Source of the DNA: Escherichia coli
GTDB taxonomy: Bacteria > Pseudomonadota > Gammaproteobacteria > Enterobacterales > Enterobacteriaceae
Assembly (NCBI GenBank): GCA_902500205.1
Contig: GCA_902500205.1_4868.1
Reading direction: 5' to 3' (one strand)
DNA: 64,000 nt
Position numbers and translations under genes: made by a program
The notes under the pieces: model-generated
What the model saw: only the letters and a program-made list of their open reading frames with translations
Databases searched by the model: none
What the model was told of the DNA's origin: nothing
Shown here: piece after piece, positions 1 to 64,000 of the stretch
How positions within the stretch are numbered: position 1 is the first letter of the stretch
How the letters are laid out: every line of letters begins with the position of its first letter

Positions 1-359
1 AGAGTAAGTGGGGCTATCGTTTACGGTTTTATTAATACGGTAATAACGCTCACCTGTGGTGGTGTTAACATTCCCGTCGATTTTGCCAATTGTATCTTTA
101 AACATCATCGGTGACTCTAGTTTGCCACCGTCCCACGTTGCTACCCAGTTTGCACCCACATCCATTACTGTTACTGACCGCGGCATCATCTGTAGATTGT
201 CCAGAACCGGACGGTAGTCTACAAACTTCTCCTGTGTCCCTGTGCATGTATAAATCACCAAGTCGTGATTCTTTACCGGTGTGCTGCTAAATTGTCCGAT
301 GTTGCTTGGTGACTGGACGCAACCGGTCAACAGGCTTATAAACGCGAATACGATAAATA
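1..359 (-). CDS. Putative lipoprotein, N-terminal part only (gene continues beyond window start)
   Basis: Minus-strand ATG near 359 by my reading; N-terminus MKRLFIVFAFISLLTGC is a signal peptide with lipobox LLTGC. Not in the ORF track because it is truncated by the window edge. Confidence 0.45.
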
Positions 360-492
360 GACGTTTCATAAGGTACCTTTCAGTGTTAAAAAAATTTCTC
401 GTTTAACGGCCAACTTTACTGTCATATTAAGCCCGCTATGTGGTTTTTGGAATGTTTAGTATGCACCGTTCGCCTACTACGAGGAAACAACC
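360..492. promoter_or_regulatory. Divergent intergenic region between the lipoprotein gene (-) and the 182-aa gene (+); likely carries promoters
   Basis: 133-bp AT-rich non-coding gap between divergently oriented genes; no confident -35/-10 assignment. Confidence 0.3.
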
Positions 493-1041
493 ATGGCAGT
501 TATCTCTGCAAAAGACCAACTCGTCGCGCTGTTTAATGCTGCAAACAGCGGGCTGTCCAGTCCGTTAACTTCTGCTGACGTTACATTCGGCGCTGTTGCT
601 GACTATTCACCAGCTGATTCTGGAGACACTCGCAACTCCAAACTTACCATCACCGCCACTGCGGAATCCGCTAACTTTACTGGCGAGAAAGAGCTGCATT
701 ATACCCGTCTCAATTCATTGAACATCATCGGTGCGAAAGCAGTGACCGCTGACCAGGCAGAATGGGATACCGATGATGAAGTGCTTGCTTTTGTCAACGC
801 AGATCTAATTGCCGCCGGTAAAACGGAAGATGCGTTTGCATTGTCTGAACTCACCATTACACGCGAGGACGGCAGCAGTGGTGAGAAAATCATCACTGTT
901 AAGGTGAAAGAAGGCCACATTAAATACCAACCTGCCAGCCTTGCTGTTTATACAGTAACGCAGCCAATCGTTAAAACCGACCTGAGCACCACCAATGGTG
1001 AACTGGACGGATTCGACGGCAAAGGTCACGCTGTCATGTAA
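493..1041 (+). CDS. Hypothetical protein (182 aa), possibly virion-associated
   Basis: ATG preceded by GAGGAAACA RBS-like sequence; Thr/Ser/Ala-rich product; followed by a strong terminator. Confidence 0.6.
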   Translation: MAVISAKDQLVALFNAANSGLSSPLTSADVTFGAVADYSPADSGDTRNSKLTITATAESANFTGEKELHYTRLNSLNIIGAKAVTADQAEWDTDDEVLAFVNADLIAAGKTEDAFALSELTITREDGSSGEKIITVKVKEGHIKYQPASLAVYTVTQPIVKTDLSTTNGELDGFDGKGHAVM

Positions 1042-1080
1042 CAGAGCAATTAGTAGTTTCTAAGAAATAAATAAAAGGTA

Positions 1081-1118
1081 CCTACCTCCCTTCGGGGAGG
1101 TAGGGCCTTTATTTTCTT
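1081..1118. terminator. Bidirectional rho-independent terminator between convergent genes
   Basis: Hairpin cctacctccc-ttcg-gggaggtagg with T-rich tracts on both sides; ends the minus-strand structural operon and the plus-strand 182-aa gene. Confidence 0.75.
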
Positions 1119-1121
1119 TGC

Positions 1122-1793
1122 TTACATGCCGAGTGATTCGGACAATGTTTTTAAACCGGTGTAATCGCGCTTTTCAGCTAACTCACGGATTTGGCGTTTG
1201 TTATCTGCCATTGCTGAGTGCAACACCTGGTCGCGTGCAACAATAGCGCCCAACAACGCTTTACATTGGTCTACTGTAAACGGACTGTGCTTAGTATTCA
1301 GCGTATCGAGCCAGTATTCTGGTGCGGTATCTGCCTGAATGTATTGACCGAGGATGGTACGCGACGATTCATCGGCTTGAAAGTGACTACCTTCAAACTC
1401 GATATAACCATGACGCACATCTTCGTAGCGATGGTCAAGTTCCAACAGCATCTTCTGCACGTCTTCGTAAATGTAACGTGCGGTAGATTTCAGATTCCCG
1501 CGAATTTCGTCGAGGTCAATCTCCAGCACATTAGCAATAAACTCTTTCGTGCGTTTCAATGTGAAGTTAGCTTCAATCTCCGACATCTCATACAGCTTCA
1601 TGCGTGCCAGGGCTTCTTTATCAGACATCCCTTCGATGAGATGGTAATGGAGTAATGCACAAAATCCGGTACGACCCTGATCCTGCGCACCGATTCGTTC
1701 CATGAAATTGCCGTGACGATCAATCGGCAAATCACGCTGGAAATAACGGGCGCGGATCTCTTCGTTCGTTAAGCTTTTGTCAGTAACAGACAT
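1122..1793 (-). CDS. Hypothetical protein (223 aa), last gene of the radical SAM cluster operon
   Basis: ORF track; co-oriented with and overlapping the upstream gene; no motif recognised. Confidence 0.55.
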   Translation of the reverse strand: MSVTDKSLTNEEIRARYFQRDLPIDRHGNFMERIGAQDQGRTGFCALLHYHLIEGMSDKEALARMKLYEMSEIEANFTLKRTKEFIANVLEIDLDEIRGNLKSTARYIYEDVQKMLLELDHRYEDVRHGYIEFEGSHFQADESSRTILGQYIQADTAPEYWLDTLNTKHSPFTVDQCKALLGAIVARDQVLHSAMADNKRQIRELAEKRDYTGLKTLSESLGM

Positions 1794-2335
1794 TCGTCCT
1801 CCTCAATCAGGCCAAGTTCTAACAACAAACCGAAGTCCAGCATCTGGAAGTCCTGATCGAGGTTACCGGCCCACAACAGAGAAATGTTGTGTTGCTCTTC
1901 TTCTTCCAACTGCGGGAGCAGGTGTTCTTCGAAGATTTGACGTTCTGTGTAATAAGCGTCAACCGGGTTATTGGAGCGTAAGTTACGAATACGCATCCGC
2001 GGGAATGACAAGCCCAATGCCACTAAACTTTCAGGACTGGCTTCATCAATAGAGTGACGTAGCAGTTCGATTTTGTGGCGTGGGTATGCAAGCAGTCGCT
2101 TCTCAAAGCCAGGGTTGCGCTTTTCGATTTCCGCGACAGACTCGTGTCCTTTCTCAACGCAGTAGACCGGGATCATCACATTCAGCCCGTATTTAATCAA
2201 CAGGCTTTGGATTTCATCAGTGAAGTCTTCCCCTGCCACAATTGCGTGCACATTGTACAGCTTGCTTTTGCGCAGGAAGCGATCGACCAAGTGCAGTTTA
2301 CGCTTCGTAAAATTGTGAATCAGTATTGACTTCAT
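1769..2335 (-). CDS. Hypothetical protein (about 189 aa), cluster-associated
   Basis: ORF track 1769..2413; start moved to internal Met (MKSILIHNF) which has a GGAG RBS about 7 nt upstream by my reading; no motif recognised. Confidence 0.5.
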   Translation of the reverse strand: MKSILIHNFTKRKLHLVDRFLRKSKLYNVHAIVAGEDFTDEIQSLLIKYGLNVMIPVYCVEKGHESVAEIEKRNPGFEKRLLAYPRHKIELLRHSIDEASPESLVALGLSFPRMRIRNLRSNNPVDAYYTERQIFEEHLLPQLEEEEQHNISLLWAGNLDQDFQMLDFGLLLELGLIEEDECLLLTKA

Positions 2336-3626
2336 TCTGGGCTCCGTTTTGTAATTTTTCTGCTTCAGCACGTTGGCGTACACAACGTGAACAATAGCAC
2401 ATGGATTTATCATGCAAATCTGATGCGCGGGTCGTACCAGTTTTCTGATACCAATATTCCGCCGCCATCAGCTTCGCAGTAGTCCAACCACACTGACGAC
2501 GTTCGGCGTGATACGCTTTACGGTCTTCCAGTGTACCTTCACCGTTTTCGTACGATGCTGCTGCGCAGCTACCGCAACTGTGTTTCATCGGACACCCTAA
2601 ACAGGTTTCTGGGTAGTTGGTGTACTGCGTTTGAATCTCTTCTAACAGCTTACCACCGTCCAGGCTCACAAACTCACGACCGACCAGTTCTGCTACAGCA
2701 GAACGGGAAGTTACCGTGGACATGAAACGGTTACAACCGTAAATCTTGCGATCAAAGCCGAGACAGGTCATGTGCGTCAACGTACCGCAGTACGGTTTCA
2801 GGCGTTCTGGGTCGAGACGAACAGAGTCGTCATGTAAGAGTTTGTCACGCCAATCCGGGTCCCAAGTTGCCATAAAGTTCAGGCCATCCGGGATGATGTG
2901 TGTAATCGTGTTACGCGGGTTGGTGTGCAGACCCTTCTCAATCCAGTAGTCCATCACGTCCATCATCTGGTTCGCGATATCCAACGCCATATGGCGCGGC
3001 AGGATATCTTCGTACGTTACGTTACCAGAGATGGTACCACCGCCGGACATGTCAATTAACGATTTCATGCTGGCGGCATAGTGCGGCAATGTATCGATCG
3101 TAAACGTCGCCTTTACGCCCAGCTCAGCGATGCCAACGCTCTTCAGGTAATTGTAACCGCGTACCGCAGCTTCGTACGACCCTTCACGCGTCGTGGTAAA
3201 GATACGATATTTGTCATGGACTTCAGGTAAACCATCGATGGAGACCCCAATAGACAGTTTGTCTTTCCAGCGCTCGATAATTTCTTTGTTCAGCGGTCGG
3301 TCCAGAAGTGTACCGTTCGTGGAGATACTGAACATATACGGGCGATTGTGTTCTGCGCATAACTTCTCTGCGGTTTCAAAGGCCGCCAAAAGAAGTTTAG
3401 GCTGCATGAACGGCTCACCACCGATGATATCGATGATGACTTCAACGTTCGGGATATCTTTATCGCGCTCGAAACAAGCGTGGATAAAATCAATCACGTC
3501 TGCTACTTTGTTGTTACGCGGATATTTACGCTCGTAGCAGTATTCGCAGTCCAGGTTACATGACAAGTTAGTCACAACCTGATACGTGCGTGGTGTGTAC
3601 TGGATTTGCTGTTCGCTATTACTCAT
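2298..3626 (-). CDS. Radical SAM enzyme with SPASM-type C-terminal domain (442 aa)
   Basis: N-terminal CNLDCEYC (CxxxCxxC radical SAM cluster motif); C-terminal Cys-rich segment CLGCPMKHSCGSCAA and CYCSRC typical of SPASM auxiliary cluster domains; its start overlaps the stop of the upstream radical SAM gene. Confidence 0.85.
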   Translation of the reverse strand: MSNSEQQIQYTPRTYQVVTNLSCNLDCEYCYERKYPRNNKVADVIDFIHACFERDKDIPNVEVIIDIIGGEPFMQPKLLLAAFETAEKLCAEHNRPYMFSISTNGTLLDRPLNKEIIERWKDKLSIGVSIDGLPEVHDKYRIFTTTREGSYEAAVRGYNYLKSVGIAELGVKATFTIDTLPHYAASMKSLIDMSGGGTISGNVTYEDILPRHMALDIANQMMDVMDYWIEKGLHTNPRNTITHIIPDGLNFMATWDPDWRDKLLHDDSVRLDPERLKPYCGTLTHMTCLGFDRKIYGCNRFMSTVTSRSAVAELVGREFVSLDGGKLLEEIQTQYTNYPETCLGCPMKHSCGSCAAASYENGEGTLEDRKAYHAERRQCGWTTAKLMAAEYWYQKTGTTRASDLHDKSMCYCSRCVRQRAEAEKLQNGAQNEVNTDSQFYEA

Positions 3627-4533
3627 TGTTCGCCGCCCGTTTACGCTTAGCAGAAATTACACGGTTGATGTAGTTATACGCATCAACGCCGATAGAACGC
3701 GCCAGGCGATTACAGCCGACTTCCAATATCTCTGGCGCGTTCTGAATTTGCTCCTGCGTACCGTCGGCGTTAAGCCACAGCACTTCACTGCACGTGTTGC
3801 ACTCGGTATCGAACATTTTACTGATCGCAAGCCCACATTCAGAATCGTTCTGCATGTTAAGGCGTTCGATATTGTCGAGTATTTTCCAATACCCGTACAT
3901 GAAGTTCATGACGTGGTCTGGCGATAACGGTTTCGGCATCATCGCATCAAACAGCAACGACATACCACCTGGACGGTAATGATAGATTGCTCGGTGCAGC
4001 TCGATGAAATCTTCGTACCAGCGTTTATCGCCTAACTGGTCACGCGTCATCACACCCCAGGTGTAATAGTTGTCCAGCTCGTACAGCACTTCCAGCGCTT
4101 CGTGATTACCACCGTTTACAAAGTTCATAAACGGACGTTCCGACTTCTTGTAGCCGTCAATGGACACAAAGATAAGGTCGAACTGTTTCAGCAACGGCAG
4201 ATGTGATTTACGCATCTTTAAACCGTTGGTGTACATGTGATGACGGAGGTTCGGATGAGACTCCTTCAACTCATTCACGAAGTCTTCAATCTTGCGCTGC
4301 GCTAACAGCGGCTCACCGCCCGTCCAATGAATCTCACCGATATCCGGATTCTTCTCTAAAATCGAGAGAATCTCTTCACGTTGAAACTCACGAGAAGTAT
4401 CTTCTCTATCCATGTAATAAGCCCCTCCACAGAAGCTACAGTCTAAGTTACACTTAGAAGTTGCGACAACCGACAGAATTGACGGTTTGTCGTACAGTTC
4501 AGACGAGATCCTGGATTCTACTTGATCTGTCAT
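3619..4533 (-). CDS. Radical SAM enzyme (about 304 aa), second maturase-like protein
   Basis: CNLDCSFCGG radical SAM motif; C-terminal Cys motifs (ECG...ECNTC...GC) suggest a partial or twitch-like auxiliary domain. Track start 4569 is probably a non-ATG codon; internal ATG (MTDQVES) with GGAG RBS preferred. Confidence 0.8.
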   Translation of the reverse strand: MTDQVESRISSELYDKPSILSVVATSKCNLDCSFCGGAYYMDREDTSREFQREEILSILEKNPDIGEIHWTGGEPLLAQRKIEDFVNELKESHPNLRHHMYTNGLKMRKSHLPLLKQFDLIFVSIDGYKKSERPFMNFVNGGNHEALEVLYELDNYYTWGVMTRDQLGDKRWYEDFIELHRAIYHYRPGGMSLLFDAMMPKPLSPDHVMNFMYGYWKILDNIERLNMQNDSECGLAISKMFDTECNTCSEVLWLNADGTQEQIQNAPEILEVGCNRLARSIGVDAYNYINRVISAKRKRAANNE

Positions 4534-4555
4534 TGCAGGTTGCTCCAGTATATTT

Positions 4556-5443
4556 TTAAATATAATCAATGGCGAATAAAGGATCTTCGTCTACATTAGC
4601 GCCAGGCACCAGTAACATCGGGTCGTGATAGGCAGCTAAAATTTTGTTCAGGTCGGCATGTCTTTCGTTCAAGCGTTTCAAATCGGCCAACGTAACCGAA
4701 CGACTACGAATCTCAGAAACAGCTTCTGCTTCTTCTTTCGTTAAATCCACCTTCGTTAAGAGGAAGCTTACCAGCTTACTCAAATCCGCTTCTGTCGCCG
4801 GGTAATCCCCATATCGGGTTTGAACCAGGTGTTGCATCCACGGCTTACGAATACGTTTGGTGATTTCGAAATCGTCAGTCAGCGCATACCAGACAGAACG
4901 CTTTTTATCCCACACGAACTTATAGCTATACGCCATCATGTCCGCTAAACGGGTGATGCCGAGTTCTTTATATCCCTCGATATCGATGTACGGTTCGGTG
5001 TCGAAATACGTTTCCGTATCGGCAGGTACCAGTACAAAGTAGTAAGGGAATGAGCCCAGATAGTCCGGACTCCACCAACGGCGCGCCATCGGTTTTGCTT
5101 CGAGTTCGTCAAACGGTGTAAACATCAGTTCTAAATCGACACTGTTGTTCAAAATCCCTTCACTGAAGAAATACTTACCGTCGACTAACACGCCACGAGA
5201 GTTACCATCGCCGTTAAAGATAACGATGGCCTCTGCAACCATATCACGGATCTTAAACGTATTTTCTACGGTGTAGTTCTTCTTGTCGGTCAAGAAGCGA
5301 CCACGAACCTTTGGCCACTCACCAGGAATCTGTGCAATCAGTCTGACTTTGTCAGCGAGGTGTGCACGCACCGAATCTGGGGAAGATAGATGCAGCGGGT
5401 GGTTGAATGTGGTTTTATACGCAAGATGCAAATCGTTTTTCAT
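4556..5443 (-). CDS. Hypothetical protein (295 aa) between the precursor genes and the radical SAM genes
   Basis: ORF track; GGAG RBS upstream; no recognisable motif; position suggests an accessory or recognition role. Confidence 0.55.
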   Translation of the reverse strand: MKNDLHLAYKTTFNHPLHLSSPDSVRAHLADKVRLIAQIPGEWPKVRGRFLTDKKNYTVENTFKIRDMVAEAIVIFNGDGNSRGVLVDGKYFFSEGILNNSVDLELMFTPFDELEAKPMARRWWSPDYLGSFPYYFVLVPADTETYFDTEPYIDIEGYKELGITRLADMMAYSYKFVWDKKRSVWYALTDDFEITKRIRKPWMQHLVQTRYGDYPATEADLSKLVSFLLTKVDLTKEEAEAVSEIRSRSVTLADLKRLNERHADLNKILAAYHDPMLLVPGANVDEDPLFAIDYI

Positions 5444-5465
5444 TTAATACTCCGAACGTTTTCTG

Positions 5466-5672
5466 TTATCGATTCCCCGCTCCACGGCTACAGCTTCCGC
5501 TGCAGGACCAGCTACACCCACCATTACAGTTATAGTGAGAAAGCGGTAAGCCAGCCAGGTTATTTGTGGTCGACACGGTGCCCTGGTTAGCGATATAGTT
5601 GTTTGCCTGTGCGGTTGTAATGTAACCTTCTGCCGTAACGAGACGGTTTCGAATAGTCTTGAGACTGATCAC
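5466..5672 (-). CDS. Cys-rich precursor-like peptide A (68 aa)
   Basis: GTG start with GGAGG RBS by my reading; N-terminus MISLKTIRNRL resembles paralogs B and C; short C-terminal core SHYNCNGGCSWSCSGSCS. Confidence 0.6.
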   Translation of the reverse strand: MISLKTIRNRLVTAEGYITTAQANNYIANQGTVSTTNNLAGLPLSHYNCNGGCSWSCSGSCSRGAGNR

Positions 5673-5687
5673 ATAAGCCTCCGTCGG

Positions 5688-6092
5688 TTAGGAGTTAGGA
5701 CCTGAACAACCACCAGAGCACGCACCTGAGCAGTTTGCGGAGCAGGATTTACCACAACCCCCAGAACAGCTGCCTGTGCACGTGCCGCTACAACCACCAG
5801 AGCACGAAGAGCTACAGCCCGTGCAGCTGCTGCTACAGCCTGATACACAGTTTGCCGAACAAGTCGACCCACAACCGCCCGTAGCAGACCCAGTACATCC
5901 GCCAGAACAACTCGAGCAACTAAAAGAGCATGTGCCACCACAGTCATAGTGCGAACGGCCTTGACCTGCGAACAAGTCGGCGTTATTCGTAGCTTTATTG
6001 CGAATGTAGTTTTGCACATTCGTGGTGTTCTTTAAAGCGTTTGCATCGATCGCGTTTAATCGGTTATTCAGTTCTTTTAATCCAATTGCCAT
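5688..6092 (-). CDS. Cys-rich precursor-like peptide B (134 aa)
   Basis: Leader-like N-terminus MAIGLKELNNRL; junction motif SHYDCGGTCSFSC followed by about 20 Cys in C-x3-C repeats with S/G/T/A/N spacers. Confidence 0.7.
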   Translation of the reverse strand: MAIGLKELNNRLNAIDANALKNTTNVQNYIRNKATNNADLFAGQGRSHYDCGGTCSFSCSSCSGGCTGSATGGCGSTCSANCVSGCSSSCTGCSSSCSGGCSGTCTGSCSGGCGKSCSANCSGACSGGCSGPNS

Positions 6093-6360
6093 TTAATCCC
6101 CCTTAGCGACCTGAACAGCCACCGGAGCAGGCTCCGGAACAACTGGAAGAACATGAGCCACCGCAACCACCTGTGCAGTTACCGGTACAGCTACTACTGC
6201 AACCACCAGAACAACCAGAGCAACCAGAACAGTTACCGCCACACGTCGAAGAACAGCTACCGATACAAGAAGCAGAACAGCTTCCTGAACAGCTCGAACA
6301 GCCATGCGAGCAACCGTTAGAGCACGTCCAAGAACATGTCCCGCCGCAATCTAGCTGTGT
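5700..6360. repeat. Low-complexity codon repeat tracts (Cys/Ser/Gly codons) inside precursor genes B and C
   Basis: Reiterated short codon units create long spurious ORFs on the opposite strand and in other frames (track ORFs 5669..6019, 6093..6305, 6173..6508). Confidence 0.6.
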
Positions 6361-6495
6361 TTTCGTCCAACCCCCAAATCGGTCTGCCGCGTTATGGGCT
6401 TTAGAGGCCACTTGCGCGTCGATACGGGGGCCTGTCGCCATGTTAGCTTCGACTATCTGGACGCGGTTTCTGACGTCTTTAATAGATATCGCCAT
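6103..6495 (-). CDS. Cys-rich precursor-like peptide C (130 aa)
   Basis: Leader-like N-terminus MAISIKDVRNRV; junction motif DCGGTCSWTC followed by about 21 Cys in C-x3-C repeats. Confidence 0.7.
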   Translation of the reverse strand: MAISIKDVRNRVQIVEANMATGPRIDAQVASKAHNAADRFGGWTKTQLDCGGTCSWTCSNGCSHGCSSCSGSCSASCIGSCSSTCGGNCSGCSGCSGGCSSSCTGNCTGGCGGSCSSSCSGACSGGCSGR

Positions 6496-6516
6496 TACGC
6501 TTCCTTAAAAAGTAGA

Positions 6517-6553
6517 ACGAGCGGACTATGTCCATAAACATAGTCCGGCTCGT
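6517..6553 (-). terminator. Strong hairpin (terminator or attenuator or RNA processing site) between the fibre operon and the precursor genes
   Basis: About 14-bp stem with one bulge (acgagcggactatg / catagtccggctcgt), followed on the transcript by a U-rich stretch and then the RBS of precursor C. Confidence 0.45.
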
Positions 6554-6560
6554 AAACAAG

Positions 6561-7763
6561 TTACTTAGTACCCGCTTCAGCTTGAACATCGTCGCGCGAG
6601 GTGAGGTTGTTGTTAACGTGAACAGCAGCCTGCACAACACCGCCATACTGTTTATGGAGGTAATTCGGGTGTGGGTTATCCGCAGCCGCATGGTTCGCCA
6701 GATTCTGGTTTGCCTGCGAAATTGCGTTGGTGTTGTTTACAACCTGAGTTTTAAGACTGTTGATTTGTCCTTGCAGGTTATCAATTTGCTGTTGGAAGTC
6801 TTTGCCCTGATTCTCAAGATCCGTGACACGCTGATTTGTTTCATTCAGCGCAGACTGAAGATCGTTAACCTTCTTCTGTAATTGCAACACCAGAGAATTA
6901 AGGTTAGCTAATGCTAACGACATTTTCTGGTAATTTTGAGCAACCACGTTAAGCTGGTCGTTCCACGCGGCTAACGAAGCCACAATTGCATCGATGCGTT
7001 GCCCCAACGCTGTGTCTGCTGCTCTTAAGTCGCCGATATCTTTGATAGTGGCGTCAATGGCAGTCTGTACACTTTGAATCAGAGCACGAATCTCCGTCTC
7101 CGTCAGGCCATTAACCTGATGAATGTCGAGATTGTGTACGTTACCTTCGGCGTTGATGTGGGTATTTAAGGCGTCGAGGAAGTCGTTTTTCAGACCACCC
7201 AGAATACCTTTAATTTCTTCCAGCTGTACTGCAGAGCCGGAGTTAATCGCATCTTTAATCCCCGCGAGTACGGTAATGATATACTCAAAACCGTAGATAT
7301 CGCCAAGGTCTTTATACGTCGGTGCGGACGGGAACGTATCGGGTACGTTCCGAAGATCCTTGAAGTCCACCACGCGGTCTTCAATTTTCAACGACGCAAT
7401 CGCTTGTCGGATGCCTTCGACGTTCGCGGACTGAAAACCACCGACAACTTGCGCAGAGACTTCGATATCAGTAGGAATGGCCGTGTTAGTTACCACCACA
7501 CCCATGACCACTTCGCGGTTCTTGGTCATTTTCTGATATGCAGTATGTGCAAAAATCAGCTCGTAGTCTGTACCGCGTTTGTACGGGTAGACACCTGGTT
7601 TATTCGCAGCCGCCAAGCGGAAGGTATCCGCGTAGAAAGCTCCGTCAGGAAATGCAAAAGCCCGGTTAACTTTACCAGAACCTAACGTAATACGCCGCGT
7701 AACGGCGTTCGACGTTAATGTCCCGGTAAGGTCGAGCGGGTACTGATAAATGATTTCGGCCAT
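6561..7763 (-). CDS. Tail-fibre-like protein (about 400 aa) with coiled-coil region
   Basis: Shares the N-terminal module (..RGTDYEL..) with the three large fibre proteins; central heptad-like Q/N/L-rich segment; C-terminal NPHPNYLH motif. Start moved to internal ATG with GGAG RBS. Confidence 0.65.
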   Translation of the reverse strand: MAEIIYQYPLDLTGTLTSNAVTRRITLGSGKVNRAFAFPDGAFYADTFRLAAANKPGVYPYKRGTDYELIFAHTAYQKMTKNREVVMGVVVTNTAIPTDIEVSAQVVGGFQSANVEGIRQAIASLKIEDRVVDFKDLRNVPDTFPSAPTYKDLGDIYGFEYIITVLAGIKDAINSGSAVQLEEIKGILGGLKNDFLDALNTHINAEGNVHNLDIHQVNGLTETEIRALIQSVQTAIDATIKDIGDLRAADTALGQRIDAIVASLAAWNDQLNVVAQNYQKMSLALANLNSLVLQLQKKVNDLQSALNETNQRVTDLENQGKDFQQQIDNLQGQINSLKTQVVNNTNAISQANQNLANHAAADNPHPNYLHKQYGGVVQAAVHVNNNLTSRDDVQAEAGTK

Positions 7764-7810
7764 TGCCAAACTCCTTTGATTGGGGCTTCCTTGCCCCATA
7801 GCGCTAACTG

Positions 7811-10800
7811 TTAGGTACGGAACATAAGATTGACCTGGATAATATCAGGCTGTTGCCATCCTCTCTCGTTCACCCAATCGTGCGCAATCGTTAACGTAAG
7901 ATCATCGCCATCCCACGCCACGATCGGCGGTGGGAATAAACCCTGAGCGCCCGTGGTAACAACCGGAATTGCACCCGCCACATCCACAAACGTGTAGCTA
8001 CGGCTGTTCAAAACAACTGGTGTGCCGTAGGTCTCTCCCCCCAATGGTAAGATTTGAATCTTACTATCCGAAAGATCGGTGGTGATTGGTAGTCCCCCCG
8101 CGTCCGTGAAAAGCCAAGAGCAAATATGCTGGTTGGCCATCTCAAGCGCTGGGGAACTCAACACAGCAGAGAAAGTAAACGTACATGGCACGCCTGCGGG
8201 CAGAGAGTGCTGTTTGTGATACACGGTATGTGGTGTTGGCATTAGCACTTCTGGATTTTCTTCAATGTTAACATCCTTACCTTCCGCCTCGACGTTGTAT
8301 AAAAATCTATCTACCGTATCCCATGGGGCGATGTTGACATTAAAGGTCGTTTCTACTCCCGGTGTACCTGGGACGACGAATTTACTTTGTATCACCACTA
8401 TCATCATTCCTGAGGTCGGAGAGAAAGCAGGCGTAGGGATACCCACCCACTCCATTCCCAACGATGCCGCTTCACCGTTCTCATCGGCCGTTACCGTCGC
8501 AATTGTTGTAGGATGTTTCCAAAACGCCCCCGACTTGTTTGCCTGAGTAAACGCCGGCAAAGTTTTCAAGCCTTCGAAACGTTTGGAGACCATCGGTTTA
8601 CCGCGACGCTGTGCGTCAGATACGGTATAAAGCAACTGACTATCCAGATAGCCTTTCGTAGCATCGATAGACAAAGGACCCATCGCTTCTTTACGCAATG
8701 GTGCCAGTCTGCCCGTTGCCGCATCCCTTCCCACTTCCACATCATGCTTATTCTCAACCGCCGCATGTTCCAACAGTTGTTTCACCGCCCCCAATCGCTT
8801 AGCATGTTCGACGTTAGTCTCGACGACTCGCGACGAGCCCGTTTTAACATACCCGATATAGAGTTCCGTTTCAGTGTCTGGATGTTGAATCACGTCCATT
8901 ACGTACTTCGGTGTACCATTTTCTACCTTGGCGTGCAGGTAGAATGTCCGGTTCTGATGGTTTGTTGGAAATGCTGCGCTGAGGTCAATATACCACGTAG
9001 GCAGCTTATAAGTGCTCGAGCCGAAACGCAGGTCAACTTCCTCAGTCACATATACCAGCCAACCTTCAGCTGTTTCCACACCAGCAATGACAACCGATTC
9101 AGTCGGGCCACTAAAATTAGGAGCCGCGACAAAATCTCTCGACGACGTTGCGATACCACCACAATAGACGTAGTCGAGAGATGAGTTGTGTAGCATCACC
9201 TGATCACGATGAGCCAGATAAGCTGGGCTGACTGGAGTGTGTGACGGTGCCATACGTCCAACGCCGTGTGGAGCAGAAGAACGCGTCCAGGTACCATTAG
9301 ACAGCGTAAGACCAACAGCGTAGTTAAGCGCACCCAAGTCGCCAATCAGGCGCAAGGTTAACGTGTGTGGAAGATACAACCCGAACTGCGTACCATCTAC
9401 CGACACCAGTGTAGGTTGTCCCGGCCGGCGTGTTTTTCCTCCCGTTATCTCACCCAACGTAGCATAGTTCAAGTCATAGTCGAGGTTGTTATAGAAGTCA
9501 AACAAAGCCAATATCGCTGCGGGGAATGTTACCTGCCCGTTGCTGATTGTTGGTTTCAGTGTAAAGTAGTAGATATCCAACACGTTAACGTTGTTCACAG
9601 TACGCGTACATGCTACTTGTGCTAACGTGAGCGGTGTGGCCGTACCAATGCCGATGAACCAAACGGAGAACAATGCCTTTCCTGCGTTATTTGCGGCAAG
9701 GATAAATTCCGAAGCATAACCATTCGCAGCGCCTGCCGGTGCACCGTCGATGATCATCTGCTTCATCTTATTCCATTCGGCTTGTGACAGCGTCAACCGA
9801 TCGGCATGAATCGTGAAAGTGCCAGAAACGTTGTGGTAAGGGAATGTTTCTGGCCCTGTGCAATACCAGCCGTTTAACTCTGTACCAGGCGACGCCGGTG
9901 TAACAATGTGGCACATCTGCGACAGATTCTCGTACGTGGTAGAATCCACTACACGACGATTGTTAGTTGGTCCATACCCCGCTTTACCTGAGTAAGTGGT
10001 GTTCGGATCAAACTCAACTTCAATTGCCAAACGGGAACGTGGCTGTGACAACCAGATAAGTCTGGAATTCGCTCCCAGAGTCAGCGGATACGCCATACCC
10101 AGCTCGTAGATAGAACCACGACCTTGGTTTAACGTTACCGCACTAAACCTTCTGGCAGTGAAGTTGTAGTCGCACGACAGGTACTCGTACCAACTCACAC
10201 CGTCGTCTAACGTGGTAATCGTGACAATTGGCATTAGGTCACGATCGCCGGCATGTCCTTGCGAAACGATATATTTGTCTTGCGATGTTGCAAAGGTTTG
10301 GTTATTAGCTTGACCTTCGCCCCACTTCCGGCTCGGAATCCCAATCTCAGCACCACCGTTATAACGAACCGCGGTAAGATCAGCCACAATAGGGAATCGA
10401 TCAGCCCCTTCCAGCGTTACCGTCATTGAACTGCAATCAACAACAAAGCTTGACACCCATTGTTTAAAGCTAATCGTCTGCCCTGTGCTGGAGGCAAACC
10501 AGACTGTTGGCGTTAAACCAACACGAAATTTCAGCCCATCAACACCAATCGCGTGATTACACTCAGGACCATGTACAAAGTTGATTGCATTGTTCCACTT
10601 CGCTAACGCGTCTGCGTAGATCTGTGTAACTGGTGCTGGGAGCGCATCGGAAGGTGCACGTTTCTGTCCCTGTCGCAGATAAACGTTTTCACCCGACGTT
10701 AATATCCCGCCTGTTAACGCATCCGCCACAAACGTGTTGCTACCACCCGGATTAAGTTCGTTGAGTGCGATGCTACGCATACTCACGAAATAGTTACCGG

Positions 10801-12994
10801 AGGTAAGCACCGTACGCAACAGGTAGACACGTTCATTACAAACAATCAAATCGTCTGTAGAAGCGTTTGGAGCCCACGGTGCTGTCGTTACTGTGCCCGC
10901 ACCATTACCGTTCTTGTAATCACCCAACACCACTTTAACAACACGATGATGTTTTGCATGGTCAATCGTCCCATCGAAGATGACCAAGTAGTACGCACCG
11001 TCACTGCCTAAGCAGATCATTGCATCTGTACCGGTAATCACAATAGCAACCAGATTCACCCCAGGATACGCCGACATTCCAGCGGGTCGATAACGTACGG
11101 ACGTCTGCTGCATATTTTCCAGCGTATTGCTTGGCGACACATCGGCATAGGCGTAATAGATAGTCCAGTCACCTGGTGGATTCCCGTTAGAACCGTTACG
11201 GAGCGAGTAAACCTTACCAGACTCGTAACGCGCCAAACCTTTCTGCCAGGTTTGGTTTTTGGTATACCCTTCGTAGTTCCCCTGGACTGGTATAGGCAAG
11301 AAGTTATTGTTGCCGTACGATGATCCGCCGACAGTCCATGCGGGCAACAGCGTAGCAATCTTGTCATTCAGTGTGTCAATCTTTTGTTCAAGCAAGAAGC
11401 CCTGACGCGAAGTGACCATCTTATCCGAGGTAGTGTCGATTGCATCCCACAGTTTAGCCAAACCTGTAACAGACGTGGATGCGTACGGCACGTTATCGAG
11501 ATCTGCAATGGTGTGGGTGTGCGTTGTAAGCGCTTTGCCTGATAGCACGGTACGCAATGCGTTAGTAACTGGCTTTTCTAACGGTCCGGTATTGTTCATC
11601 TTCTCAATACCGAAATCTGCCGCGGTTAAGGTCAGATGCATCTGCCCGTTTGAATCTAATACAAACCCTTTACCGTTGACTGTATACGTGTCGTCCACAT
11701 ATCCGTCGAGTTTGTTCTTCAAGTCAGTAACAGCTTTTTGGGAAATCGCTGTGGACGCTGCAGCGGACGCCGAAAGGTTAGTAATCGCAAACAAACCCTG
11801 CACAGTTGTGGTTGCTGCAGGCAGCTCCGCATTCATGTAAAGTTTGTTTGTTTCTTTACCAGAGCCGTAAATCTTCAACGTGTCGCTGGACTTGAAGTAG
11901 GCGTTTGCTGGAAGTATCTTCACCGAGGTCAAGTACATCTTAACCATATCCGGTGTAACAAGATACACGCTATTATACACAGGTGCAAGCACACCCGCAT
12001 CATAATCGCCCCACTTGTCACCTGCTTTACCCGAGTGAACCCAAAGCGTGTTCAGACCAGCACTGAACTCCGTAGCGATGCCCGGTTCGTTGTTATCCTG
12101 GTCAGCTTTTAATACCAGCGGTTTTGTCGAGGTGATGATGAACTTCTCACCCTTCATGCTGATAACGTGACCAGACGTTGTTTGGAACGTAATCGCGTCG
12201 TTATTCAGAACACGCATACGGCCCAGTAAATCACCCAGGGTATTATCCAGAAGCATGTCAACGTGTTTCTGTTGGATGCCACTGGTAGACATTAACGTCA
12301 CTAGCTCTGCCAGGGTACGTCCGAATGCCTTAGTCGCATCTACGGCTTTGCCGAGTACCGGGAGAGCGCCAATGTCACCGCAGGTGTAACCATGTGCATT
12401 TTTAATCAGGTGGTGTTGATACATTTCGTCATCAAACACCTGCTTACCGTTCTGATAAATCAAATCGGTAACTTCGGCAAAAGCCTCATCCAGCTCGTGG
12501 GCGCGCTCTAAAATACCCAGACGGATATCTTCCAACGCCTTTACGATTTCATCGCGAAGAATCGCTTCTTCGAGGTCTTTTGGCGGGTCGATTGGCGAGA
12601 TAATCGGCGGATATTTCATCAGCTCAGACCAATCGCAGTTACGCGGGTCTTTCATATCTGTCTTAACCAGATACTTGCCGATTTCAGAAGCAGGGATGCG
12701 ATACTGTCGACCAACCGACAACAACTCGTATTCTACCTCTGTGGCGTTCAGCAGCATTATGCTGCCGTATATTGCATCGTTCTCAGCCTCGGCTAATTCC
12801 TGGAAGTAATGTCCTAGGAAATAATCGAGACCTTCTATTAACTTGCGTTTGGTTCCGGTTGTTTTATCGGTAACGGTTAACGTTAACCCGATGCGATAGA
12901 ACGGTGCTTCGACGGGAATGACCGCCGAATAACGGTTCGGGTAAGTAGCGGTACTGAGCGTACCGTTAAACTGCGCCGCATCTTCTCTCGGCAT
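7811..12994 (-). CDS. Large tail fibre protein (about 1727 aa)
   Basis: Shared N-terminal module; THTHTIADLDNV and SVTGLAKLW motifs resembling T4-type long-tail-fibre HxH and G-x-A-x-x-A-T repeats; start moved from track 13039 to internal ATG with GGAG RBS. Confidence 0.7.
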   Translation of the reverse strand: MPREDAAQFNGTLSTATYPNRYSAVIPVEAPFYRIGLTLTVTDKTTGTKRKLIEGLDYFLGHYFQELAEAENDAIYGSIMLLNATEVEYELLSVGRQYRIPASEIGKYLVKTDMKDPRNCDWSELMKYPPIISPIDPPKDLEEAILRDEIVKALEDIRLGILERAHELDEAFAEVTDLIYQNGKQVFDDEMYQHHLIKNAHGYTCGDIGALPVLGKAVDATKAFGRTLAELVTLMSTSGIQQKHVDMLLDNTLGDLLGRMRVLNNDAITFQTTSGHVISMKGEKFIITSTKPLVLKADQDNNEPGIATEFSAGLNTLWVHSGKAGDKWGDYDAGVLAPVYNSVYLVTPDMVKMYLTSVKILPANAYFKSSDTLKIYGSGKETNKLYMNAELPAATTTVQGLFAITNLSASAAASTAISQKAVTDLKNKLDGYVDDTYTVNGKGFVLDSNGQMHLTLTAADFGIEKMNNTGPLEKPVTNALRTVLSGKALTTHTHTIADLDNVPYASTSVTGLAKLWDAIDTTSDKMVTSRQGFLLEQKIDTLNDKIATLLPAWTVGGSSYGNNNFLPIPVQGNYEGYTKNQTWQKGLARYESGKVYSLRNGSNGNPPGDWTIYYAYADVSPSNTLENMQQTSVRYRPAGMSAYPGVNLVAIVITGTDAMICLGSDGAYYLVIFDGTIDHAKHHRVVKVVLGDYKNGNGAGTVTTAPWAPNASTDDLIVCNERVYLLRTVLTSGNYFVSMRSIALNELNPGGSNTFVADALTGGILTSGENVYLRQGQKRAPSDALPAPVTQIYADALAKWNNAINFVHGPECNHAIGVDGLKFRVGLTPTVWFASSTGQTISFKQWVSSFVVDCSSMTVTLEGADRFPIVADLTAVRYNGGAEIGIPSRKWGEGQANNQTFATSQDKYIVSQGHAGDRDLMPIVTITTLDDGVSWYEYLSCDYNFTARRFSAVTLNQGRGSIYELGMAYPLTLGANSRLIWLSQPRSRLAIEVEFDPNTTYSGKAGYGPTNNRRVVDSTTYENLSQMCHIVTPASPGTELNGWYCTGPETFPYHNVSGTFTIHADRLTLSQAEWNKMKQMIIDGAPAGAANGYASEFILAANNAGKALFSVWFIGIGTATPLTLAQVACTRTVNNVNVLDIYYFTLKPTISNGQVTFPAAILALFDFYNNLDYDLNYATLGEITGGKTRRPGQPTLVSVDGTQFGLYLPHTLTLRLIGDLGALNYAVGLTLSNGTWTRSSAPHGVGRMAPSHTPVSPAYLAHRDQVMLHNSSLDYVYCGGIATSSRDFVAAPNFSGPTESVVIAGVETAEGWLVYVTEEVDLRFGSSTYKLPTWYIDLSAAFPTNHQNRTFYLHAKVENGTPKYVMDVIQHPDTETELYIGYVKTGSSRVVETNVEHAKRLGAVKQLLEHAAVENKHDVEVGRDAATGRLAPLRKEAMGPLSIDATKGYLDSQLLYTVSDAQRRGKPMVSKRFEGLKTLPAFTQANKSGAFWKHPTTIATVTADENGEAASLGMEWVGIPTPAFSPTSGMMIVVIQSKFVVPGTPGVETTFNVNIAPWDTVDRFLYNVEAEGKDVNIEENPEVLMPTPHTVYHKQHSLPAGVPCTFTFSAVLSSPALEMANQHICSWLFTDAGGLPITTDLSDSKIQILPLGGETYGTPVVLNSRSYTFVDVAGAIPVVTTGAQGLFPPPIVAWDGDDLTLTIAHDWVNERGWQQPDIIQVNLMFRT

Positions 12995-13027
12995 TGCAAA
13001 CACTCCTAATCTGTAATAAAACGGAGA

Positions 13028-13088
13028 CCGCCCTCCCAATAACGGAAGGGCGGTTTACCTACGGACTACCCGCCCGTAGGCAGTCCGT
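13028..13088 (-). terminator. Inter-fibre-gene structured region, candidate partial terminator
   Basis: Two adjacent GC-rich inverted repeats (accgccctcc/ggaagggcggt and cctacgg/ccgtagg, with an alternative acggact/agtccgt pairing), then a U-rich stretch on the minus-strand transcript. Confidence 0.4.
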
Positions 13089-13089
13089 C

Positions 13090-16000
13090 CTAAGAGGCCC
13101 ACTCACCCGAGTTGTTGCCTTCGTTTCTACGTTCAGTATCCAACGTTTGTAAAATCCAATCCCATGTCCTGGTGGGGATGTGGAATGGATTACGCTTCTC
13201 AATGAGAATCGTTTCGCCACCAGTGCGAAGTTCCACCGGTGTCGTTTCAGTAATCACGAACATCGGATTACCACTACTACCTACGCCATTAATAGTGAAC
13301 TTCGCTTGCAACGGCGGCACAGAACCTTCCGGAGGCACGAACACGATGTGAATTGGCTGCATCGGTTTCGTGCGGGCAAGAGTCCTGGATATCTGAACAG
13401 CTGTTGTCGATGCACTGAAAGGTATAACATTACCCGGAATTTTCTCACTACCCACGATGATATATCCAGGGTAGTTAGAGAGCATTGTCCCATTTACCGA
13501 CACAAAACGCTCAGTTTGAGTTGGGCGATAAGCCCGCATAAAGCCGTACTTCCATTCACCACCGTTAGACGTATAGTCTGCAGGAGCCGACTCAAGTAGC
13601 GGAGCACCACGTTTCTGCAGCCCTTTATAAAACGGCGCTGGGAGTTTACCGTTCGGTGCAAGTTCCGGATAACCCTCACTTGCAGCAGACATCGTGATGT
13701 ATTCCGTAACCGGGTGATCAACGTTATCTCCAAATGACGCAAAAGGTACCGTTGTTACTGTCATCTCCTCGTGGTCGGAAGACTGTCTATCTGGCGTCCT
13801 TTCAATATACGACTCAAACAGTGAACGTAAATAATGGAAACGATTTATATCCACATCTGAGATGATCGGCTGCATCAAACCGTGGTTAATAGTCACGTTG
13901 TCTCGAGTTTCAATACCGGAAACGTGGATGGCTAGCGCCCCACCTTTAAAGTAATCGATCGCATCAAACGGAATGTCGTATTCCATTTCGTAAACCTGCA
14001 CCAGCGGATTGGCTATCAACTTAGAAACCATTGAGATGCGCAGTACCTGCGTATCAACAATGTATCGATAACGTACAAGCCAACGATCTCCAAGCGGCGC
14101 AAGCTCACTATCGGTATGAACCGAAAGAAAATCTAAACACTCGGTAGATTGGCTCGTCAGGTTTTTAATTACCCTCGGATTTTCAAGCACCTTATTTGTA
14201 ACACTGCCCTGCGTGGTCGAGATGATGCCTCCAGTTGCTTGGTTATAAGGAGACCTGATGAAGCCACAATTCAATTCTGGACGATTGCCACTCCATCTCA
14301 GTACCCTAGTCATGCTTTTATCATCTGCAGACGGGGCCATGAAGTTTAATGTGATATCGCGAACGCGAACTGTTTGTGCTTCCGACAAATCAACATCGAC
14401 CACCACAGAACCTTCAAACGTCGCCATCCCTTTTTCTTTCGGGTTGCTTGGTGTAAACCAGCAGTACGGTGATGCGCTTTCTGTGGAGACAACCGCTCCA
14501 ACAAACACTAGGCTTGAAATGGTACTATCAAATTTATAATCGAATAACCCTCGGTCTAATCGAATATAGTGGTTACCAGAAACTGGACTATTAGGGTACG
14601 CATAAAGCCACTGTTTAGGCAACGGATCGACTTTGTTTAGCGGTAACATTTTTGGGTTATCCGTCAACGACCAGTCGGCATTACTCACTCCGTGCGCCAG
14701 ACGTGTTTCGAAGTGCCGTTTAAGTTCGGACGCCATGCCAAAATCAAACGTCGTTTCAAACTCGTAAGTCGTACCTGCAACCAATCCCGTCTCGGGTACA
14801 TCAATATGTCCGATATAGCCGCGTTCCAAGTTAATACCTTCCGTGTCCACAATAGGTTCGGCGCGCGAATATAACGCATCGGTTATCATGTTCACATAGA
14901 GGTAATGCCTTAAACCATTCGGCGTCTTAACAAACTCCTGCAGGCGGGCAACTTTGGTGTTTTTATCCGAGGCCCCAACCGCAAAGTCACCGTCGTAAAT
15001 TGTGAAACGAATTGCGGCTGCTTTAGCGCTATCGTTACACTCGGCACGGAATGCTAAGCAGTGTTGCTTCCACCCCTCCTTGACAGTCGCCTCCAGATAC
15101 CCCGCTTCTGTAATACCCGCACCGATAATTTCACCGTCCAGATAAACAGAAACAGCACCACCGCCACGAACCCAAATCCGTAGTTTACCAGAGTCGCAAC
15201 GAACCCACGTTTTCGCCAAGAGGTTAACGACTGACAAATCACCCATTCCGGTTGTCGTTAAACCAATCTGCGCACCGTAGTTCGTTTCCGGGACGGCAAC
15301 CTCAAACCCACTAAAATCAATACCGTCACCGATATTAATTACCGCGTTCTGCCACGTTCTTTCCATACGGTTATCTGGAGAGAACCACTGGAACATCGGG
15401 GTGGTTTGCAGGTCTATCGAACCAGATACCGTCCCCTCTTTACGTGCACCATTTAACAGATAGAAATAATTCAAATCCGTTACGGCGAGGGTGGTACGTG
15501 TAGATCCCACAGTCCAAGTCTTACCACGCACAGCGGCAAAATCGGTCACGGAATCCTCTTTCGCGTTTGCTAGCGCAGCTGCAACTACGTCTAAACGTTT
15601 TGACAAATCGTTCAGAACGTTCGGGGTAACGCCGCGATTACCCGACAAGCCGTTTAGGTTGGTAGAATATCGAGCGATACCGGGAACTGTTTGAGAAGCC
15701 GTTGGGATCTGTAAATCGGCGAAGTTGTGATGGTGACCTTTATCACTAAGACCGGTAACTGCTTCTGCCAACGCATCAGAAAGTGGTTTATCGACGTCAG
15801 CTGTGTTATCAGCCAAGTCTAAACCTAAATCCTTTTTCGTCAGCGTTCGACTACCAGTGTTCATCGGCTGGTTATTCAGCAGCGTTGTCTTCCTGACGTA
15901 CGAAGACAGGTCGCCCTCATACGGCAAAAGCGCCGACGGGGTGACTGCTTGTCCCTTGACTACATCGCTCGGCTTATCAGTCAGCGTCACAACGCCTGGT

Positions 16001-17220
16001 TCAGAGGTCGTCGCGGGTTTGGCTGTGACCTTCCCGGTGACGGGATCGGCTTTTGACCCTTTACCCGTGAAAGTGATGCCGTTCACCCCGCTAATGTACA
16101 GTTTGTTGTCATCCGGGTCAACGGTACCACCGCCGGTACCAGGGTCTTGTTGATAGCCCATGAGAGCAGTTGTGGTCAGTAACGTCGTGCCATTAAGCGT
16201 CAGCTTATCCATCCCCAAGGCACTGCCAGTCGACTCAATACGTAATGTATTGATGCCTGCTTTCCACTCCATAAACCGGACGGTTCCAGTAGTGTCGGCA
16301 TACCCACACGCCAACACAACAGAGCCATTAGATTTAAGAGTGAATGCCTCAGCAGAGAACACAATTTCGGATTCACCAGCAGGAGAACGGAACAGGGCAC
16401 GAGTACCAGATATCGTCGCGTTAAACACCCCTTTGGATTCTTTCGATACCCATTTAGAAATGTACTTGTCGATATCCGATTGTTGCAGACCCAGTGCACG
16501 GACCTCGCTGGTTAACTGACGCAACGTCTTTCCATACGCCAGGAAAGTATCTGGCGTTTTCAGGTTGACAGGATGCGCACCGGCCTGCGCCGCGGTAGTC
16601 CCATGAGGGTTAGTCGACGCAATGTGTCCGGGGTAGTTAAATGTGGCGATTTCAGTTCCTAAGCCCAAAACCGCATCTTTCAGCTCAGTAAGCTTTTCAC
16701 GAATCTGCTCGTTGGCCGCCCCGGCATCTAACTCCACATCATGCACTGCAGAGGCAACATACTTTTTATTCAGCATGTCTGACCAAGCTACCGCTGCAGG
16801 GGTGGCTGGGTACAGGGAAGGTCGATTACCTAAAAGCAGCCAATCTGCAGCCGTTGGATTGTTGAGTGCCTTAATTAGCTCATCTAACATCTCAATCAAA
16901 CCACTGTAAAACGTACCCCCGAGCATCTGGCCTTCAAAGACCACCGCACCACGCAGTTTAGGGTTAATAAGATGCACCCCGCAAAACACCGGGGTCGTCA
17001 CCGAGTCGTCCAACGGTGTTAAAGCATACTCCAGCTCATAGTCCGTCCCGCGGGTAAGCGGTATGGACGAGCCGGCGAGCCTTACCACCAATCCTTCGAA
17101 AAACGGGCGATGATCTAGCATCACCACCCGATCGTTAGGATTGTCGGAGTCGATGATACGTTCCTCGATGAAGTGACACTCAGGATTTACACCCCGAGGA
17201 TCGTAAGGATACGTTTTCAT
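13090..17220 (-). CDS. Large tail fibre protein (1376 aa)
   Basis: Shared N-terminal module (RGTDYELEY); GHHHNFADLQIP and VPGIARYST motifs; GGAG RBS upstream. Confidence 0.7.
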   Translation of the reverse strand: MKTYPYDPRGVNPECHFIEERIIDSDNPNDRVVMLDHRPFFEGLVVRLAGSSIPLTRGTDYELEYALTPLDDSVTTPVFCGVHLINPKLRGAVVFEGQMLGGTFYSGLIEMLDELIKALNNPTAADWLLLGNRPSLYPATPAAVAWSDMLNKKYVASAVHDVELDAGAANEQIREKLTELKDAVLGLGTEIATFNYPGHIASTNPHGTTAAQAGAHPVNLKTPDTFLAYGKTLRQLTSEVRALGLQQSDIDKYISKWVSKESKGVFNATISGTRALFRSPAGESEIVFSAEAFTLKSNGSVVLACGYADTTGTVRFMEWKAGINTLRIESTGSALGMDKLTLNGTTLLTTTALMGYQQDPGTGGGTVDPDDNKLYISGVNGITFTGKGSKADPVTGKVTAKPATTSEPGVVTLTDKPSDVVKGQAVTPSALLPYEGDLSSYVRKTTLLNNQPMNTGSRTLTKKDLGLDLADNTADVDKPLSDALAEAVTGLSDKGHHHNFADLQIPTASQTVPGIARYSTNLNGLSGNRGVTPNVLNDLSKRLDVVAAALANAKEDSVTDFAAVRGKTWTVGSTRTTLAVTDLNYFYLLNGARKEGTVSGSIDLQTTPMFQWFSPDNRMERTWQNAVINIGDGIDFSGFEVAVPETNYGAQIGLTTTGMGDLSVVNLLAKTWVRCDSGKLRIWVRGGGAVSVYLDGEIIGAGITEAGYLEATVKEGWKQHCLAFRAECNDSAKAAAIRFTIYDGDFAVGASDKNTKVARLQEFVKTPNGLRHYLYVNMITDALYSRAEPIVDTEGINLERGYIGHIDVPETGLVAGTTYEFETTFDFGMASELKRHFETRLAHGVSNADWSLTDNPKMLPLNKVDPLPKQWLYAYPNSPVSGNHYIRLDRGLFDYKFDSTISSLVFVGAVVSTESASPYCWFTPSNPKEKGMATFEGSVVVDVDLSEAQTVRVRDITLNFMAPSADDKSMTRVLRWSGNRPELNCGFIRSPYNQATGGIISTTQGSVTNKVLENPRVIKNLTSQSTECLDFLSVHTDSELAPLGDRWLVRYRYIVDTQVLRISMVSKLIANPLVQVYEMEYDIPFDAIDYFKGGALAIHVSGIETRDNVTINHGLMQPIISDVDINRFHYLRSLFESYIERTPDRQSSDHEEMTVTTVPFASFGDNVDHPVTEYITMSAASEGYPELAPNGKLPAPFYKGLQKRGAPLLESAPADYTSNGGEWKYGFMRAYRPTQTERFVSVNGTMLSNYPGYIIVGSEKIPGNVIPFSASTTAVQISRTLARTKPMQPIHIVFVPPEGSVPPLQAKFTINGVGSSGNPMFVITETTPVELRTGGETILIEKRNPFHIPTRTWDWILQTLDTERRNEGNNSGEWAS

Positions 17221-17232
17221 TCAAAAATCTCC

Positions 17233-20200
17233 TTAATCACGAATAATAAGTGTTCGACCTGACGTGTTTTTCGGATTGAACGTCATCATCTTGGACGGGT
17301 GTGCCACCAGTGGAATTTTACCTGTATCCACTGGTCGGAACGAACTGTATGAATAGTTGCACATCGCGCTGTTCATCTCATTGATCGTTGAACCTGCATC
17401 CACCACGCCAGTAAAGAATCTTGCGCGGTTTAAGCCGGAATAGTTAATCGCATAGTCAAGGAACGTGGCGTAATAACGATTCTTTGTCGGCATCGTGTTC
17501 AGGTTAGCGTAAGTCAAACGCGCTTCTGTGTCGGAACTAAACAAACCACCCACGCCGTGATAAATCGGCGTACTCGGATCGGTAATCAGTTTCGTCAAGT
17601 CGATATAGTCAGGACGGAGACGGGTAGACAAATCCTCAGTCCACGACTCGCCGGTCGACTGCAAGGTGTATTTCAGCGTCTTTGTTGTCGCGGTTAGCGT
17701 CAGCTCAAAGTTAATCGTTTTGGAATCGATGTTAATCGTTCCCACGAACGAAATACCGTCCGCTGTTCGCGCGTGGCTGAAACGCACCGATGGATTAAGT
17801 GCCGTCCAGTCATGGCCGGCACCAGTAACGCCATTCAGACCAATAACAACCTGTGCAGCACGTCCGTAGTTAACCGCGATTCCCGCATACGTGCTCACGC
17901 CGCCTGGAGTGGTAATACGTCCTGCGGTGCGTGCGACGAGTACAGAAATACGGTGCATGAACGTGGCCGAGTGATGGCAACACCCAATTACCGTTTCTAG
18001 CACACTGTCCGCTGTTGCGGTTAAAGGTGTCCACGTTGCGGTAATGCCGTTATTCTGGAACATCGGGAATGTGTTGTGGACAAAACGATAATCGGTTACA
18101 GATAAACTGGTTGTTTTAAACGTCCATTTATCAGCAGCCGGATCGTAGTCCGCTTTCAACATAGGTGTATAGCTGCTAGCCTGCGCGTAACGCCAATCGG
18201 CATCTATACGTTTTGTACCCGGTGCGCCCGTGGACCACACAGGCCCGCCAGTACCGTAAGTAAATCCGAATTCAGCTTGCGTCATGCCCCGACGAATATG
18301 GGCGTTATCATCCTCGATATGCTCGCCTAATTCACGGAACTCACCTAAACGCGTCACGTTGCGGATTTCTACAAAAACCACACCGGTTTCACTGGTGATG
18401 ATGGAACCTATTTTGGTCATCGTCTCAGTTTCTGCCGTGTTTGGATTTTCGTAGATAATGTACTTGCCGTCATCGCCCGCCGCGTCAACATACACGCCAA
18501 ACTCAGCATCTTCGTGCGTCGCTGGGAATAGCTCCGCCAAGTTAAATGTGGAGAGAGGTACTTTGTACTCGCGACCAACGAAATAATCGTTCGCTTTAAT
18601 AGTAACCATCCAGTCGGTGTAAGTGATGCCGTTTTCAATGATGTCCGTGCCGGGTAAACCGTAACGAATAATGTTGATTGAAGCACCAGAGTCGACTGTC
18701 TTCGCAACCTTCTCTATCTCTGTGATGGCGTCCGCCTGTCGGATGACCTCACCGCCGTCTAATGCCAGCGTGGCATCGTCAACCGCGGTGCCGAACTGTA
18801 CTAAACCGAACTCCGTCGTTGTTGCACGCTTAATCCCGAGCGCAGCAGGAGTGTGTGTGTGACCGACGACTGCGTACTTGTCCAGCTCAGCTCGTTGGAG
18901 CGGGGAAATCGGCAATTGCACATCTGGGATGTTCTGTACGTTCGATAAGCCGAAGTTAGTTTTATCGATGTAAATAGAACTCGTCAGTGGCATGTCGTTG
19001 ATGTACGATTTAACAGCAACCAACTTGCCCGTAAACTGCTGATCCAATTTCTTGATGAGTGCCGGCGTTGCGGCCAAGTCCTCACGATCACCGAATTCAG
19101 TAGCCAACAAACGGACAGCCATCAGGCCAAGGTCGTCGGACTCCGGTGGAACAAAAGTACAAATGAACGGAACAGACTGAATACCGTTGCCGTTAATGGT
19201 TACAGTAGCTGTGGATGTTCCGTAAAACAGTCCATCACCACCTGACTCGTTACCCGGCAGGTACGGCCCGACCGTAGTAGGGTCCAATAGTTTCTTACCG
19301 TTGAACTCCAATCCACGGGAATCCGGATAAAGGATGAGTTGGTTAGCCCCACCTTGCCATGTAATCGGATTGTTCCCGGCGTTAACGGTTTGCGAATCGC
19401 GTCCAATAAAACGGATAACCTTCGGGTCAACCGTGAATTGTGCACCCACTCCTTCAGACTCATCGGTACCCACTGCTGACGTTATCGAAGTCAGGCCAGG
19501 CTTCATACCGAAAGTGCCGTTGATAGACTGTGCAGCCGCCGGTAAACGTAAAAGCTTATTCGCCAGCGTTGACAGTTTCGGCAACAGATTGTTAACGTAA
19601 TCTGTCAGCTGCGGTTGCGTTTTTCCGTATACCAGTGTCGCGTCCGAAGCAATACCGTTATTCTCCAAAGCACGGATTGCGCCCCACGAATCGCGATGTG
19701 GGTTATCCTTGCGCGGCACGTGCGTATGTGCCGGTGCATCACGGTACAGCTTATCGACAATCTGGTGATATTTTACCAGCAGCTGGTACACGTCGTTGTT
19801 AACGTCAGGTGCCGGTGCGCCTGGTAATGAACGAATCTGGACGTAATCGTTCTCACCTGCCCACCAGTTTAGGTTGACGCCCGATTTAAACTTCAACCAT
19901 TTTGCGACATCAGTTTTCTGATACCCTGGTGCAAATTCGCTCGGTGGGTTGTCAACGTTAAAGCTGTAGTTAACGGTTTGCTTGCTTGTTTTAACGGTAA
20001 TGTCGTAAACGCCGTTACCTTCGCGTCTGACCACGCTAAGCTCAATATCACCCGCCAACTCGGTATCGGTCAGGCCAGTCGTCAACGTATAGCTGTAATT
20101 AGACGAACCAGAACCAATCGCCGTCGTTAAGGTAAGATAAATCGCGCGTTGCTTCAACTGAAGACGCAGGATACTTGTCCCACCGTTTGCGTAACAGAGC

Positions 20201-20946
20201 ATCCAATCGATCAACTCGCCTGGGTTTAACGTTGTTTCCGGTGGAATGCTCGGTAAACGGTGTTTTACCGCTAACGAATACGCATTGAACGTCGTGTTCT
20301 GGTAAGATAACGAATAACGACGACGAGACGCGTTATACGTGTAGCCGCCAGTACCGTCGTACGTCGCATACTGCTCGGATGTGATAAGCGTGACACCGGC
20401 GCGATATTGAAGGTCTAACGTGTTACGAGCAATCGGGTCAACGCGACTGATCGCTTCACCGAGCTTAGCGCCAACCGCAACAATGGCTTCCATCAACTCG
20501 GATTCGCCACGCCAGTTTTCCCAGTCGAACTTAATATCGACCGGTGGGAAATATAAATCCCCAATGACGTTATCCCATTGGCAGTCCACGGGATAGCGAT
20601 CTTTATTCGCTTCTCGTTCTGCGGCGATCATTTCTGCAGTGGCTTCACCGATGCCAATTGCGTGGTAATCGAGTGTAAAGCCACTCTGATATTTCGGGTT
20701 GGTAATCCACACACCACCATGACAAACATGGCCAGTGCGTGCCATGCCCGTAACGTACGCATGGGTGATGACGTAATCATCACCTAATGTTAATTTCTTG
20801 CCGCCACTCTTGACCACCAGGGATGTGGTATAAAAGGGGGCGTGTGCGGGGAACAACATCCGGTACTTAGTACCGATCGGCGTTACCGCTTCACCGGTCT
20901 GCATATTCCCCGGTTCTTGATAGTGCGGGTCAGGGACGACAGCCAT
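17233..20946 (-). CDS. Large tail fibre or baseplate-proximal fibre protein (1237 aa)
   Basis: Shared N-terminal module (LGDDYVITH); AHTHVPRKDNPHRDSWGAIRAL and GHTHTPAALGIKRATTTEFGLVQFGT motifs; GGAG RBS upstream; first gene of the minus-strand operon. Confidence 0.7.
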   Translation of the reverse strand: MAVVPDPHYQEPGNMQTGEAVTPIGTKYRMLFPAHAPFYTTSLVVKSGGKKLTLGDDYVITHAYVTGMARTGHVCHGGVWITNPKYQSGFTLDYHAIGIGEATAEMIAAEREANKDRYPVDCQWDNVIGDLYFPPVDIKFDWENWRGESELMEAIVAVGAKLGEAISRVDPIARNTLDLQYRAGVTLITSEQYATYDGTGGYTYNASRRRYSLSYQNTTFNAYSLAVKHRLPSIPPETTLNPGELIDWMLCYANGGTSILRLQLKQRAIYLTLTTAIGSGSSNYSYTLTTGLTDTELAGDIELSVVRREGNGVYDITVKTSKQTVNYSFNVDNPPSEFAPGYQKTDVAKWLKFKSGVNLNWWAGENDYVQIRSLPGAPAPDVNNDVYQLLVKYHQIVDKLYRDAPAHTHVPRKDNPHRDSWGAIRALENNGIASDATLVYGKTQPQLTDYVNNLLPKLSTLANKLLRLPAAAQSINGTFGMKPGLTSITSAVGTDESEGVGAQFTVDPKVIRFIGRDSQTVNAGNNPITWQGGANQLILYPDSRGLEFNGKKLLDPTTVGPYLPGNESGGDGLFYGTSTATVTINGNGIQSVPFICTFVPPESDDLGLMAVRLLATEFGDREDLAATPALIKKLDQQFTGKLVAVKSYINDMPLTSSIYIDKTNFGLSNVQNIPDVQLPISPLQRAELDKYAVVGHTHTPAALGIKRATTTEFGLVQFGTAVDDATLALDGGEVIRQADAITEIEKVAKTVDSGASINIIRYGLPGTDIIENGITYTDWMVTIKANDYFVGREYKVPLSTFNLAELFPATHEDAEFGVYVDAAGDDGKYIIYENPNTAETETMTKIGSIITSETGVVFVEIRNVTRLGEFRELGEHIEDDNAHIRRGMTQAEFGFTYGTGGPVWSTGAPGTKRIDADWRYAQASSYTPMLKADYDPAADKWTFKTTSLSVTDYRFVHNTFPMFQNNGITATWTPLTATADSVLETVIGCCHHSATFMHRISVLVARTAGRITTPGGVSTYAGIAVNYGRAAQVVIGLNGVTGAGHDWTALNPSVRFSHARTADGISFVGTINIDSKTINFELTLTATTKTLKYTLQSTGESWTEDLSTRLRPDYIDLTKLITDPSTPIYHGVGGLFSSDTEARLTYANLNTMPTKNRYYATFLDYAINYSGLNRARFFTGVVDAGSTINEMNSAMCNYSYSSFRPVDTGKIPLVAHPSKMMTFNPKNTSGRTLIIRD

Positions 20947-21013
20947 TTTACACTCCTTTTCTCTGAGGGCGTCGAGTTCATACTATGACCCGAATCCTTA
21001 GAGGAAACAGCCA

Positions 21014-22276
21014 GTGACTACTGCTTATCAAGTGCGGGCCGACAGCGCTTTTGGCTTCTCTCGAGACACCCGAACTTGGGGAACCATCGATGTCACGCAG
21101 CCCTTAAATACCCTTTGTGCTAACTACCACTTTTTCGAAGTAGGACTAGAAGCACTAGGTGCTGAATATACCTTCTATAGCCAGTATCACCTGGCTGATT
21201 TACAAAACCGTACGGACACGTTGCAAGATTGGTTAAACACCAAGTCAGGAATCGCGATTCCAACGCTTGGGAAGGGCCTACCGAAGCTCGAATTCGTTGA
21301 GGCACATTACCAGTCTATTAATGCAGATGTGCCCGTAGAAACGCACCTGTGCCCTCCTGGGTACCATTACACTCAGGACTTCAATCCCGATGATGCACAC
21401 GACGTTGTTGTAGTCTGCGACGATGAGTGGAAAGAGAAATACCGTACTGGGGTGCTGTACAACATCAACGGCCAGTGGGTACCTCACCAATCTGACCCAG
21501 TGGGCGTTCGCTTAACCGGCGCTGGTAATATCGTGCGGCGTGCCAATACACCTGACATCGGCTGTCTGGTGATGGCAAACATCGGTAAAGTAAAGACCTA
21601 CCCCATATCCGGTTTAACGATGAACAAACTCGATACTACGCGAGATTACTATTCTTCGTTAATGTTGACCTTACCCGATTCCATTACAGGGAAAACCGTT
21701 GGGTTCGTCATCGGAGGTATTCTGCATTGGTTGCCGCCGCAGGGCTATTTCAGCGACCGTGCGATTATGCTGAGTCTGCCAAACCTTAGCGTGGCGAAGA
21801 TTGTATTGGAAACCCGTCGCTATTACGATTGGGACGCCATCGGTGTAGGTGATTTAAGTACGCCTACGTCCGTTCAACGTATTCGTAACTCAGAAACGTT
21901 AAAAGCGTTGCTGACGCACGAATCCTCGTTTATCTTTACGATAGACAACCCGTATCTCGAAAAAGAGATTCACGGAATAAGCCACAACGCTATCTGGGGC
22001 CGGTTCTATTTAAAAGACCCAACTGACCCAGATGGGAAGAAAACGCTAGGTCCTATCTTTAACCGTATTGGTAAATGTGTAGGGTACTGGCCGACCTGGG
22101 AAGAAGGGGAGTGGGTCTTTAATACCACATTCTTCGACCGGGAAAACTTTTTGTTGGGGAACGCGCGTTGGTATAACCAGAATTTGGTAAACGACGCGCA
22201 GGCAATCGTCGGGCCTTTCGGGGCTTGGGGTAAGCCATTTGTTGAAATGCATCGCTACAAAGCACGAAAAAAATAA
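21014..22276 (+). CDS. Hypothetical protein (420 aa)
   Basis: GTG start preceded by GAGGAAACAG RBS-like sequence (same context as the gene at 493); followed by a terminator. Confidence 0.6.
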   Translation: MTTAYQVRADSAFGFSRDTRTWGTIDVTQPLNTLCANYHFFEVGLEALGAEYTFYSQYHLADLQNRTDTLQDWLNTKSGIAIPTLGKGLPKLEFVEAHYQSINADVPVETHLCPPGYHYTQDFNPDDAHDVVVVCDDEWKEKYRTGVLYNINGQWVPHQSDPVGVRLTGAGNIVRRANTPDIGCLVMANIGKVKTYPISGLTMNKLDTTRDYYSSLMLTLPDSITGKTVGFVIGGILHWLPPQGYFSDRAIMLSLPNLSVAKIVLETRRYYDWDAIGVGDLSTPTSVQRIRNSETLKALLTHESSFIFTIDNPYLEKEIHGISHNAIWGRFYLKDPTDPDGKKTLGPIFNRIGKCVGYWPTWEEGEWVFNTTFFDRENFLLGNARWYNQNLVNDAQAIVGPFGAWGKPFVEMHRYKARKK

Positions 22277-22283
22277 AAGGTAA

Positions 22284-22325
22284 ACCCTACTCCCAACGGG
22301 AGTAGGGTACCTATATCTTTTTTTG
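22284..22325 (+). terminator. Rho-independent terminator
   Basis: Hairpin ccctactccc-aacg-ggagtaggg followed by a T-run. Confidence 0.7.
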
Positions 22326-22337
22326 CCTGCAGGCCGA

Positions 22338-22547
22338 TTACGCGTTTACGTAATAGATGGCGTTGCCGAACATTTTGTTGTTGCCGCCACAAGCGGTAAC
22401 TTTAAATGCTACGCCGCCTTCAGCTTCGGCTTTCTTAGCCAGCGCTTCGGTAACTTCGGTAACGGTGCTCAGTCCAGAAACCTGAACGGTGCCTGCTTCT
22501 ACCAGACCAGAAACGTCGCTGCCTGCGGTGATTTCACGAATGCTCAT
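22338..22547 (-). CDS. Small hypothetical protein (69 aa)
   Basis: ORF with GGAG RBS upstream by my reading; Ala/Gly/Val-rich; function unknown. Confidence 0.45.
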   Translation of the reverse strand: MSIREITAGSDVSGLVEAGTVQVSGLSTVTEVTEALAKKAEAEGGVAFKVTACGGNNKMFGNAIYYVNA

Positions 22548-22641
22548 TTACTTATCTCCATTAACAAATGATAGCAGAAGAACCCTATGTTCAACTACTT
22601 GTACTTCGAGGCATATTAACTGCCCCGACTCGTAAATTAGT

Positions 22642-22728
22642 TGACAATAAACCGGCTTTTGTGCGAAAAAAGTGGCTAACTGTGCACAAGCGATTCGGGT
22701 TATCGTTACAGTTAGGGGTTTATTGTCA
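22642..22728. repeat. 12-bp perfect inverted repeat pair (TGACAATAAACC ... GGTTTATTGTCA) in an intergenic region
   Basis: Copies at about 22642..22653 and 22717..22728, separated by about 63 bp, in the gap between two minus-strand genes. Confidence 0.4.
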
Positions 22729-22754
22729 CATTATACCCCACACACGTAAATAAC

Positions 22755-23687
22755 TTAGTGCGGTGTACTGGTGTCGTTGCCCGGACCATGGCCAGTATGT
22801 ACGTGAAGAGTAAAGGTGATGCCGCCGATAACCGATTCGGTAACTGTGAATGTGCCCTTACCTTCACCCTTGCCGTTATAGAGGAAATCTTTACCTACTT
22901 CCAGGTTACCGGTAAATAGATTCGTTGGACAATCGGTCTTCCAGTCTTCAGTCGTCCATGCCATGTTTTTCGACGCTGTAGAGTTGCGAGTTTCGCACTT
23001 CTCGTTAATCGTCTTTGTCTCGAGATTAATAGAACGTTTAGCATAAATGAAAGCGTCCTCTTTATTGATATTAATCTTCGACCGGCAGGCGTTTTCAAAC
23101 CCTAAATCATCCTCTGGAGAGTTGAGGTAGAACTTACGCCCTTCGTCATCCACCAACTGGCAAAACCCGTCACGGGTATTCAGCTGGAGCAGATACGCGT
23201 TTTTCTCACCGTTAGTCATACTGGTACGTAAAGTAACGTGACCATCCATCGGGGAGATATTCAGTACGTAGGCGTTAGAGAGGTCATCGGCCATCTGGTT
23301 TACTGGGTCAGCAGACCAGGCGTATACCCCATCTTCCAGTCGCTTAACGTTACTATTGTTTAAATCTTCCCAGAAGTACATATCGGTTTCACCGATACGC
23401 CAGATTCTTACGTAGTCTTCTTTTTTCACATCCGGAGGGTTAACCCGGTTGCTGTTGGACTTCATCCATTTTGCAGTGATGGCATTACCTTGCTTTACAG
23501 TAAGGTTGTCAGTACCACTTAAACTGTTGTGTTGCTTCTCTACAGGTGTCTCTGTTGCATCGACAGCTGTTGGATTAATAAAGTTAACTTCGATAGGGAT
23601 GACTTTAACTCGAGTGGCACCACGAGGTTTATCTTCCGCGACGATACCTATCGAGAAGATGTGCAACCCTGACTTAGATTTATTCAT
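22755..23687 (-). CDS. Hypothetical protein (310 aa)
   Basis: ORF track; ends with HVHTGHGPG; no confident family assignment. Confidence 0.55.
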   Translation of the reverse strand: MNKSKSGLHIFSIGIVAEDKPRGATRVKVIPIEVNFINPTAVDATETPVEKQHNSLSGTDNLTVKQGNAITAKWMKSNSNRVNPPDVKKEDYVRIWRIGETDMYFWEDLNNSNVKRLEDGVYAWSADPVNQMADDLSNAYVLNISPMDGHVTLRTSMTNGEKNAYLLQLNTRDGFCQLVDDEGRKFYLNSPEDDLGFENACRSKININKEDAFIYAKRSINLETKTINEKCETRNSTASKNMAWTTEDWKTDCPTNLFTGNLEVGKDFLYNGKGEGKGTFTVTESVIGGITFTLHVHTGHGPGNDTSTPH

Positions 23688-23867
23688 ACCACCCTCCTCT
23701 CATACTACACTTTTTTACGTTTCGATCTCATCGTTTGACAATCGAGGAAAGTACGGGGGTAAGGGGGTTTATGTATTGGATGCGAACATAAACGGAGGTA
23801 TCCGTAGGATACCGACATCCTTTTTGTAGTTGACCTTGACTTCTAACCTAACGAGGAGTGCAGTACC

Positions 23868-24185
23868 ATGTCTTTATTTCAAACCATTAAAAGTGCATTA
23901 GAGCGTAATGATGCAGACAGTGCCTTTACTGCGTTACAGAAAGCCAGTAACGGGAAGCTAGACAGCGTCTTTGCTAACAATCAAAGAATGCGCTTTTACA
24001 AAGTCGGGGAAGTAGACCAGTTCTACGACGAACTGTTTACGGGAGTAGTGCAAAGCGCGGTATACGCCATACCGACTGAACAATTAAGTCAGTTTGAAAA
24101 AGGGATGCGTTACCAGCGGTTAAGTAACGACTACTCATTACTGAATCTGGCTATCGATGACTGCATCGTACTGGTTGTATACTAA
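23868..24185 (+). CDS. Hypothetical protein (105 aa)
   Basis: ORF track; AGGAG-like RBS upstream. Confidence 0.5.
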   Translation: MSLFQTIKSALERNDADSAFTALQKASNGKLDSVFANNQRMRFYKVGEVDQFYDELFTGVVQSAVYAIPTEQLSQFEKGMRYQRLSNDYSLLNLAIDDCIVLVVY

Positions 24186-24192
24186 GTTTTTA

Positions 24193-24211
24193 CAGATAGA
24201 TGTCATCTTAG
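24193..24211 (+). promoter_or_regulatory. Recurrent motif copy 1 (cAGATAGATGTCATCTtag)
   Basis: Matches the consensus seen at six intergenic sites upstream of plus-strand genes. Confidence 0.35.
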
Positions 24212-24305
24212 TGAGCATTGTGTATAAACCCACAGTCGCTTAAACACCAACTGTTCTTTAGTAACAGTTTTTGGTCACTTTAGTGTACTTTAAAGGAAAT
24301 ACCAA

Positions 24306-25544
24306 ATGTATAACGAATACGAATTAGTTTACCAGACACCGAAAGAAGCATTCTTTAATGCAGTAATTACTAACTCAATTGTACTGTTGGGAATGCAGTT
24401 CAATATTCGGAGTATGGCTTACAGCGACGTAACGTGGCAGGATTGTGCGTGCCTGCCACAAAAGCTCTCAACCGTTGTCGAAAAGCGGCTGCTTGACAAA
24501 GGGGAAGTAAAGTGCCGTTTAGGCCACCACGTCTCTGACTTAGCGCCGTGGGTTGAATTAACCATGACATTCGAAGGGGATACGCGGGTAGCTTACCTAT
24601 CGGGTAATCAAAACATCGGACGCGCCATTGCTGAGGGTAACACAATGTGGGTGCACTACATTCTTACTCTGCTGATCGATAAACCGGTGTTCGAGTTAAC
24701 ACCAGACATGCCTACACTAAGCGATAGCAACTGGTGGACTGGCGGAGAGCTGAATACAGGGTTTAATGAGAAATTACAAAACTTTAATTCAGAGCGGCTT
24801 GATGTTGATGCGGAAGTGTTGGTGCAGCAGTTCCCCGAATTCACTGCGTACCAAATTACTACCGTATGGAATAGAGCGGTAAGCAAGCGCAGATTCTACA
24901 CGAAAAACGCACCGCGTGAAGCAGCCAAACCTGTGGAAATTGACGAAGAGACCAAGGAAGCACTGCGTGATCTAGTCACCATAGCCAATGATAGCAATAT
25001 GATGTTCTGGACATCTGATGAAAACGCTAACCATTATTTCGGTGAGATGTTAGACGCCGATGTTTGGTCAGTAATGCCGATAACAGAGCCAGGAAACCTT
25101 AAAGATTACTATAAGGTCGAAAAGGATGAGGTGGTTAATGAGAAAGTCCTCACTCTTCTTGCTGTTTTCCGCGAAGTTATCCAGTCAGAAATACTGTTAA
25201 GCATCTATAAACGCAAGACCCCGGCCAGTGAAAATGACACGGCGTGGGTATTTGACTGCCGACCGACAAATACAATATCGCCTGCGTTCTGGATACAGGT
25301 GACAGGAAAGCTGCAGCGTGTGAACAGTTATGTTGTTTCTCGCCTGCCAGATTCTGAAATGCGCTCCGTTGCCGAACCTGCTTATTTGATGTCGGCGAAG
25401 GCGGTACGGGATGCGTGGGGTACCAACGAACTGAAACAATGGCATTACGACGCTATCATCAAATGGGGTGTTAACAATGGCTGGAAAGAAGTGACTAAGT
25501 ACGGCCGTCAACTGTTGTTTGTCGCTGATTTGCGTTTACTGTAA
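24306..25544 (+). CDS. Hypothetical protein (412 aa)
   Basis: ORF track; no motif recognised. Confidence 0.6.
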   Translation: MYNEYELVYQTPKEAFFNAVITNSIVLLGMQFNIRSMAYSDVTWQDCACLPQKLSTVVEKRLLDKGEVKCRLGHHVSDLAPWVELTMTFEGDTRVAYLSGNQNIGRAIAEGNTMWVHYILTLLIDKPVFELTPDMPTLSDSNWWTGGELNTGFNEKLQNFNSERLDVDAEVLVQQFPEFTAYQITTVWNRAVSKRRFYTKNAPREAAKPVEIDEETKEALRDLVTIANDSNMMFWTSDENANHYFGEMLDADVWSVMPITEPGNLKDYYKVEKDEVVNEKVLTLLAVFREVIQSEILLSIYKRKTPASENDTAWVFDCRPTNTISPAFWIQVTGKLQRVNSYVVSRLPDSEMRSVAEPAYLMSAKAVRDAWGTNELKQWHYDAIIKWGVNNGWKEVTKYGRQLLFVADLRLL

Positions 25545-25554
25545 TCTCGTCATC

Positions 25555-25586
25555 GGGGGTCTTGTACCCCCTTCTTATTTTTTAAC
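25555..25586 (+). terminator. Probable rho-independent terminator
   Basis: Hairpin gggggt-cttgt-accccc followed by ttcttatttttt. Confidence 0.5.
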
Positions 25587-25604
25587 CGTAAAGAGTATTT
25601 AACC

Positions 25605-26186
25605 ATGCCACAACCAATTATTGAACAACATGAAATGAACTACGAAGAACTGACCCGCCGCTATCGCGTGAAAGCCCCACGGGTAGTAGAAGGTTGCGAG
25701 AAATACAAAGAAGCAGACTTCGTGGTATTCCAACGCGAAGGTGTTCCGATGTTGGTGTTCGTAAAACACGTCACCACCGATAACGACGACCGTCTAGTGA
25801 TGCTGTATAACGTGATGGCTACCGTACTAGATACTGATATTGGGTTGTTACGTCGTTATAAATCATCCTACGAACAAAAAGCGAAGGTGGTTGCTTTTGA
25901 CTTACCACGCACGGTACTAGTAGATGGTTCCCGTCCGGCTATTCTTCGTTTTACGAAAAGCGAAGACGACAGTAACCCAGCGCATACTGTTCAGCCACTA
26001 ACGCTGTCGCAAGATACGTTACAGCAGAACGGCGGGATGGATTGGCTAAACGTCATGTTACCGGGCCTAGCTGAAGGTCAGGAACTGCATCTGGTTTGCT
26101 ACACCCCATCCGTTGAGCACACCTATGCGCGTTACCTTACCGAAGAACACGGTTTCCGTAACCACCGTGGTATTTACATTGCGTAA
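25605..26186 (+). CDS. Hypothetical protein (193 aa)
   Basis: ORF track. Confidence 0.55.
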   Translation: MPQPIIEQHEMNYEELTRRYRVKAPRVVEGCEKYKEADFVVFQREGVPMLVFVKHVTTDNDDRLVMLYNVMATVLDTDIGLLRRYKSSYEQKAKVVAFDLPRTVLVDGSRPAILRFTKSEDDSNPAHTVQPLTLSQDTLQQNGGMDWLNVMLPGLAEGQELHLVCYTPSVEHTYARYLTEEHGFRNHRGIYIA

Positions 26187-26195
26187 GGTGAGTGT

Positions 26196-26759
26196 ATGTC
26201 CCGTTTACTAGAAATTCGAAACGATATCTGGCAAGAGCACATCCGCAACGATCCGGAGTGGGAAGGAGTTGAAAGTGATTTACCGGATAACCCCGACCAG
26301 CTGTTGGTGTTCCTTTATAGCGATAAAGCCAAACAGATCAAGGGGATATTTGAACGCAAAACGACAAGCTTGTCGACCTTACTGAGCTGCATTTGCTGTG
26401 GCGTCAGTGAGCTTGATCCCAATCTATTCACCAACTATCTTGCGCGTAAAGTCCGTACACCGCTACTGGAGGTTACACTCCCGCCAGATATTCGTATCAG
26501 TAAAACCGTACCGACCGTTTTGCGTTTACAGGATGTGTCTGGTAGTAGCGACGACGGGGAAACAACGATTACCCTTTCCTCGTCAGAGGGTGAACTCGCA
26601 ACCGAATCGTTTCTTAGCGAAGTCGAGGCCGGATTAAAGCAGGACGTAATCGTCTATAATCTCGGCGGTGTGCCCATTGAACCCATTTTACACTTCTTTG
26701 AAAGCCAAACCTGCCATCTTGTAGAAAGCTTAACATACCACTTTAAAGGAGCTTTATGA
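26196..26759 (+). CDS. Hypothetical protein (187 aa)
   Basis: ORF track. Confidence 0.55.
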   Translation: MSRLLEIRNDIWQEHIRNDPEWEGVESDLPDNPDQLLVFLYSDKAKQIKGIFERKTTSLSTLLSCICCGVSELDPNLFTNYLARKVRTPLLEVTLPPDIRISKTVPTVLRLQDVSGSSDDGETTITLSSSEGELATESFLSEVEAGLKQDVIVYNLGGVPIEPILHFFESQTCHLVESLTYHFKGAL

Positions 26760-27286
26760 TGAAACTCGAAGGCTACGTTGTTACTGATAAACCTTTTGCT
26801 GAAGCCAACCTGTCGCGTTCACAGGTTGTTTATAAAGACATCGATGTGCCTGCCGAAATCGTTAAAGCGAATCCCAGCTGGCTAATCAACCACGTTTCTT
26901 TGGAAATCACCAATCCGTTTATCAACGATCCAACCGACCCATTTGTCGACATGGGTAATTTCCGCGATATTCTTTCCCCGCATCAATACCAGACAGTGGC
27001 ACAGAAGAAAGGGAACTTGCTCACCGAAACGAATGAGTGGGAGCGTATCCAAGAGCGTCATCCTGAAAAGGGTTTAATGGAAATTTATCACCAACACCCT
27101 AAAGAGTTTGACAAATTACCCCTGTGGGCATCGGTGGCGTATAACTGCAGTGGGATATATGACCATCTGTTGCTGAGCGGATACGATGGCGCAATACACG
27201 CAGCCGAAGGCCCGCACACGCCGGTGACTGCTTATCACACATTTCACCCAGCGCGCATCACTTTCATCGAAACGTTGAGTGTGTAG
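26756..27286 (+). CDS. Hypothetical protein (176 aa)
   Basis: ORF track; start overlaps the upstream stop. Confidence 0.55.
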   Translation: MMKLEGYVVTDKPFAEANLSRSQVVYKDIDVPAEIVKANPSWLINHVSLEITNPFINDPTDPFVDMGNFRDILSPHQYQTVAQKKGNLLTETNEWERIQERHPEKGLMEIYHQHPKEFDKLPLWASVAYNCSGIYDHLLLSGYDGAIHAAEGPHTPVTAYHTFHPARITFIETLSV

Positions 27287-27291
27287 TTTAT

Positions 27292-27332
27292 CTCCAGTAA
27301 CCACGAGGGTTACTGGAGTCCTCTTATTTTTT
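27292..27332 (+). terminator. Rho-independent terminator
   Basis: Hairpin ctccagtaacc-acgagg-gttactggag followed by a T-run. Confidence 0.65.
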
Positions 27333-27365
27333 ACACTTAACTCAAATTAATTTGAGGTGTGGTAT

Positions 27366-27953
27366 ATGACAGAACGTATTTTACGACTGCAAGAGAACAG
27401 GTTAGAAGACCTGCACGTAATGCGTAGTCGTGGCTTGTTTCCGGTGGGGCTTGATGTGAGTGGATTATTAACTGCCGCAGAGCACGGGGACAAGGTCATT
27501 ACAATGCATTCACGTGGGAACGAAGTGGTCTCTGCGATTTTCATCGATAAGGTTATTCCGGACTCGGAAAGTGGTAAGGTGGCGGGACACATCATTTACG
27601 AATACTTTCGCAGCATTCTATACGAGGAAAAGATAAATGTCAAAACTTTTATGGAGTACGCTAAGCGAAATAACTACATCGATGCGCGACTGATGGTCAC
27701 GGAAGGCACCCCAACTATAAACGGTAAAGTCCACCATCGTTTACTTGGAGCACAGTTGCCGAGACTAGGCGAGATACCAACGACGATAGAGCTGCACCAA
27801 AAAACAGATTGGCGACACAAAATCGAAGTGCTTCACAAGCTTTACGATTTATCGATCGTTCAAATCAAACTGGTGGACTTTACGCCTGCAAATATGCAAA
27901 TCGCTAAGCGCGCGTTGGGTTTTCGTATTCTTAACACAACCTTCACATTGTAA
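27366..27953 (+). CDS. Hypothetical protein (about 195 aa)
   Basis: ORF track 27357..27953; the first codon lies inside the GAGGTG RBS, so ATG at 27366 (MTERIL) is preferred. Confidence 0.55.
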   Translation: MTERILRLQENRLEDLHVMRSRGLFPVGLDVSGLLTAAEHGDKVITMHSRGNEVVSAIFIDKVIPDSESGKVAGHIIYEYFRSILYEEKINVKTFMEYAKRNNYIDARLMVTEGTPTINGKVHHRLLGAQLPRLGEIPTTIELHQKTDWRHKIEVLHKLYDLSIVQIKLVDFTPANMQIAKRALGFRILNTTFTL

Positions 27954-27958
27954 AATAT

Positions 27959-27979
27959 CTCAGATATATATTACCTAGG
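27959..27979 (+). promoter_or_regulatory. Recurrent motif copy 2 (ctCAGATATATATTACCTAGG)
   Basis: Degenerate match to the recurrent motif; contains the palindrome ATATCTCAGATAT. Confidence 0.3.
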
Positions 27980-28003
27980 TGAGAGTTAAGAGATTAACTC
28001 AAT

Positions 28004-28032
28004 GGCTACCTTCGGGTAGCCTATTCTTTTTT
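28004..28032 (+). terminator. Rho-independent terminator
   Basis: Hairpin ggctacc-ttcg-ggtagcc followed by a T-run. Confidence 0.65.
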
Positions 28033-28057
28033 AAACCAATCGACTATAGAGTAAAAC

Positions 28058-28459
28058 ATGACTATCAAGAAGTTCTTACAAACAGTAGTAGTTCTGGCCG
28101 CATGTGGCATCGCAGCAACTTATGCTTTCGATAAGCCAGACGTGACTGAATACGTATCTGCGGATTCCGATTACGGTATTGCACCGAATGAAAAACCGGA
28201 ACTGATGCGTGAGGTCGAACAGTTACAAATCTACAAACTGACGGATGGTAAGAACTGCACAGGGCTGGTTATCGCTGATAAGAAACTGAAAATGTATCAG
28301 CGATTAACCGACATATCGTGCGATCAACCAAAAGTCACTTCGGTCAGCGTATCGCCGTTGGAATTACCAGATCTGGTTGCTGTGAGTTTTTATCACAACG
28401 ATGTGCTCGTTGGTCGCATCACCCTCATTCGTGGAGATATCAAAAATGAAATGCAATAA
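28058..28459 (+). CDS. Small secreted protein or lipoprotein (133 aa)
   Basis: N-terminal signal peptide with possible lipobox (VLAAC); two further Cys. Confidence 0.55.
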   Translation: MTIKKFLQTVVVLAACGIAATYAFDKPDVTEYVSADSDYGIAPNEKPELMREVEQLQIYKLTDGKNCTGLVIADKKLKMYQRLTDISCDQPKVTSVSVSPLELPDLVAVSFYHNDVLVGRITLIRGDIKNEMQ

Positions 28460-28937
28460 CGTTAATCACCACTTGGCCAAAGTGGTGCTTTTTACTGTGC
28501 TGTTGATGGCACTTGTTGTTGGGCTACGGATTTCTAAGGCGCACGCTGACGAATTCAGCGGGTTCCAGGGCAGTATTAACGGCAGCATTCCAGCATATAC
28601 CCGCACCATCAATCTTAATGATAAGCCGTTCTGGTGCAATGCGCGTAAGCTGCTTAAGAAACAGTGTCGTGTAGTTGACATATCCTTCAACGGACGTGTC
28701 GCTATCGTACACCGTCCGGGCGATAAAGATTGCCCAGGTGGTTGGTGGGGTGCAGTCGACCGTCACAACGGTGACGCGTTATGGCTTATCCCTAATCGTG
28801 ATGAACTATCAGTGGAGAAAATTTGCAGCAAAGATTTCAGGGCCGGTTTTGTACAGCGACCTGATACCAAAACTCTGGCCTCCATCGCTATGTACTACGG
28901 TATGGAAACCATCAAAACAATCGACTATTCAGAATAA
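28446..28937 (+). CDS. Small secreted Cys-containing protein, paralog 1 (about 163 aa)
   Basis: Start moved to MKCNNVN; signal peptide; motif FWCNARKLLKKQC...DCPGGWWG resembles the next two genes. Confidence 0.5.
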   Translation: MKCNNVNHHLAKVVLFTVLLMALVVGLRISKAHADEFSGFQGSINGSIPAYTRTINLNDKPFWCNARKLLKKQCRVVDISFNGRVAIVHRPGDKDCPGGWWGAVDRHNGDALWLIPNRDELSVEKICSKDFRAGFVQRPDTKTLASIAMYYGMETIKTIDYSE

Positions 28938-28959
28938 CTCAAAAAATTGAGGTGCTATT

Positions 28960-29370
28960 ATGAAACATTTTTTATTACCAGTTTTACTTGCTACTCTGGC
29001 CATTAGCTTCTTCGCTCGTGCTGGAAGTATCGAGTTACCAAAAGTTGTTAACGATCACGAATACGGCGGAGAGTTCTGGTGCCAGAACTCTGACGTACAA
29101 GGCGGTAGCTGCCAGATCGTTGCGATGTCCGATAACAACCGTTACCTGTTAGTGAAAACGATGGGCGGTGTCGCATGTGGCGACCCTGAATACGGGGTTA
29201 TTAACATGGCAACCGGGCAAGCCGAATCCATGAACTATAATGATAACCAAGCCTGCAGTGGTGAAGCCGTTGCTGAGTTTACACGCGACCCAGGCGACAA
29301 TGCCCTGACGGTTATCATGTACGACCCTACGATTAAGAAAAACGTAGGCATCAATAAACTCGACTTTTAA
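28960..29370 (+). CDS. Small secreted Cys-containing protein, paralog 2 (136 aa)
   Basis: Signal peptide MKHFLLPVLLATLAISFFARA; motif FWCQNSDVQGGSC...ACGDPEYG. Confidence 0.55.
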   Translation: MKHFLLPVLLATLAISFFARAGSIELPKVVNDHEYGGEFWCQNSDVQGGSCQIVAMSDNNRYLLVKTMGGVACGDPEYGVINMATGQAESMNYNDNQACSGEAVAEFTRDPGDNALTVIMYDPTIKKNVGINKLDF

Positions 29371-29383
29371 GTAAGGAAACAAC

Positions 29384-29767
29384 ATGCGTGGATTTATGGG
29401 TATTATCGCGGCGGTGTTCTTGACCGCTTCCGCTTCAGCTACAACCAGCGTAGAAGATTTACTGCCGGGCACACCGTATCAGTACAACCCGCCTTCATTC
29501 GAAGTCTGTACTGGCGACGATGGCAGATGTGAAGAAGTCAGCCGTCACGACGAGTATATCCTGGTCCACGCAAAGGGCGAGGAAACTTGTCCGGCTGGTT
29601 ACTACTTCTTGTTGAACTCAAAGGCACAAGAGATTGTGCCGGTAGAGACAATAACGTGCGACCCGACGCTTCGCGCGTCGCTCGCTTACAATACGAAAAC
29701 CAAACAGCGCCTCCTGGTTATTGAACAACAAGGCGAAGTGCGTGGTTCAATAGCGCTCGACCAGTAA
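29384..29767 (+). CDS. Small secreted Cys-containing protein, paralog 3 (127 aa)
   Basis: Signal peptide; motif EVCTGDDGRCEEV...TCPAGYYF. Confidence 0.55.
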   Translation: MRGFMGIIAAVFLTASASATTSVEDLLPGTPYQYNPPSFEVCTGDDGRCEEVSRHDEYILVHAKGEETCPAGYYFLLNSKAQEIVPVETITCDPTLRASLAYNTKTKQRLLVIEQQGEVRGSIALDQ

Positions 29768-29779
29768 CCGAAAAGTTTT

Positions 29780-29801
29780 CAGACAGATGTTATAACGTGA
29801 G
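29780..29801 (+). promoter_or_regulatory. Recurrent motif copy 3 (CAGACAGATGTTATAACgtgag), overlapping a downstream hairpin
   Basis: Motif match; immediately followed by an 8-bp-stem hairpin gtgagatg-acgaccc-catctcac. Confidence 0.35.
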
Positions 29802-29896
29802 ATGACGACCCATCTCACTTTGGCCCTGCGGTGATTTCCCCAACACTTAGCCGCAGGGTCCTTTTTAATCGACTATTACCCGTAAGGATTAAGCAA

Positions 29897-30397
29897 ATGA
29901 ACATGAACATTCTCGACGATACCCGTTCTTCTTTCTTTACTCAGATGAACGTTAACCCTGAACGTACCCGTGCTATTCTTTCTACTGGTTGGAAGTTGAA
30001 GTTGTTAGGCGAGTTAACCCTCAATCGCACCGACTGGCCAGCAGAAGCAACCGTACTGATTAACAGCATTCACAGCGAGTGGCTAGATGCTGCGTTGAAT
30101 GCCCCACAACTACGTCCGTACTATCGGATGCTTCACGCGGGATATGAAGTATACCGCAAAGGTTGGTACGATGCAGCCACATATTGCAACATCCCTGGAG
30201 GTCGTGAAGACAACACCGTCGACCACGTATTAGTGAATAACTTCTGGGGCGACCAAATTGAGGTCTTACAACTCTCTACCGGTGACCGTATTCCGGCCTG
30301 TGAGTTATTCGAAACTAACGCACAAATGTACGAACCGTATGCAATGATTCGTGGCCATAAGGTCCCAATCATTTCCCTTATGCATATGGGGCTGTAA
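29897..30397 (+). CDS. Hypothetical protein (about 166 aa)
   Basis: ORF track 29831..30397; start moved to ATG with AAGGA RBS (MNMNILDD). Confidence 0.55.
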   Translation: MNMNILDDTRSSFFTQMNVNPERTRAILSTGWKLKLLGELTLNRTDWPAEATVLINSIHSEWLDAALNAPQLRPYYRMLHAGYEVYRKGWYDAATYCNIPGGREDNTVDHVLVNNFWGDQIEVLQLSTGDRIPACELFETNAQMYEPYAMIRGHKVPIISLMHMGL

Positions 30398-30405
30398 ATA
30401 CGAGA

Positions 30406-30434
30406 GGTAGCCTACGGGCTACCTTCTTTTTTTG
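30406..30434 (+). terminator. Rho-independent terminator
   Basis: Hairpin ggtagcc-tacg-ggctacc followed by a T-run. Confidence 0.65.
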
Positions 30435-30451
30435 TTGAAGAAGGATTAAAC

Positions 30452-31078
30452 ATGAACGAGATTACCCTGATTCGTTTCATCGACGACATGGTGACGTGTC
30501 AGAAAGCGAATCGTCGGGATACCAAACTGCGTATCAATCTGATGGAAGAAGAGGTAGAAGGGTTTCTGGAATACCCGCGATTGGTGAAGTGGTTTAAAGA
30601 AGCACTGCCGCGTAGCTGGGAACAGCTAGAAGCGTGGTTTGCTCTACCTATTGCAGAACGTAACCCTAACAATACGATCTTTACCGGAACCACTGCATTA
30701 GATTTGGCTGGTTCGGTGGAGCAACCTAAACGTTTGGTTTTCTTCTACGTCAATGGCGATTCAATAATGGCTGATACAGTTAACTGGATTTCTGATGAGT
30801 TGACTGTAAACACCACTTTGGTCGGTAGCGCTGCTGATGCCTGGGTTGTTGGTCAGCACCAATCGCAACCGTACGAAGAAATCAAAACCGGTTATTTAAT
30901 CCCGATATATCTCGACGGCGTGGCACCCGGTCGTAGTGCCGAACTGTTCAAATTCCTGCTTACTGAAACGTTAAAGGTTGTCGATTCTGATGCCGGGCGG
31001 GCGTGGTATGAATTAACCAAAGAGCGCACCGATAGTTTTTGGGAATCACTCGGACACCGTAAGTTTATTCCGCAATAA
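30452..31078 (+). CDS. Hypothetical protein (208 aa)
   Basis: ORF track; no metallophosphoesterase (Mre11/SbcD) motifs seen. Confidence 0.55.
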   Translation: MNEITLIRFIDDMVTCQKANRRDTKLRINLMEEEVEGFLEYPRLVKWFKEALPRSWEQLEAWFALPIAERNPNNTIFTGTTALDLAGSVEQPKRLVFFYVNGDSIMADTVNWISDELTVNTTLVGSAADAWVVGQHQSQPYEEIKTGYLIPIYLDGVAPGRSAELFKFLLTETLKVVDSDAGRAWYELTKERTDSFWESLGHRKFIPQ

Positions 31079-31089
31079 CTCTCCTCTCT

Positions 31090-31121
31090 GGAACCCTTCG
31101 GGGTTCCATTTCTTCTTTTTT
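31090..31121 (+). terminator. Rho-independent terminator
   Basis: Hairpin ggaaccc-ttcg-gggttcc followed by a T-run. Confidence 0.7.
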
Positions 31122-31174
31122 ACGCATGACCTTTTGGATATGAACGACTAATACTTTCTCATTAGAAGGCAAAC

Positions 31175-33685
31175 ATGCTCAAGGTCGAACGTATCATTTT
31201 GAAAGGATTTACCGGCATGGGGTTACATGAAATCGAAACGTTTGATTTCACCCTTAAGTCAACCGTTACCATCATCCTCGGTGGCAACGGCTGCGGTAAA
31301 ACAAGCCTCCTATCTGTTTTTCTCCCCTTAGCTCCAGCAAAATCAGAATTCCGTGAAGGTGGTTCCTACACTAACTACGCGTTAGTTGGGGACGACCGTC
31401 TTAAGTTTGAAGTCCTGCGTCGTGGCTCTTCTCTGTCTTGTAGTATCTTCAACATCACTAAAGGTGTCTCCGTCGTAGACTCGGTAAACGCCAAAGTTTA
31501 CAACTCCATGGTGGAACAGTTAACCGGGATCACCAAAGAAATCAAAGAGTTAATTAACGGTGAAACCTTATTAACAGACGCCACCACTGAAGTTCGTCGT
31601 AAATGGTTTACGTTAATGTCAGAATCTGATCTGACGTACGTTGTTGGTTGTTATCGTCGTCTGCGTAAACTCGCTTCCAGTTTAAGTGGGGCCATTGAGC
31701 ACACCGGCCGTAAAATCGGTGAGGCAAAAATGCGCGTGGTGGACGATGAAGAAGATCGTGCACGTTTGGAAGTTCGTTTGAAAGAACTGGACGTTGAGCT
31801 TCAGGAACTAAACCGCACCATTGAAGCGAGACCCGGTTTAGATAACGCCGTTTCGGTTGATAGTATCCGGAAACGCATTGCTTCGTTGCAACCGGCCGTA
31901 AAACTCATTATAGAGCGTTATGGTGTTCTGCCTTCTGACGAACTGATTAACGAGTTTCAAAGTCGTGTAGTTGCCTGGCGTGAGCAAGCTGCCTCTGCTG
32001 AAACTGAATGCAACATGTACAATAAAGAGTTGTCACAGCTACTGGATGAGGAGTCGCGTCAAGCGTATCTGATGCGCAACCATACCGGTCTAAAACAAAC
32101 AATCGACAGCTTAAAACAGGAACTGGCAACGTTCCAACAGAACTGGATGTTCCCGGCTCTGTTTGAAGGCACCCGCATCGATGTGGATAGCATTCAGAAC
32201 GCGTTAAACGATGCCTGTAACTGGAATTTACCGTTGTCCATGCATCTGGACCAGTTAAAGACAACAGAGCGCCTGGGAGCGTTAGAGAAGCGTTTACAGG
32301 GTATGGATTTAACCTCTGCGGGTCTATCTGAAAAGCTGCAACGTTGTGAGAATGTGCTACACGGTTTATACCACGACCGTCAACACTTCTTAGAAACTGC
32401 AGAAGTTGATTGTCCACAGTGTAACCACCGTTTCCGTCCTGGGATTCGTAAGTCGTTACCTGAAATTGAAAAGGCCATCAACGATAATGAAGGTTGGAAG
32501 AAGCAGCTGAAAGACGAAATGGATAGTCTTTTGCGTGACCGCAAAGAGATTGAAGAGGACGTCCGTAGCTTACGTACGATTCGCGAAATCGTCATGTCGT
32601 ATTCCAATCATCCCGTTGTCGGTTTGTTTTTCCGTAAACTGCAGGAGCTGGATATCTTCACCACGGCGCGGGATCGTTACGGTGCCATTGCACGTGCCTT
32701 TACTGAAGAGTTAGATTCGGCCATGATGTATCTGCGTCAATCGGCGAAGCTTGCAACAGCGGAACGGGAATGGCAAGAGGCTGTTGCCGCAGTAGGTAAC
32801 GTTGATGGTGCGCTGAGCCAGAAAATTGAACATATCCGTTCACAACTGGATGGGGCTAACCGTCGACTGATAGAATACCGCAGACAAGCCAATGTGCTGG
32901 AACGCGAAACCACCCAACTGCAACAAACCAAAGAAGCAATCGAACGTTTCCAAAAGGGCTACGAACATCTGGTATCGGAAATGAACATCTCCGTTAACAA
33001 CGTCGTGGTTCGCGAGTTGTTAAACCGACGCGAAGCGAAGCTCGATGCGTACACTTCCGCTCGTGAACGGTTTCGTCAAATGGAAGGGGCTATTGCACGT
33101 TTAGCGGAACTGGAAAAAGAGCAAGCTGAGTTGCTCAAAGAACACCATCATGCCAGATTGATTATCAATGCCGTCTCCCCCGAAAAAGGATTATTGCGTC
33201 GTTACTTTTATGCTGCGATTACACGCATCATGGATTTAATGAATCGGTATATCGAAATGGTGTGGGCATATCCGATGCAGGTTATTCCGTGCGATTTAAC
33301 CGACGGGGATTTGGATTACACATTCCCGGTACGATTAAAAGACCATGAAGAACTGGTACCTGACGTGAAGAAAGGTTCGAAGGCACAGCGTATCATTTTC
33401 AACATGATGTTTCGTTTAACGGCGTATAAAGCACTTGGTTTACAAAATTATCCTTTGTTATTGGATGAACCCTCTGAAGGCATGGATGAGGAACACAAAA
33501 ATCGACTGGTCAACTTCATTAAATCGTTGGCGTTGTCGGGAGAGTTTTCTCAATTGCTGGTCGTTTCGCATGAAGCGGAAGTTCATTCTAAACTTAACGA
33601 AGCCACCTACTGTGTCGTGGAGCCAGAAGGTGTAACGCTTCCACCGGTTTATAACGAAGGGGTAATAATCAAATATGCATCATAA
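31175..33685 (+). CDS. SbcC/Rad50-like SMC-type ATPase (836 aa)
   Basis: N-terminal Walker A GGNGCGKTS; long central coiled-coil with a CPQC zinc-hook-like motif; C-terminal signature-like SKAQR, Walker B LLLDEP and H-loop VVSHEA. Confidence 0.8.
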   Translation: MLKVERIILKGFTGMGLHEIETFDFTLKSTVTIILGGNGCGKTSLLSVFLPLAPAKSEFREGGSYTNYALVGDDRLKFEVLRRGSSLSCSIFNITKGVSVVDSVNAKVYNSMVEQLTGITKEIKELINGETLLTDATTEVRRKWFTLMSESDLTYVVGCYRRLRKLASSLSGAIEHTGRKIGEAKMRVVDDEEDRARLEVRLKELDVELQELNRTIEARPGLDNAVSVDSIRKRIASLQPAVKLIIERYGVLPSDELINEFQSRVVAWREQAASAETECNMYNKELSQLLDEESRQAYLMRNHTGLKQTIDSLKQELATFQQNWMFPALFEGTRIDVDSIQNALNDACNWNLPLSMHLDQLKTTERLGALEKRLQGMDLTSAGLSEKLQRCENVLHGLYHDRQHFLETAEVDCPQCNHRFRPGIRKSLPEIEKAINDNEGWKKQLKDEMDSLLRDRKEIEEDVRSLRTIREIVMSYSNHPVVGLFFRKLQELDIFTTARDRYGAIARAFTEELDSAMMYLRQSAKLATAEREWQEAVAAVGNVDGALSQKIEHIRSQLDGANRRLIEYRRQANVLERETTQLQQTKEAIERFQKGYEHLVSEMNISVNNVVVRELLNRREAKLDAYTSARERFRQMEGAIARLAELEKEQAELLKEHHHARLIINAVSPEKGLLRRYFYAAITRIMDLMNRYIEMVWAYPMQVIPCDLTDGDLDYTFPVRLKDHEELVPDVKKGSKAQRIIFNMMFRLTAYKALGLQNYPLLLDEPSEGMDEEHKNRLVNFIKSLALSGEFSQLLVVSHEAEVHSKLNEATYCVVEPEGVTLPPVYNEGVIIKYAS

Positions 33686-33866
33686 AGGTTGGCGCTTATG
33701 GGCTTGGTGGGGTTTTCAGTTCCTTCAGTTTGTTGTGATGGTACTGTACCTCTCCTTTTGTGCAACCGTAGTGGTTATCGCTGCGGTCGTTTATTTAGCT
33801 GCTGCTCTTAAAGAACGTCTGTTCGACACGCGTTGTGAGTGGCGAGATATAGGAGAACGGACATGA
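33675..33866 (+). CDS. Small membrane protein (63 aa)
   Basis: Hydrophobic helix FQFLQFVVMVLYLSFCATVVVIAAVVYLAAAL; overlaps the end of the ATPase gene. Confidence 0.4.
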   Translation: MHHKGWRLWAWWGFQFLQFVVMVLYLSFCATVVVIAAVVYLAAALKERLFDTRCEWRDIGERT

Positions 33867-33953
33867 TTGAAGGTATCGTATTAACCGGTATTGCACTGTG
33901 GTTGATTCGTGGTGCCTGGGGTTGGATTATCCGCACGAAAGGATGGGCATTCC

Positions 33954-34157
33954 ATGGCAAGACGTAAACCTGGTCGTTTAAAGTTTTGGGCAGTTGTGGT
34001 AATGCACACTGTGGTGCTACTCGGTATTTTCATGTCTCGCGCTACGCCTGCCTTTTGGGGCTTAGTTGTTTTGGTGTTCTTAGAAGGGGTTTACTTCGGT
34101 AATCTGTGGAGCAAGCCCCCGCGTTTAAGGGACCCGGCTTATGACAGTCGTGAATAG
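33954..34157 (+). CDS. Small membrane protein (about 67 aa)
   Basis: ORF track 33909..34157; internal start MARRKPG preferred; two hydrophobic segments. Confidence 0.4.
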   Translation: MARRKPGRLKFWAVVVMHTVVLLGIFMSRATPAFWGLVVLVFLEGVYFGNLWSKPPRLRDPAYDSRE

Positions 34158-34272
34158 TGTCAACGCAGCCATGATTGCAACAGGTGCGTATGATGGTGCC
34201 ACCTGGACAGACCTTGGCATTACGATTATCATCTGTGCAATCGGAGCATTTCTGGCATCATGGTTATTTTAG
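34141..34272 (+). CDS. Possible very small hydrophobic protein (43 aa)
   Basis: My own reading of an ORF below the track length cutoff (MTVVNSVNAAMIATGAYDGATWTDLGITIIICAIGAFLASWLF). Confidence 0.25.
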   Translation: MTVVNSVNAAMIATGAYDGATWTDLGITIIICAIGAFLASWLF

Positions 34273-34810
34273 TGAAGTGGGTTGGGTGTATCATCTGTAG
34301 TCTGGTACTAGGAGCAGGCGCATACGCCCTAGGCGCAATCCTTGCATTGACGCAAGGTTGGTTTTAACAGGAGGGTAGTTACGAAGTGGGAGAAGTATCA
34401 TGTAACAGTGAAACAGTCTCTGATCCCGTGGTCGTGGGTTCAGGGGCGGCCGTGCCAACCCGGCGTATCGTTCTTTCGAGCGCGGGGATGGCTATAGGGT
34501 CTTCAAAGAACCTTCTAGCAGACATCGCGGAAGTCTGCGGGCCGGATGATTTTGCAGTTTCACGTACAGTCGGGGAAGACTGGCGTGGTAATCAGAAGCG
34601 CCATGAGCGAATGTGGCGACGGAAGGTTACCTCAGCATCGCAGCGTTTTCAACGACGTTGTTGATCAAAGACACGGTTCCGATAGAGAACTGGTCTTTAC
34701 CTGCAGCGGTATACACCGCTTAAGTTTACCGGTAAACTTAAGAAAACACAAACGCAATTCTTCGTTACTCGCTTTCATCGCAGGTGAAAGCTCACTTAGG
34801 AATTCAGCTC

Positions 34811-35299
34811 ATGGCCGAAATTGTCATTCTTTCCTCATCTTCAGATTTAACGGAAGCACAAAATAAACAGCTGTTGGGGCTGCATTATAAATTTCTGAAC
34901 CACCAACGTACCATACTCCATATCGAAAAAGGTGAGATTCCGAACCTCACTCTGGAGAAACTGTTGGCGGGGAACCGTGCTTGTGTTGCTCTGGAAGGGG
35001 GTACCCCTGTTGGTTACTGTTTGTATCGCGTAATCGCTGGGGTTCTGAAGATTCGTACGATGTTCGTGTCTGAAATGGCACGCCGTCGCAAAACGATGAC
35101 GCAGATTTTTGATGCGCTTGATGTGAATGAACGGTTCACCAGTGCGCATGGGGGAATATACGCTTGCCAGGAAGCTGGTATTGCGTTCTTTACCGCTCGC
35201 GGTTTTGACAAGACCGTCTCTACCGACGGACAATGGCTTGAATTTACGAAGCAGGTTCTTGCGGAAGCAGATGAACCTTTAAGGACTGCGGTAGCATAG
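34811..35299 (+). CDS. Hypothetical protein (about 162 aa)
   Basis: ORF track 34784..35299; internal start MAEIVIL preferred; no confident motif. Confidence 0.5.
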   Translation: MAEIVILSSSSDLTEAQNKQLLGLHYKFLNHQRTILHIEKGEIPNLTLEKLLAGNRACVALEGGTPVGYCLYRVIAGVLKIRTMFVSEMARRRKTMTQIFDALDVNERFTSAHGGIYACQEAGIAFFTARGFDKTVSTDGQWLEFTKQVLAEADEPLRTAVA

Positions 35300-35324
35300 T
35301 CCTGTTTTAGCACTCCTTACGATT

Positions 35325-35579
35325 ATGCCTCACTATGAGTGGGGTATTTTTACGCGAGGAGTGCTATTTATGTTTCACCGTCCTGGGTTTTCAGCTTTAA
35401 ACACCGATGTCTGTTGGGCTGAGTACGAACGGGTGAAGGAGTTCTTACCCGTAAATCCTAAACACATCAACGTGGGTACTATCGGGCGTGTTGTGTTTGA
35501 TGATACTCCGCTGAGTACGTGTATTAAAGCTGCGCTTGGTACGCTGCCGGCGTCTATAGTTATTGAGGAATTAAAATGA
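35325..35579 (+). CDS. Hypothetical protein (84 aa or shorter)
   Basis: ORF track; start uncertain. Confidence 0.45.
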   Translation: MPHYEWGIFTRGVLFMFHRPGFSALNTDVCWAEYERVKEFLPVNPKHINVGTIGRVVFDDTPLSTCIKAALGTLPASIVIEELK

Positions 35580-36094
35580 CGGACATTCGTGTTGACATAT
35601 ATGGGGAAATTCATACCACGGCCGATCGTAATCGTGTTGAATGGGCGATCATCGATAATCATCGGAAAAAACCATACGATTTTTTACTGTGTGAAGAACT
35701 GGGGCCGTATGAACATCACACTGCAAAAGCGCAAGATAAGGCATTAAAGGAGAAGATGTACTCTATTGGGCCCATGGGGCTGGAGTTGGCTAAGAAACTC
35801 GGCATCCCTGCTATTGGGATCGATGACTGGAGCGACGCAACCTACGCTAAAGATATCAAGGATAAAAAGGGAATGGCTGTAAACTTTAGCCGTTCTTTTT
35901 ATATTCGTGAAACTAAAATGGTTGCAAAAATTAAAAAGTATATGGCAAAAGGGCGTTGTGCTGTTATGCTTGGCGACTCACACTTGCGCACCACGAAAAC
36001 TAAAGAGCTTGGTGATGCGTCCCTTATCTGGGAAACGTTTAAGGATAATCCTGAAGTGAAGTTTCACAGGAGCCCTAAACGCGAGATTGATTAA
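35576..36094 (+). CDS. Hypothetical protein (172 aa)
   Basis: ORF track; start overlaps the upstream stop. Confidence 0.55.
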   Translation: MTDIRVDIYGEIHTTADRNRVEWAIIDNHRKKPYDFLLCEELGPYEHHTAKAQDKALKEKMYSIGPMGLELAKKLGIPAIGIDDWSDATYAKDIKDKKGMAVNFSRSFYIRETKMVAKIKKYMAKGRCAVMLGDSHLRTTKTKELGDASLIWETFKDNPEVKFHRSPKREID

Positions 36095-36112
36095 ATCTAA
36101 AGGAGCATTAAA

Positions 36113-36535
36113 ATGGTTACCGCTATTCGCGAAACAAAATCACTATACGATCATTTATCAGAAGAAGAAACAGCCTTATTCTACGACCTGTTACCTGAAA
36201 CCAAAGCAAATGTTCAGTGGTGGTTACGTTTAGCGCTACGTGATAAAGTTGGGGAAACGCCGGTTAGTATTCTCGCCCACACGTTGGACATGACACCCAT
36301 GATTGAAATCGCGATTACCCGCCCTAAATTCTGGCGGCCTGGTATGGTGCGTGAGGCGTATCTACTCCAACGTTTAGGCGTTGACCCGGAGAAGTGTTGG
36401 CGTAAGATGGATGACCATCGCTACCGTGAAGAAATTACGAATAGCCTCAACACTATGTTGGCAATGAAACGGCTCGGTATCGAACACGAAGGTTTCGAGT
36501 CAGCGGTACATGCCTGGGCGAAAAGGAATAGCTAA
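36113..36535 (+). CDS. Hypothetical protein (140 aa)
   Basis: ORF track; AAGGAGCA RBS. Confidence 0.55.
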   Translation: MVTAIRETKSLYDHLSEEETALFYDLLPETKANVQWWLRLALRDKVGETPVSILAHTLDMTPMIEIAITRPKFWRPGMVREAYLLQRLGVDPEKCWRKMDDHRYREEITNSLNTMLAMKRLGIEHEGFESAVHAWAKRNS

Positions 36536-36784
36536 ATGCAAAAAACAATCATCGGAATAATGGTTGGTTCTTTCTGTGGCTTCCCTACCCCACAAACAGA
36601 ACCCCAATATTTGGGCGCAGGCAAACCTGATCCGGAAGTCCGTAAGTTGCGCGAAGAAGCAAAAGCCAGAGTTCTTACTGAGCTGGAATCGCTGCTTCAG
36701 TCTCCGGTTATTTCACAATGGGGTATGGCAATAGATGTCACTAGAACTGATCGACGAGGCTATTATCTCCCACGACCTGTTTAA
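36536..36784 (+). CDS. Hypothetical protein (82 aa)
   Basis: ORF track. Confidence 0.5.
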   Translation: MQKTIIGIMVGSFCGFPTPQTEPQYLGAGKPDPEVRKLREEAKARVLTELESLLQSPVISQWGMAIDVTRTDRRGYYLPRPV

Positions 36785-37235
36785 CGCGCCTGAGCGCTTC
36801 AAGGTCGTTACAGTTAACTGTGTTGGTGCGATGGGAAGGGGCATTGCCTTGGCGTGCCGAGAACGCTTCCCATCGCTTTATAACGACTATCGCCAGAAAT
36901 GTCGTAAAGAGCAAATCGTTATCGGTGAGGTCTATTGTTATCCTGAGGAAGGGGTAATACTCCTTCCTACTAAAACCCATTTTCGCTATAAATCGCAGAT
37001 TTACTATGTCACGTCCGGCATTGATGCGCTGGCGCGACTAGGGGAAGACTTAGAAGGAGGGATTGCGATACCGCCCCTAGGGATGGCTAACGGTTGGTTA
37101 CGTTACCATGAGCGATTGGAAATCTTTATACACTTACAGAAACGACTACAGCACACGGAGCAGACTTATCGATTCTATTTACCAGACACCCTGCTGAGGG
37201 AAGCAGAGAAAATCATCCCAAAAAGTTTCAAATAG
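36735..37235 (+). CDS. Macro-domain-like (ADP-ribose-binding or -processing) protein, tentative
   Basis: VVTVNCVGAMGRGIALA resembles the macro-domain N-terminal motif (V-N-A-A-N ... G-G-G-V ... A-I), and IAIPPLGMANG resembles the macro F-P-A-I-S-T-G motif; by-eye comparison only. Confidence 0.45.
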   Translation: MSLELIDEAIISHDLFNAPERFKVVTVNCVGAMGRGIALACRERFPSLYNDYRQKCRKEQIVIGEVYCYPEEGVILLPTKTHFRYKSQIYYVTSGIDALARLGEDLEGGIAIPPLGMANGWLRYHERLEIFIHLQKRLQHTEQTYRFYLPDTLLREAEKIIPKSFK

Positions 37236-37250
37236 ATATTATTATCAGGG
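37229..37250 (+). promoter_or_regulatory. Recurrent motif copy 4 (caAATAGATATTATTATCAGGG)
   Basis: Motif match upstream of the lytic transglycosylase gene. Confidence 0.4.
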
Positions 37251-37333
37251 CACATTACAAAGGAGCACAATGCCGTCCGCGCCGTCTTCCCGGATTGGGA
37301 ACGGAAAAGTATAAATCCGTTTGGAGAACATCC

Positions 37334-38056
37334 ATGTTTCGCACCATTTTATTTCTTCTGGTAGCAGTGACCACATTCAACAGCAACGCTTCTTACCAGT
37401 CCACCAGTAACAAACATCAAAAAGAATTTGTCCTTATCCAGGACCAGTTCAATGAGATTAAACCTCTCATCGTCTCTGCATCTCAAAAGCAAGGTGTACA
37501 TGCCGGGATGCTTGCGACCACCATTTACCGTGAATCCCGTTTTAATAAAAACGTGGGTAAGAATAAATCGAGCAGTGCTAGTAGTGTTGTCCAAATGACG
37601 ACAGGCACTAAACGCTCCATGATACGTCTGTATGGGAAACAACTTAACATCCCAAAGAACGCAGACCTTAATAAACCGAAATATGCTGTACAGCTTGCTG
37701 CTGTTTACATGAAACACATCGAGGATCATCTGACAAAACAACTCAAACGCAAGCCGAGCACAGCCGAAATCGCATTAGGCTACCGCTTCGGTGAGAGCGC
37801 TGCTGTTGCGATGATTAAAAAGAAATCATCGGTCGGGAAACGCTGGATGGACAGCTACCGAAAAGACGCAGCATTCTACGGTGCGAAAATGACGCCACCG
37901 AAAGCTGAAACACGTCAGCTTGCTTTTGCGAAGGAAGACCGCGACCAACACGTCGCTGAGCTTCAGAAAATCTGGGATACGCTGTACAGCAAAGTATCAC
38001 CTGCGGCCGGTACATTACTGGCAAATAACACTATCATGAAAGGAGCATTGCTTTGA
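37334..38056 (+). CDS. SLT-domain lytic transglycosylase with N-terminal signal peptide (about 240 aa)
   Basis: Signal-like N-terminus MFRTILFLLVAVTTFNSNA; catalytic-region motif TTIYRESRFN...SSVVQMTTGT matches the family-1 lytic transglycosylase E-S ... Q pattern; start moved from track 37295. Confidence 0.6.
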   Translation: MFRTILFLLVAVTTFNSNASYQSTSNKHQKEFVLIQDQFNEIKPLIVSASQKQGVHAGMLATTIYRESRFNKNVGKNKSSSASSVVQMTTGTKRSMIRLYGKQLNIPKNADLNKPKYAVQLAAVYMKHIEDHLTKQLKRKPSTAEIALGYRFGESAAVAMIKKKSSVGKRWMDSYRKDAAFYGAKMTPPKAETRQLAFAKEDRDQHVAELQKIWDTLYSKVSPAAGTLLANNTIMKGALL

Positions 38057-38646
38057 CTCTCGTAACACGCCCCTGGTATCCAGGTCTTAAAACAGCCGCA
38101 CAAATCACCGCCAAAGATGTCTACGAATTAATTCGCGCGGGTGCGGAGCACGTTCAAACCAACCCGAACTATGTAGAGCGTCCTATCGGTGAAGTCGATG
38201 GGGAAGCTGTCGAAGCACCGGTCTACGTTGAGTACGGCGAATGGTTCGCAGAGAACCACGGTTTCTACGATGCGTTAAACGCGGCGTTTGGTGATGACGA
38301 AGACGAAGGTATCGAATTCGACTGGAACGTTAATCTGGCGCTGATGTGGATTTGTGGTTTACGTCCAGCAATTAACGAAACCGAAGCAGGTTTCGTGCTG
38401 ACCTGGCGACAGTCGGCAGGTTACGATAAAGGGCTCGACTTCAAACAGGCGTATATGGATGTGTCAATTGCACTGCAGAAACTGTTCTTCGGCGATCGTG
38501 CGTTTTGCCAACTCAGCTGGCTGACCATCCTGGAAAAACTGGCAACGTGTCACAAACTGTGGCGAGCAGAAGATGCCCCAGAACATCTGTTCGTGCTCGA
38601 ATATGCAGTGGTACCGAACCAGCCGTTCTTTGAGGCCGAAGCGTAA
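38053..38646 (+). CDS. Hypothetical acidic protein (197 aa)
   Basis: ORF track; start overlaps the upstream stop. Confidence 0.55.
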   Translation: MTLVTRPWYPGLKTAAQITAKDVYELIRAGAEHVQTNPNYVERPIGEVDGEAVEAPVYVEYGEWFAENHGFYDALNAAFGDDEDEGIEFDWNVNLALMWICGLRPAINETEAGFVLTWRQSAGYDKGLDFKQAYMDVSIALQKLFFGDRAFCQLSWLTILEKLATCHKLWRAEDAPEHLFVLEYAVVPNQPFFEAEA

Positions 38647-38651
38647 TTAAC

Positions 38652-38685
38652 GGTCAGACCTTCGGGTCTGACCACCTTTTATTTA
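38652..38685 (+). terminator. Rho-independent terminator
   Basis: Hairpin ggtcagacc-ttcg-ggtctgacc followed by a T-run. Confidence 0.7.
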
Positions 38686-38697
38686 ATTCTTGGATGT

Positions 38698-38964
38698 GTG
38701 TTCGTGAAACGTTTAATAAATTTTCTCTACTGGATGGAGAAACGCTATAGCCACAACATTCCGATGATGTACGGTTTGCTATTCTCCACGGTAATGTTGG
38801 TAATCGGTGCGATTGTCGCACATCTGATGGAACTCACGTCCCCATGGGCGCAACTCTTTCTTACCATCTGGATGTTGTTCTCAGGCTACCACGTGCGTGG
38901 TTTCATGACCCGATTCTTTCGCTGGCGTAGTACCTGGCACGTCTTTAATTCCGACCGTAACTAG
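38698..38964 (+). CDS. Small membrane protein (88 aa)
   Basis: Two hydrophobic helices (LLFSTVMLVIGAIVAHL, LFLTIWMLFSGY). Confidence 0.5.
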   Translation: MFVKRLINFLYWMEKRYSHNIPMMYGLLFSTVMLVIGAIVAHLMELTSPWAQLFLTIWMLFSGYHVRGFMTRFFRWRSTWHVFNSDRN

Positions 38965-39024
38965 TTTTTTACAGCAGTAACTAATCATCTGAAAATACCG
39001 TTTACTTTTATAAGGACTATTAAC

Positions 39025-40158
39025 ATGCAATTTCCAATTTCCGTAATCGAAGATATGGCTCGTGTAGTACGTAACCGTGCCTATGTGCTTAGCTACGAAG
39101 GTGTTCGTGCTTATTCAGAAGCTCTGATTGCACAACACGTCACTGGCACCGGTGTTATCAACCCGGATCTTTACAATGCGCTGGTCGATAACAATGTGGA
39201 GGCTTACCTGCCGCTGCCGCACCTGCGTAATAAGTTGTGCCTTTCTTCTCAAACTCTTCAGTTTGATAACCTGCCGCCACTGAAATATTCGCCGGATGAC
39301 CGTTGGGGAAGTATGCTGGGCGTAGCTTTCCAAAATTGCCACGCGCCTTATAACTGGTCTATTCTCGTTGAAGGTGTTGATGGTGTCTGGTATGCCATTG
39401 CACATTCTGACGAATTCTTCTTCGAGCCAGGTGAACTGATTAAACCCGTAAGTGCTCCACATGGTCGTGTTAAGGTTGGGCATTGTTACATTGAATTGAC
39501 TCATGTTCAGTGGACTATCGAAGACTGGCGTGCTGCCTCCGTTATCTTCGGTGACGGTAAACCACACTCAGTCACTTTCGAGCGTTGCGAAGCAGTGCAT
39601 GTTGAAGAGCCTGACAATGACGAAGTGGGAGATCGTTACGCGCCGCTGGAAGAGTGTCGTAACATCGCGAACATCGACTGGGTGAAAGTCTTTACGGCCA
39701 ACCCTGGTTTCCGTGGTCAGACTATCAACCCCGGCGAAGTAACCTGGGAAGGTTTCGTACAACTCGCAGATAAACTCGGTTATGACGTGTGGGATTACAC
39801 CTACAAACGTCCATACCCGAATGCGTCAGAAGATGAAGACCACGATGAAATCATTCTGGAAAACTTGGCTGATATCGAAAATGTGTTTATTGACGACGAA
39901 ATCTTTGTTACCCTCGGTATCGAACGTCCAAAATCAACAGCTTATCCGGTGTCGGTTGCCAGTGTGATTCAGGAACTGGGCAAAATGCAGGAGCAGACTG
40001 TCGAAGTGAAAATCGACGAAGAGCAAATGCAGATTGTTGCGCAGGTACAGAAAACGCTGAACCTGGATAAACTGTACGCAGAAATCCGCAAGCTGCCGAA
40101 AAAGAAACGTACTGTTGCCACAATCAAAGCAATGGTCCGTGATATCATCGGTAAATAA
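39025..40158 (+). CDS. Hypothetical protein (377 aa)
   Basis: ORF track. Confidence 0.6.
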   Translation: MQFPISVIEDMARVVRNRAYVLSYEGVRAYSEALIAQHVTGTGVINPDLYNALVDNNVEAYLPLPHLRNKLCLSSQTLQFDNLPPLKYSPDDRWGSMLGVAFQNCHAPYNWSILVEGVDGVWYAIAHSDEFFFEPGELIKPVSAPHGRVKVGHCYIELTHVQWTIEDWRAASVIFGDGKPHSVTFERCEAVHVEEPDNDEVGDRYAPLEECRNIANIDWVKVFTANPGFRGQTINPGEVTWEGFVQLADKLGYDVWDYTYKRPYPNASEDEDHDEIILENLADIENVFIDDEIFVTLGIERPKSTAYPVSVASVIQELGKMQEQTVEVKIDEEQMQIVAQVQKTLNLDKLYAEIRKLPKKKRTVATIKAMVRDIIGK

Positions 40159-40175
40159 TGCGATAAAAATAAAAG

Positions 40176-40214
40176 CCTACCTACTCCCAAGGGAGTAGGT
40201 AGTTCTTTTTTTTC
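40176..40214. terminator. Bidirectional rho-independent terminator
   Basis: Hairpin cctacctactccc-aa-gggagtaggtagg with T-runs on both sides; placed between convergent genes. Confidence 0.7.
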
Positions 40215-40215
40215 T

Positions 40216-40839
40216 TTAATTTGTTAACCCGTTATCTTTCAGGATTTTCAACATCGCATCATTCAACGCCTGCAGTTCTTGATTCTGCTTAGTGAGTGTT
40301 GCAACTTGTTCTGTCAGAGGAACCTGCTCACGGATTTTGGCTTTACGCACCGCTTCCATTTGCAAGTGTTCTTCTTCCGTCACCGTCCCTTCGTAATCCA
40401 TCGATGTGATGTCCACACGTGCATCGATTCCTAAACCGCGTTCTAAGATGCTTTTCAGGTCGTTCGTTAGCAGTGTGACATCGACGTATTCGGGTATTAA
40501 TGCCAGGTCAATAACCACCACATTGCGTCTATAATTTAACCCGTTCAGTCCAGGATACGTCTCAATGTACGTATCAGGCAACTCGTAGACTTGACCGTCC
40601 CTCGACTTTAATGTTACAATCGAGGCTTCGACATTAGCGTCGCTGATATAGTCGTCACGAGTTAGGCCGACAGGTTTATAATACTTGTTATAAACGTCAA
40701 TATTATTACGTTGGAGTTTCGGAAAGTTCTGTACCGCGTCAACACGGTAAATCACTTTATCTGGCAACGTATAAGGTGCCTTAACCTTGAACAACCCCTC
40801 AAGGTTAACCTGAGGCGTGTTAGGCAACAGTTGTGCCAT
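40216..40839 (-). CDS. Hypothetical protein (207 aa)
   Basis: ORF track; C-terminal coiled-coil-like segment. Confidence 0.6.
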   Translation of the reverse strand: MAQLLPNTPQVNLEGLFKVKAPYTLPDKVIYRVDAVQNFPKLQRNNIDVYNKYYKPVGLTRDDYISDANVEASIVTLKSRDGQVYELPDTYIETYPGLNGLNYRRNVVVIDLALIPEYVDVTLLTNDLKSILERGLGIDARVDITSMDYEGTVTEEEHLQMEAVRKAKIREQVPLTEQVATLTKQNQELQALNDAMLKILKDNGLTN

Positions 40840-40849
40840 TTAACCCTCC

Positions 40850-42229
40850 TTAGGATTTTGGCTCTACCGCAGGAACATCCCAAATGGCCTTACGGGCCAA
40901 GACACGATATTCCACGTTATCGAATTCGAAGACGTAGAAGTAAACGTTAGGATCAACGTCGTCTACGAGCTTCACGATATCCAACGGGGTGGAGTGCGGA
41001 TGGTACTCTTCGGCTGCAATTAACGCCTGGAAGAACAGATCCAACCACTCGGTGGTTTTCTTCGACATTCTCGCAATATCCGCATTATTAGTGCCGATTA
41101 ATGCGTAGTCAGGAATTGTGTCATGCAGGGTCGTTTTGCGTGAATCGTTTTCAGGGCCAGCGATAACCACGGCGTTCAACGATTTATAGATGGACGGTAA
41201 ATCCGTTACATCGGTAGTTGGAATCGAGATCGCTCCACTATTTTTTTCCGTAATGGTTTGAACAGTCCACTCCCCAAATCGGGAGATTGCTTTGACCCAG
41301 AAATCATATGGGAGAATCGGCGAGTATAATGCCGCAACATCTTCCTCATTTGGAATCCCACGAATTGACCAACCGGGAACAATTGTGAACTTGGTGGTCG
41401 TAAAGATTTCTGGGAACACTTTGACACCCAACGCCACAGTAAAACTGGAGTTTGCCAAAATGTAATCACGTAACGCTTGTTTAATCCTGCTCGGGTTACG
41501 ACCCGCGCGTCCGTAGATGATAGCCGACATCGGTATCGGTAAGGTGGAGTCAAAGTCTTCCTGGTCGTGCCAAGTATAGATGTTAGTAATCAGGCTAGTG
41601 TACGGATAACCGTCAGCTAATTCGTTAATCTTATTATGGTGATCCGGAAGGTTGAACCCTTCCATTGCCTTTTCGACTACAGATTTCACAGCCAAGAAAG
41701 TATCAACCGGTAATATCGGCATTTGGACTTCAATTTCAAATCCAGTATAGTCCTGATTGAAATCTTCATCAGCAAACCAGAGAATAATCTGGTTATTTAC
41801 ATCAGACGGGTCTTCGACTTTATCTGCTGTGGTTTCAAGTTTCCAACTGACCCAACGTGGGAACCAGTTACTGTTAGTCTGAATCATCGCGCCAGACTGA
41901 ACACCGCTGATGACACTATTAAATTGCCCCAACAGCAAACGCTGGAATTCAACTTCGTCGTTTCTTAAGTTGCCCAGGATAGACTGTTGGTAGATCCATT
42001 GGGAAACAGTAAGAACGTGGTCGCTAAAGACGGCCGGGGTCTTAATAGGCAACTCGTCACGTTTAGAAGTAAAAGCAACCAGTTCCACCTGCAGATTTTC
42101 TTTAGTAAAATACTGCTTGCTTTTAGCGAACGAATATGACAGCTCAGACAACTCACCTACCGGAGCGGTGTTGCCAGGGCCATTATCAATCAGAGCCGCT
42201 ATTTGAATAAAGCCTTGTAAATCATACAT
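40850..42229 (-). CDS. Hypothetical protein (459 aa)
   Basis: ORF track; upstream of and co-oriented with the 207-aa gene. Confidence 0.6.
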   Translation of the reverse strand: MYDLQGFIQIAALIDNGPGNTAPVGELSELSYSFAKSKQYFTKENLQVELVAFTSKRDELPIKTPAVFSDHVLTVSQWIYQQSILGNLRNDEVEFQRLLLGQFNSVISGVQSGAMIQTNSNWFPRWVSWKLETTADKVEDPSDVNNQIILWFADEDFNQDYTGFEIEVQMPILPVDTFLAVKSVVEKAMEGFNLPDHHNKINELADGYPYTSLITNIYTWHDQEDFDSTLPIPMSAIIYGRAGRNPSRIKQALRDYILANSSFTVALGVKVFPEIFTTTKFTIVPGWSIRGIPNEEDVAALYSPILPYDFWVKAISRFGEWTVQTITEKNSGAISIPTTDVTDLPSIYKSLNAVVIAGPENDSRKTTLHDTIPDYALIGTNNADIARMSKKTTEWLDLFFQALIAAEEYHPHSTPLDIVKLVDDVDPNVYFYVFEFDNVEYRVLARKAIWDVPAVEPKS

Positions 42230-42253
42230 AATTAAAAACTCTCCGAGGTGAGC

Positions 42254-42763
42254 ATGATAGCATCAGTTTTCAAACTGCTTCCATTCTTACAGATGCTGTG
42301 GGAAGCATTTAAACCGGGCGAGGGGGAGAAAGTAACACGAGCCGGGAAGATAGTGACACTAGTGATAGTGGCACTGGTCGCGTTCTCTGCATTTGTCTCA
42401 TATGCCTATATTGTTCAATACCACACACTGGTTAGCGTCCAATCGCGTACTCAGTATCTGGAGATATCCTATAAGGAGCTAAAAGAGAAGTCCGATCATG
42501 GCGAAGTGGAGAACAATAAGCTGTACGATCGTCTCTTCACATGCCTGGGTTCTCGATCGCCATATGATGGTACCAAATCTCCAACAGGGACAGGCACTGG
42601 GGCCGCGGTTCCGCCTGAAGAACTCAAGCCGGTAACACCACAGGCACCGTTAAATCCGTCTAGCCCGCCTGCCAAGAAACACCAGGCAGCTTCTCGCCCA
42701 GTGGGGTCGCAGGCGGCAAACGATTTCCGACAGGAGATTATCAAGACGCTTAATAATCCATGA
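42254..42763 (+). CDS. Membrane-anchored protein, i-spanin-like (about 169 aa), tentative
   Basis: Single N-terminal transmembrane helix (IVTLVIVALVAFSAFVSYAYIV), then a charged helical segment and a Pro-rich tail; immediately upstream of a lipoprotein gene. Confidence 0.4.
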   Translation: MIASVFKLLPFLQMLWEAFKPGEGEKVTRAGKIVTLVIVALVAFSAFVSYAYIVQYHTLVSVQSRTQYLEISYKELKEKSDHGEVENNKLYDRLFTCLGSRSPYDGTKSPTGTGTGAAVPPEELKPVTPQAPLNPSSPPAKKHQAASRPVGSQAANDFRQEIIKTLNNP

Positions 42764-42772
42764 GGAGCATAC

Positions 42773-43252
42773 ATGAAGTTATTTTTGGTGGCGATACTGG
42801 TGCTATTGTTGACAGGATGCCCTGGGGTCATCCGTCACGTAGACCCAGATTACTCCTCAACCGGAGATTGGCCTTTTCGTCCTTTAGAACACCCACCAGT
42901 ATATAACGGTGGGAACAGTCCTGAGGCGAAAAAGCTGGCAGGGAAAATGTTTGTTGCGGATGTGAACGCTTATGCTTATTACGTTTATCTGTACGCTAAG
43001 TCAGTAAACAACTATGCAGAAGCTAAAGGGTGGCACACCCCGATGACCGCACCGCTTTGTGAAGAGTTTATTCGCCCCACTCTTCATGGTATACCCTCCG
43101 GGATATATCTCGACCCTGGTTCTCGTAGCCCTCAAGACATTAGTCGTGATTTGTCACGACAGATTAAGTCTCTCATTCGCAGCTATCGCGAAGACAGAGA
43201 GTCTTTTAATCGTGCCTACGAACGGCACAAAAGTAGTTGCCTTGTGCAATGA
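42773..43252 (+). CDS. Lipoprotein (159 aa), possible o-spanin-like partner
   Basis: Signal peptide with lipobox LLTGC; Pro-containing mature part with several Cys; larger than typical o-spanins. Confidence 0.5.
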   Translation: MKLFLVAILVLLLTGCPGVIRHVDPDYSSTGDWPFRPLEHPPVYNGGNSPEAKKLAGKMFVADVNAYAYYVYLYAKSVNNYAEAKGWHTPMTAPLCEEFIRPTLHGIPSGIYLDPGSRSPQDISRDLSRQIKSLIRSYREDRESFNRAYERHKSSCLVQ

Positions 43253-43257
43253 AAACT

Positions 43258-43296
43258 CCCTCTTACCTTCGGGTAAGAGGGGATTTCCTTTTTTAC
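43258..43296 (+). terminator. Rho-independent terminator
   Basis: Hairpin ccctcttacc-ttcg-ggtaagaggg followed by a T-run. Confidence 0.7.
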
Positions 43297-43340
43297 GTTA
43301 GTAGTTAATAGTGTGATATATAATCTCGTGGAGAGTTGAA

Positions 43341-44060
43341 ATGACCTATCCTAAAATTCTGCCTGTTTTAACACCAACCGTGGTTGTTGGGACGGACTTA
43401 GAGACCCTGGCTTTACGTCCAGATGCCTACATCTTAACGTTGGCAAACGTGGCATTCGATGTTCCGACAATGAAAATGATCGGTTCATGTTACCACAAAA
43501 TCGACCCCAATGATGCAAAAGCAAAAGAAATCTTCTACATCGATCCACAAACGGTCGGTTATTGGGAAGGTAAAGGCGACCCCGAATATGCACCGAGCGA
43601 GAAAGCACGTATTGAAGCGTTTTCTGGGACCACTCCACTGCCAGAAGCACTGTGGGCGGCCAAAAAATGGTTGGATGATCTGGGCAACGTGAAAATGGTT
43701 ATCACCATGCGCGGTCCCGATTTCGATGCTCCAATTCTGATGAACGCATTTGCACAGTGCGATATCCCGCCGGGCAAGTACCGCAAGTTTTCTATACTGG
43801 ACTCTGACCGGACTGCAGAACGTATTGCATATGCGTTTGGCCTGGAACCGAACTGGCACGCAGAAGCGCACCATTGGACCCGTGGCAAAGAAGCGTACGA
43901 GCATAACGCTAACTTTGATGCTGCGAAGGAAGCGTATTCTACGGCACGCATCTATCATTTGGCCCTGGTCGCGCGTACGTACGGCTTCGAACGCATGTTA
44001 GAAGCCCACCGCGAAATGTGCACAGGTGAATACATTCCACCGCAGTTGCGAGGAGAATAA
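43341..44060 (+). CDS. DEDDh-type 3'-5' exonuclease-like protein (239 aa), tentative
   Basis: N-terminal VVVGTDLETLAL (D-x-E Exo I-like) and C-terminal HNANFDA (H-x-A-x-x-D Exo III-like) motifs. Confidence 0.5.
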   Translation: MTYPKILPVLTPTVVVGTDLETLALRPDAYILTLANVAFDVPTMKMIGSCYHKIDPNDAKAKEIFYIDPQTVGYWEGKGDPEYAPSEKARIEAFSGTTPLPEALWAAKKWLDDLGNVKMVITMRGPDFDAPILMNAFAQCDIPPGKYRKFSILDSDRTAERIAYAFGLEPNWHAEAHHWTRGKEAYEHNANFDAAKEAYSTARIYHLALVARTYGFERMLEAHREMCTGEYIPPQLRGE

Positions 44061-45574
44061 TGAAAGACGTCGACGTAGCGGTTATTTATACCGATGGTAG
44101 TCATACTGAGTCCCCGAAAGGTTCGGGGGCTGGTATTCATGGTTATTTATTCAACAACGGAGATTTGGAAGACAGTCAGGCTTATAGCCATCCGGGTGTT
44201 TCAGAACGGATTACCACTGTTGGATACAAAAAAGTGCCGCAGGATGTGAAGTGTCCGGAGTTGCCGGACACCGTTCAATTTGTCGACGCCGTTATTCCCG
44301 TTCCGAAAGAGTTCTACTCAGATGTGGGCGAGTTAATCGCCTTCATCACGTTGTTTGAGAACGCGCCCTTCCGCGCGAAGAACTACATCATCTACGTGGA
44401 TGCCAGTTACGTTGTAAACACTTTTAACGAGTGGATAGACGGCTGGCATAAACGTGGTTGGGTTCGTGCTGACGGTACTCCGCTGGCGAACAAAGAACTT
44501 ATTGTTCGTATCTGGGAAATCAAACAGCAGATGAAAAAAGAAGGACGGGGTGTTAAGGTTATCAAAATCAAAGGACACTCCGGCCACTACGGTAACGACC
44601 GGGCGGACGAATTGGCTAGAAAAGGTTCAGCTATCACAGCGACCAACGACGGCGTTCCATATCAGCCGTACTGGTCGAAAGATGAGTTGCCTGCATCCGC
44701 GGAACCCGAGCCCATCGCCGCTGGGATGAACCTTGCGGCATATCCGCCGATTTGTACGGTTAAATATTGCTATCCATTGGTGAACGAGGACCATCCTACT
44801 GTAAAAGTGAAAGATGAAACTTTCTATTACATGTTTGGTGGTAACCATGCAAAGAACAAGGACGACTTGGTGTTTATTGGGAAAATGATTCCTGATGCAC
44901 ACTTTTCCGTAATGTTCACTAAACAACCGTGGGATAACATCTACACGATTGTAAACACCCACGCCGCCCTGGCATGGAAAGATACACCGAAGATGCGGCA
45001 GTATGATCCAATCGGTGTTGTTAACAATGAGTTCGTTAAACGTAAGAAGTTCGTTGATGTGGCAGGTGATGGATTACCGGCAGACAAGATGCATTTCAGT
45101 GGGGAGGATTCTAATGTCTGGTTCTTTGAAGACCTGGCCATCTCCAGAATGCTTCGCCCGCCCTTATTGTCGTACCGTGCGCTGGATATTCGTGACGAAC
45201 TCGCTACAACGTTGCGAGATGTTCTGCATCAGGAAAAGGGTTATGTCTTAAACGATATTACCGACTTGCTATTCGACGACAAAGGTAAACCTGTCAAGGA
45301 ATACTACCGTAGCGTCGATAAGTCAATAACGTTAAAGATTGACTTTCCGATGGGTAAACGACCTGTCTCGGTTATTTTGACTCGCGGTATCGATATTCCA
45401 TCGCGTACGGAAATCAACCGTATTAAAGAACCGGAAGGCCGTTATTACATCGCGGTGTGTCGTCCTGAAAAATACTACATCCGTTACTTCTTAATCTATA
45501 TCGGTAAAGAGTATCATGGGTTGTGGTGTGCGTATTACGCAAACCGTCGCATACTGCGAGAAGAAGAGGTGTAA
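44060..45574 (+). CDS. RNase HI-domain protein with about 350-aa C-terminal extension (504 aa)
   Basis: N-terminal VAVIYTDGS and downstream KIKGHSGHYGNDRADELARKG match RNase H catalytic motifs; stop/start overlap (TAATG) with the upstream exonuclease gene. Confidence 0.8.
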   Translation: MKDVDVAVIYTDGSHTESPKGSGAGIHGYLFNNGDLEDSQAYSHPGVSERITTVGYKKVPQDVKCPELPDTVQFVDAVIPVPKEFYSDVGELIAFITLFENAPFRAKNYIIYVDASYVVNTFNEWIDGWHKRGWVRADGTPLANKELIVRIWEIKQQMKKEGRGVKVIKIKGHSGHYGNDRADELARKGSAITATNDGVPYQPYWSKDELPASAEPEPIAAGMNLAAYPPICTVKYCYPLVNEDHPTVKVKDETFYYMFGGNHAKNKDDLVFIGKMIPDAHFSVMFTKQPWDNIYTIVNTHAALAWKDTPKMRQYDPIGVVNNEFVKRKKFVDVAGDGLPADKMHFSGEDSNVWFFEDLAISRMLRPPLLSYRALDIRDELATTLRDVLHQEKGYVLNDITDLLFDDKGKPVKEYYRSVDKSITLKIDFPMGKRPVSVILTRGIDIPSRTEINRIKEPEGRYYIAVCRPEKYYIRYFLIYIGKEYHGLWCAYYANRRILREEEV

Positions 45575-45575
45575 C

Positions 45576-46316
45576 ATGTTGCGAGTCGTGAGTGAATCGC
45601 TCACGCTCCACACACAAAGTCTGATTAACTGTGTGGAGCAATACGGATGGATGTCGTGGATGGCAACGAACCGTGAGTTTGGTGCTGCGCCCATGGAAGA
45701 TTACGACCTGTTGTACAAGTGGGGATTTGAGGCGGCTTGTGATGTTGTGGCGGAACTGGTTACTGAAACAATTGCGCGTTACAATGCAAGATGTGACGAA
45801 CCGATGCCCAAACAAGTCCCACCGCAAATACCTCCGCTACCGACAATCGATCGTGAGCATTGTCGTATCTGGACAATGGAAGAGTTGTACGACGAACACG
45901 TTAGAATGCTGAAACCGAACGAGCTAATAACCGGTGCGTTGAACTGGTTCTTACATCGTTTCTGGACAGAGTTGGTCGATGTGGCGGGTGACGAAGATAA
46001 CTGTTCTCAGGTTATTTGGTACGATCGAGCGATGTTTCATCGCAGTCTTAAAGATCGTAGTCTGTGCAACTTGTATATTGTTAACCCGTGTGAAGACATT
46101 GTAAGGGTAGCAGAAGGTAACTCTTATTCCGACTTGGTGATACCTGTGGTAGAGAAACCGATGGGTATTTTCCTGCAGGGAGACGCTTGGGTTTTAACGG
46201 ATGATATCTCGGGCTACCTGCTGGACCCGGATGACATTCACTCGGACGAACCTGATACCATCGAGTATTTTCACTTTACAGAACAGGCAGCACGCTTCTT
46301 GCATCTCTTAAAGTAA
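45576..46316 (+). CDS. Hypothetical protein (about 246 aa)
   Basis: ORF track 45516..46316; start moved to first ATG after the upstream stop (MLRVVSES). Confidence 0.55.
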   Translation: MLRVVSESLTLHTQSLINCVEQYGWMSWMATNREFGAAPMEDYDLLYKWGFEAACDVVAELVTETIARYNARCDEPMPKQVPPQIPPLPTIDREHCRIWTMEELYDEHVRMLKPNELITGALNWFLHRFWTELVDVAGDEDNCSQVIWYDRAMFHRSLKDRSLCNLYIVNPCEDIVRVAEGNSYSDLVIPVVEKPMGIFLQGDAWVLTDDISGYLLDPDDIHSDEPDTIEYFHFTEQAARFLHLLK

Positions 46317-46317
46317 T

Positions 46318-46340
46318 CTGAGATAGATATTATCTACAGG
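46318..46340 (+). promoter_or_regulatory. Recurrent motif copy 5 (ctGAGATAGATATTATCTACAGG)
   Basis: Best-conserved copy; about 30 bp upstream of the ATG at 46370. Confidence 0.45.
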
Positions 46341-46369
46341 GACGTAACCTTAAGGAGAATTTATTCACG

Positions 46370-47104
46370 ATGCTTAAAGTCGAAGTGCCAGTGCTTTTAA
46401 ACCTCACGCCCCAGTTCTTTGAAGCGTTGTTCGAAAAGCATTGGCCCGCGTTCGCGAAGAACGAACTAAAGGATAACCCACAGTGGTATCCACTGCGCGA
46501 TGAATTCAAGTACACAGCCATCAACGTCTGTATAGAAGTCTTCACTGCGTGGTTACAAGAGATGTACGACTGCATCAACACCGAACGGTTGTTCACGCTA
46601 GAACATGTAGAGATTAATGTTGTTGACGTCTACGAAGGTTACACCTACGAAGAGGGCATTACTGCCACGGGGTTAAGCCAACAAGACGTTGAAGAACAAA
46701 TCTTTGCGTGGATCGAGTGGTTTACGGAAAAGTTGATGCTGGCTGATTTTGTCACGCAGGTGGAAGATGTATTCATCCCAATGTACGAGCGGTTAGCTGA
46801 GATACGTCGTAACCATCGACTGCTCGGTTACTGGTATGACACTTATACCACCTCCTCAACACTGTGGTCTTCCGCTACTGCCGCATTTGGCATAACTGAT
46901 GGCGATTACGATGTCGTTCATTCCGGCCCTTGGCAGTATGGTTTCGGCACCCTGTGGCACGAGCTGACCGATGCCATGTGTCTGGACTTTTATCTGTGTG
47001 AAGGTAAGTTTTACACGGATAACTGCGTGAGCCAAATTCCGAATGGTGCGATGGTGGTGATGTGTCGCATCCGTAAAGAAGTCTCTGAGAAACTAAACTA
47101 CTGA
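46370..47104 (+). CDS. Hypothetical protein (244 aa)
   Basis: ORF track; AAGGAG RBS. Confidence 0.6.
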   Translation: MLKVEVPVLLNLTPQFFEALFEKHWPAFAKNELKDNPQWYPLRDEFKYTAINVCIEVFTAWLQEMYDCINTERLFTLEHVEINVVDVYEGYTYEEGITATGLSQQDVEEQIFAWIEWFTEKLMLADFVTQVEDVFIPMYERLAEIRRNHRLLGYWYDTYTTSSTLWSSATAAFGITDGDYDVVHSGPWQYGFGTLWHELTDAMCLDFYLCEGKFYTDNCVSQIPNGAMVVMCRIRKEVSEKLNY

Positions 47105-47117
47105 AGGAGTATTTAAA

Positions 47118-47489
47118 ATGACGCAAGACGAATTTGAAACGATGGTAAAACAATACTTTAAAGAAGGGACTATTCTGTACATAGTCGCACCCGAGAGCGA
47201 AAACTGGTTGACGTTATCGTCGCGGGTAACCACCCTACGCGGCCCAGTTACTCAAGAAATAAGACAGATGGCTCGTATAGTTCGAGATACCGCCATCCAG
47301 GGCGGTAAAGTCGTCAGCTTCTCCCACCTCTCTCCGATCGGCCACTCTAACTTAGAAACCGAAGTTGATGTGGTTGCAACCGTCGGTTTCGATTTAGACG
47401 GCTCCCCAGGCACTAGCCTTGTTGCCATTAAGAAATGGCGTGGATACGATGCGATTCCATCGCCGGGGGTTTGGCCAGCTACCAGCTAA
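47118..47489 (+). CDS. Hypothetical protein (123 aa)
   Basis: ORF track. Confidence 0.55.
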   Translation: MTQDEFETMVKQYFKEGTILYIVAPESENWLTLSSRVTTLRGPVTQEIRQMARIVRDTAIQGGKVVSFSHLSPIGHSNLETEVDVVATVGFDLDGSPGTSLVAIKKWRGYDAIPSPGVWPATS

Positions 47490-47499
47490 TGGGGGCGGT

Positions 47500-47907
47500 A
47501 TGTTAAAGGTGTATAGCGAGTCATTGATGGACTTGCAAGAGTATCTAAAGCATGTGGAAATTAACGGCAACCGTGGAATGATATACTCCATGGTTGTCGA
47601 GATTTTAATTAAAATCGTGCTTGTTTCATTCCACGTGGCAGAAAATGGCACTGCTGTACCAGGCGATGTTTATAAAGGTGTTATTAAACATCTTAGCGAC
47701 CGCTACAGTTGTTTACGTGAACCGGATATCTTTAATGAGGTGCAGCGTGTTGTGTTGCTTATCCTCGACAACCGTGAAGATTTGGCGTACAAGCTTGCGC
47801 ATGAATTGGCAGACACGTCACAGCACGGTGGACAACTGAAATATAACGTTGTGGATCTCGTAGCGTGCAGATACTGGTATACGCAGCCCGAGTTAAGTAA
47901 CTTTTAA
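47500..47907 (+). CDS. Hypothetical protein (about 135 aa)
   Basis: ORF track 47419..47907; start moved past the upstream stop (MLKVYSES). Confidence 0.5.
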   Translation: MLKVYSESLMDLQEYLKHVEINGNRGMIYSMVVEILIKIVLVSFHVAENGTAVPGDVYKGVIKHLSDRYSCLREPDIFNEVQRVVLLILDNREDLAYKLAHELADTSQHGGQLKYNVVDLVACRYWYTQPELSNF

Positions 47908-47917
47908 GGAGCATTAG

Positions 47918-48457
47918 ATGCAAATCGTAATTGACTTCGCTCTGTCGGAGTCGAGACGTCAGCTAGATGAAATTCTGTTAGGATTAAAACGTGACGTGGA
48001 ATTTGAACTTCACGACGCGCTGGCCGTCCACGAAAATCGTTTGTCTGACGAAATAGGTTCGGGCGTAGATGTGGCTATCTGTGACACTGGGGATATGGTA
48101 AATCAGCTTATTGAACGTATGTTCACGCGGCTGCGTAACATTCTGAACTATCCCCATCGTTTTGAACTGGTAGAAGGGACGGACCAAATCACTGACTTAT
48201 TGAGTGAAGCCTTTGATAAGGTTGGTGAATCTCTGGCGGGGTTACATCAAGAGAACCTGGGCGAGACATACGTTGCTGTGGTCATTAACGGGCAATCATC
48301 GAACGTCACGGACACGGTAACATGGTCTGATATCGTTGACCAGCCAATCATTGACAAAATCACCAAGTTGTATCGTGATGCGGAAATGAAGGTGCTGGCT
48401 ATCTGTCGTCGTGAACTACTGTATCTCGGCGAGAAATATGGGAAACCTGCTGAATGA
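47918..48457 (+). CDS. Hypothetical protein (179 aa)
   Basis: ORF track; AAGGAGCA RBS. Confidence 0.55.
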   Translation: MQIVIDFALSESRRQLDEILLGLKRDVEFELHDALAVHENRLSDEIGSGVDVAICDTGDMVNQLIERMFTRLRNILNYPHRFELVEGTDQITDLLSEAFDKVGESLAGLHQENLGETYVAVVINGQSSNVTDTVTWSDIVDQPIIDKITKLYRDAEMKVLAICRRELLYLGEKYGKPAE

Positions 48458-48996
48458 AAATATTCATTGATTTACTCGATGACGAATTTCGCGAAATATT
48501 TCCAGCGGCGTTGTTCGAGTTTAAACGCAAGTGTGAAGACTATCTAATACCGAAGAATATCGATCGTCAGCACCTCGCTGGGCTTATCTCTGCAGCGTAT
48601 GTCAATATCGCGGTAAATGAAGTTCATCAACTCGCGCAACGTATTGCGTGTTTCGAATACAACGACGAAGACATTGAAGACGGCTTCCTGCAGTCTAAGA
48701 TGGGTCGCTTCTCACTCGAACTCAAGACCGATGAGGTTATTGATAAGGTCGGTAAAGCGTTTGATGAAATGAAAGACATCGAAATGATGATTAAAATGTC
48801 TGGACCGGAAGCTGGGCCGTTGAAAGAAGCGTGGGAAAATCTCAACCGCGAAGAGTATAAAAAGATGTATATGGAGGAGTTCACCACTATGCTACGTCAT
48901 CTCGAAGCGCAGGTCTGGGAGCATATCGTTTCACGTCTGAAAGAAATACTGATTGTGGTCGAACCAATGCAGCCCATCACTATTGGCAATTTCTAG
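48454..48996 (+). CDS. Hypothetical protein (180 aa)
   Basis: ORF track; start overlaps the upstream stop. Confidence 0.55.
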   Translation: MKIFIDLLDDEFREIFPAALFEFKRKCEDYLIPKNIDRQHLAGLISAAYVNIAVNEVHQLAQRIACFEYNDEDIEDGFLQSKMGRFSLELKTDEVIDKVGKAFDEMKDIEMMIKMSGPEAGPLKEAWENLNREEYKKMYMEEFTTMLRHLEAQVWEHIVSRLKEILIVVEPMQPITIGNF

Positions 48997-49001
48997 TTAA
49001 A

Positions 49002-49035
49002 CGGACACTCTTCGGGGTGTCCGTAGTTTTATTTT
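49002..49035 (+). terminator. Rho-independent terminator
   Basis: Hairpin cggacac-tcttcgg-ggtgtccg followed by a T-run. Confidence 0.65.
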
Positions 49036-49064
49036 AATCGACCATTAATCTAAAGGAGTATTAA

Positions 49065-49988
49065 ATGGACAGCTTTCTTTTTGATTTGGCAGAATCGGTA
49101 AATGTAGATGTAATCGGTATGCGCGAATCCCCGAGTAATTTCTTAAACGGTCTTACTAAAATCGACGAACGTGTGAAATCCAGAAGTGGAGATCCCGCCA
49201 TCATCGAGCAATACGCAATAGCCCATTGTGGCGAGATAGGCCAGCACTTTATACCGATTGAGGCGTTCCTAAAGAACTGCTTCGCCGAAGAATGCACCGC
49301 AGACTTCCTGTCTCTTGCCTACGGCTGGCGATACGGGGGTATCCAAATGGAATTTGATCTTAATATTTTTGAACAAGTTCTACTTGGCGACGTTCTCACT
49401 GAGATACCACGCAGCTGGATAGACAAGATTCCCGGTTGGGCCGTCTCCTTTTCAGTGTGCTATCGCGCTAAAGATATCGGTATCCAAGAAAAGACTTACG
49501 TTTTCGGTCGGCGAATGTTTAAAGGGAAAGATTGTTTAACAATGATGATTTTTGGAAAACGTATCGAGGGGGAAACCTTTGAAATCGTGGACGTGGGTGA
49601 CGGCTTTGTATCCTTGCGTGTGGCGGAAACTGGTACGCCGGCCAATGAGAAAACGTTACGCATTGTCGGCGCTACCATGTTTACATTCTCACTGATCCCG
49701 CACAACCCTACACCCGTCAAACTGAGACAATTAACTGGAAAGAAACGTATCGCCAATTACCACATTGAACCAAAATCTAAACCGACTGTCCTCTCCACCG
49801 TAAAAGCACAAAGCGAGTATCTTGAAGAATTTGATACTGATACGGAGAAAAGAACACAAGGTAGCAGATGTGCGCATATGCGTCGTGCACACTGGTGTAC
49901 TTACTGGCTCGGTCCACGTGACGGGAATCGGACAAAGATTTTGAAATGGATACCGCCGACATTTGTCAACGGTTCTAAATGCAAATAA
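49065..49988 (+). CDS. Hypothetical protein (307 aa)
   Basis: ORF track; AAGGAG RBS. Confidence 0.6.
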   Translation: MDSFLFDLAESVNVDVIGMRESPSNFLNGLTKIDERVKSRSGDPAIIEQYAIAHCGEIGQHFIPIEAFLKNCFAEECTADFLSLAYGWRYGGIQMEFDLNIFEQVLLGDVLTEIPRSWIDKIPGWAVSFSVCYRAKDIGIQEKTYVFGRRMFKGKDCLTMMIFGKRIEGETFEIVDVGDGFVSLRVAETGTPANEKTLRIVGATMFTFSLIPHNPTPVKLRQLTGKKRIANYHIEPKSKPTVLSTVKAQSEYLEEFDTDTEKRTQGSRCAHMRRAHWCTYWLGPRDGNRTKILKWIPPTFVNGSKCK

Positions 49989-49997
49989 AATAAAGCC

Positions 49998-50038
49998 TAC
50001 CCACTCCCCTTACGGGAGTGGGTAATGCTTATTTTTTT
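49998..50038. terminator. Bidirectional rho-independent terminator
   Basis: Hairpin tacccactccc-cttacg-ggagtgggta with a long T-run; lies between convergent genes. Confidence 0.7.
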
Positions 50039-50794
50039 TTATTTTTTGTTTGCTTTCAGGGTCTTGAGGCGATCACCGGTTACGTTCAGGCATTCTGTCA
50101 GTTCATTAATCTGTTTCATAAACAGTCCGAACAGCTCAACCCAGTCAGCACCCATGTCAGCCATTTTCACTAACTCTGCCGCCACATTAGGATGGACTTG
50201 TGAATTAGAGATAATGTCTACAGAGACATTGATGCTTTCAACTGTACGGTCAATACCTTTCTGGAGTTTCTTAGTCACTTCCAGGTTCAACGCTTTGGCA
50301 CGATTAAATGCAACATCGATCTCGCCCGCGCTGTGGTAGGTCTTTTCAATCGGACGCTGGTCAATGACGTTGTTGGTATACGACTTCGCCAGTTTCTCAA
50401 CCAGATCTTTTGGATTGATATTTTTCAGCGGGTAGTTCAGGTCTTTGAACTTAAACCCAATCGGCAGAGTTAACATGCCCAGGTCATGGGTCATCGCGCC
50501 GAAACGTTTATCGATGGGTGTTAAAACCCCTTCCTGAATCTTCTGGAGCACAGCCCATACAGATTCCAACCGTTCTATGTGGTCCATCACATACGTGTTG
50601 AAGCCCGGAGGTACGGGTACAAGCATTCCGGTAAAGTTTAAAAACTTCTCTTGCTGCATCCACTTGGACACATCAGACATGTCGTCATAGGTGGTCAGCG
50701 TGAGTTCCTGTTGAGAGCCGCTAAAGGCTTTAGGCAGAATCGTGGATGCTTTGGCAACAAAGCCCGACAACGCTGCAAGTGGATTAACATTCAT
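50039..50794 (-). CDS. Hypothetical protein (251 aa)
   Basis: ORF track; single minus-strand gene between two plus-strand blocks. Confidence 0.6.
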   Translation of the reverse strand: MNVNPLAALSGFVAKASTILPKAFSGSQQELTLTTYDDMSDVSKWMQQEKFLNFTGMLVPVPPGFNTYVMDHIERLESVWAVLQKIQEGVLTPIDKRFGAMTHDLGMLTLPIGFKFKDLNYPLKNINPKDLVEKLAKSYTNNVIDQRPIEKTYHSAGEIDVAFNRAKALNLEVTKKLQKGIDRTVESINVSVDIISNSQVHPNVAAELVKMADMGADWVELFGLFMKQINELTECLNVTGDRLKTLKANKK

Positions 50795-50892
50795 TCTATC
50801 AACCTCGAATATATAAGGGATTGGGCTACATAGTAAGTCTTTTACGTATCACCCAAACCTTATGTACGAGAACTGCAAAAAGGTAACACCTG

Positions 50893-51192
50893 ATGAGAAT
50901 CAAATTACTGACTCGCGCTTTAACCTCTCGTATCGAACCTGAGATTTACACCACCCCGACGAAGAAGAATACCGATGGTAGTCCGATCGTGGTTGGTAAA
51001 ATCCTGAACGTGACCACTCGTGCTGATGGTCAGCGCGTTCTGGAAATCGAAATCGACGAACGTAACCGTAACCGCTTCAGGGGCATTTCTAATATCAACC
51101 CTAAAGATGACAGTCAAGTCACCGAGTGGGCAGAAATGCATTTCGAAGTTTGGCATAAACGTCGTCTGTTACTCCCACTGAAAAAACGCTAA
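50893..51192 (+). CDS. Hypothetical protein (99 aa)
   Basis: ORF track. Confidence 0.5.
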   Translation: MRIKLLTRALTSRIEPEIYTTPTKKNTDGSPIVVGKILNVTTRADGQRVLEIEIDERNRNRFRGISNINPKDDSQVTEWAEMHFEVWHKRRLLLPLKKR

Positions 51193-51207
51193 TTGACGGA
51201 GCGCTAA

Positions 51208-52701
51208 ATGGCAGGTCCAGCTAAACAAGTCATGGGTGAAGTGATTCGCCCTCGTTTTAACGTATATACCATCATGGACCACGCTCTCGGTAACTACGAG
51301 CGCGGGGAAGATGGTTTGTACTACCTCAACGGTGGTTTTGCCCACATCATGGGCTTCGCAGGTCGTGGGAACACTTTTAAGTCTACCTTATTAGACTTCT
51401 GCATTTTCATGATTCTGCAACGTTATAATGCGGCCTGGGGATCGAAATACGATACCGAAGTTACGGCAGCATTAAGTCGTCTGGAAACAGGGTACATTTC
51501 CGCAGCGAAAGCAAACGGATTAGAAGTATCACCAACAGGCGGCGTGCTGGACCTGATCCACGAAGGTCGTTACAACATGGTTGGCTCGGATATCATGGCA
51601 GGTGAAGAATATTACTCTGCCTATATTCGTGATGAAGTCGAAAAACGTTTCAAAGAGTATATGGCTGGTAAGGCACGCGAAACACCATTCCCTGACCCAA
51701 TCCGTCGCTCTGCGAAAAAGATTCTCGACCCGTGGTTGTACTCGATTGACTCCCTGTCCGAATGGCACACCTCTTCTCTGGAAGAGAAACATGCCAAATC
51801 AGAAGTCGGTGATTCTGAACAGAACATCCTGAACGCCCATGATGCCCTGCAGAAATCGAATATGATGAGCCGTTGGCCGTCTGCGTTTGCGCGTGGTGGT
51901 TTCTATATGGGCTTCGTTGCTCAGTTGGCCGACGATGCGGGTAAAGCAATGGCGGCAGGTGGCCGTGGTGGACCGAAGGCGAACGGTAAACTGTTGGACG
52001 ATGCAGGCGATGATCTGAAGTTTGCTGGTATCCCGCGTCGTCAGTTGTCGTTCTTAACTAACTCCCTGCTGGTTGCAACCAAGTCTGGTGAGTTGAAGCA
52101 GGATCAGACTTACAACGCGAAGACCGGTGTAAACGAAGAGAAATACCCGACTGCGCGTTCGAAAGCAATGAATGCTTCGGTGAACGACCTGAAAGAAATC
52201 GTGTTCACACAGTACCGTGCGAAGGGTGGTCACACAGGCGTTAAGTTCAAAATGGTCTTCTCACAGGAGATGGGTCTGCTTTATCACCTCTCTCTGTGGC
52301 ATTACCTGAGCGACACACTGAAAGATGAATGGGGCTACAAACGTAGTGGTGCTAACTATACCCTCGATTTGCTACCTGGTACATCTTTCATGCGTACCAC
52401 GATTCGCGACATGTGTGACAGCAACCCGCGTTTGCGCCGTGCGTTGGAAATCACCGCCGCATTAGCGTACATGCAGAATAACTACCACCGACTGGAAATG
52501 AAATACCATCTCTCACCGGCGGAGCTTTATAAAGTTATCGACGAAAAGTGGGACTGGAATGAAATTCTGGACAATACAGTGGAATACTGGATGTTCAAGG
52601 ATCAGGAAGTCAAAGGTGGTAAGCGTTGCTTAACAGCAATGTCATTACTGGCGATGGCCGTGGATGGTCTGGAACCTAAGTTCTTGACTAAGAAGAAATA
52701 A
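51208..52701 (+). CDS. Hypothetical protein (497 aa)
   Basis: ORF track; contains GFAGRGNTFKST, which may be a degenerate P-loop; not assigned. Confidence 0.6.
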   Translation: MAGPAKQVMGEVIRPRFNVYTIMDHALGNYERGEDGLYYLNGGFAHIMGFAGRGNTFKSTLLDFCIFMILQRYNAAWGSKYDTEVTAALSRLETGYISAAKANGLEVSPTGGVLDLIHEGRYNMVGSDIMAGEEYYSAYIRDEVEKRFKEYMAGKARETPFPDPIRRSAKKILDPWLYSIDSLSEWHTSSLEEKHAKSEVGDSEQNILNAHDALQKSNMMSRWPSAFARGGFYMGFVAQLADDAGKAMAAGGRGGPKANGKLLDDAGDDLKFAGIPRRQLSFLTNSLLVATKSGELKQDQTYNAKTGVNEEKYPTARSKAMNASVNDLKEIVFTQYRAKGGHTGVKFKMVFSQEMGLLYHLSLWHYLSDTLKDEWGYKRSGANYTLDLLPGTSFMRTTIRDMCDSNPRLRRALEITAALAYMQNNYHRLEMKYHLSPAELYKVIDEKWDWNEILDNTVEYWMFKDQEVKGGKRCLTAMSLLAMAVDGLEPKFLTKKK

Positions 52702-52746
52702 GCATTGGCGGGGCAACCCGCCTGTTTTTCCCCCTGAGGATTAGCG

Positions 52747-53022
52747 ATGCGTTATCAGAAAGATATTGTAGAGCGTCTGTGTCTGGGTCTCGCTGGTATT
52801 AGCCAGGAACTTAGCACCGCGTTCCATAACGAGTTCTCAGCACCGCGACATGCACTGTCTGAATTTAGTCATCAGGTAAATGCCCATTACGGCAACCTGA
52901 TTAATGATAAACCGAAGGTTGATGCGGTCGGTGTGCCTGAACACAATGAAGATATCCCGTACTGGATTGAAGACCTGGAACGTGTGGTTCTTCCAGTGCT
53001 CCGTGAGAGGATGAAAAAATGA
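52747..53022 (+). CDS. Hypothetical protein (91 aa)
   Basis: ORF track. Confidence 0.5.
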   Translation: MRYQKDIVERLCLGLAGISQELSTAFHNEFSAPRHALSEFSHQVNAHYGNLINDKPKVDAVGVPEHNEDIPYWIEDLERVVLPVLRERMKK

Positions 53023-53687
53023 GATTAGACCCGGCACGGCGAAAAAAAGCAGAAGCTTATGCTTTACAGTTACTGAACTTAGTTGACCCGACCGGGATTA
53101 ACGCGGAAGCTGCCAAGCGCGCTTTCTCACGAATGTCTGACGAGGAGTTCAATCGTCTGCGCGAAGGGTTGCCTGTTTACAACCCAACTGGCGGCAAGGT
53201 CAAAATTGACCACATGCGCAATATTAAAATTTGCGAAGCGATGGGACTGAACTTGTGTCAGCGCCTGTGGCTCACGGAACCGAAAACCGGTATCCTACAA
53301 CGTACCCGTTACCCCCATTTAGTCTTCCGCCTGCCTGCACGTCGCCAGACGCAGATGCAAGAGAAGAAAATGGCGGTGGCGAAGAACGATAAAGTCCGCG
53401 ATAAACTCTCAGGTCAGGTAGTAGGACCTTCCAAAGCTTCGGGTGTTTCGTTTCCAGAAGCCTACATCATGTACTCGGATGGACACGACTCAACGCTCCA
53501 GGAGTTCCTGTGGGCGCGTGGTGGTAACGATACGTTACAACGTGCGTTCTATCAATCGCTACGGCAAACCGGTAAAGGTCGCATCAACCTGGAAGGGGCT
53601 GAGCGTACCAGTTCAAAAGCGCCGCGTACATGGTCTTCGTACTTTAAAGCAATGCACATCGGTAACAACTTAGGACGCCCGGAATGA
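53019..53687 (+). CDS. Hypothetical protein (222 aa)
   Basis: ORF track; overlapping stop/start. Confidence 0.55.
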   Translation: MRLDPARRKKAEAYALQLLNLVDPTGINAEAAKRAFSRMSDEEFNRLREGLPVYNPTGGKVKIDHMRNIKICEAMGLNLCQRLWLTEPKTGILQRTRYPHLVFRLPARRQTQMQEKKMAVAKNDKVRDKLSGQVVGPSKASGVSFPEAYIMYSDGHDSTLQEFLWARGGNDTLQRAFYQSLRQTGKGRINLEGAERTSSKAPRTWSSYFKAMHIGNNLGRPE

Positions 53688-54412
53688 GATTAGGACGCCG
53701 TTTCTTAGTCGATATCGACACAATCTTCGATACACGAATTGGTTGGGCGAAAGTGCTGCAGCCTGATGTATTAGAGAAGCTTGATTTAGAAGTGTATCGG
53801 ATGCGGTTCACAGATGCGTGGGCCGAAGTGGTAGGAATTCAGGACTGGAATAAAAAGTTCGCGGAGCGTGATAAACGCGCGTTGCAGAACGCGCAGCCAA
53901 CAGAAATGTTGCTTACGCTAAAGAACGAAGTACAGGCAATGTTAATGACGATACAGATGCACGCTCCTATCGAGCGGCCAGTCTTAACGTTTAACCTGTG
54001 GCCATACGCTGATCTCGATGATGAAGAACGTCATGCGTTTTTGGAAGAGCTGCGTTACTACTATAACGAAGTGCAAGTAGACGTCGTTGTTATTCCTCAC
54101 AGCGATCTTACACCAGGACGACTTGCTTCGGCGTGGGACGGTTGGATAATGTACGACTGGTACCCGTGGATAGAACAACACGCGGGCCATTTCCAGAAAC
54201 CGATTCCGGATTTTACGATTACCCGACCGAGTATGCTGACCAGCGAATTAACGGAAGAAGCAATCGCGCAAATAAAAAGAGATAAGGTGAACCCCTTTAA
54301 GGAGTCCACCCGTTTTCTTGCCCAATACGTCGGTACTGACGTAAAGGACACTGCGCTGTTTAGTCTTCGTCGTCATCAGCAGGACGACGACTCGCAAACG
54401 CAGACGCCATGA
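53684..54412 (+). CDS. Hypothetical protein (242 aa)
   Basis: ORF track; overlapping stop/start. Confidence 0.55.
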   Translation: MRLGRRFLVDIDTIFDTRIGWAKVLQPDVLEKLDLEVYRMRFTDAWAEVVGIQDWNKKFAERDKRALQNAQPTEMLLTLKNEVQAMLMTIQMHAPIERPVLTFNLWPYADLDDEERHAFLEELRYYYNEVQVDVVVIPHSDLTPGRLASAWDGWIMYDWYPWIEQHAGHFQKPIPDFTITRPSMLTSELTEEAIAQIKRDKVNPFKESTRFLAQYVGTDVKDTALFSLRRHQQDDDSQTQTP

Positions 54413-54830
54413 TCTGGTCAACGTCAATCTTTTCGCCTACTGGTGCCAACTCACCTTCTTTCGGAGGCCGTACTGCGGCAATCTGTGGGACGGTGGGTTG
54501 GTATCCGTTATTTAAATCTTCTTCATCATCGTGACGTTTGATACCAACGCCAGCACGGGTCATTAAGAAGCCGTTTAAACTGTTGGCCAAATCTTGAGTC
54601 GCCTCAGCGCCTTTCTCAGCAGCTTTAATTTTCCGCTTCGTCATGACCTGTTTGTCGATGCCGTTGATTAGGCGCTCGATTCGGTCGACGGCTTTTAAGT
54701 CTTTGTGTACTTCACCGTCGTTAACCATATCTGTGACGAGCTTAACGCGTAGCTGTTGTGTTTGGCGGAGAAGCGAATCTTCGTTGTCCACATCTCCGTC
54801 GAACGCTTGGTATTTCACTTCTTCGCTCAT
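54360..54830 (-). CDS. Hypothetical acidic protein (156 aa), convergent with the upstream plus-strand gene
   Basis: ORF with GAGG-type RBS by my reading; highly acidic termini; its 3' end overlaps the 3' end of the gene at 53684..54412. Confidence 0.4.
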   Translation of the reverse strand: MSEEVKYQAFDGDVDNEDSLLRQTQQLRVKLVTDMVNDGEVHKDLKAVDRIERLINGIDKQVMTKRKIKAAEKGAEATQDLANSLNGFLMTRAGVGIKRHDDEEDLNNGYQPTVPQIAAVRPPKEGELAPVGEKIDVDQIMASAFASRRPADDDED

Positions 54831-54854
54831 GGGATAACCTCATCTCAAAAAGAA

Positions 54855-54879
54855 CTCAGACAGATATTATCTATCCGAG
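54855..54879 (+). promoter_or_regulatory. Recurrent motif copy 6 (ctCAGACAGATATTATCTATCCGAG)
   Basis: Motif match about 28 bp upstream of the ATG at 54907; sits in a divergent intergenic region. Confidence 0.45.
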
Positions 54880-54906
54880 ACAACATCTCATAATAGGATA
54901 ACACCT

Positions 54907-55437
54907 ATGCTTTTTAAATGGCTTTCAACACTCCTGCGTCGTAAGGCTGTAGAAGCTCGCAGACGCTCTTTGGAGGCTGAGTTTCATAAGAATACCCATA
55001 ACACCCTGCACAGAGTGATGGTGGGCTTAGAACTCATTACAGAGCCTCTGGAATATAATGGGAAAGAATACCTTCCTTTTTCATTGCGTGGACAACTCGA
55101 ATTACGTATTCGAGATTTTGACACGTTGGTGGAGCGATTGGAATTCTTCATTTCTGAGTATAACCGTGTATCCAGTAGCAACATTCCCAATCAACGTTGG
55201 TTAGAGTTGCCTGAGGCAATCGATAGAAAAGGAGAGAGTTCAGAACCACGATGGCTTGATCATTATTTCGGTGCATCCGATCCTGAAGTCGCGCGTGATA
55301 AACTGCGCACAGTCTTCGCTATGTTAGAACTGTATCAGCGTGCATTTGATAAACAAACACCCGAACAGGATACGCTGTTTAATCAAACCGCACATATCTT
55401 CCGCGAGTTAGAAGTGATAGTGGAACACTATCTCTAA
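54907..55437 (+). CDS. Hypothetical protein (176 aa)
   Basis: ORF track. Confidence 0.55.
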   Translation: MLFKWLSTLLRRKAVEARRRSLEAEFHKNTHNTLHRVMVGLELITEPLEYNGKEYLPFSLRGQLELRIRDFDTLVERLEFFISEYNRVSSSNIPNQRWLELPEAIDRKGESSEPRWLDHYFGASDPEVARDKLRTVFAMLELYQRAFDKQTPEQDTLFNQTAHIFRELEVIVEHYL

Positions 55438-55470
55438 CTTTTAATCTATTCCCTTGTAACAAGGTGATGT

Positions 55471-56349
55471 ATGGATGATGAGAAAAAGCCGCCGCTGAAT
55501 AGCACACGCGAGCAAATTTGGCACGGTACGCCACCAGCGTCGGATACCAGCTACCCGTTAAGGAATGCTTATTGGAATCTGGTTAAGTTGATGGGTATTA
55601 GCGACGGGATATGGAAAGACCTTATCCGTCAACATGTCAACGACCCGGAGTATCTGAAACAGTTTCGTGACAGCAAACTGACCACGATGACCGACCGCGT
55701 TAACCGGCTGAACACCTCACTTACGGGTGGTTCGGTACGTAACCTGACAGTCGATTTTACGTGGAAACGTTTCATCGAGGGATTAGTTATCCTGGAGATG
55801 CAAACGCTAACAGTCACCATGCTGACTAAGCGGGGAAGCTTTGACACGAAGTGTTTTGTATTCGACAGTACGTTTGTGCGTGAGGACTTCATTAAGAACT
55901 TACGTAATGAGAACAGGAAGAAACGTAAAGAGCGTTTCGAGCATCCTGCATCTCACGACGTTAACGAGTATATCGCGAACATCGATCACACCATCGAACA
56001 TGTGATGAAGCATATTCTCCTGCGTTTAATCTACAAAATTATTCGTGGGTATAAAATCGATGGTGATAAACTGGAACGGTGGACGACGAACTACGTCAAC
56101 AACCCTAAGTTGTGCCCAGGCACATCATCCAAACGTGGGGACAGACGAAACAACATGAAACAGGCGATGCGTCACACCGAGGCAATCACCTGGCGTTGGT
56201 TTCTAATAATCTTACAAGCGCTGGACGTACGTGAGTTCGAAATCACTTTCAAAGTTCGCCATCGCAGTGGTAGAGAATATGAGGTCAGCGACAACGTTCC
56301 GTTAGCGACGTATAGATTCTGGAGTTCCAATGAAACTGAACAACCTTGA
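55471..56349 (+). CDS. Hypothetical protein (292 aa)
   Basis: ORF track. Confidence 0.55.
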   Translation: MDDEKKPPLNSTREQIWHGTPPASDTSYPLRNAYWNLVKLMGISDGIWKDLIRQHVNDPEYLKQFRDSKLTTMTDRVNRLNTSLTGGSVRNLTVDFTWKRFIEGLVILEMQTLTVTMLTKRGSFDTKCFVFDSTFVREDFIKNLRNENRKKRKERFEHPASHDVNEYIANIDHTIEHVMKHILLRLIYKIIRGYKIDGDKLERWTTNYVNNPKLCPGTSSKRGDRRNNMKQAMRHTEAITWRWFLIILQALDVREFEITFKVRHRSGREYEVSDNVPLATYRFWSSNETEQP

Positions 56350-57604
56350 TGGGATTACCAACCAGATAAGCAGCACAACGGGCGCAATAGAGAACAAAGT
56401 TAACGATGTTCAAAACCGTGTCCAGTCAACGATTGGTAATGCCGAGCGCGGTATTGAAAGTGCTCAAAATTTGTACAATAACGCAACTGCTAAAGCCGGA
56501 GAGACGTTCGACAAGATCTCCAACATTGGCAACACGATAAGTGAGAAATTTGGTAACGTGTTCGGGGGTGGCGACCAAGTCACGGTAGGCGGTAAAAAGG
56601 CAGCAGGTTCAGCGGCTTCCGGAGTATCGCCGCCACAACGTGTGCCTACTTTTGCTTCCAACACGAAAGAAGCGCTGCCAGTTATCGATCCACAGAAGCG
56701 TGATGTGTCCGAACCCTTTCAGAAGGTAAACCAGGAAGGGAAAACTGCACTGAGCTATCTCTCACCGGGCGGCGCAGGTAGTCTGTTAAGTAAGGGATGG
56801 GATACACTGACTGATCTTCGCGATAGCGCTTTAAGCGCGGTCGGGACAGATTATGCGTCAGTGAAAGCTCGCCTGGAATCCACGATGAACATCGCGGGAC
56901 AGCTTGCCAAACTGCCTGGTGAGGTACAGCGTGAAATCGGTAACTACGTCGATATGGCCAATAGCGCCAAGTGGCAAGTCACCGCACTGATTGACGATGT
57001 TACGCACACGTTTGATAGCTTTAAGGACCTGGACGACTTCTTGTCTATCGACGGGATCATTGATAGCTTTACGGGCGGGAGTGGAAATTTCTCCTCGCTG
57101 GATATCAACACCTCGTCTGCGTTGATATACGGTATGTCCACGAAGCTCAATCAATACGGTCTGCCGAATCGCATCGATCCGATGATTCAGGCTATCACCG
57201 ATCCTGTTGCACAACAAGCGTTGTACGGCGAACTGATGATACAGGCTGCGGCTGCGGGTAATCTCAATTCTGTTGAGTATTACTTGCCTAAACTACAGCC
57301 AGGTCAAGGTGCTGAGATTGCAGATACTGTTATTCAGAATCTTCTGATGAACCTTAACGTTGAGCCGGGTGTGGGTTACGGCACCTACGGCCAACGACTG
57401 TTGACGTTGTTTAAAACGCTTAATCCAAACTGGGATATCTCTAAAACGAATCCTGGAATGGTTGAGCTTAAGCTTTACACGTACGCCAACAGTAATGCGA
57501 TTCAAGCACTCCTGACCACCGAGAAACGTCCGTACGTTATCGCCGGTGGTAGTGTCCAATATCAGTCTGCCAGTACGCTGGTGCAGAGCTATTTCGCCTT
57601 GTAA
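56330..57604 (+). CDS. Hypothetical protein (424 aa)
   Basis: ORF track; Gly/Ser/Ala-rich N-terminal half. Confidence 0.55.
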   Translation: MKLNNLDGITNQISSTTGAIENKVNDVQNRVQSTIGNAERGIESAQNLYNNATAKAGETFDKISNIGNTISEKFGNVFGGGDQVTVGGKKAAGSAASGVSPPQRVPTFASNTKEALPVIDPQKRDVSEPFQKVNQEGKTALSYLSPGGAGSLLSKGWDTLTDLRDSALSAVGTDYASVKARLESTMNIAGQLAKLPGEVQREIGNYVDMANSAKWQVTALIDDVTHTFDSFKDLDDFLSIDGIIDSFTGGSGNFSSLDINTSSALIYGMSTKLNQYGLPNRIDPMIQAITDPVAQQALYGELMIQAAAAGNLNSVEYYLPKLQPGQGAEIADTVIQNLLMNLNVEPGVGYGTYGQRLLTLFKTLNPNWDISKTNPGMVELKLYTYANSNAIQALLTTEKRPYVIAGGSVQYQSASTLVQSYFAL

Positions 57605-57613
57605 GGTACCTCT

Positions 57614-58465
57614 ATGTCGAAAGATGAAGGTAAGTTTTTGCGTAGTGCGTTGGAACGTCTACGTGTCGATGGTGCATCGGTGGATGCTTTGGCAGCTGCT
57701 TTTGGGTTTACGTTGCCCGCCTCGGTAGAAGCCACATATCCTGTTTTACGTCCCATCCTCCCACCAGAAGAAAAGGAAGCCTTTGTACGCTATTTACTGC
57801 GTATGGGTTACCAGAGTACCTTGGTGGACATCACGCCGTCTACAGACGGTCTGAATCACTTCAACATCTATTCGCAGGGGCGAACTGAGATAGGTCGGAT
57901 GGCGAGTAACTTCTATGCTCGCCCTGGTGAGTATTTTGTTACCCCCCACGGACCTTTCCGGACGCTCGAAGGTTATTATCATTACCTGCGTATTCTGGAT
58001 TACTTAATGCGTGAAATTGATAACCGCACTTTGGTGATGGAATTTGATATCATGCGACAGGCAGTGAACACCTGGCCTGATATTGAGAAGTTGCGTGCAC
58101 TAGATGGCACCGACTGTATCCGGCTAGGTCGTAATCTGAAAGCGGAAATCTACGGAGGAACCAGTTATAAGCCCGGTTCATTTACCCCGGTTACAGAAAG
58201 CCGCTTTATCCATGCGCTGGTAAATAAACTCTTTATACTGTCGGTCGACGGGACATCGTTAGGTAATGTATTTGCAGAGATTCTGCGAGCACGTATCCCG
58301 CTTAAGCATTATTACATGATGCAAGGGCGTAAGATATTCCCAGCACACTGGGACTGGCTACCAAATCTGATTGTGATGATAGCTGAACATATCGATCCTG
58401 AGGACAGTACGTTTGATCGAACCGAACTTTTGAAGAAACTAGGAATCGATGATGGGACTATTTGA
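57614..58465 (+). CDS. Hypothetical protein (283 aa)
   Basis: ORF track. Confidence 0.55.
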   Translation: MSKDEGKFLRSALERLRVDGASVDALAAAFGFTLPASVEATYPVLRPILPPEEKEAFVRYLLRMGYQSTLVDITPSTDGLNHFNIYSQGRTEIGRMASNFYARPGEYFVTPHGPFRTLEGYYHYLRILDYLMREIDNRTLVMEFDIMRQAVNTWPDIEKLRALDGTDCIRLGRNLKAEIYGGTSYKPGSFTPVTESRFIHALVNKLFILSVDGTSLGNVFAEILRARIPLKHYYMMQGRKIFPAHWDWLPNLIVMIAEHIDPEDSTFDRTELLKKLGIDDGTI

Positions 58466-59111
58466 TATTCTCAAAAACTTAGACGAGCAGCAGGAAAAAG
58501 AAGTCATTACTGTTGCGCGTGAGTCCATCTCTACGGAGAAGGAACGTGAGTATTGCATGTGGGTTAAACCCACTGAAGAAGGTTGGCAATGGCTGTTTGG
58601 TCAGACAGGTGAAACGTTCCTGGATGTCATCATGCCGGTCGTTAACGGCAAACGTCGTGTGCGGTTGTCCACCGATAAAACCGCAGTCTTAACGTTAAAA
58701 CGACAAGCATCTGATGGTCGTATCGAAGAGAACTCGGATATCGGGTTTGCCTCGGGTCTGACCTTCTACGAAGATGGCAATCTTGCACATCTCGTGCGTC
58801 GTATCAAACTCGAACCAGGTGAACTGGCAGAGCAAGGTGCGAAGCATTGGGATATCGACTTGTTCTTTAAACTGGCAGGTCACCCAGTTATCGAATCGCA
58901 GGCAGGTTTCGAAGACCTTGTCAACGAACTGCGTGACTCCACGACATTCGGTGAATGGGTAAAAGTCGAACTGGAAGTTGAGCGATTTGAGCTGACGTCT
59001 ATCAAGGACGTATTGCCGTTTGCAGTAGAAGACGCTATTCCAGGCAACCCGTCGGATGCGGAGTCCCAGTTAGTTATTTCGAACTACTGGGATAATGAAA
59101 CCCGCATCTGA
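58449..59111 (+). CDS. Hypothetical protein (220 aa)
   Basis: ORF track; overlaps the upstream gene end. Confidence 0.55.
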   Translation: MMGLFDILKNLDEQQEKEVITVARESISTEKEREYCMWVKPTEEGWQWLFGQTGETFLDVIMPVVNGKRRVRLSTDKTAVLTLKRQASDGRIEENSDIGFASGLTFYEDGNLAHLVRRIKLEPGELAEQGAKHWDIDLFFKLAGHPVIESQAGFEDLVNELRDSTTFGEWVKVELEVERFELTSIKDVLPFAVEDAIPGNPSDAESQLVISNYWDNETRI

Positions 59112-59115
59112 GTTG

Positions 59116-59153
59116 TACCCTCTCCTTCGGGGGAGGGTATCTTCATTTTTTAT
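59116..59153 (+). terminator. Rho-independent terminator
   Basis: Hairpin taccctctcc-ttcg-ggggagggta followed by a T-run. Confidence 0.7.
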
Positions 59154-59169
59154 CTTAAGGAGTATGTAA

Positions 59170-59532
59170 ATGCAAATCGGTTTTTTCTTTAATCGTCACG
59201 GAATCGTGTTTGTTTGTGGGGTTGCGGATAGCGACGGGAGACGTGTACGCACGTTAGAACTCGACGAAACATCTATGGTCGAGTGGAAAGAGAAACTTGC
59301 TCCCTTCGCAGAAGGTAAGTTTCAACTATTGCAACTCTACACGCAAGCTGCGTCGCCACGCGTGGCTTTCTCCCGACTTGGAGACGGCGAAGACACCACA
59401 CATCTGGTTATCTTCAGTGGGCAGCCTGGTCGTGTATTGTGCGAATTATTGATGGGATTCAACCCGCCTAGCAAGCCCAGGATGAATACGTACAATGTGC
59501 ACGACAGTAGTCAAATTCTTATTCTTCGATAA
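59170..59532 (+). CDS. Hypothetical protein (120 aa)
   Basis: ORF track; AAGGAG RBS. Confidence 0.5.
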   Translation: MQIGFFFNRHGIVFVCGVADSDGRRVRTLELDETSMVEWKEKLAPFAEGKFQLLQLYTQAASPRVAFSRLGDGEDTTHLVIFSGQPGRVLCELLMGFNPPSKPRMNTYNVHDSSQILILR

Positions 59533-59580
59533 TTTACGGCCACGGCTGTACGTATGTAAAAGACCTCAAGGAGAACTATA

Positions 59581-60000
59581 ATGAACAATATCGCGTTTGA
59601 AAAAGGCGTTGGCTTACTTCTGAACAACACCATCGTCGCTGGCACTAATAACGCTAACTGGGAAGCGTTAGCACAGCGTCTCAAAGACAAGCCTGTGAAG
59701 ATTGTGGTGACGAGCGAGTTACCGTTAAACGGCACAATGGCAAACTGTGGTCCAATGTTTGCGGCGTTTAACATCGACTATGATTGCGGCTCCGCTTTCT
59801 TACAAAACGCCGCGTTACGTAGCCGTCTGTACAGCTGGCGTTTGCTGGGTCCGGTAAGTAAAGCCGCAGGTCAAATGGTTAACCAGGGCACACCGATGTC
59901 GGGTGTAGAAGACCAGACTATCGCCGTTGTCGTTTCTCGCGCAACCGGCCAGCTTAACTTTGCAATCTGCTACGCGTATCAGGAGGAAGAGTATGCTTAG
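59581..60000 (+). CDS. Hypothetical protein (139 aa)
   Basis: ORF track; AAGGAG RBS. Confidence 0.55.
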   Translation: MNNIAFEKGVGLLLNNTIVAGTNNANWEALAQRLKDKPVKIVVTSELPLNGTMANCGPMFAAFNIDYDCGSAFLQNAALRSRLYSWRLLGPVSKAAGQMVNQGTPMSGVEDQTIAVVVSRATGQLNFAICYAYQEEEYA

Positions 60001-60853
60001 TATTATTCAGCAGACTCAGGCGGTTGATGATTGGTACCGGCAAGCGAAGATTTACCAATACGGGACACGCGAGCAGCAGCTAGCCAAGTTCTATCGCACA
60101 TTAGGCGACGTCGCTGAAGGTGTGCAGAAGATGGACAACTTGAAAGTGGCGGCGGCCATGGGTCGCTCTCTTTGGGCGTTCGTTGGTCTGTTGCACTTCG
60201 GCAAGCACACGAACGTGGGAGATTTCGTTATTCCACTGGATGCAGCTATAAAAGACCGCACCACGGGAAACACCAAAGAGTTCCGTCTTCATAACCTTTT
60301 TGTTGTTGCCACCGAAGTGGTTGGACTCATATTGCAAGATGAGCACGAGCCCCACAGCTACGTTACCGAGCTGCATAGTTTGGCGCGACAATACCGAATG
60401 TTGGCGCGTATCTGCGGCCTGGAATTCGGCCGTGTAATATACAACGGACATCGTGTGCTAATCAACACGAAAGGTGAAATGAACGGCATCGGGTTGTTTG
60501 TTCCCGCGTCTGATGATTTTACTGGCGATAAATTGCCTGGTTCTAGACAGATGTCTGGCCCAGCCATCTGTCTGATGTTCCAGACTGTCCTGGACAGTTG
60601 TGTCGCTACGCACCTTGCGCCCTATTGCCACCGGCCGTTTAAACGCGACGAGTTGCCGACAATCAATGCTGCACTCGCAACTACGTTAAACGAACTGCTG
60701 GACAAATATGTTCGTGACTCAGTGCGCTGGAATCGTATCCTGTTCGAACGTGTACCTGAAATAACCGCAGCCTACACAGATGGCGGTGTGAATGTGGTGA
60801 TGAATGATGATCTACTTTACTTATTTGAAAGCTTAAAGAGGGATAGTATCTAA
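59993..60853 (+). CDS. Hypothetical protein (about 286 aa)
   Basis: ORF track 59927..60853; start moved to ATG with AGGAGG RBS (MLSIIQQ). Confidence 0.55.
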
Positions 60854-61890
60854 TGAAGCAATACCTTGAAACGATGCAGAATATTCTGGATGAAGGGCAT
60901 GTTAAAGGCGACCGTACTGGAACAGGGACGCTCTCCGTCTTTGGTCGCCAAATGCGTTTTGATTTGCGCAAAGGTTTCCCGCTAGTCACGACTAAGAAAC
61001 TCCACCTGCGTTCTATTATCCATGAACTGCTGTGGTTCCTTAGTGGGGATACCAACACCAAATATCTGGAAGATAACGGCGTTACCATTTGGCGGGAGTG
61101 GCAAGATGAAAATGGGAACCTTGGCCCCCTGTATGGGGAACAGTGGAGACGTTGGAAAGATGTGAAACTGGTGCCTAAGAAAAATGCAGCTTTACTCGAG
61201 AAACTGCAAGATGCTGGATACGTGGATTATGGCGACGCGGACGACGGTTCACAAATGTTCGATGCGCGTGTACTTCTGAAACTACACGACCAAATCTCTA
61301 AGGTGATTGACCAACTGCGTAACGATCCTGACAGTCGCCGTATTATTGTTAGCGCATGGAACGTGGGTGAGTTGGATCAAATGGCGTTAGCTCCGTGTCA
61401 TGCGTTCTTTCAGTTCTACACTCGTGAGCTGTCTATCGACGAGCGTCTTGATTGGTTTGAAAAGAACCTTCCAGATCAATTTAACGATTCCCGCTTTAGT
61501 AATGAAGCTGTTGCTGACGACGCAGTGTTCCACGTTGAGATGGACGCACTTGAAATACCTCGCCGCATTCTTTCATGTCAGCTGTATGCACGTTCCCAAG
61601 ACTTCTTCCTGGGAACACCGTTCAACATCGCGTCTTACGCATTACTCGTACACATGGTAGCTCAGCAAGTTAACATGGTTCCAGGCGATTTCGTTTGGAG
61701 TGGTGGTGACGTACATCTGTACTCCAACCATCTGGAACAGGCTAAATTGCAGCTGACGCGCGAACCTTTACCTTTACCGAAACTGGTCATCAAGCGTAAA
61801 CCGGATTCTATCTTCGATTATAAGTTCGAAGATTTCGAAATCGTCGGGTATCAGTCCCATGAAAAAATATCTGCGCCTGTCGCTATCTAA
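60853..61890 (+). CDS. thyA: Thymidylate synthase (ThyA-type), 345 aa, with two insertions
   Basis: Classic ThyA motifs: [18 protein letters not shown] (catalytic Cys), [25 protein letters not shown], and a C-terminus nearly identical to enterobacterial ThyA ([24 protein letters not shown]...APVAI); stop/start overlap with the upstream gene. Confidence 0.95.
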
Positions 61891-61902
61891 TTAGGAGCGT
61901 TT

Positions 61903-62439
61903 ATGGTTGACAACGTCGTTCCATTCAAACCTAAAGTGGTGGTTGCTACGGACGAACCGCCGTTTATTCCTATCAATGGACAGAAGATCATCGAGTTTCC
62001 AGACGAGCATCGTGGGCAATTGCACGTTCCACAACCGGACGGGACGATGAAAGCTATCGGTTTCCCGATAGCTGAACAAGAATGGTGGACGCTTCTGGCT
62101 ATCCAGATGATGTCGCGTGGTCTGGGTGTGTCTACGGAACCTGTCGTTCGCATTAATACCGACCCGTATATCCACGAACAAGGCAGTTGGATGGAACGAC
62201 GTCGGACAATGGAGATGCAGATTAGCAAAGAAACGCTTTTGCAAATCGCAGAATCCACACCTTTCATCCTGACCTCATCTTTTAACGGGGATATGGATGA
62301 AGACCTCTACATGCACCTTTCAGGCTTAGCAGCTGAACACCGCATTGCAGAAGAAGAGCCTATCTATACCGAAGCGATGATTATCCATCCGACTGGCTTA
62401 GAAGGTGATACCTTTAAACTGATTTGGGTGGAGCTATGA
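61903..62439 (+). CDS. Hypothetical protein (178 aa)
   Basis: ORF track. Confidence 0.55.
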   Translation: MVDNVVPFKPKVVVATDEPPFIPINGQKIIEFPDEHRGQLHVPQPDGTMKAIGFPIAEQEWWTLLAIQMMSRGLGVSTEPVVRINTDPYIHEQGSWMERRRTMEMQISKETLLQIAESTPFILTSSFNGDMDEDLYMHLSGLAAEHRIAEEEPIYTEAMIIHPTGLEGDTFKLIWVEL

Positions 62440-62687
62440 CTGACCGACTCAGTAAAACAATTCGACTACCACAACAGCGTAATGTTCGCAAAGGCGATGT
62501 TTTCACGGCGGAAGAATGGGTTGCATTAAAGGCCCTGTTCCCGGACGAAACCGATTCACATGTCGTCCAAATGGCATTGAAAGAGTTTGCAAAGAACGCT
62601 CCTGAAATGCTGCTGCGTAAGAAAGAAGAAGAACTGAATATGCTCCGTAACAGCGTAGACGTTCTCTTTAAAACAATGGAGAAATAA
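62436..62687 (+). CDS. Hypothetical protein (about 83 aa)
   Basis: ORF track 62424..62687; start moved to ATG overlapping the upstream stop (MTDRLSK). Confidence 0.5.
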   Translation: MTDRLSKTIRLPQQRNVRKGDVFTAEEWVALKALFPDETDSHVVQMALKEFAKNAPEMLLRKKEEELNMLRNSVDVLFKTMEK

Positions 62688-62688
62688 G

Positions 62689-63456
62689 ATGATGAAACTC
62701 TTTGCGTTCTCCGATGAATTCTACACAGTGGAATTTGACGACTACGAATACGGGTTATTAGGGGCCGTCGACATGGAGGACGCTAAACGGCAGCTTCCCA
62801 CTAGCGAAATAGAAATCATTGAGATTGGGGAAACTAATCTTAGTGGTATTTTGATGCTGGGGCGGCGACCACGACCTGCGGAACCTGAGCAGGAAAGAGA
62901 GCAAGCGCAAGCGATTTGTCTGGTTTATGAGCCGATAGACCCTGCAGCGATAGCGAAGGTGGTCGATACACTACGGCCGCAGATTGGCGTCGCGATTGAA
63001 AATTATCGCTGGGCTCGTTTCTCAGGCGACACGCCGATATTTTCGAATAAGCACTGGTTGTTATGTATCAACGACGACACGATAATGGTACCGTTAACAG
63101 GGGAGAAGAATTTTGAAGATAACTTCGTCCCTGGCGAAGAGTCTGTTATCTTCGAGTATAGCCATGTCATCGGAAAGCCGAGCTTCTACCAAGTTCTGAT
63201 TGATGTCTTGACTCACGTCGGTCGAACCATCGAATACCACTACTGGGCACGCCAGGCGCGTTCTAAATGGTTCTCGTTGACGTACGTCGAAGGTTGGGAA
63301 CGTGTTGTTGAAAAGATTGACGGGCGCTATGAGCAGATTTGGTTCCTGAATCCGGCATTCCGTGAAGAATTACCCGCATGGGTAAAAGAAGAGGCGAGCA
63401 AGCTGACGGTTGGCTTTACTAAGCAGGGCGCGCCGTATATGGTTAACTACAAATAA
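62689..63456 (+). CDS. Hypothetical protein (255 aa)
   Basis: ORF track. Confidence 0.55.
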   Translation: MMKLFAFSDEFYTVEFDDYEYGLLGAVDMEDAKRQLPTSEIEIIEIGETNLSGILMLGRRPRPAEPEQEREQAQAICLVYEPIDPAAIAKVVDTLRPQIGVAIENYRWARFSGDTPIFSNKHWLLCINDDTIMVPLTGEKNFEDNFVPGEESVIFEYSHVIGKPSFYQVLIDVLTHVGRTIEYHYWARQARSKWFSLTYVEGWERVVEKIDGRYEQIWFLNPAFREELPAWVKEEASKLTVGFTKQGAPYMVNYK

Positions 63457-63467
63457 GGTGAAAACAG

Positions 63468-63947
63468 ATGTCTATAACTCGGATCGATTATCGTGCCGTG
63501 GTAAAAGAACTGTCCAAAGGTCTTATCGAACTGGACTCCGATGAAGCCCGCAGCTGTGGCTTCCTGCCACACATTGCACTGAGTGAGTTCCGTACCATCC
63601 GTTACGGTGCCGGTCGTCAGAAGGGCGTTACAACACACGCCGTTGATATGTCAGCAAAGTTCCACGGCAGCGTTCTGTATCTGGTCCACAACGAAGCGTT
63701 ACGAAACGAAGTAGTGGAGAAGTTCCATGAAAAGGCTGCCGGGATCGGATGGCTGACCGTGCACTGTAACTACTTGCCCGAGGGTTGGAAACGCGCGACG
63801 GGTGCTGGTATATCCGGCTACGAGAAATTCGGCTTGGTTATTGTCGATGAAGCGGGTTTCTTCTTCAACAAGTTCAGTTACGATAAAATCTATCGCAGTC
63901 TGGTCGACGTAGTAACGCCAGACGTTGTGATACACCTGATTAATTAA
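63468..63947 (+). CDS. Small P-loop NTPase-like protein (159 aa), tentative
   Basis: Walker-B-like GLVIVDEAGFF and a possible degenerate Walker A (YGAGRQKGVTT). Confidence 0.45.
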   Translation: MSITRIDYRAVVKELSKGLIELDSDEARSCGFLPHIALSEFRTIRYGAGRQKGVTTHAVDMSAKFHGSVLYLVHNEALRNEVVEKFHEKAAGIGWLTVHCNYLPEGWKRATGAGISGYEKFGLVIVDEAGFFFNKFSYDKIYRSLVDVVTPDVVIHLIN

Positions 63948-63959
63948 GTAGAGGAAAAT

Positions 63960-64000
63960 ATGGCTGGAGAACTCGGTCGTGGGCAAGCCACAACGTTCAT
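63960..64000 (+). CDS. Start of a further plus-strand gene, truncated by the window end
   Basis: ATG with GAGGAAAAT RBS; reading frame open to the window end (MAGELGRGQATTF). Confidence 0.35.
   Translation, partial: MAGELGRGQATTF

Follow-up and report, generated by a model that had tools for sequence, protein, structure and literature searches.

To our knowledge, radical SAM chemistry of the RiPP type has so far been associated with the production of small, secreted peptides. Closest to the locus described here is the CXXX-repeat peptide system (maturase TIGR04115, target repeat TIGR04114/PF27846 and the TIGR04119 domain), in which a radical SAM/SPASM gene adjoins genes whose products have Cys as every fourth residue. 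True TIGR04115 members, which score 389–586 bits, accompany CXXX peptides in bacteria, and one is found in a siphophage tail module; we know of no characterization of the chemistry of this family. PapB, the freyrasin ranthipeptide maturase (NF047865), acts on the repeat C-X3-D. CteB, a SCIFF maturase (PDB 5wgg; TIGR03974), has a SPASM domain with two auxiliary clusters, and SCIFF peptides are about 45 aa long with six Cys. The His-Xaa-Ser system relies on an adjacent radical SAM pair, HxsB/HxsC, in which a long SPASM enzyme has a short partner. Virion proteins are known to be reinforced by other means, namely the isopeptide bonds of the HK97 capsid and the iron-binding His-x-His needle of T4 gp37.

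The window analyzed here, a stretch of 64,000 nucleotides, represents a jumbo phage of Salmonella that resembles SPN3US (98.9% identity). Positions 1122–6560 correspond to the gp161–gp166 region of SPN3US, whose radical SAM genes have carried an annotation since 2011. The initial annotation had placed eight packed minus-strand ORFs here, and we recovered all eight at the same coordinates, with overlaps or gaps of no more than 65 nt. The features are as follows.

1081–1104, no strand: bidirectional intrinsic terminator (10-bp stem, 7 GC pairs, T-runs on both strands)
1122–1793, minus strand: gp161-like protein, 223 aa, DUF4376 (PF14301, 35.4 bits, cut-off 25)
1769–2335, minus strand: gp162-like protein (alignment with phrog_7988 begins at residue 27; ORF open to 2413)
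2298–3626, minus strand: gp163-like radical SAM/SPASM enzyme, 442 aa (Pfam, NCBIfam and PDB matches, Cys conservation)
3619–4533, minus strand: gp164-like second radical SAM enzyme, about 304 aa (alternative TTG start at 4569)
4556–5443, minus strand: gp165-like accessory protein (295 aa), which completes the conserved triad
5466–5672, minus strand: short CXXX protein, 68 aa, GTG start, junction motif and five Cys
5688–6092, minus strand: CXXX-repeat protein, 134 aa, 20 Cys; the SPN3US annotation has "gp166" here in a different frame
6103–6495, minus strand: CXXX-repeat protein, 130 aa, 21 Cys; without annotation in SPN3US
6561–7799, minus strand: gp167 homologue, coiled-coil non-head virion protein directly upstream of the cassette; gp167 has been detected in virions
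7811–13039, minus strand: gp168 homologue, 1742 aa, baseplate/tail-fibre candidate virion protein that heads the gene block of the cassette

The terminator lies between the convergent genes gp160 (plus strand) and gp161 (minus strand) and ends the minus-strand unit, and there is none between the virion genes gp167/gp168 and the downstream cassette. Two ORF extents had probably been drawn too long: the true start of gp162 is likely at 2335, which shortens the ORF from 1769–2413 to 1769–2335, and gp164 likely spans 3619–4533 rather than 3619–4569. The gp161-like protein matches phrog_8169 and, weakly, phrog_2837 ("tail protein"), and is possibly a fibre-assembly helper. Its gene and the gp162-like gene are confined to SPN3US-like phages among the loci compared. 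Both fall outside the conserved core, and DUF4376 was absent from the remaining loci.

Both enzymes are radical SAM proteins, as had been proposed from their CNLDCxxC motifs: PF04055 was matched with 55.6 and 58.6 bits (cut-off 29.5; E-values 1e-15 and 1e-14), and the CX3CX2C motifs read CNLDCEYC and CNLDCSFC. The C-terminus of gp163 carries seven cysteines (C280, C298, C342, C345, C351, C354 and C379) that are invariant in 16 homologues with identities down to 32%. The pattern is, judged by this conservation, a complete SPASM-type motif, which is defined by seven to eight C-terminal Cys in the order C…GC, CX2CX5CX2-3C and C; the Pfam SPASM model PF13186 gave no match at E ≤ 0.1. The best NCBIfam match of gp163 is TIGR04115 (125.6 bits, cut-off 350), followed by PapB (113.6 bits over nearly the full length, cut-off 340), and by sequence the closest solved structure is CteB (5wgg, E = 3e-10). 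TIGR03974 scores 53.9 bits against a cut-off of 425; HxsB gives 75 bits with gp163 and HxsC 45 bits with gp164, both far under the cut-off. The NCBIfam families that score best with gp163 all consist of peptide maturases, with no cofactor or nucleoside enzyme family among them, and gp163 is the predicted cross-link-forming maturase. The shorter gp164 ends in a small Cys motif with two invariant and one mostly conserved cysteine, and in the loci compared it is always accompanied by a gp163-like enzyme. The third conserved partner, gp165, showed no recognizable fold and no PqqD-like fold, and may recognize or chaperone the substrate.

The Cys-rich ORFs encode candidate substrates of the CXXX type. 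Each starts with a short helical stretch, continues with the conserved junction NAxxLxG…Y-CxGxCSWxCS and then has C-[ST]-G-x repeats. In the cores of the two long proteins the Cys content is 25%, and in 33 of 39 cases successive cysteines are separated by exactly three residues, drawn from S, G, T, A or N; the C-x3-C composition first noticed in these ORFs is thus borne out. The cores contain no Asp or Glu and are poor in lysine and arginine, leaving almost no trypsin sites. The TIGR04114/PF27846 target repeat is matched weakly, with 19.6, 17.1 and 13.7 bits and thus just under the cut-off of 20, and the family corresponds to PHROG 6085 (phrog_6085). The two long proteins were not found in a collection of 15 billion proteins. 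The 68-aa ORF would be a minimal candidate substrate. An AlphaFold2 model of the 130-aa protein was unusable (pLDDT 40).

All three ORFs are real coding genes. Compared with the Erwinia phage orthologue, the two long ORFs differ at 16/7/61 and 24/17/81 first, second and third codon positions, and synonymous exceed non-synonymous changed codons in the Cys frame by 56:14 and 63:27. Each of the three starts is preceded by a GGAGG-type Shine-Dalgarno site, and all Cys columns are invariant across five genera. These observations oppose the outcome that the initial annotation had named as damaging to its proposal, non-expressed low-complexity ORFs.

We could also observe the gp163/gp164/gp165-like triad outside SPN3US-like phages (L008, L011, L031 and L033), where it sits in tail modules of phages and prophages. 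L077 has the enzyme pair, with a gp165-like gene assigned by position only, and L010 has a gp163-like enzyme with further radical SAM ORFs and no detected gp165 homologue. The linkage to fibre proteins is conserved: next to the enzymes lie fibre-type proteins of 257–568 aa whose C-termini consist of the same junction and CXXX repeat. They are listed here by locus.

L008, 302 aa: fusion that immediately follows a GpJ tail protein
L077, 257 aa: fusion with junction and CXXX C-terminus
L010, 568 aa: fusion adjoining a T4 gp13-like gene
L033, 401 aa: fusion with collagen-like repeats and PHROG tail-fibre matches
L011, 271 aa: fusion with an N-terminal Pfam Phage_tail_fib domain (24.2 bits, cut-off 23)

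Those in L008, L010 and L033 match phrog_6085 with E-values of 1e-12 to 1e-14. The triad of L031 adjoins a helicase-like gene, and the only candidate nearby is a 97-aa ORF with three Cys. In the siphophage module, where the enzyme is an authentic TIGR04115 member with 389 bits against the cut-off of 350, the order is TMP, Dit, Tal, collagen fibre, CXXX protein, radical SAM enzyme and holin. The TIGR04119 CXXX_matur domain is present in L081 and L096 and had no match in any of nine window proteins. The CXXX proteins of SPN3US-like phages are free-standing, lack a fibre shaft and keep only the junction as a fibre-type feature. A comparison of gp167 with the shafts in the fusion proteins detected no similarity and so lends no support to a simple origin by gene splitting.

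Compared with the CXXX-repeat peptide system, the window has a second radical SAM enzyme and the gp165 accessory protein instead of TIGR04119, and its targets carry a fibre-type junction, while those of its relatives are fused to tail fibres. PapB likewise has a substrate repeat in which Cys returns every few residues, but the window cores have no Asp/Glu acceptors, so that a cross-link, if any, would have to go to another residue. CteB shares the SPASM domain; gp163, however, lacks the N-terminal RRE, because its CX3CX2C motif begins at residue 23 (residues 23–30), and the window substrates (68–134 aa, 5–21 Cys) are two to three times as long as SCIFF. The enzyme pair resembles HxsB/HxsC in arrangement but faces another substrate repeat. 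With HK97 and T4 gp37 the likeness lies in the covalent or metal-mediated stiffening of phage structural proteins that assemble in the cytoplasm, although these cases are autocatalytic or metal-based and have no dedicated radical SAM enzyme. Literature searches on SPN3US, the CXXX repeat, jumbo-phage radical SAM enzymes, fibre SPASM proteins and virion thioethers returned nothing relevant and no description of a phage radical SAM enzyme that cross-links a fibre domain, in line with the initial annotation, to whose author such an arrangement was not known from tailed phages.

The explanation we favor, with a probability of roughly 0.55, is that the tail-fibre module contains its own, phage-specific form of radical SAM CXXX-repeat target maturation, which cross-links a fibre-associated structural domain, probably through thioethers. 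The three small CXXX proteins would be the substrates, and gp165 would recognize or present the junction, as neither enzyme appears to have room for an RRE domain. By homology to CteB and PapB, gp163 would abstract a hydrogen with the help of its radical SAM cluster and the two auxiliary clusters of SPASM, and would then link a Cys sulfur to a carbon in a residue close by. A second radical step may fall to gp164. The product would be a covalently stapled rod, poor in lysine and arginine, that forms part of or docks onto the gp167/gp168 fibre apparatus, with gp167 as the candidate attachment partner. Virions assemble in the reducing cytoplasm, and such staples could supply cross-links there that disulfides could not.

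Just short of even odds is the fuller claim: that the cross-links are of the thioether type, lie in a Cys-every-fourth-residue domain at the fibre tip and are the first radical SAM modification of a virion structural protein, made by a module that jumbo myophages share with siphophage prophages and gut phages and whose paired-enzyme form has a sole cultured, genetically tractable carrier in SPN3US. If true, enzyme-made covalent staples in host-recognition organelles would be a new question for phage structural biology, and the uncharacterized CXXX-repeat family would gain a biological role.

The initial annotation had proposed a RiPP-like cluster of the sactipeptide, ranthipeptide or SCIFF type. 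Sactipeptides and ranthipeptides are defined by thioethers that run from Cys sulfur to a C-alpha, or else to a C-beta or C-gamma. A radical SAM/SPASM enzyme with a Cys-rich substrate cassette is indeed present, and its nearest families are peptide-thioether maturases, but RiPP hallmarks are missing and the curated cut-off of every such model was failed. A true RiPP-like product, with the N-terminal 50 residues as leader, a cross-linked core and host proteases or lysis freeing a diffusible Cys-rich peptide with antimicrobial, signaling or metal-binding activity outside the virion, is unlikely, though it would fit the small, free-standing substrates and their absence from virion reports. It would also fit enzyme relatives of about 25% identity in Firmicutes, Planctomycetes and an archaeon, which adjoin leader-type or TAT-signal CXXX peptides of 40–125 aa. 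Against it speak the position of the cassette in tail modules of unrelated phages and the content of the cluster: no RRE, protease, exporter or immunity gene was among its Pfam, NCBIfam and PHROG matches, consistent with the lack of a protease or transporter first reported. Moreover, the N-terminal region is conserved as claimed but is probably not a RiPP leader, since the same junction, together with the CXXX repeat, is found within the tail-fibre-like proteins beside homologous enzyme pairs. These fusions point to the modification of a structural protein and not to a diffusible peptide.

Rather improbable is that the CXXX proteins are transient scaffolds or chaperones for the gp167/gp168 fibres, modified by the enzymes and not retained in the particle. 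Their genes do lie within the fibre module, next to gp161 with its DUF4376 and weak tail-protein matches, and the proteins are missing from the published virion list; elsewhere, however, the CXXX domain is covalently part of a fibre protein, which argues for a retained domain unless it is cleaved after assembly. The chance is slim that the Cys repeats bind metals or iron-sulfur clusters unmodified, with the radical SAM enzymes serving host metabolism or nucleotide modification. Dense Cys arrays can chelate metals, and published genome descriptions call these genes metabolism-enhancing. We rejected the host-metabolism reading because the top enzyme families are peptide maturases, and most of the diverged loci under comparison contain both the enzyme and a CXXX protein. 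That the small ORFs are non-coding low-complexity DNA kept open by chance, as the open state of all three frames and the opposite strand over the repeats and the choice of other frames by annotators might suggest, has a negligible probability and is effectively refuted by the third-position substitutions, the synonymous excess in the Cys frame (4:1 and about 2.3:1), the ribosome sites, the Cys columns invariant across genera and the PHROG 6085 family.

In the published proteomics of purified SPN3US virions gp161–gp165 are absent, as expected for enzymes and chaperones. The three small CXXX proteins are not listed there either; the two long ORFs lie outside its annotation and have few trypsin sites, and the study could not have seen the true ORFs. 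In homologues the junction and CXXX domain are fused to fibre domains, and a virion location is proposed for the window proteins. Protein engineers, too, might be interested in a cross-linked rod that is rigid and resists proteases. For SPN3US, an amber-mutant genetic system and mass-spectrometry datasets are already available, so that the idea of cross-linked fibres can be tested directly. The present analysis corrects the annotation of this model jumbo phage, and the corrected ORFs yield peptides with which mass spectra can be searched, among them VQIVEANMATGPR, IDAQVASK, LNAIDANALK, NTTNVQNYIR and ATNNADLFAGQGR.

At 98.9% identity, the region 1122-6560 (-) matches positions 138848-144285 of the Salmonella jumbo phage SPN3US (Seoulvirus), and its gene order is collinear in about 60 related phages of Salmonella, Escherichia, Proteus, Erwinia and Cronobacter. 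In SPN3US, the counterparts of its eight minus-strand ORFs are gp161 to gp166 and two genes without annotation. The ORFs are as tightly packed and co-oriented as the initial annotation had described them, either overlapping or at most 65 nt apart, and no terminator separates them from the preceding virion genes gp167 and gp168. On the other side, the homologue of SPN3US gp160 (493-1041, +) converges on the cassette at a common terminator. SPN3US gp160 is among the most abundant head proteins and belongs to paralog family B; the text of the SPN3US paper places 'gp161' in this family, while its table shows gp160 instead.

Terminator and Cys-rich ORFs of the cassette
1081-1104, both strands: strong bidirectional terminator at the end of the minus-strand cassette
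5466-5672, minus strand: 68-aa Cys-rich ORF
5688-6092, minus strand: 134-aa Cys-rich ORF
6103-6495, minus strand: 130-aa Cys-rich ORF
5669-6019, minus strand: frame annotated as 'gp166' in SPN3US, overlapping the 134-aa gene

The cores of the 130- and 134-aa ORFs span 81–84 residues with 20–21 Cys, and 33 of the 39 Cys-to-Cys spacings in the two proteins are exactly three residues. The repeat follows the consensus C-[S/T/G]-[G/S/A]-[S/G/T/N]; each core has a single Lys or Arg and no acidic residue. When the two long ORFs were compared with their Erwinia phage orthologues (79% identical), the differences at codon positions 1/2/3 numbered 16/7/61 and 24/17/81, and the changed codons were synonymous or non-synonymous at ratios of 56:14 and 63:27. 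Reading frame and Cys columns are conserved across five genera, each of the three Cys-rich ORFs is preceded by a GGAGG-type ribosome site, and all three fall into PHROG 6085 (unknown function). Judged by these coding signatures, the three small ORFs are real genes, as initially proposed. In SPN3US, 'gp166' (JN641803 143409-143744) was called in another, Val/Ala/Leu-rich frame that overlaps the true 134-aa gene, and the 130-aa gene is missing from the annotation altogether; in Erwinia phage records, plus-strand ORFs have been called over the same Cys repeats. The exact sequences of the 134- and 130-aa ORFs were not found in a collection of 15 billion proteins, which holds the 68-aa ORF on 230 contigs and the accessory protein gp165 (295 aa) on 330.

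Both radical SAM enzymes noticed earlier, gp163 and gp164, match Pfam Radical_SAM. Since the CX3CX2C motif of gp163 (442 aa) already lies at residues 23–30, an N-terminal RRE would not fit in front of it. Seven more Cys, invariant among homologues down to 32% identity, make up a full SPASM motif, in agreement with the Cys-rich C-terminus ascribed to one of the enzymes. The shorter gp164 (about 304 aa) has two invariant and one mostly conserved C-terminal Cys. The closest solved structure to gp163 is CteB, a SCIFF thioether synthase, followed by anSME. Its top NCBIfam match is TIGR04115 ('radical SAM peptide maturase, CXXX-repeat target family'), but the score of 125.6 bits is far under the cut-off of 350; against PapB it reaches 113.6 bits (cut-off 340). 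As calibration we scored true TIGR04115 members from a Planctomycete, Tissierella and Lachnospiraceae, which obtained 392–586 bits; the Planctomycete and Tissierella enzymes are fused to a TIGR04119 domain. Gp163 and its closest relatives score 125–157 bits, on a par with their PapB scores, and thus gp163 is, on profile scores, a distinct subfamily outside TIGR04115. The gp165 family is rare (about 50 clusters among 1.84 billion representatives), and its confidently predicted fold has no structural match.

Beyond the SPN3US group, gp163 homologues share 31–39% identity, and most have a short radical SAM gene beside them. The adjacent proteins combine a tail-fibre N-terminus with a C-terminal junction motif (NAxxLxG…Y-CxGxCSWxCS) and CXXX repeat, except that the L011 protein has no CSW junction.

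Enzyme-adjacent proteins in related loci
Deferribacter prophage (L008): 302 aa, directly after a GpJ-like tail protein
Desulfoluna prophage (L077): 257 aa, HxHDxxYYTE repeats
213-kb phage contig (L010): 568 aa, adjoins a T4 gp13-like gene
Viral contig (L033): 401 aa, collagen-like repeats and PHROG tail-fibre matches
140-kb contig (L011): 271 aa, Pfam tail-collar-fibre N-terminal domain above cut-off, C-terminal Cys repeat

The 302-, 568- and 401-aa proteins match PHROG 6085 (E 1e-12 to 1e-14). A gp165-like protein was detected in L008, L011, L031 and L033 (BLASTP 1e-9 to the L008 protein; jackhmmer), and none in L010. The tail module of a Firmicute siphophage also has a genuine TIGR04115 enzyme with a 226-aa CXXX protein, placed between the collagen-like fibre and the holin. 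In the 279-kb phage contig L031, genes resembling gp165, gp163 and gp164 follow a helicase-like gene, and tail context is absent. Close by, a single ORF (8883-9176; 97 aa, C-terminal CESCAMGC) qualifies as a candidate substrate, perhaps a reduced target or one of another kind. In two SPN3US-like viral contigs an additional gp164-like gene lies between the two long CXXX genes (L013 6542-7453, L028 6543-7454).

The cassette had been read as a candidate RiPP-like cluster with precursor peptides. The central part of this reading, an enzyme paired with a Cys-rich substrate, holds. Relatives at about 25% identity are classical bacterial systems with substrates of 40–125 aa bearing leader-type or TAT-signal N-termini. 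The 'leader' regions of the window, however, align at their ends residue for residue with the junction of the fibre proteins, so they are not leaders in that sense. Family and profile searches and the gp165 fold comparison found no protease, exporter or RRE in the cassette, in line with the lack of transporter and protease reported before. For these reasons, and because the cassette lies within tail modules of unrelated phages, we favour a structural, fibre-associated domain over an exported natural product as the substrate, with a probability of about one half. Gp165 would present the junction of the CXXX protein, gp163 would make Cys-derived thioether cross-links along the repeat, like CteB and PapB, and a further radical step might come from gp164. 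The stapled rod could then be incorporated into the gp167/gp168 fibre apparatus, the thioethers serving as covalent cross-links where disulfides cannot form. Beyond enzyme plus substrate, these steps are our inference. An AlphaFold prediction of a CXXX protein yielded no model.

In the SPN3US virion proteome, gp160 and gp167-173 were detected and gp161-165 were not (PMC5694885, Supplementary Table 1), which fits enzymes and helpers working before assembly. That study had no means of detecting the CXXX proteins, because they were missing from the annotation and their cores are nearly devoid of trypsin sites. The N-terminal parts of the three corrected ORFs give the tryptic peptides VQIVEANMATGPR, IDAQVASK, AHNAADR and FGGWTK; further peptides are LNAIDANALK, NTTNVQNYIR and ATNNADLFAGQGR. 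The only cultured phages with the paired-enzyme form are SPN3US-like jumbo phages, for which a working genetic system exists. Earlier papers mention the radical SAM genes of SPN3US solely as genes presumed to enhance host metabolism, and our literature search found no description of phage-fibre-linked radical SAM enzymes or of CXXX-repeat systems.

Hundreds of contigs of about 240 kb, deposited in Salmonella enterica or E. coli isolate assemblies, carry gp163, gp165 and the 68-aa ORF with identical sequence. Co-sequencing of SPN3US-like phages with surveillance isolates is apparently frequent, whether from a carrier state or from contamination. In eleven SPFM Salmonella phage records the region was matched only as about 40 short pieces with frameshifted proteins, which suggests error-rich assemblies.

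Human-gut phage contigs carry tail-like proteins (192–605 aa) ending in a CxxSCQVxCQ tag beside one to four consecutive radical SAM/SPASM genes, three or four in most contigs. The tag, …CKTSCQVSCQASCQIACQNC…CHNQNCG, differs from the window's Cys repeat and has a weak SCIFF match.

Gut-phage contigs with Cys-tag proteins
L036-L048 and L061 (e.g. L036 13840-15558)
L049 11296-12120
L050 11335-11934
L059 11316-11894

Six Planctomycete loci (L081, L082, L088, L090, L093, L094) contain arrays of CXXX-repeat proteins (75–125 aa) that bear a signal of twin-arginine-like type (SRRAFMKK…) and look like secreted Cys-repeat proteins. These arrays adjoin true TIGR04115 enzymes; that of L081, the one scanned, is fused to a TIGR04119 domain.

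Follow-up and report, generated by a model that had tools for sequence, protein, structure and literature searches.

A candidate radical SAM maturation module for cysteine-repeat proteins in the tail-fibre locus of an SPN3US-like jumbo phage

The window was a 64,000-nt stretch of DNA from an Escherichia coli assembly (GCA_902500205.1), and identity of 98-99% showed that it came from an SPN3US-like jumbo phage. In one of its loci, genes for small Cys-rich proteins and radical SAM enzymes directly follow large virion genes on the same strand. This arrangement raises the question of whether the small proteins are parts of the tail-fibre apparatus or free peptides that the phage happens to encode. 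The original prediction had suggested that the cluster belongs to the tail-fibre operon and that its products are virion or fibre components; a moron inserted at the end of the operon was the alternative.

Fifteen consecutive minus-strand genes extended from the gp170 start (20946) to the gp161 stop (1122). Between these positions, long ORFs were found exclusively on the minus strand, and the run was flanked by plus-strand gp160 (493-1041) and gp171 (21014-22276), so the predicted single-strand run from about 20950 down to a terminator was borne out. The order was gp170-gp167 (four virion fibre/baseplate proteins), P1-P3, gp165, gp164, gp163, gp162, and gp161, which agreed with the predicted order of four large virion proteins, three Cys-rich peptides, and two radical SAM enzymes. 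The genes were as follows:

17233-20946, minus strand: gp170 homologue, 1237 aa (phrog_7557 'virion structural protein'; SPN3US gp170 is in virions)
13090-17220, minus strand: gp169 homologue, 1376 aa, virion baseplate/tail-fibre candidate (phrog_8078; in virion MS)
7811-12994, minus strand: gp168 homologue, tail protein (phrog_7449 and phrog_2163; in virion MS)
6561-7763, minus strand: gp167 homologue, virion protein (phrog_2163, E 2.5e-108; virion MS coverage 70%)
6103-6495, minus strand: P1, CXXX-repeat protein of 130 aa (ORF and translation; phrog_6085, E 9e-41)
5688-6092, minus strand: P2, CXXX-repeat protein of 134 aa (ORF and translation; family phrog_6085)
5466-5672, minus strand: P3, short paralogue of 68 aa with the N-terminal region and C.G.CSW of P1/P2 and few Cys
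4556-5443, minus strand: gp165 homologue, 295 aa, conserved accessory protein of the module, without recognisable fold relatives
3619-4569, minus strand: gp164 homologue, radical SAM enzyme with CNLDCSFC (PF04055, E 1e-15)
2298-3626, minus strand: gp163 homologue, radical SAM/SPASM enzyme with CNLDCEYC and eight conserved C-terminal Cys
1769-2335, minus strand: gp162 homologue, clade-specific, without family matches, 37-41% identical in CR5 and Kwan
1122-1793, minus strand: gp161 homologue with a DUF4376 domain (PF14301, E 1.6e-8), final gene of the run

Gaps of roughly 50 bp or less had been predicted throughout. This held from P1 to gp161, where packing was very tight (gaps of 10, 15, and 22 nt, overlaps thereafter), but the gp169/gp168 gap was 95 nt, counted to ATG 12994 (the start in SPN3US), and the gp167/P1 gap was 65 nt and contained a strong hairpin. 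The gp168 start was set at ATG 12994 following SPN3US; the ORF stays open to TTG 13039.

The gp170 homologue was a candidate virion baseplate or tail-fibre protein of paralogue family C. The gp169 homologue had an N-terminal module in common with phrog_2163, and in the gp167 homologue the common fibre N-terminal module led into a long coiled coil (coiled-coil Pfam matches at residues 230-375). In SPN3US, gp168 has been described as a tail protein and as 'expected essential' (PMC5105663). The SPN3US virion list (MS, 86 proteins) contained gp167-gp173 and none of gp161-gp166. P1-P3 were invisible to this MS because of gaps and errors in the SPN3US annotation: P1 and P3 lack an entry, and P2 is covered by SPN3US_0166 (gp166), an ORF in the wrong frame. 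With CR5_157 and KWAN_183/184, too, the genuine peptides lie under calls in the wrong frame or on the wrong strand. The N-terminal tryptic peptides of P1-P3 include VQIVEANMATGPR, LNAIDANALK, and NTTNVQNYIR.

In P1, about 50 aa of N-terminal sequence preceded the C.G.CSW motif, which was followed by 21 consecutive regularly spaced Cys. Counted at a spacing of 3-5 residues, P1 had 21 and P2 had 15 consecutive Cys; in both proteins about 80 residues carried Cys at every fourth position among Ser, Gly, and Thr, and the repeat cores contained zero Asp or Glu. The junction motif L-x-G-x(4-5)-Y-x-C-x-G-x-C-S-W was conserved in P1-P3. Among 16-17 orthologues, the Cys columns were near-invariant and the repeat length was maintained. 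The TIGR04114 repeat model scored P1 at 19.6 bits and P2 at 17.1 (third score 13.7; cut-off 20), and P0005, a P2 homologue with 59% identity, had a precomputed match to PF27846, a domain whose proteins carry the JGI name 'CXXX repeat radical SAM target protein'. The AF2 monomer of P2 showed N-terminal helices at residues 5-18 and 23-31 and no confident fold in the Cys repeat (pLDDT about 35-43). When the junction motif was used as a search profile, most matches were P3-like short proteins or CXXX targets, so that N-terminal fusions could not be usefully counted. With their small size (68-134 aa), P1-P3 formally resemble leader-plus-core RiPP precursors.

The CX3CX2C motif of gp163 (CNLDCEYC) was located at residues 23-30, and its SPASM Cys (C280, C288, C298, C342, C345, C351, C354, and C379) were invariant in the alignment. 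In the NCBIfam ranking, gp163 matched TIGR04115 (CXXX-repeat maturase) at 3e-36 and then PapB at 1e-32; TIGR03906 was also matched (3.8e-15). The TIGR04115 score of 125.6 bits was under the curated cut-off of 350, and gp163 is therefore a distinct, phage-borne sub-lineage. The nearest solved structure was CteB 5wgg (3e-10), and identity to CteB and PapB was 25-30%. No N-terminal RRE extension was found in gp163, since the motif lies at residue 23 and RRE-bearing profiles begin matching at about position 85-106. A species-genome scan for gp163 (185,579 genomes) showed that close full-length relatives were essentially absent and that almost all matches were generic radical SAM N-terminal ones; only L078 had a true Cys-repeat neighbour. 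No PqqD-like match was found in gp165, and its relatives formed only 49 clusters among 1.84 billion proteins. Judged by these sequence matches, gp163 and gp165 are a phage-borne lineage.

The true start of gp164 is probably ATG 4533 or TTG 4569, the SPN3US annotation being 5'-truncated. A gp164 paralogue was present in contig L009, and in L003 gp164 was fused to a gp163-like enzyme. The gp161 homologue was confined to the same clade as the cluster and diverged fast (33% identity in CR5). Among the cluster proteins, family searches and PADLOC detected neither a protease or ABC exporter nor an immunity or defence gene. A defence or anti-defence role was considered and rejected, as PADLOC showed only generic radical SAM similarity to pVip.

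A tblastn search with gp163 matched 67 phage records, of which 60 were listed (55 of the SPN3US clade and five unannotated fecal phage contigs); all 55 SPN3US-clade records among the matches listed carried gp163. CR5 and Kwan had the identical order gp167 - P1 - P2 - P3 - gp165 - rSAM - rSAM - gp162 - gp161, and P1/P2 homologues were found upstream of gp163 in 17 of the 17 clade loci scanned. In CR5, gp163 had 63% identity, compared with 65% in gp160 (a head protein) and 32% in gp168, and GC content was typical. The fibre N-domain occurred in 196 records versus 67 for gp163. Comparison with relatives that lack the cluster had been proposed as a check: none was present among the clade records listed, but more distant chimalliviruses carry the N-domain without the cluster, and the cluster is therefore dispensable for that fibre type in general.

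Similar modules were found in other phage types, where the evidence from metagenomic contigs is gene-neighbourhood association and not proof. In the T7-like contigs L002-L005, a T7 fibre adaptor (PF03906) was followed, in this order, by a small collagen-like protein, a CXXX protein, gp165-like and radical SAM genes, and terminase; between adaptor and terminase, nothing else was a candidate for the distal fibre or receptor-binding protein. In the lambda-like contigs L026, L028, and L158, the module was directly 3' of the J-like central fibre. In the small myovirus L029, it was flanked by the sheath on one side and a baseplate wedge or fibre N-domain on the other, and in L025, a 213-kb jumbo-phage contig, it followed the baseplate wedge.

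Several CXXX proteins of these loci were longer than P1-P3. The protein of L025 was fibre-like with 568 aa; that of L029 had 401 aa with collagen-like repeats and CXXX, and matched tail-fibre PHROGs together with phrog_6085; that of L158 had 258 aa with HxH/YYT shaft repeats and CXXX. P0006 and P0013 matched the tail-fibre family phrog_5073 at the N-terminus and phrog_6085 at the C-terminus. All five proteins matched phrog_6085, the family of P1 and P2, and the CXXX domain was C-terminal in every fused version. The phrog_6085 match of P0006 began at profile position 8, thus covering the would-be leader segment. Compared with such fibre proteins, P1-P3 were solely the neck-plus-CXXX part.

Since several unrelated phage types have the module among their tail-fibre genes, P1-P3 are most likely fibre parts cross-linked by enzymes, not secreted antibiotics. 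We favour, with moderate confidence, the reading that region 1122-6495 is a maturation module for CXXX-repeat proteins and functionally part of the gp170-gp167 tail-fibre/baseplate apparatus. Gene content and order, clade conservation, enzyme homology, recurrence in fibre loci, and fusions to fibre shafts were the support established here. The predicted role as fibre or virion component rather than antimicrobial was thus supported at the level of comparative genomics (synteny, the tail-fibre slot, C-terminal fusions, and a cluster without export or immunity genes).

Under this reading, P1-P3 would be small fibre-type proteins with an N-terminal helical 'neck', the conserved junction, and, in P1 and P2, the Cys repeat. 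Late in infection, gp163, gp164, and gp165 would modify the Cys-repeat segment, with gp165 as a novel-fold partner and perhaps the substrate-binding subunit. The likeliest modification would be a ladder of intramolecular thioether cross-links, a chemistry proposed solely from homology to CteB and PapB, the closest characterised relatives of gp163. The stapled rod or tip might then join the fibre/peripheral-baseplate complex, possibly on the coiled-coil gp167. That these proteins represent an unrecognised class of tail fibre, in which a distal rod with Cys at every fourth residue is stapled by radical SAM/SPASM enzymes and a novel-fold partner before assembly, is a tentative proposal with somewhat less than an even chance.

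Three secondary-structure elements bear on how the run is transcribed:

1081-1104, both strands: bidirectional intrinsic terminator shared by the minus-strand run and plus-strand gp160 (-27.5 kcal/mol, z -5.5)
13027-13088, minus strand: two hairpins in the gp169-gp168 gap from the hairpin scan (-27.3 kcal/mol, z -3.5)
6522-6547, minus strand: conserved hairpin with an apical TATG, at a distance of about 27-40 nt before P1 starts (-24 kcal/mol, z -4.5)

The terminator had a 10-bp GC-rich stem with T-runs on either strand, and the bidirectional terminator that had been predicted at this place was confirmed. The predicted fold of the entire 95-nt gp169-gp168 gap was -48.5 kcal/mol, and the second hairpin (13027-13054) is followed by the U-run GUUUUAUUAC and looks like a terminator. 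In the hairpin upstream of P1, the TATG lies around 6533-6536. RNAalifold on a MAFFT alignment of the P1-upstream region returned no structure, the 3' arms being out of register, and per-sequence folds were used instead; these predicted the hairpin in all 17 relatives; its stem had at least five distinct sequences, and the TATG was invariant. In phiKZ, transcription from the late-promoter motif starts at the G of TATG. TATG is the motif reported for phiKZ late promoters (PMC4666361). From its sequence, the 6522-6547 hairpin may be a separate late promoter, an RNA processing site, or an attenuator. As a general promoter class of the phage, a hairpin with a TATG loop was rejected, because only two such elements occurred in 64 kb. 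The conserved element stands between gp167 and the cluster, and the cluster may have its own regulation.

If the whole 20-kb run formed a single late transcript, its promoter would lie near 20950 and its 3' end at the 1081-1104 terminator. The unbroken strand polarity, the lone strong bidirectional terminator that closes the run, and the tight packing from P1 to gp161 are consistent with this. However, the terminator-like hairpin and U-run within the gp169-gp168 gap and the conserved hairpin with invariant TATG ahead of P1 argue against it. The 'promoter region near 20950' was a 67-nt divergent intergenic region. Phages of the SPN3US group drive transcription with their own RNA polymerases. 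For this reason, a sigma-70 scan covering 900-8000 only was uninformative (4 sites versus 7.6 in shuffles). A single transcript is considered doubtful; of the claim that the cluster is part of the fibre operon, physical contiguity with the fibre genes stood, but a single operon was not established, given the TATG hairpin directly upstream of P1.

That hairpin could also be the cluster's own promoter, as expected if the cluster were a classical RiPP moron, with P1-P3 as precursors matured to free Cys-rich peptides that are released at lysis or act within the cell in an antimicrobial, signalling, or host-manipulating role; the fibre genes would then be neighbours by position only. The small precursors in tandem followed by radical SAM/SPASM enzymes, PapB (a ranthipeptide maturase) as the second-best family of gp163, the confinement of the cluster to one chimallivirus sub-clade, and the absence of gp161-gp166 from the virion proteome, where P1-P3 were not searchable, would all fit such a moron. 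However, the cluster has no leader protease, exporter, or immunity gene, gp163 begins its motif at residue 23 without an RRE extension, and what would be the 'leader' has its homologue inside longer fibre proteins. Moreover, the module recurs in tail-fibre slots of four other phage types with CXXX fused to fibre shafts, and no clade record listed lacks the cluster, whose gp163 shows core-like conservation. The moron alternative of the original prediction was weakened by this retention, the syntenic order, and the typical GC, but at a deeper level it kept in its favour the absence from distant chimalliviruses, and the upstream TATG also speaks for it; a moron that makes free RiPP peptides we regard as unlikely. 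P1-P3 might instead act only in assembly or inside the cell, as a scaffold or chaperone for the gp167-gp170 fibres, as a removable C-terminal chaperone-like domain, or as a metal/redox buffer for Fe-S enzymes. The C-terminus is the usual position of intramolecular chaperone domains in phage fibres, and the fused CXXX domain is always found there; proteins so rich in Cys could bind metals, and the virion list lacks these proteins, although P1-P3 were not searchable in it. Against such a role, three dedicated enzymes or partners would be costly for something transient, the T7-like contigs offer no other distal fibre candidate, and near-invariant Cys with a maintained repeat length are expected of a structural repeat. 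A purely assembly-related or intracellular role is accordingly given a low probability.

If the fibre-component reading is correct, radical SAM peptide-maturation chemistry builds structural, host-facing phage proteins, which would be a new principle of virion construction and a new role for RiPP-like enzymes, and the first use of RiPP-type radical chemistry in making a protein of virion structure or host recognition. Podoviruses, siphoviruses, and both small and jumbo myoviruses would share the module, a first biological role would be found for the orphan CXXX-repeat radical SAM target family, and the two conserved radical SAM genes of SPN3US-type jumbo phages would be accounted for. Thioether-stapled fibres could resist proteases, reduction, and heat unusually well, which is relevant to engineered phages and stable binding scaffolds. 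The analysis also flagged SPN3US_0166, CR5_157, and KWAN_183/184 as mis-annotated genes, and SPN3US is a genetic model phage for which virion proteomics data already exist. The literature searched contained no case of a virion structural protein modified by a radical SAM enzyme, and nothing in it linked radical SAM/SPASM enzymes to tail fibres or discussed the SPN3US radical SAM genes.

Among known systems, the module resembles the CXXX-repeat system (TIGR04114/TIGR04115, PF27846) in its substrate with Cys at every fourth residue, its adjoining radical SAM/SPASM enzyme, and its best match to TIGR04115. To our knowledge, that family has a bioinformatic definition only, without known product or function. 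The phage module differs in that both scores are under the curated cut-offs (enzyme 125.6 versus 350; repeat 19.6 versus 20), that it has two radical SAM enzymes and the novel-fold gp165, and that its substrates have a fibre-type N-terminal region and the C.G.CSW junction within a tail-fibre locus. Like PapB/freyrasin and CteB/SCIFF (PDB 5wgg), gp163 combines radical SAM with SPASM auxiliary-cluster Cys, and a thioether from Cys to the carbon of a nearby residue, the chemistry of ranthipeptide and sactipeptide maturases, is plausible by analogy. Unlike the PapB type, the P1/P2 core has no Cys-X3-Asp/Glu acceptor motif and no acidic residues; unlike both systems, the phage cluster has no RRE domain, protease, or exporter, and phage-type substrates that are joined to fibre shafts can be as long as 568 aa.

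Collagen-like fibre shafts share the low-complexity repeats of small residues, and in L003 and L029 CXXX stands beside or in one chain with GXY repeats; we know of no dedicated modifying enzymes that phage collagen-like fibres need. Covalent cross-linking of virion proteins has a precedent in the isopeptide chainmail of the HK97 capsid, which differs in that its cross-links are autocatalytic. QhpD is a radical SAM/SPASM enzyme that puts thioether cross-links into QhpC, a subunit of quinohaemoprotein amine dehydrogenase. With a different substrate family and cellular context and no repeat architecture, this pair is unlike the phage module; nevertheless, TIGR03906 was among the gp163 matches, and QhpD/QhpC provides a precedent for a SPASM-cross-linked protein that stays a structural subunit of a larger complex.

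A megablast query of positions 1000-8000 aligned along its whole length, at 98-99% identity, with Escherichia phage vB_EcoM_EC001, with Salmonella phage SPN3US and with many Seoulvirus genomes, and the genes were named gp160 to gp171 after the SPN3US annotation. The ORF listing bore out the original prediction that all genes across the region lie on the minus strand, with an unbroken run from gp170 to gp161 flanked by plus-strand genes.

Genes of the locus (coordinates, strand, gene; identity to phage CR5 in brackets)
21014-22276, plus strand, gp171, flanking the run
17233-20946, minus strand, gp170
13090-17220, minus strand, gp169
7811-12994, minus strand, gp168 (32%)
6561-7763, minus strand, gp167 (46%)
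6103-6495, minus strand, P1, CXXX-repeat protein (57%)
5688-6092, minus strand, P2, CXXX-repeat protein (55%)
5466-5672, minus strand, P3, short paralogue
4556-5443, minus strand, gp165 (43%)
3619-4569, minus strand, gp164 (40%)
2298-3626, minus strand, gp163 (63%)
1769-2335, minus strand, gp162 (37%)
1122-1793, minus strand, gp161 (34%)
493-1041, plus strand, gp160, head gene flanking the run (65%)

The predicted bidirectional terminator closing the run was found at 1081-1104. Gaps of about 50 bp or less had also been predicted; this held from P1 onward, where the genes were tightly packed (gaps of 10-22 nt or overlaps), but not for gp169-gp168 (95 nt) and gp167-P1 (65 nt). GC content was unremarkable.

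Both long gaps contained hairpins: two in gp169-gp168, the second followed by a U-run, and a single strong one in gp167-P1. Each of the 17 clade sequences examined was predicted to form the latter; its stem came in at least five sequence versions, and the TATG at its apex was invariant. In phiKZ, a TATG motif marks late starts, and the non-virion RNA polymerase begins the transcript at its G (PMC4666361). We infer that the cluster may be served by a late start of its own, or else by a site of processing or attenuation, at the TATG hairpin; its co-transcription with the fibre genes is also possible. The only other hairpin with an apical TATG in the window (35325-35347, plus strand) preceded TTTT, a GAGGAG ribosome-binding site and a small ORF from near 35368; it and the hairpin before P1 may be regulatory elements of one kind. 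A recurrent terminator type of this phage, with a stem of 9-10 bp, a loop (CTTCGG or CCCAAGGG, for example) and then a T-run, was located at window positions 1081, 22284, 27292, 30404, 38652, 40177, 43257, 49001, 49998 and 59115, several of them bidirectional.

The first 50 or so residues of P1 (130 aa) and P2 (134 aa) formed an N-terminal region, after which every fourth residue was Cys, with Ser, Gly, Thr, Ala or Asn between the cysteines. P3 (68 aa) shared this region and the C-x-G-x-C-S-W junction motif with them and had few cysteines. All three belonged to, or resembled, phrog_6085, and scored just under the cut-off of the NCBIfam Cys-repeat target model TIGR04114. The tryptic peptides expected of them include VQIVEANMATGPR, IDAQVASK and FGGWTK for P1, and LNAIDANALK, NTTNVQNYIR and ATNNADLFAGQGR for P2. 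The exact P3 sequence was also found on contigs of about 240 kb in isolate assemblies of Salmonella enterica and E. coli, more than 200 in number; therefore SPN3US-like phage genomes travel with sequenced isolates, by a carrier state, pseudolysogeny or contamination.

Both gp163 and gp164 were radical SAM enzymes, gp163 being of the SPASM type. Its best family was TIGR04115, "radical SAM peptide maturase, CXXX-repeat target family" (3e-36, under the curated cut-off), followed by the ranthipeptide maturase PapB (1e-32), and its SPASM cysteines were invariant in the alignment with distant homologues. The annotated SPN3US_0164 (795 nt) is 5'-truncated, because the CNLDCSFC radical SAM motif lies upstream of its first codon; the true start is predicted at ATG 4533 or TTG 4569, which fits the N-terminus of a paralogue in a related phage, L009. 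This extra gp164-like gene (L009 4542-5453, 303 aa; also in L023) lay between P1 and P2, in relatives whose gp163 was 83% identical. The fold of gp165 was predicted confidently (pLDDT 89.6), and a search of PDB and BFVD with it matched nothing except its own orthologue. gp161 carried DUF4376, and family searches with gp162 gave no matches.

The N-terminal module phrog_2163 was common to gp167-gp170, which are virion proteins in SPN3US; gp168-gp170 are listed there as baseplate/tail-fibre candidates, and gp168, a tail protein, is expected to be essential (PMC5694885, PMC5105663). The gp167 N-domain occurred in 196 phage records, among them phiKZ-like, Goslar, Ralstonia, Serratia and Klebsiella jumbo phages; the Goslar match (NC_048170 19866-20498) to the module in gp167 (6561-7763) was 26% identical. 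DUF7941 proteins of Goslar are described in a 2026 preprint as forming head-to-tail filaments at the peripheral baseplate.

The tblastn search with gp163 matched 67 phage records; among the 60 listed, 55 belonged to the SPN3US/phiEaH2/CR5/Wellington clade and five were unannotated gut phage contigs. The gene order was the same in CR5 and Kwan, each with three peptides that matched P1, P2 and P3 in type, and P1/P2 homologues stood upstream of gp163 in 17 of the 17 clade loci scanned. In no close relative compared did the fibre genes lead directly to the terminator, the arrangement that the original prediction had named as its refutation; the cluster was missing only from distant chimalliviruses, whose fibre N-domains were 22-32% identical.

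The key result was the recurrence of the module in unrelated phages. The search with P2 retrieved proteins that have a fibre-type domain at the N-terminus, ahead of the junction motif and CXXX repeats seen in P2, and scans with gp163 and gp165, followed by gene-context look-ups, gave the settings below.

Settings of the module in other phages
T7-like podoviruses (L002-L005): PF03906 fibre adaptor (adaptor only), small collagen-like protein, CXXX protein, gp165-like protein, radical SAM genes (gp164 and gp163 fused in L003), terminase
Lambda-like siphoviruses (L026, L028, L158): module after a J-like central fibre
Small myovirus (L029): baseplate wedge, protein with a fibre N-domain, single protein both collagen-like and CXXX, enzymes, sheath
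Another jumbo contig (L025): baseplate wedge, then immediately a fibre-like protein of 568 aa with CXXX repeats at its end
Second architecture (L030-L044, L078): gp163-like enzyme with a Cys-rich protein directly behind it, beside Tal-like and collagen-like tail proteins

The CXXX domain of L158 formed the end of a protein rich in classical HxH/YYT shaft repeats. PHROG scans assigned the fused proteins to tail-fibre families plus phrog_6085; in one homologue (P0006) the phrog_6085 match began at profile position 8, within the segment equivalent to the "leader-like" N-terminal part of P1/P2. Proteins comparable to the Cys-rich ones of the second architecture, retrieved with P2 (P0009-P0011, P0020 and P0024), carried PF27846. 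Close full-length relatives of gp163 were almost absent from species-representative bacterial genomes, and the gp165 family formed only 49 clusters in 1.84 billion proteins. Collagen-like GXY repeats stood side by side with CXXX repeats in fibre proteins of L003 (9632-9988) and shared one chain in L029 (5300-6505), a pattern which suggests that the two are interchangeable shaft modules. Three consecutive radical SAM genes followed the gp165-like gene in L158 (8840-11668); therefore the enzyme number in the module varies from one to three, or the enzymes are fused.

Gene content, synteny, enzyme homology, the recurrent fibre-slot location and the fusions were best accounted for, with somewhat better than even probability, by P1-P3 being fibre-associated structural proteins. 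Together with gp165, the enzymes gp163 and gp164 would mature the Cys-repeat segment, probably through thioether cross-links, and the products would then be assembled with the gp167-gp170 apparatus; we infer the incorporation into the virion, the chemistry and the partner roles. That the peptides are a free RiPP set loose at lysis was considered unlikely. Family searches with the cluster proteins found no protease, transporter, immunity or defence family. A factor acting only in assembly or inside the cell appeared slightly less probable still. The published SPN3US list of 86 virion proteins includes gp160, gp167-gp170 and gp171-gp173 and none of gp161-gp166, which suggests that the enzymes, gp161, gp162 and gp165 are not virion components. 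For P1-P3 the list is uninformative, because the annotation misses or mis-frames them: none of the three is correct in SPN3US, P1 and P3 being missing and SPN3US_0166 being an Ala/Val/Arg-rich ORF over P2 in another frame (5684-6019, minus strand). Wrong-strand or wrong-frame calls also covered the peptide genes in CR5 (CR5_157, L006 9377-9589) and Kwan (KWAN_183/184, L007 9224-9985).

The nearest solved relative of gp163 was CteB, which forms thioethers. The pairing of CXXX repeats with radical SAM enzymes is a known bioinformatic family for which we know of no function, and the literature searched held no account of it as systematically embedded in phage tail-fibre loci or fused to fibre shafts. 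There is a substantial chance that the cluster represents a new class of tail fibre in which enzymes make the cross-links.

Follow-up and report, generated by a model that had tools for sequence, protein, structure and literature searches.

Three tandem genes for Cys-rich proteins, here named P1, P2, and P3, were identified between positions 5466 and 6495 of the window, which is the whole 64,000-nucleotide stretch of DNA that was analyzed. They encode real, co-transcribed small proteins of a jumbo phage resembling the giant Salmonella phage SPN3US, and they are accompanied by an accessory gene and two genes for radical SAM enzymes, rSAM2 and rSAM1. We lean toward reading P1–P3 as fiber-associated structural proteins that are substrates of the downstream enzymes, become cross-linked by them, and keep their leader. 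By analogy with known maturases the cross-links are probably thioethers, and the N-terminal "leader" is probably not disposable. Since the same kind of array forms the end of genuine tail-fiber proteins elsewhere, the locus looks like a case of peptide-antibiotic chemistry building part of a virus tail.

P1 (6103–6495, minus strand) is 130 amino acids long and contains 21 Cys, P2 (5688–6092, minus strand) is a paralogous Cys-array protein of 134 amino acids with 20 Cys, and P3 (5466–5672, minus strand) is a short paralog of 68 amino acids with four Cys. P1 and P2 start with ATG, while the GTG start that had been assigned to the shortest copy held for P3. A Shine-Dalgarno sequence was found 4–6 nt ahead of each start (AAGGAAG for P1, AAGGGGGA for P2, and GGAGG for P3), so that each gene has its own ribosome-binding site, as had been predicted, and the intergenic gaps around the three genes are 10, 15, and 22 nt. 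Scans for promoters and terminators returned nothing beyond shuffled expectation, and sigma-70 patterns are doubtful in this jumbo phage, which has RNA polymerases of its own.

The original prediction described tandem paralogs with a conserved N-terminus, a shared junction, about four versus about 20 Cys, and spacers made almost only of S, G, T, A, and N, and this description was borne out by the alignment of the three proteins. They share an N-terminal segment of 48–50 amino acids (49 in P1), which begins MAISIKDVRNRV in P1, MAIGLKELNNRL in P2, and (M)ISLKTIRNRL in P3; that of P3 is the most conserved, and that of P1 is predicted to form a helix at residues 5–20. The first Cys is residue 50 in P1, 51 in P2, and 49 in P3. 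The junctions (TQLDCGGTCSWTC in P1, SHYDCGGTCSFSC in P2, and SHYNCNGGCSWSC in P3) have the pattern C.G.CS(W/F).C in common, which reads LDCGGTCSWTC in P1, and a fuller consensus is L/F-x-G-G/x...Y/L-x-C-x-G-x-C-S-W/F-x-C. Eight residues ahead of the first Cys, an F/L-x-G/A-G motif looks like a double-glycine cleavage site. The C-terminal arrays are built of C-[S/T]-G-[S/T/G] units, with a Cys-to-Cys spacing that is nearly always four, a few at three, and one at eight. Besides S, G, C, T, N, and A, the cores contain at most five other residues, and Cys accounts for 25% of the cores versus 1% of the neighboring genes, an enrichment far beyond chance. An AF2 model of P1 from a nine-sequence alignment showed no fold (pLDDT 43), and Pfam and PHROG searches of P1–P3 revealed no tail match and no recognizable fiber-attachment domain.

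All three proteins matched phrog_6085, with E values from 1e-41 to 3e-24 (9e-41 for P1). The frame that contains the Cys codons is the coding one: its dN/dS is 0.03–0.18 with dS saturated (0.08–0.18 for P1), while both alternative frames exceed 1. All six frames are open across such Cys arrays, and one alternative-frame ORF (5669–6019, minus strand) is an open frame over low-complexity DNA with a dN/dS above 1. The SPN3US annotation "gp166" (5684–6019) was therefore rejected as a gene, as it covers P2 in the wrong frame with a dN/dS above 1; P1 and P3 are unannotated in SPN3US.

Each of the three genes has its own set of orthologs, and the trio is conserved across at least four phage genera. 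The P1 orthologs of all examined genera had 21 Cys and those of P2 had 20–23, while the array of P3 was down to two Cys in Derbicusvirus. Only weak, short repeats were reported by TRF in the three arrays and all six Ser codons were in use, so the arrays did not arise by recent expansion of the DNA. P1–P3 represent an old, fixed triplication rather than an expanding family, and the copy-number expansion proposed earlier was not upheld. As for the proposed expanding core, the arrays of P1 and P2 are indeed longer than that of P3, but array length is conserved among orthologs and shows no recent expansion. Short proteins were the only ones to start with the full-length leader, and when 1.84 billion proteins were searched exhaustively, just 29 relatives of it came up.

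The original prediction tied the idea of a ribosomally synthesized and modified peptide (RiPP) to the presence of a modifying enzyme nearby, and two radical SAM genes were found directly downstream on the same strand. rSAM1 (2298–3626, minus strand) encodes a radical SAM/SPASM protein of 442 amino acids with the motif CNLDCEYC and eight invariant C-terminal Cys; besides C23/C27/C30, these are C280, C288, C298, C342, C345, C351, C354, and C379, which were invariant across 22 homologs. Its sequence contains the Cx3Cx2C and C-terminal seven-to-eight-Cys motifs of SPASM proteins, for which binding of two auxiliary [4Fe-4S] clusters is predicted. The best family match of rSAM1 was TIGR04115, at 125.6 bits against a cutoff of 350 and split over two stretches, and the PapB family scored 113.6 bits over residues 22–357 of 442. 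The best PDB match was the thioether synthase CteB (5WGG), with an E value of 4e-37 spanning both the radical SAM and the SPASM domains. rSAM1 scored well under the curated cutoffs of every characterized family. As expected of the surroundings of a TIGR04115 enzyme, P1–P3 are encoded 1.8–2.5 kb upstream of rSAM1 on the same strand. Scores against TIGR04114 (tSAM_targ_Cxxx), which like PF27846 is an 18-residue Cys-rich repeat model, were 19.6 bits for P1, 17.1 for P2, and 13.7 for P3, all below the cutoff of 20 and marginal for P1. PF27846 was among the precomputed assignments of the homologs P0167–P0169 and P0173 and of a 568-amino-acid protein of L008.

The second enzyme gene, rSAM2 (3619–4533, minus strand), encodes about 304 amino acids from the ATG at 4533, and its ORF is open to a TTG at 4569. 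It contains the radical SAM motif CNLDCSFC and a conserved C-terminal CxxC...GC, resembling an auxiliary-cluster or twitch-like arrangement, and it matched generic radical SAM cores only (viperin, MoaA, QueE-like). A search of a defense-system library likewise gave generic viperin-core similarity only. A frameshift in the rSAM2 of SPN3US was considered and rejected: the 1-nt difference precedes the probable start codon, and the record places the start too far downstream. Between rSAM2 and P3 is the gene of a gp165-like accessory protein (4556–5443, minus strand; 295 amino acids; phrog_8030), for which a confident AF2 model was obtained without a known structural neighbor. In lineages with two radical SAM enzymes, this protein is conserved and its gene adjoins that of the array. 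An accessory protein of about 190 amino acids from gut phages was rejected as its homolog (HHalign probability 0.1%). No PqqD-like RRE domain was found in the maturase or its partner, and neither the P1–P3 cluster nor syntenic clusters contained a gene for a leader peptidase, an exporter, or immunity. The locus nevertheless has the arrangement that is used to recognize RiPPs, a gene-encoded precursor with adjacent dedicated modifying enzymes.

Related loci gathered from a viral scan comprised 80 with a related maturase and 81 array ORFs. An array ORF was present in 71 of the 80 loci, every one of the 81 array ORFs was on the strand of the maturase, and all but one (80/81) were within 3 kb of it. 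The density of arrays was 17.7 per 100 kb near a maturase versus 0.15 elsewhere, an approximately 100-fold difference. The array was C-terminal in 71 of the 81 ORFs, after a median of 105 amino acids; the median ORF length was 234 amino acids, and only three ORFs were 100 amino acids or shorter. Arrays in other loci contained up to 63 Cys, and P1–P3 and distant lineages had the same consensus for the repeat unit, C-[ST]-G-[STG]. Four related phage maturases (L049, L032, L028, and L091) scored 389–470 bits, above the TIGR04115 cutoff.

In several lineages, the array was fused to tail-fiber proteins through the same junction as in P1–P3, and the junction and array together formed the C-terminus of fiber-like proteins of 185–570 amino acids. 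For example, the array proteins of L007 and L096 had HxH/"DDRYYTETE" fiber repeats directly before the Cys array, together with the same junction in the form ...LxGQxxxYYRCxxCSWTC. The same pattern of fiber, junction, and array was found in P0170, P0171, P0198, P0200, P0202, and P0203. The array protein of L010 matched the Pfam family Phage_tail_fib (PF12571) with a score of 24.2 against a cutoff of 23, and weak matches to tail-fiber domains were found for the array proteins of P0171 and L007. A tblastn search for cultured phages with other architectures found none with P0173 as the query and only weak N-terminal matches with P0171. The contigs that carry P0170 and P0171 are too short to reveal the neighboring genes.

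The upstream neighbors in 27 non-redundant loci belonged to tail fiber, tail, or baseplate families, and the module was almost always within a block of tail, baseplate, or fiber genes, a context seen in at least five lineages. The gene order was TMP-Dit-Tal-collagen fiber-array-rSAM-holin-lysin in L091 and baseplate-fiber-array-rSAM-fiber in L033, and synteny extended from jumbo phages of Enterobacteria to prophages of Deferribacter and Firmicutes. An exception was L097, where the array protein is small and the upstream context is not tail-like. A similar placement was observed in the window, where P1–P3 are between two tail genes and a DUF4376 gene. gp168 (7811–13039, minus strand) encodes a tail protein of 1742 amino acids similar to phiKZ gp131, a fiber of the baseplate periphery. 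Directly upstream of P1, gp167 (6561–7799, minus strand) encodes a coiled-coil virion structural protein homologous to phiKZ ORF134/gp134 of the fiber base. The relationship of gp168 and gp167 to the phiKZ fiber-base proteins gp131 and gp134 has been described (PMC5105663 and its supplement; PMC13250141). On the other side of the module, a gp162-like protein (1769–2413, minus strand; phrog_7988), annotated as a shorter version in SPN3US, shows synteny with the module in phages of Erwinia, and gp161 (1122–1793, minus strand) is the DUF4376 protein. In the distant locus L097, a DUF4376 protein likewise comes after the module.

In the process that we envisage, P1–P3 would be acted upon by rSAM1 with its SPASM domain, by rSAM2 with its smaller auxiliary-cluster motif, and by the gp165-like accessory protein. 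The homology to SPASM maturases, CteB and PapB among them, suggests that the enzymes would abstract hydrogen atoms and that the Cys sulfurs would be joined to carbons of neighboring residues. With the resulting thioether staples, the array would no longer be flexible but would form a rod or knot that is covalently laddered and resists proteases. The modified array would stay on its N-terminal part with no peptide released, and the product would enter the virion as a component or appendage of the tail-fiber apparatus beside gp167 and gp168. The SPN3US-like phages would accordingly be those in which a C-terminal fiber module was split off as three small proteins. A broader version of this proposal, which we put forward more tentatively and at a little less than even confidence, is that the C-[S/T]-G-[S/T] array serves as a tail-fiber domain at the C-terminus, here in the form of three mini-fiber subunits, that is stapled by SPASM enzymes, and that TIGR04114/TIGR04115 would at heart be a system of phage and prophage tail-fiber maturation and not a natural-product pathway. 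Against the fiber reading stand the exception of L097, the lack of a fiber domain and of an AF2 fold in P1–P3 and P1, respectively, and the sub-cutoff scores of rSAM1.

A classical RiPP, in which the leader is cut, whether by a protease of the host or at the F-x-G-G motif, and the cross-linked cores are released at lysis as bioactive peptides with bacteriocin-like, anti-competitor, metal-chelating, or host-manipulating roles, was judged an unlikely but serious alternative. Three paralogs with a leader/core-like layout beside SPASM maturases are what it would predict, and this part of the original RiPP proposal stood. The restriction of the full-length leader to short proteins, the double-glycine-like motif, and the small L097 version in its non-tail context also agree with it. 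Leaders of about 80–100 amino acids exist in true RiPPs (NHLP, Nif11), so a long N-terminal part is by itself compatible with a leader. The picture of a natural-product precursor was not supported, however, in view of the missing peptidase, exporter, and immunity genes in these clusters and of the fusions of junction and array to much longer fiber-like proteins. The tail-module context across lineages and the conserved array length also speak against it, and the retention of the "leader" by P3, which has lost most of its core, would be odd for a precursor.

Two other explanations dispense with the cross-linking altogether. Unmodified, metallothionein-like thiolate arrays, serving as the metal core of a trimeric fiber or as iron-sulfur cluster donors for the radical SAM enzymes, would fit the high Cys content with small spacers, the lack of an autonomous AF2 fold, and the fact that in L007 and L096 the array comes after HxH repeats, which in fibers of the T4 gp37 type coordinate metal ions at iron sites. 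Yet metal binding would leave unexplained both the co-localization of arrays with SPASM enzymes of the peptide-maturase type and the four bona fide TIGR04115 enzymes in related loci, and the strict four-residue register with its S/T-G-S/T consensus is unlike the CxC and CxxC motifs of known metallothioneins. It was considered improbable. Still less credence was given to a chance neighborhood, in which ordinary disulfide-rich or low-complexity structural arrays sit beside radical SAM enzymes that act on a nucleotide, a cofactor, or large fiber proteins. The generic matches of rSAM2 would be compatible with it, whereas the statistics of the array-maturase association, the pairing of TIGR04114 and TIGR04115 by curators as target and maturase, and the synteny across distant phages are not what it would predict. 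Fiber-associated, cross-linked P1–P3 remained the preferred reading.

Among known systems, the CXXX-repeat system (TIGR04114 target, TIGR04115 maturase, TIGR04117 paralogs, and PF27846) is the closest, and the P1–P3 system is best read as a divergent two-enzyme variant of it. Both have a Cys at every fourth residue, small spacers, and an adjoining SPASM enzyme; TIGR04115 is the best family for rSAM1, and TIGR04114 is the only family match of P1–P3. In contrast, the P1–P3 locus adds a second radical SAM enzyme, the gp165-like protein, and the CSW junction, and its scores are below the cutoffs. The CXXX-repeat family was defined in silico, and full-text literature searches turned up nothing on its chemistry, on a link to phage tails, or on the P1–P3 system; a phage radical SAM enzyme was mentioned only generically (PMC12801897).

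The ranthipeptide maturases CteB (SCIFF) and PapB (freyrasin) share with rSAM1 the SPASM architecture, a full-length alignment, and Cys-rich substrates, which for PapB are repeated C-x3-D units. Unlike them, rSAM1 has no N-terminal RRE domain, and its match begins at residue 102 of CteB. P1–P3 contain 4–21 Cys, and their acceptors would be S, T, or G, with neither Asp nor a defined Thr in that role. CteB and PapB yield small peptides that are set free, in contrast to the fate proposed for P1–P3. The His-Xaa-Ser system (HxsA, HxsB/HxsC, HxsD) is similar in its short-period repeat substrate, its combination of a SPASM-type and a shorter radical SAM enzyme, and its one accessory protein, and rSAM1 matched HxsB (E value 5e-21) and rSAM2 matched HxsC (6e-12), both far under the cutoff. 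Its repeat is HxS, whereas that of P1–P3 is CxxxC, and to our knowledge the Hxs system is bacterial and itself uncharacterized. rSAM1 also matched TIGR03906 (QhpD), with an E value of 4e-15. QhpD is a SPASM enzyme that sets several Cys thioethers in QhpC, a small protein kept within a larger assembly. QhpC thereby resembles the proposal for P1–P3 in that a modified small protein is not released, but it is an enzyme subunit with three thioethers to Asp/Glu, has no repeat array, and is not viral. The HxH metal-stitched fibers of T4 (gp37/gp12) offer another likeness, as a ligand residue recurs periodically along the fiber and the HxH repeats of L007 and L096 precede the Cys array. These fibers need no modifying enzymes, and we know of no description of Cys arrays with radical SAM enzymes for fibers of the T4 type.

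We also know of no structural protein of a virus for which maturation by RiPP-type radical chemistry was described earlier, so P1–P3 would be the first if they are indeed cross-linked parts of the fiber. A biological role would then be provided for the widespread "orphan" maturase family TIGR04114/TIGR04115, and covalently laddered fiber tips could matter for the stability and host range of the particles and for phage engineering. With six open frames, a wrong-frame gene in the reference, and 29 leader relatives among 1.84 billion proteins, the family is nearly invisible to protein-based mining.

The products of gp161–167 were not mentioned in the SPN3US proteome papers examined (PMC5105663; PMC5694885), nor were those of gp163–167 in a further paper (PMC7411985). 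SPN3US proteomics could not have detected P1–P3, since they are absent from the annotation that was searched. SPN3US is a tractable phage for which amber-mutant genetics and virion proteomics already exist, and the leaders of P1–P3 contain the tryptic peptides VQIVEANMATGPR, IDAQVASK, and LNAIDANALK.

The window, which shares 98.5% identity with Salmonella phage SPN3US across 5 kb, was assigned to an SPN3US-like jumbo phage. In it, three minus-strand ORFs were found in tandem, separated by gaps of 10-22 nt. These encode the paralogous proteins P1 (6103-6495, 130 aa, 21 Cys), P2 (5688-6092, 134 aa, 20 Cys), and P3 (5466-5672, 68 aa, 4 Cys). P1 and P2 start with ATG and P3 with GTG, and each ORF has its own Shine-Dalgarno sequence. 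The N-terminal 48-50 residues were alignable among the three (MAISIKDVRNRV, MAIGLKELNNRL, and (M)ISLKTIRNRL), and a common C-x-G-x-C-S-(W/F)-x-C junction precedes an array in which nearly all Cys residues are spaced by 4 residues, with spacers consisting almost entirely of S, G, T, A, and N. The original prediction was accurate in this layout of aligning N-termini, conserved junction, and about 4 versus about 20 Cys, as well as in its separate ribosome-binding sites and a GTG start for one copy. All three proteins matched phrog_6085 (E 1e-41 to 3e-24).

Because the DNA over the arrays was of low complexity and open in all six frames, the coding frame had to be tested. The trio (long, long, short) formed three orthologous sets in the Erwinia phages Huxley, Asesino, Phobos, and Derbicus, which represent four genera, and codon alignments of the orthologues gave a dN/dS of 0.03-0.18 in the Cys frame, with saturated dS, and above 1 in both alternative frames. 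DNA repeats in the arrays were only weak and short and all six Ser codons were present, which identifies the arrays as old and under selection and not as recent slippage products. The Cys count was 21 for P1 in each of the genera and 20-23 for P2; the array length is therefore conserved, and the core was not "expanding" as had been proposed. The core of P3 was reduced to 2 Cys in one genus, where its N-terminal segment was retained.

Public gene calls of the region included several errors. The SPN3US reference records contain gp166 (5684-6019, minus strand) as a wrong-frame ORF over P2 and lack P1 and P3. The recorded start of gp164, the radical SAM enzyme rSAM2 (region 3619-4569, minus strand), corresponds to position 4413 and cuts off the CxxxCxxC radical SAM motif; the ATG at 4533 is the likely start. 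A 1-nt length difference between the window and SPN3US at 4552-4553 (TATATTTTT versus TATTTTTT) was rejected as a frameshift, as it lies harmlessly between the stop codon of gp165, which it directly follows, and the likely start of rSAM2. With P1 as the query, a homology search returned only 16 proteins, none of them identical, and an exhaustive leader and junction profile search over 1.84 billion proteins returned 29 representatives. Two public P2 homologues (P0166 and P0204) were frame-hopping chimeras that switch midway from the Cys frame to a V/A/L-rich frame, which shows that automatic gene callers mishandle such arrays.

Two radical SAM enzymes were found downstream of the trio on the same strand, answering the question of a nearby modifying enzyme, and a scan of that strand identified no terminator-like site between P1-P3 and the downstream genes. 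These comprise gp165 (4556-5443, minus strand; 295 aa, phrog_8030), which matched no Pfam or NCBIfam family, rSAM2 (3619-4533, minus strand), with CNLDCSFC and a conserved C-terminal CxxC...GC motif, and rSAM1 (2298-3626, minus strand; 442 aa), with Cx3Cx2C and eight invariant C-terminal cysteines in a SPASM pattern. The top NCBIfam match of rSAM1 was TIGR04115, "radical SAM peptide maturase, CXXX-repeat target family" (125.6 bits, cutoff 350), and the other best match was PapB (113.6 bits, full length). Its closest solved structure was the SCIFF thioether synthase CteB (5WGG, E 4e-37), followed by anSME; the CteB alignment begins at residue 102 and thus does not cover the RRE domain of CteB. 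rSAM1 is followed by gp162 and a DUF4376 protein (gp161, 1122-1793, minus strand). A DUF4376 protein also follows the module in a very distant phage contig (L097, 9248-9919) and may be a further conserved partner. On the opposite strand, the module is adjoined by gp160 (493-1041, plus strand; 182 aa), which matched virion structural protein PHROGs (phrog_4862, and more weakly phrog_2935 and phrog_1037).

Homologues of rSAM1 with 32-39% identity shared a four-part module of an array protein, a gp165-like protein, rSAM2, and rSAM1. For example, in a Deferribacter prophage (L007) and the related contig L096, the module comes after a GpJ-like tail protein, and the array forms the C-terminal end of a protein of 258-302 aa that is full of HxH/"DDRYYTETE" fibre repeats, with repeat-to-array joints ...LGGQAGSYYRCSDCSWTC... 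and ...LAGQTSGYYRCSGCSWTC.... A 568-aa protein of a T4-like contig (L008) ends in ...TLGGQPPDFYTCGGSCSWSC... and 28 Cys, and a 271-aa protein of locus L010 combines an N-terminal Phage_tail_fib domain (Pfam, 24.2 bits, cutoff 23) with a C-terminal array. The C-terminal half of gp165 was homologous to proteins of L007 and L010 (HHalign 97%, E about 1e-10). In L097, an array protein of 110 aa precedes two radical SAM enzymes, one small ORF, and the DUF4376 protein. The leader and junction search found the complete leader in short P1/P2/P3-like proteins alone, always N-terminally, and the junction half also inside longer fibre-like proteins (P0198, P0200, P0202, and P0203). A metagenomic protein, P0180, carries a P3-like leader, the junction, a 4-Cys array that looks like a linker, and a distal beta-rich C-terminal domain of ~140 aa.

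Searching viral contigs for the rSAM1 family yielded 80 maturase loci, 71 of which contained an array ORF. All 81 array ORFs shared the maturase strand and 80 were within 3 kb, at a density of 17.7 per 100 kb within this distance versus 0.15 per 100 kb in the remainder of the same loci. The array was C-terminal in 71 of the 81 ORFs, whose medians were 234 aa, 105 residues ahead of the array, and 30 Cys (maximum 63); only three were of 100 aa or less. The unit consensus was C-[S/T]-G-[S/T/G] in every lineage. Among 27 non-redundant loci, the two ORFs preceding the array gene matched tail-fibre, tail, baseplate, and structural PHROGs, and radical SAM was the sole other named category among the top families. 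For example, L033 is ordered as baseplate hub, wedge, fibre-like protein, array, radical SAM, and tail fibre, and L091 as tape measure, Dit, Tal, collagen-like fibre, array, radical SAM, holin, and endolysin. Maturases of L049, L032, L028, and L091 exceeded the TIGR04115 cutoff (389-470 bits), while those of the two-rSAM lineages scored 126-157 bits.

The enzymes, the near-threshold family matches, and the ~100-fold co-localization together make the arrays very likely substrates of the adjacent radical SAM enzymes. Two rival readings fit the array-maturase association poorly and are improbable: binding of metal or Fe-S clusters by unmodified arrays and, slightly less probable still, a coincidental adjacency of arrays and enzymes. 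Judging from sequence relationships, the system belongs to the CXXX-repeat target/maturase family, which was described in silico, as a divergent variant with two enzymes. Homology to thioether-forming SPASM enzymes gives thioether formation about an even chance of being the chemistry; other SPASM reactions, such as Cys oxidation or carbon-carbon links at the conserved Trp, are also possible. A literature search covering few subscription journals returned no publications on such array/radical SAM modules in phages or on CXXX-repeat family chemistry.

While the original RiPP prediction thus very likely holds in that the arrays are enzyme substrates, a classical RiPP was a poor fit. No peptidase, exporter, or immunity gene was found in the cluster, arrays of other lineages are fused to tail-fibre proteins, the module is embedded among tail genes, the arrays are conserved in length, and P3 keeps its N-terminal segment even with a core of 2 Cys. 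For these reasons a structural role of P1-P3 is somewhat favoured. A released bioactive peptide, which would agree with the restriction of the full leader to short proteins, a double-glycine-like motif ahead of the core, and one distant locus without tail context, appears rather unlikely. Upstream of P1 are gp167 and gp168, of which gp168 is a tail protein resembling phiKZ gp131 (PMC5105663) and gp167 matches phiKZ ORF134 (supplement of PMC5105663); phiKZ gp131 and gp134 form the base of baseplate-anchored fibres (PMC13250141). Under the structural role, the N-terminal helix and junction would be the counterpart of a fibre shaft end and the stapled array a distal fibre element, which in SPN3US-like phages would be split into three small proteins adjoining the fibre genes gp167 and gp168. 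The array could not be modelled by AF2.

Additional features were observed in individual loci. In L033 (10026-13257), the array/radical SAM module is directly followed by a tail-fibre gene and a reverse transcriptase (phrog_1423), probably a diversity-generating retroelement targeting the fibre. L097 encodes two S-adenosylmethionine lyases (SAMases; 2269-4537) a few kb upstream of both radical SAM enzymes, and the two enzyme types would seem to conflict over SAM. The number of radical SAM genes rose to three or four in some loci (L064, 2973-12281; L057, 1009-9155; L096, 5306-8134), and L064 also encodes two Cys-rich proteins of very large size (551 aa with 52 Cys and 421 aa with 78 Cys), which suggests more elaborate versions of the system.

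Follow-up and report, generated by a model that had tools for sequence, protein, structure and literature searches.

In the early promoters of coliphage N4, which are used by its virion RNA polymerase, the key bases are located in the loop of an inverted-repeat DNA hairpin. These hairpins consist of 5-7 bp with 3-nt loops, they serve a single-subunit T7-like enzyme, and every promoter of this class depends on one. Hairpins are also known between the genes of phage T7, where they are sites of RNase III processing.

The promoters used by the nvRNAP of phage phiKZ have an essential TATG core, the G of which is position +1, and the beta-like subunit of the enzyme contacts the TATG of the non-template strand. 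The phiKZ 'middle' promoters carry an AAanTTACc box at about -24, and purified nvRNAP does not use them in vitro. The mapped promoter P78M reads AAAATTACC-N14-TATG, i.e. TTAC-N15-TATG. With respect to termination, the intrinsic terminators of phiKZ are described by the motif BCCYCCCCHWWDGGGRRGGBYTTATKYYGT (Putzeys et al. 2024, PMC10914365).

The Salmonella jumbo phage SPN3US is a member of the phiKZ-related, nucleus-forming phages. By annotation only, it encodes multisubunit virion and non-virion polymerases, since several split beta/beta' genes of its genome are annotated as "RNA polymerase beta subunit". A literature search found no mapping of start sites, promoters or terminators in phages of the SPN3US group, and nothing on the radical SAM gene cluster that these phages carry.

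The DNA analysed here, called the window, is a stretch of 64,000 nucleotides. The region around the hairpin described below is 98-99% identical to SPN3US and its close relatives (genus Seoulvirus), and its remoter matches are Erwinia jumbo phages and belong to four other genera. At the sequence level, the window is a close relative of SPN3US. The offset between the coordinates of the window and those of SPN3US shifts by ~980 nt between about 45.6 kb and 50.8 kb; therefore, the window phage would have roughly 1 kb that is absent from SPN3US in that interval.

All the genes near the hairpin are on the minus strand (Table 1). The hairpin lies where the first-pass annotation had placed it, between the stop codon of a 400-aa gene and the RBS of the first of three small ORFs, in a spacer of 65 nt. 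The three small ORFs (window 5466-6495) are conserved and are located just upstream of two radical SAM genes; their C-terminal halves are rich in Cys, Ser and Gly and show CxxxC-type repeats. None of the three matches Pfam. In the SPN3US RefSeq record the first small ORF is unannotated and positions 5684-6019 are annotated in a frame other than that of the 134-aa ORF, while opposite-strand ORFs are annotated at this locus in several Erwinia phage records. The genes of the proposed downstream unit are tightly packed, with gaps of 10-22 nt among the first four, and a hairpin scan of the window detected no strong minus-strand hairpin from 1104 to 6517.

Table 1. Position of the hairpin, of the signals predicted within it and of the surrounding genes and terminators. 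Coordinates are those of the window unless SPN3US is named.
Feature	Position	Strand	Remarks
1727-aa protein gene		-	Near the hairpin
400-aa virion structural gene (coiled-coil, fibre-like)	6561-7763	-	Upstream of the hairpin
TAA stop codon of the 400-aa gene	6563-6561	-	7 nt upstream of the stem
Promoter-like box TTTAC, predicted at -23 to -19	6552-6556	-	AC invariant; fits the genome consensus; TTAC box and spacing those of P78M
Conserved hairpin (6 bp, bulged C6547, 10 bp, loop UAUG)	6517-6553	-	Seen in the sequence, in folds and in every relative; arms covary
TATG in the hairpin loop	6533-6536	-	Invariant in all orthologues
RBS of the first small ORF (AAGGAAG)	6500-6506	-	AAGG invariant in the orthologue alignment
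ATG of the first small ORF	6495-6493	-	
First Cys/Ser/Gly-rich small ORF, 130 aa	6103-6495	-	First gene of the proposed downstream unit; start codon and RBS conserved
Second Cys/Ser/Gly-rich small ORF, 134 aa	5688-6092	-	
Third Cys/Ser/Gly-rich small ORF, 68 aa	5466-5672	-	
Remainder of the proposed downstream unit	1123-6092	-	The second and third Cys-rich ORFs, an ORF of 295 aa, the two radical SAM genes and another two ORFs
Canonical bidirectional terminator CCTACCTCCC-TTCG-GGGAGGTAGG with T-rich tails	1081-1104	both	Would end the downstream unit
Canonical terminators	1081-1104, 13027-13054, 22284-22308, 40177-40202, 43258-43281, 49997-50025, 59115-59140		Many bidirectional
Tandem terminator-promoter modules	SPN3US 94154-94211, SPN3US 100101-100159, window 31120-31142		The last preceded by a weaker hairpin, visible in the upstream sequence of SPN3US

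On the sense strand, read from 6553 to 6517, the hairpin is 5'-ACGAGC-C-GGACUAUGUU-UAUG-GACAUAGUCC-GCUCGU-3'. It is formed by 16 pairs (6 + 10, one U.G among them), a single bulged C and a 4-nt loop; the first-pass annotation was right about the bulge but had put the stem at about 14 bp. The short U-rich stretch that it described past the stem is also present (UCUACUUUUU, at 6516-6507 on the minus strand) and is followed by the RBS and the ATG, which are separated from the stem by 10 and 21 nt, respectively. RNA folding, the check that it had suggested, yields a stable structure: a segment of 51 nt folds at -23.7 kcal/mol (z = -6.0), an energy reached by 0 of 200 shuffled sequences, and in a context of 86 nt the value is -28.8 kcal/mol (z = -3.2). 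The same 51 nt folded as DNA give -15.0 kcal/mol (z = -7.05). The hairpin ranks 7th among the 889 candidates of the window and is among the most stable of the SPN3US genome, where only 0.07% of 3000 random 44-nt segments match its stability. A consensus promoter/terminator scan of the window missed it, because bulges are not modelled and the tail past the unbulged inner stem is too T-poor. A consensus scan found no sigma-70-like promoter near the hairpin, and sigma-70 logic is probably irrelevant in this group of phages.

The spacers that follow the orthologues of the 400-aa gene were compared in 14 GenBank phages and 18 IMG/VR loci. A hairpin is found at the same place in all 32 (-13 to -26 kcal/mol), which represent Seoulvirus, Erskinevirus, Machinavirus, Wellingtonvirus and Derbicusvirus as well as uncultured metagenomic viral contigs. 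The 5' arms are ~45% identical between clades and the stems still pair; most of their positions show three to five kinds of standard pair. Native hairpins have a mean energy of -19.0 kcal/mol, versus -8.6 kcal/mol for chimeras in which the arms were swapped between clades. Standard consensus-structure tools failed on these sequences: RNAalifold returned no pairs on a MAFFT alignment of the orthologues, since the structures of the clades do not align in register, and a covariance model based on the Erskine/Machinavirus copies missed those of Seoulvirus while collecting noise. Therefore, covariation was judged with custom scripts that folded each sequence, tabulated the pairs and built the arm-swap chimeras. 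We conclude that the hairpin is a real, conserved and functional feature, and not a product of chance.

Stem sequences turn over, but a few positions do not. In 21 distinct aligned orthologues the only invariant columns are the AC of a (T/A)(T/A)AC box, the TATG, one G-C pair and the RBS/start. The box is always at the 5' foot of the hairpin and the TATG in its loop, and the distance between both is always 15 nt, or 16 nt in Wellingtonvirus. The tails found in the relatives are UUCUUAUUUUUU, UUCUUAUU or UUUUUUUAUU, and in Erskine/Machinavirus UUUUUUAUU stands immediately after the stem. Most orthologues carry a tail of the UUAUU type; the tail of the window is interrupted and devoid of UUAU, a degraded form of it. 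The Derbicusvirus clade keeps the hairpin with almost no U-tract (only UU).

The invariant positions correspond to a promoter-like motif, TTTACG-N13-T-TATG, with TTTACG at 6556-6551. Its box occupies the 5' foot of the stem, so that the A and C of TTTAC double as the first two stem bases. By analogy with phiKZ, transcription is predicted to begin at the G in position 6533, which would give a 5' UTR of 38 nt. A GGAC-AUA-GUCC mini-hairpin can be drawn at the 5' terminus of the predicted transcript; as it has no obvious counterpart in the sequences of the relatives, it was dropped as a real element.

The whole SPN3US genome was assembled and scanned for TTAC...TATG. About half of the 37 matches fall within the 7% of the DNA that is non-coding, and nearly all of these have a spacing of 15 and the sense orientation, most of them being located 24-100 nt 5' of start codons. 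In this non-coding DNA there are 15 copies of TTAC-N15-TATG, versus 0-2 at each of the other spacings between 8 and 25. After shuffling, the non-coding DNA yields 0.85 +/- 0.9 copies, i.e. the real DNA is ~17-fold enriched. The genome-wide consensus is wwTTTACR-N13-D-TATG, and the focal site fits it. The window contains 14 matches to TTAC-N14-17-TATG versus 7.5 +/- 2.7 expected. The spacing-15 peak recurs in the loci of the relatives. The Erwinia phage Asesino keeps orthologous promoter-like sites ahead of two genes, the SMC-like one and that of gp192. In the 3 kb flanking the 400-aa gene on each side, no motif match other than the focal site is common to all the relatives. The TATG core, the spacing of the TTAC box and the recurrence throughout the genome mark TTAC-N15-TATG in SPN3US, judged as sequence, as a real intergenic promoter-like signal. 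Five more intergenic, sense-oriented copies of TTAC-N15-17-TATG are present in the window, at 416-440 (+), 22612-22635 (-), 31120-31142 (+), 50842-50864 (+) and 59534-59556 (+).

The first-pass annotation had held that a promoter could not be accommodated downstream of the hairpin. This is literally so but misleading, as the promoter-like motif lies inside the hairpin itself, and a separate transcript for the small ORFs would not have to arise by processing, as had been proposed.

We give about even chances to the reading in which a terminator and a promoter are nested in one another at this site, making the cluster of Cys-rich ORFs and radical SAM genes a separate transcription unit. The spacer would then carry two overlapping signals. 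The first would be a promoter of the phiKZ type for a phage polymerase, composed of the TTTAC box, a spacer of exactly 15 nt and the TATG, with initiation at the G of the loop and a leader of 38 nt. The second would be a terminator-like inverted repeat, whose 5' arm is the promoter spacer and whose 3' arm corresponds to the first transcribed bases, followed by the U-rich tail. Transcripts of the upstream late structural genes would contain both arms, and in them the hairpin would cause termination, or else define or protect the 3' end. RNA initiated in the loop would lack the 5' arm; therefore, it would form no hairpin and would read on into the operon of the Cys-rich ORFs and radical SAM genes up to the terminator at 1081-1104. 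Nested in this way, the two signals would uncouple the two gene sets, the downstream cluster being driven by its own promoter. The hairpin is most likely a stop signal for the tail-fibre genes, with the start signal of the next operon contained in the foot of its stem and in its loop; that transcripts begin and end there, and which polymerase acts, is what we infer from these features.

Several observations go against the nested arrangement. The U-tract of the window is interrupted, the stem and loop are unlike those of canonical terminators, and the Derbicusvirus copies are nearly devoid of a U-tract. In phiKZ, the TTAC box is that of the 'middle' promoters, left unused by purified nvRNAP in vitro, and its combination with TATG is rare. 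Moreover, an inverted repeat of 16 bp extending from -20 to +17 might be a hindrance rather than a help to initiation. The public contigs that encode the first small ORF were checked for transcript-like ends, and all of them span the site.

A promoter could also be the only signal present, the dyad acting on the DNA as a cruciform, as a non-template hairpin showing the TATG or as the site of a dimeric regulator, in order to tune initiation. We regard this as unlikely, although it shares with the nested arrangement all the evidence for the promoter motif. It would be in agreement with the stability of the hairpin as DNA (z = -7), with the pocket of the phiKZ beta-like subunit that binds the non-template TATG, and with the Derbicus clade, in which the hairpin exists in the absence of a U-tract. 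However, a strong hairpin is present at only 2 of the 18 promoter-like sites of SPN3US, the second one is not conserved, and neither P119L nor P78M of phiKZ has a dyad around its TATG. Therefore, the hairpin is a locus-specific addition and not a part of the promoter. That it might be a general feature of the promoter class was rejected, 16 of the 18 copies having no strong hairpin, and the same count goes against a hairpin-dependent promoter of N4-like logic, in which every member of the class would have one. A sequence-specific regulator is disfavoured by the arms, which differ even inside one genus. Besides, in 18 of 20 orthologues the fold of the sense strand equals or exceeds that of the antisense strand in stability (means of -18.8 versus -15.6 kcal/mol) because of G.U pairs. 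This asymmetry is a sign of selection acting on the sense strand as nucleic acid, in the simplest case as RNA, and, since the template-strand arm pairs worse, it disfavours a cruciform. The conserved UUAUU tail would also be left unexplained.

A particular form of this idea, very improbable in our opinion, is that the non-template strand folds on supercoiled or melted DNA and presents the loop TATG in single-stranded form to the beta-like subunit of a multisubunit polymerase. If true, this would be a structure-presented promoter like those of N4, but for a cellular-type RNA polymerase, and it would provide one answer to how a TATG of 4 bp confers specificity.

Other combinations of hairpins and TATG sequences are found in these genomes. 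In SPN3US (72640-72680; L036 22640-22680, outside the window), a promoter-like copy that follows the major head protein gene is located within the hairpin GGGCAC-U-GGGU-AUGA-ACCC-GUGCCC, with ATG in the loop; this hairpin is not conserved in the relatives, although several genera have W-W-A-C-N15-TATG past the head gene. At window 22606-22635 (-) a promoter-like copy coincides with the inverted repeat TCGGGGCA-GTTAATA-TGCCTCGA, its TATG straddling the loop and the 3' arm. This copy is upstream of a small gene starting at 22547, and in the Asesino orthologue a weak repeat of 5 bp is all that is found. The hairpin ATGCCTCAC-TATGA-GTGGGGTAT at 35325-35347 (+) resembles the focal layout, with TATG in the loop followed by TTTTT, an RBS and an ATG at 35370, and has no TTAC box at the right distance. 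The palindrome TCATACTATGA (20975-20990) is situated between divergent genes starting at 20946 (-) and 21014 (+); as it shows TATG on both strands, it could be a back-to-back pair of TATG-only (late-type) promoters.

The SPN3US genome contains ~60 canonical terminators of the phiKZ style, in which a C-rich arm ending in CTCC(C), a tetraloop and a G-rich arm (GGGAG...) are followed by the tail TTTATTTT. Several of them run directly into a promoter copy, their T-tract leading into TTTTTAC. Two adjacent strong hairpins (-26 and -25 kcal/mol) are located at window 13027-13082 (-), directly upstream of the 1727-aa gene; the second one is a canonical terminator whose tail passes into TTTTATTAC, with no TATG at promoter spacing. 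The focal hairpin shares with intrinsic terminators the presence of a stable stem-loop (-23.7 kcal/mol) soon after a stop codon, 7 nt past the TAA in this case. Its stem (GGACUAUGUU/GACAUAGUCC), its UAUG loop and its tail, which lacks TTAT, place it outside the canonical CTCCC-tetraloop-GGGAG plus TTTATTT class.

These data bear on the possibility that the hairpin is a plain intrinsic terminator, or a 3'-end stabiliser, of the fibre-gene transcript, the boxes not being a promoter and the small ORFs being expressed by read-through only. The position of a stable hairpin with a U-rich tail just past the stop, the better folding of the sense strand and the UUAUU tail of the relatives, which matches that of the canonical terminators of the genome and of phiKZ, are all in favour of it. 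Nevertheless, it is decidedly unlikely, as it explains neither why the TATG and the AC of the box are invariant at a fixed spacing of 15/16 nt while the stem between them turns over, nor the ~17-fold excess of the exact bipartite motif in non-coding DNA. Moreover, the loops of the true terminators of this genome are of other types, such as TTCG, CGAA or GTAAG.

It is quite improbable that the hairpin is an RNA processing or stability element, cut in the stem by an enzyme of the RNase III type or beside it by RNase E, or blocking a 3' exonuclease, which would set the ratio between fibre and small-ORF messages. A structure conserved at the RNA level between two gene sets would suit such a role, and phage-encoded ribonucleases are annotated in SPN3US in the region equivalent to window 43339-45572. 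However, the sequence showed none of the features of known processing sites, the Rfam 15 covariance models gave no match in window 6300-6800 at E up to 1, and the invariant promoter boxes would remain unaccounted for. A bulged stem of 16 bp is also short for a classical RNase III substrate. Finally, a neutral palindrome without function has nothing in its favour except that short inverted repeats are common, and it is practically ruled out by the 0 of 200 shuffles that reach the energy of the hairpin and by conservation with compensatory change across five genera.

The first-pass suggestion of an attenuator is half right: termination or attenuation is plausible for a stable and conserved hairpin that has a U-rich tail and lies on the transcript strand between two gene sets, but a regulated attenuator finds no support, since no alternative RNA structure was seen.

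If the nested terminator and promoter are real, the Cys-rich small ORFs would be transcribed autonomously together with the two radical SAM enzymes, as a unit running from 6533 to about 1100 that is insulated from the late tail-fibre operon instead of being its read-through appendage. The terminator would be invisible to the transcripts of its own promoter, which could make it a compact insulator part for phage engineering. The consensus wwTTTACR-N13-D-TATG can be tested in SPN3US-like jumbo phages of Salmonella and Erwinia, and its identical spacing ties it to the middle and late elements of phiKZ. The main value of the analysis resides in the promoter consensus that it exposes and in the redefinition of the downstream cluster as a candidate transcription unit of its own.

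Among the known systems, phiKZ promoters, P78M in particular, share with the focal site the coding-strand TATG, the TTAC box exactly 15 nt upstream, the location upstream of genes and the presence of split beta/beta' polymerase genes in the phage, and P78M has the very geometry of the focal motif. However, the two boxes of phiKZ for the most part mark distinct classes and are rarely combined, whereas their combination constitutes a major class in SPN3US, with 15 copies. A TTAC-N15-TATG spacing peak was not seen in a 50-kb sample of phiKZ, P78M being the sole match; therefore, the link to phiKZ is one of shared boxes and geometry, not of identical class structure. The phiKZ promoters examined also differ in having no long dyad around the TATG. 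The terminators of phiKZ are alike in being stem-loops just past a stop codon with a U-rich tail, which includes UUAU(U) in most focal orthologues, and unlike in that the focal stem is bulged and not C-rich/G-rich, its loop is UAUG and the window tail has no UUAU.

In the early promoters of N4 the key bases are also exposed in a hairpin loop, but a dyad of the focal type is restricted to 2 of 18 sites. The RNase III hairpins of T7 are likewise conserved intergenic RNA stem-loops with irregular stems that part messages of different fates, although the focal hairpin is shorter and contains promoter boxes. The closest counterparts within the same genome are the tandem terminator-promoter modules (Table 1), which also place both signals at a transcription-unit boundary. 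In these modules the signals stand side by side, whereas the focal hairpin is nested in the promoter, with the predicted start in its loop. The arrangement is, therefore, a compact combination of two known kinds of signal and not a new class of mechanism.
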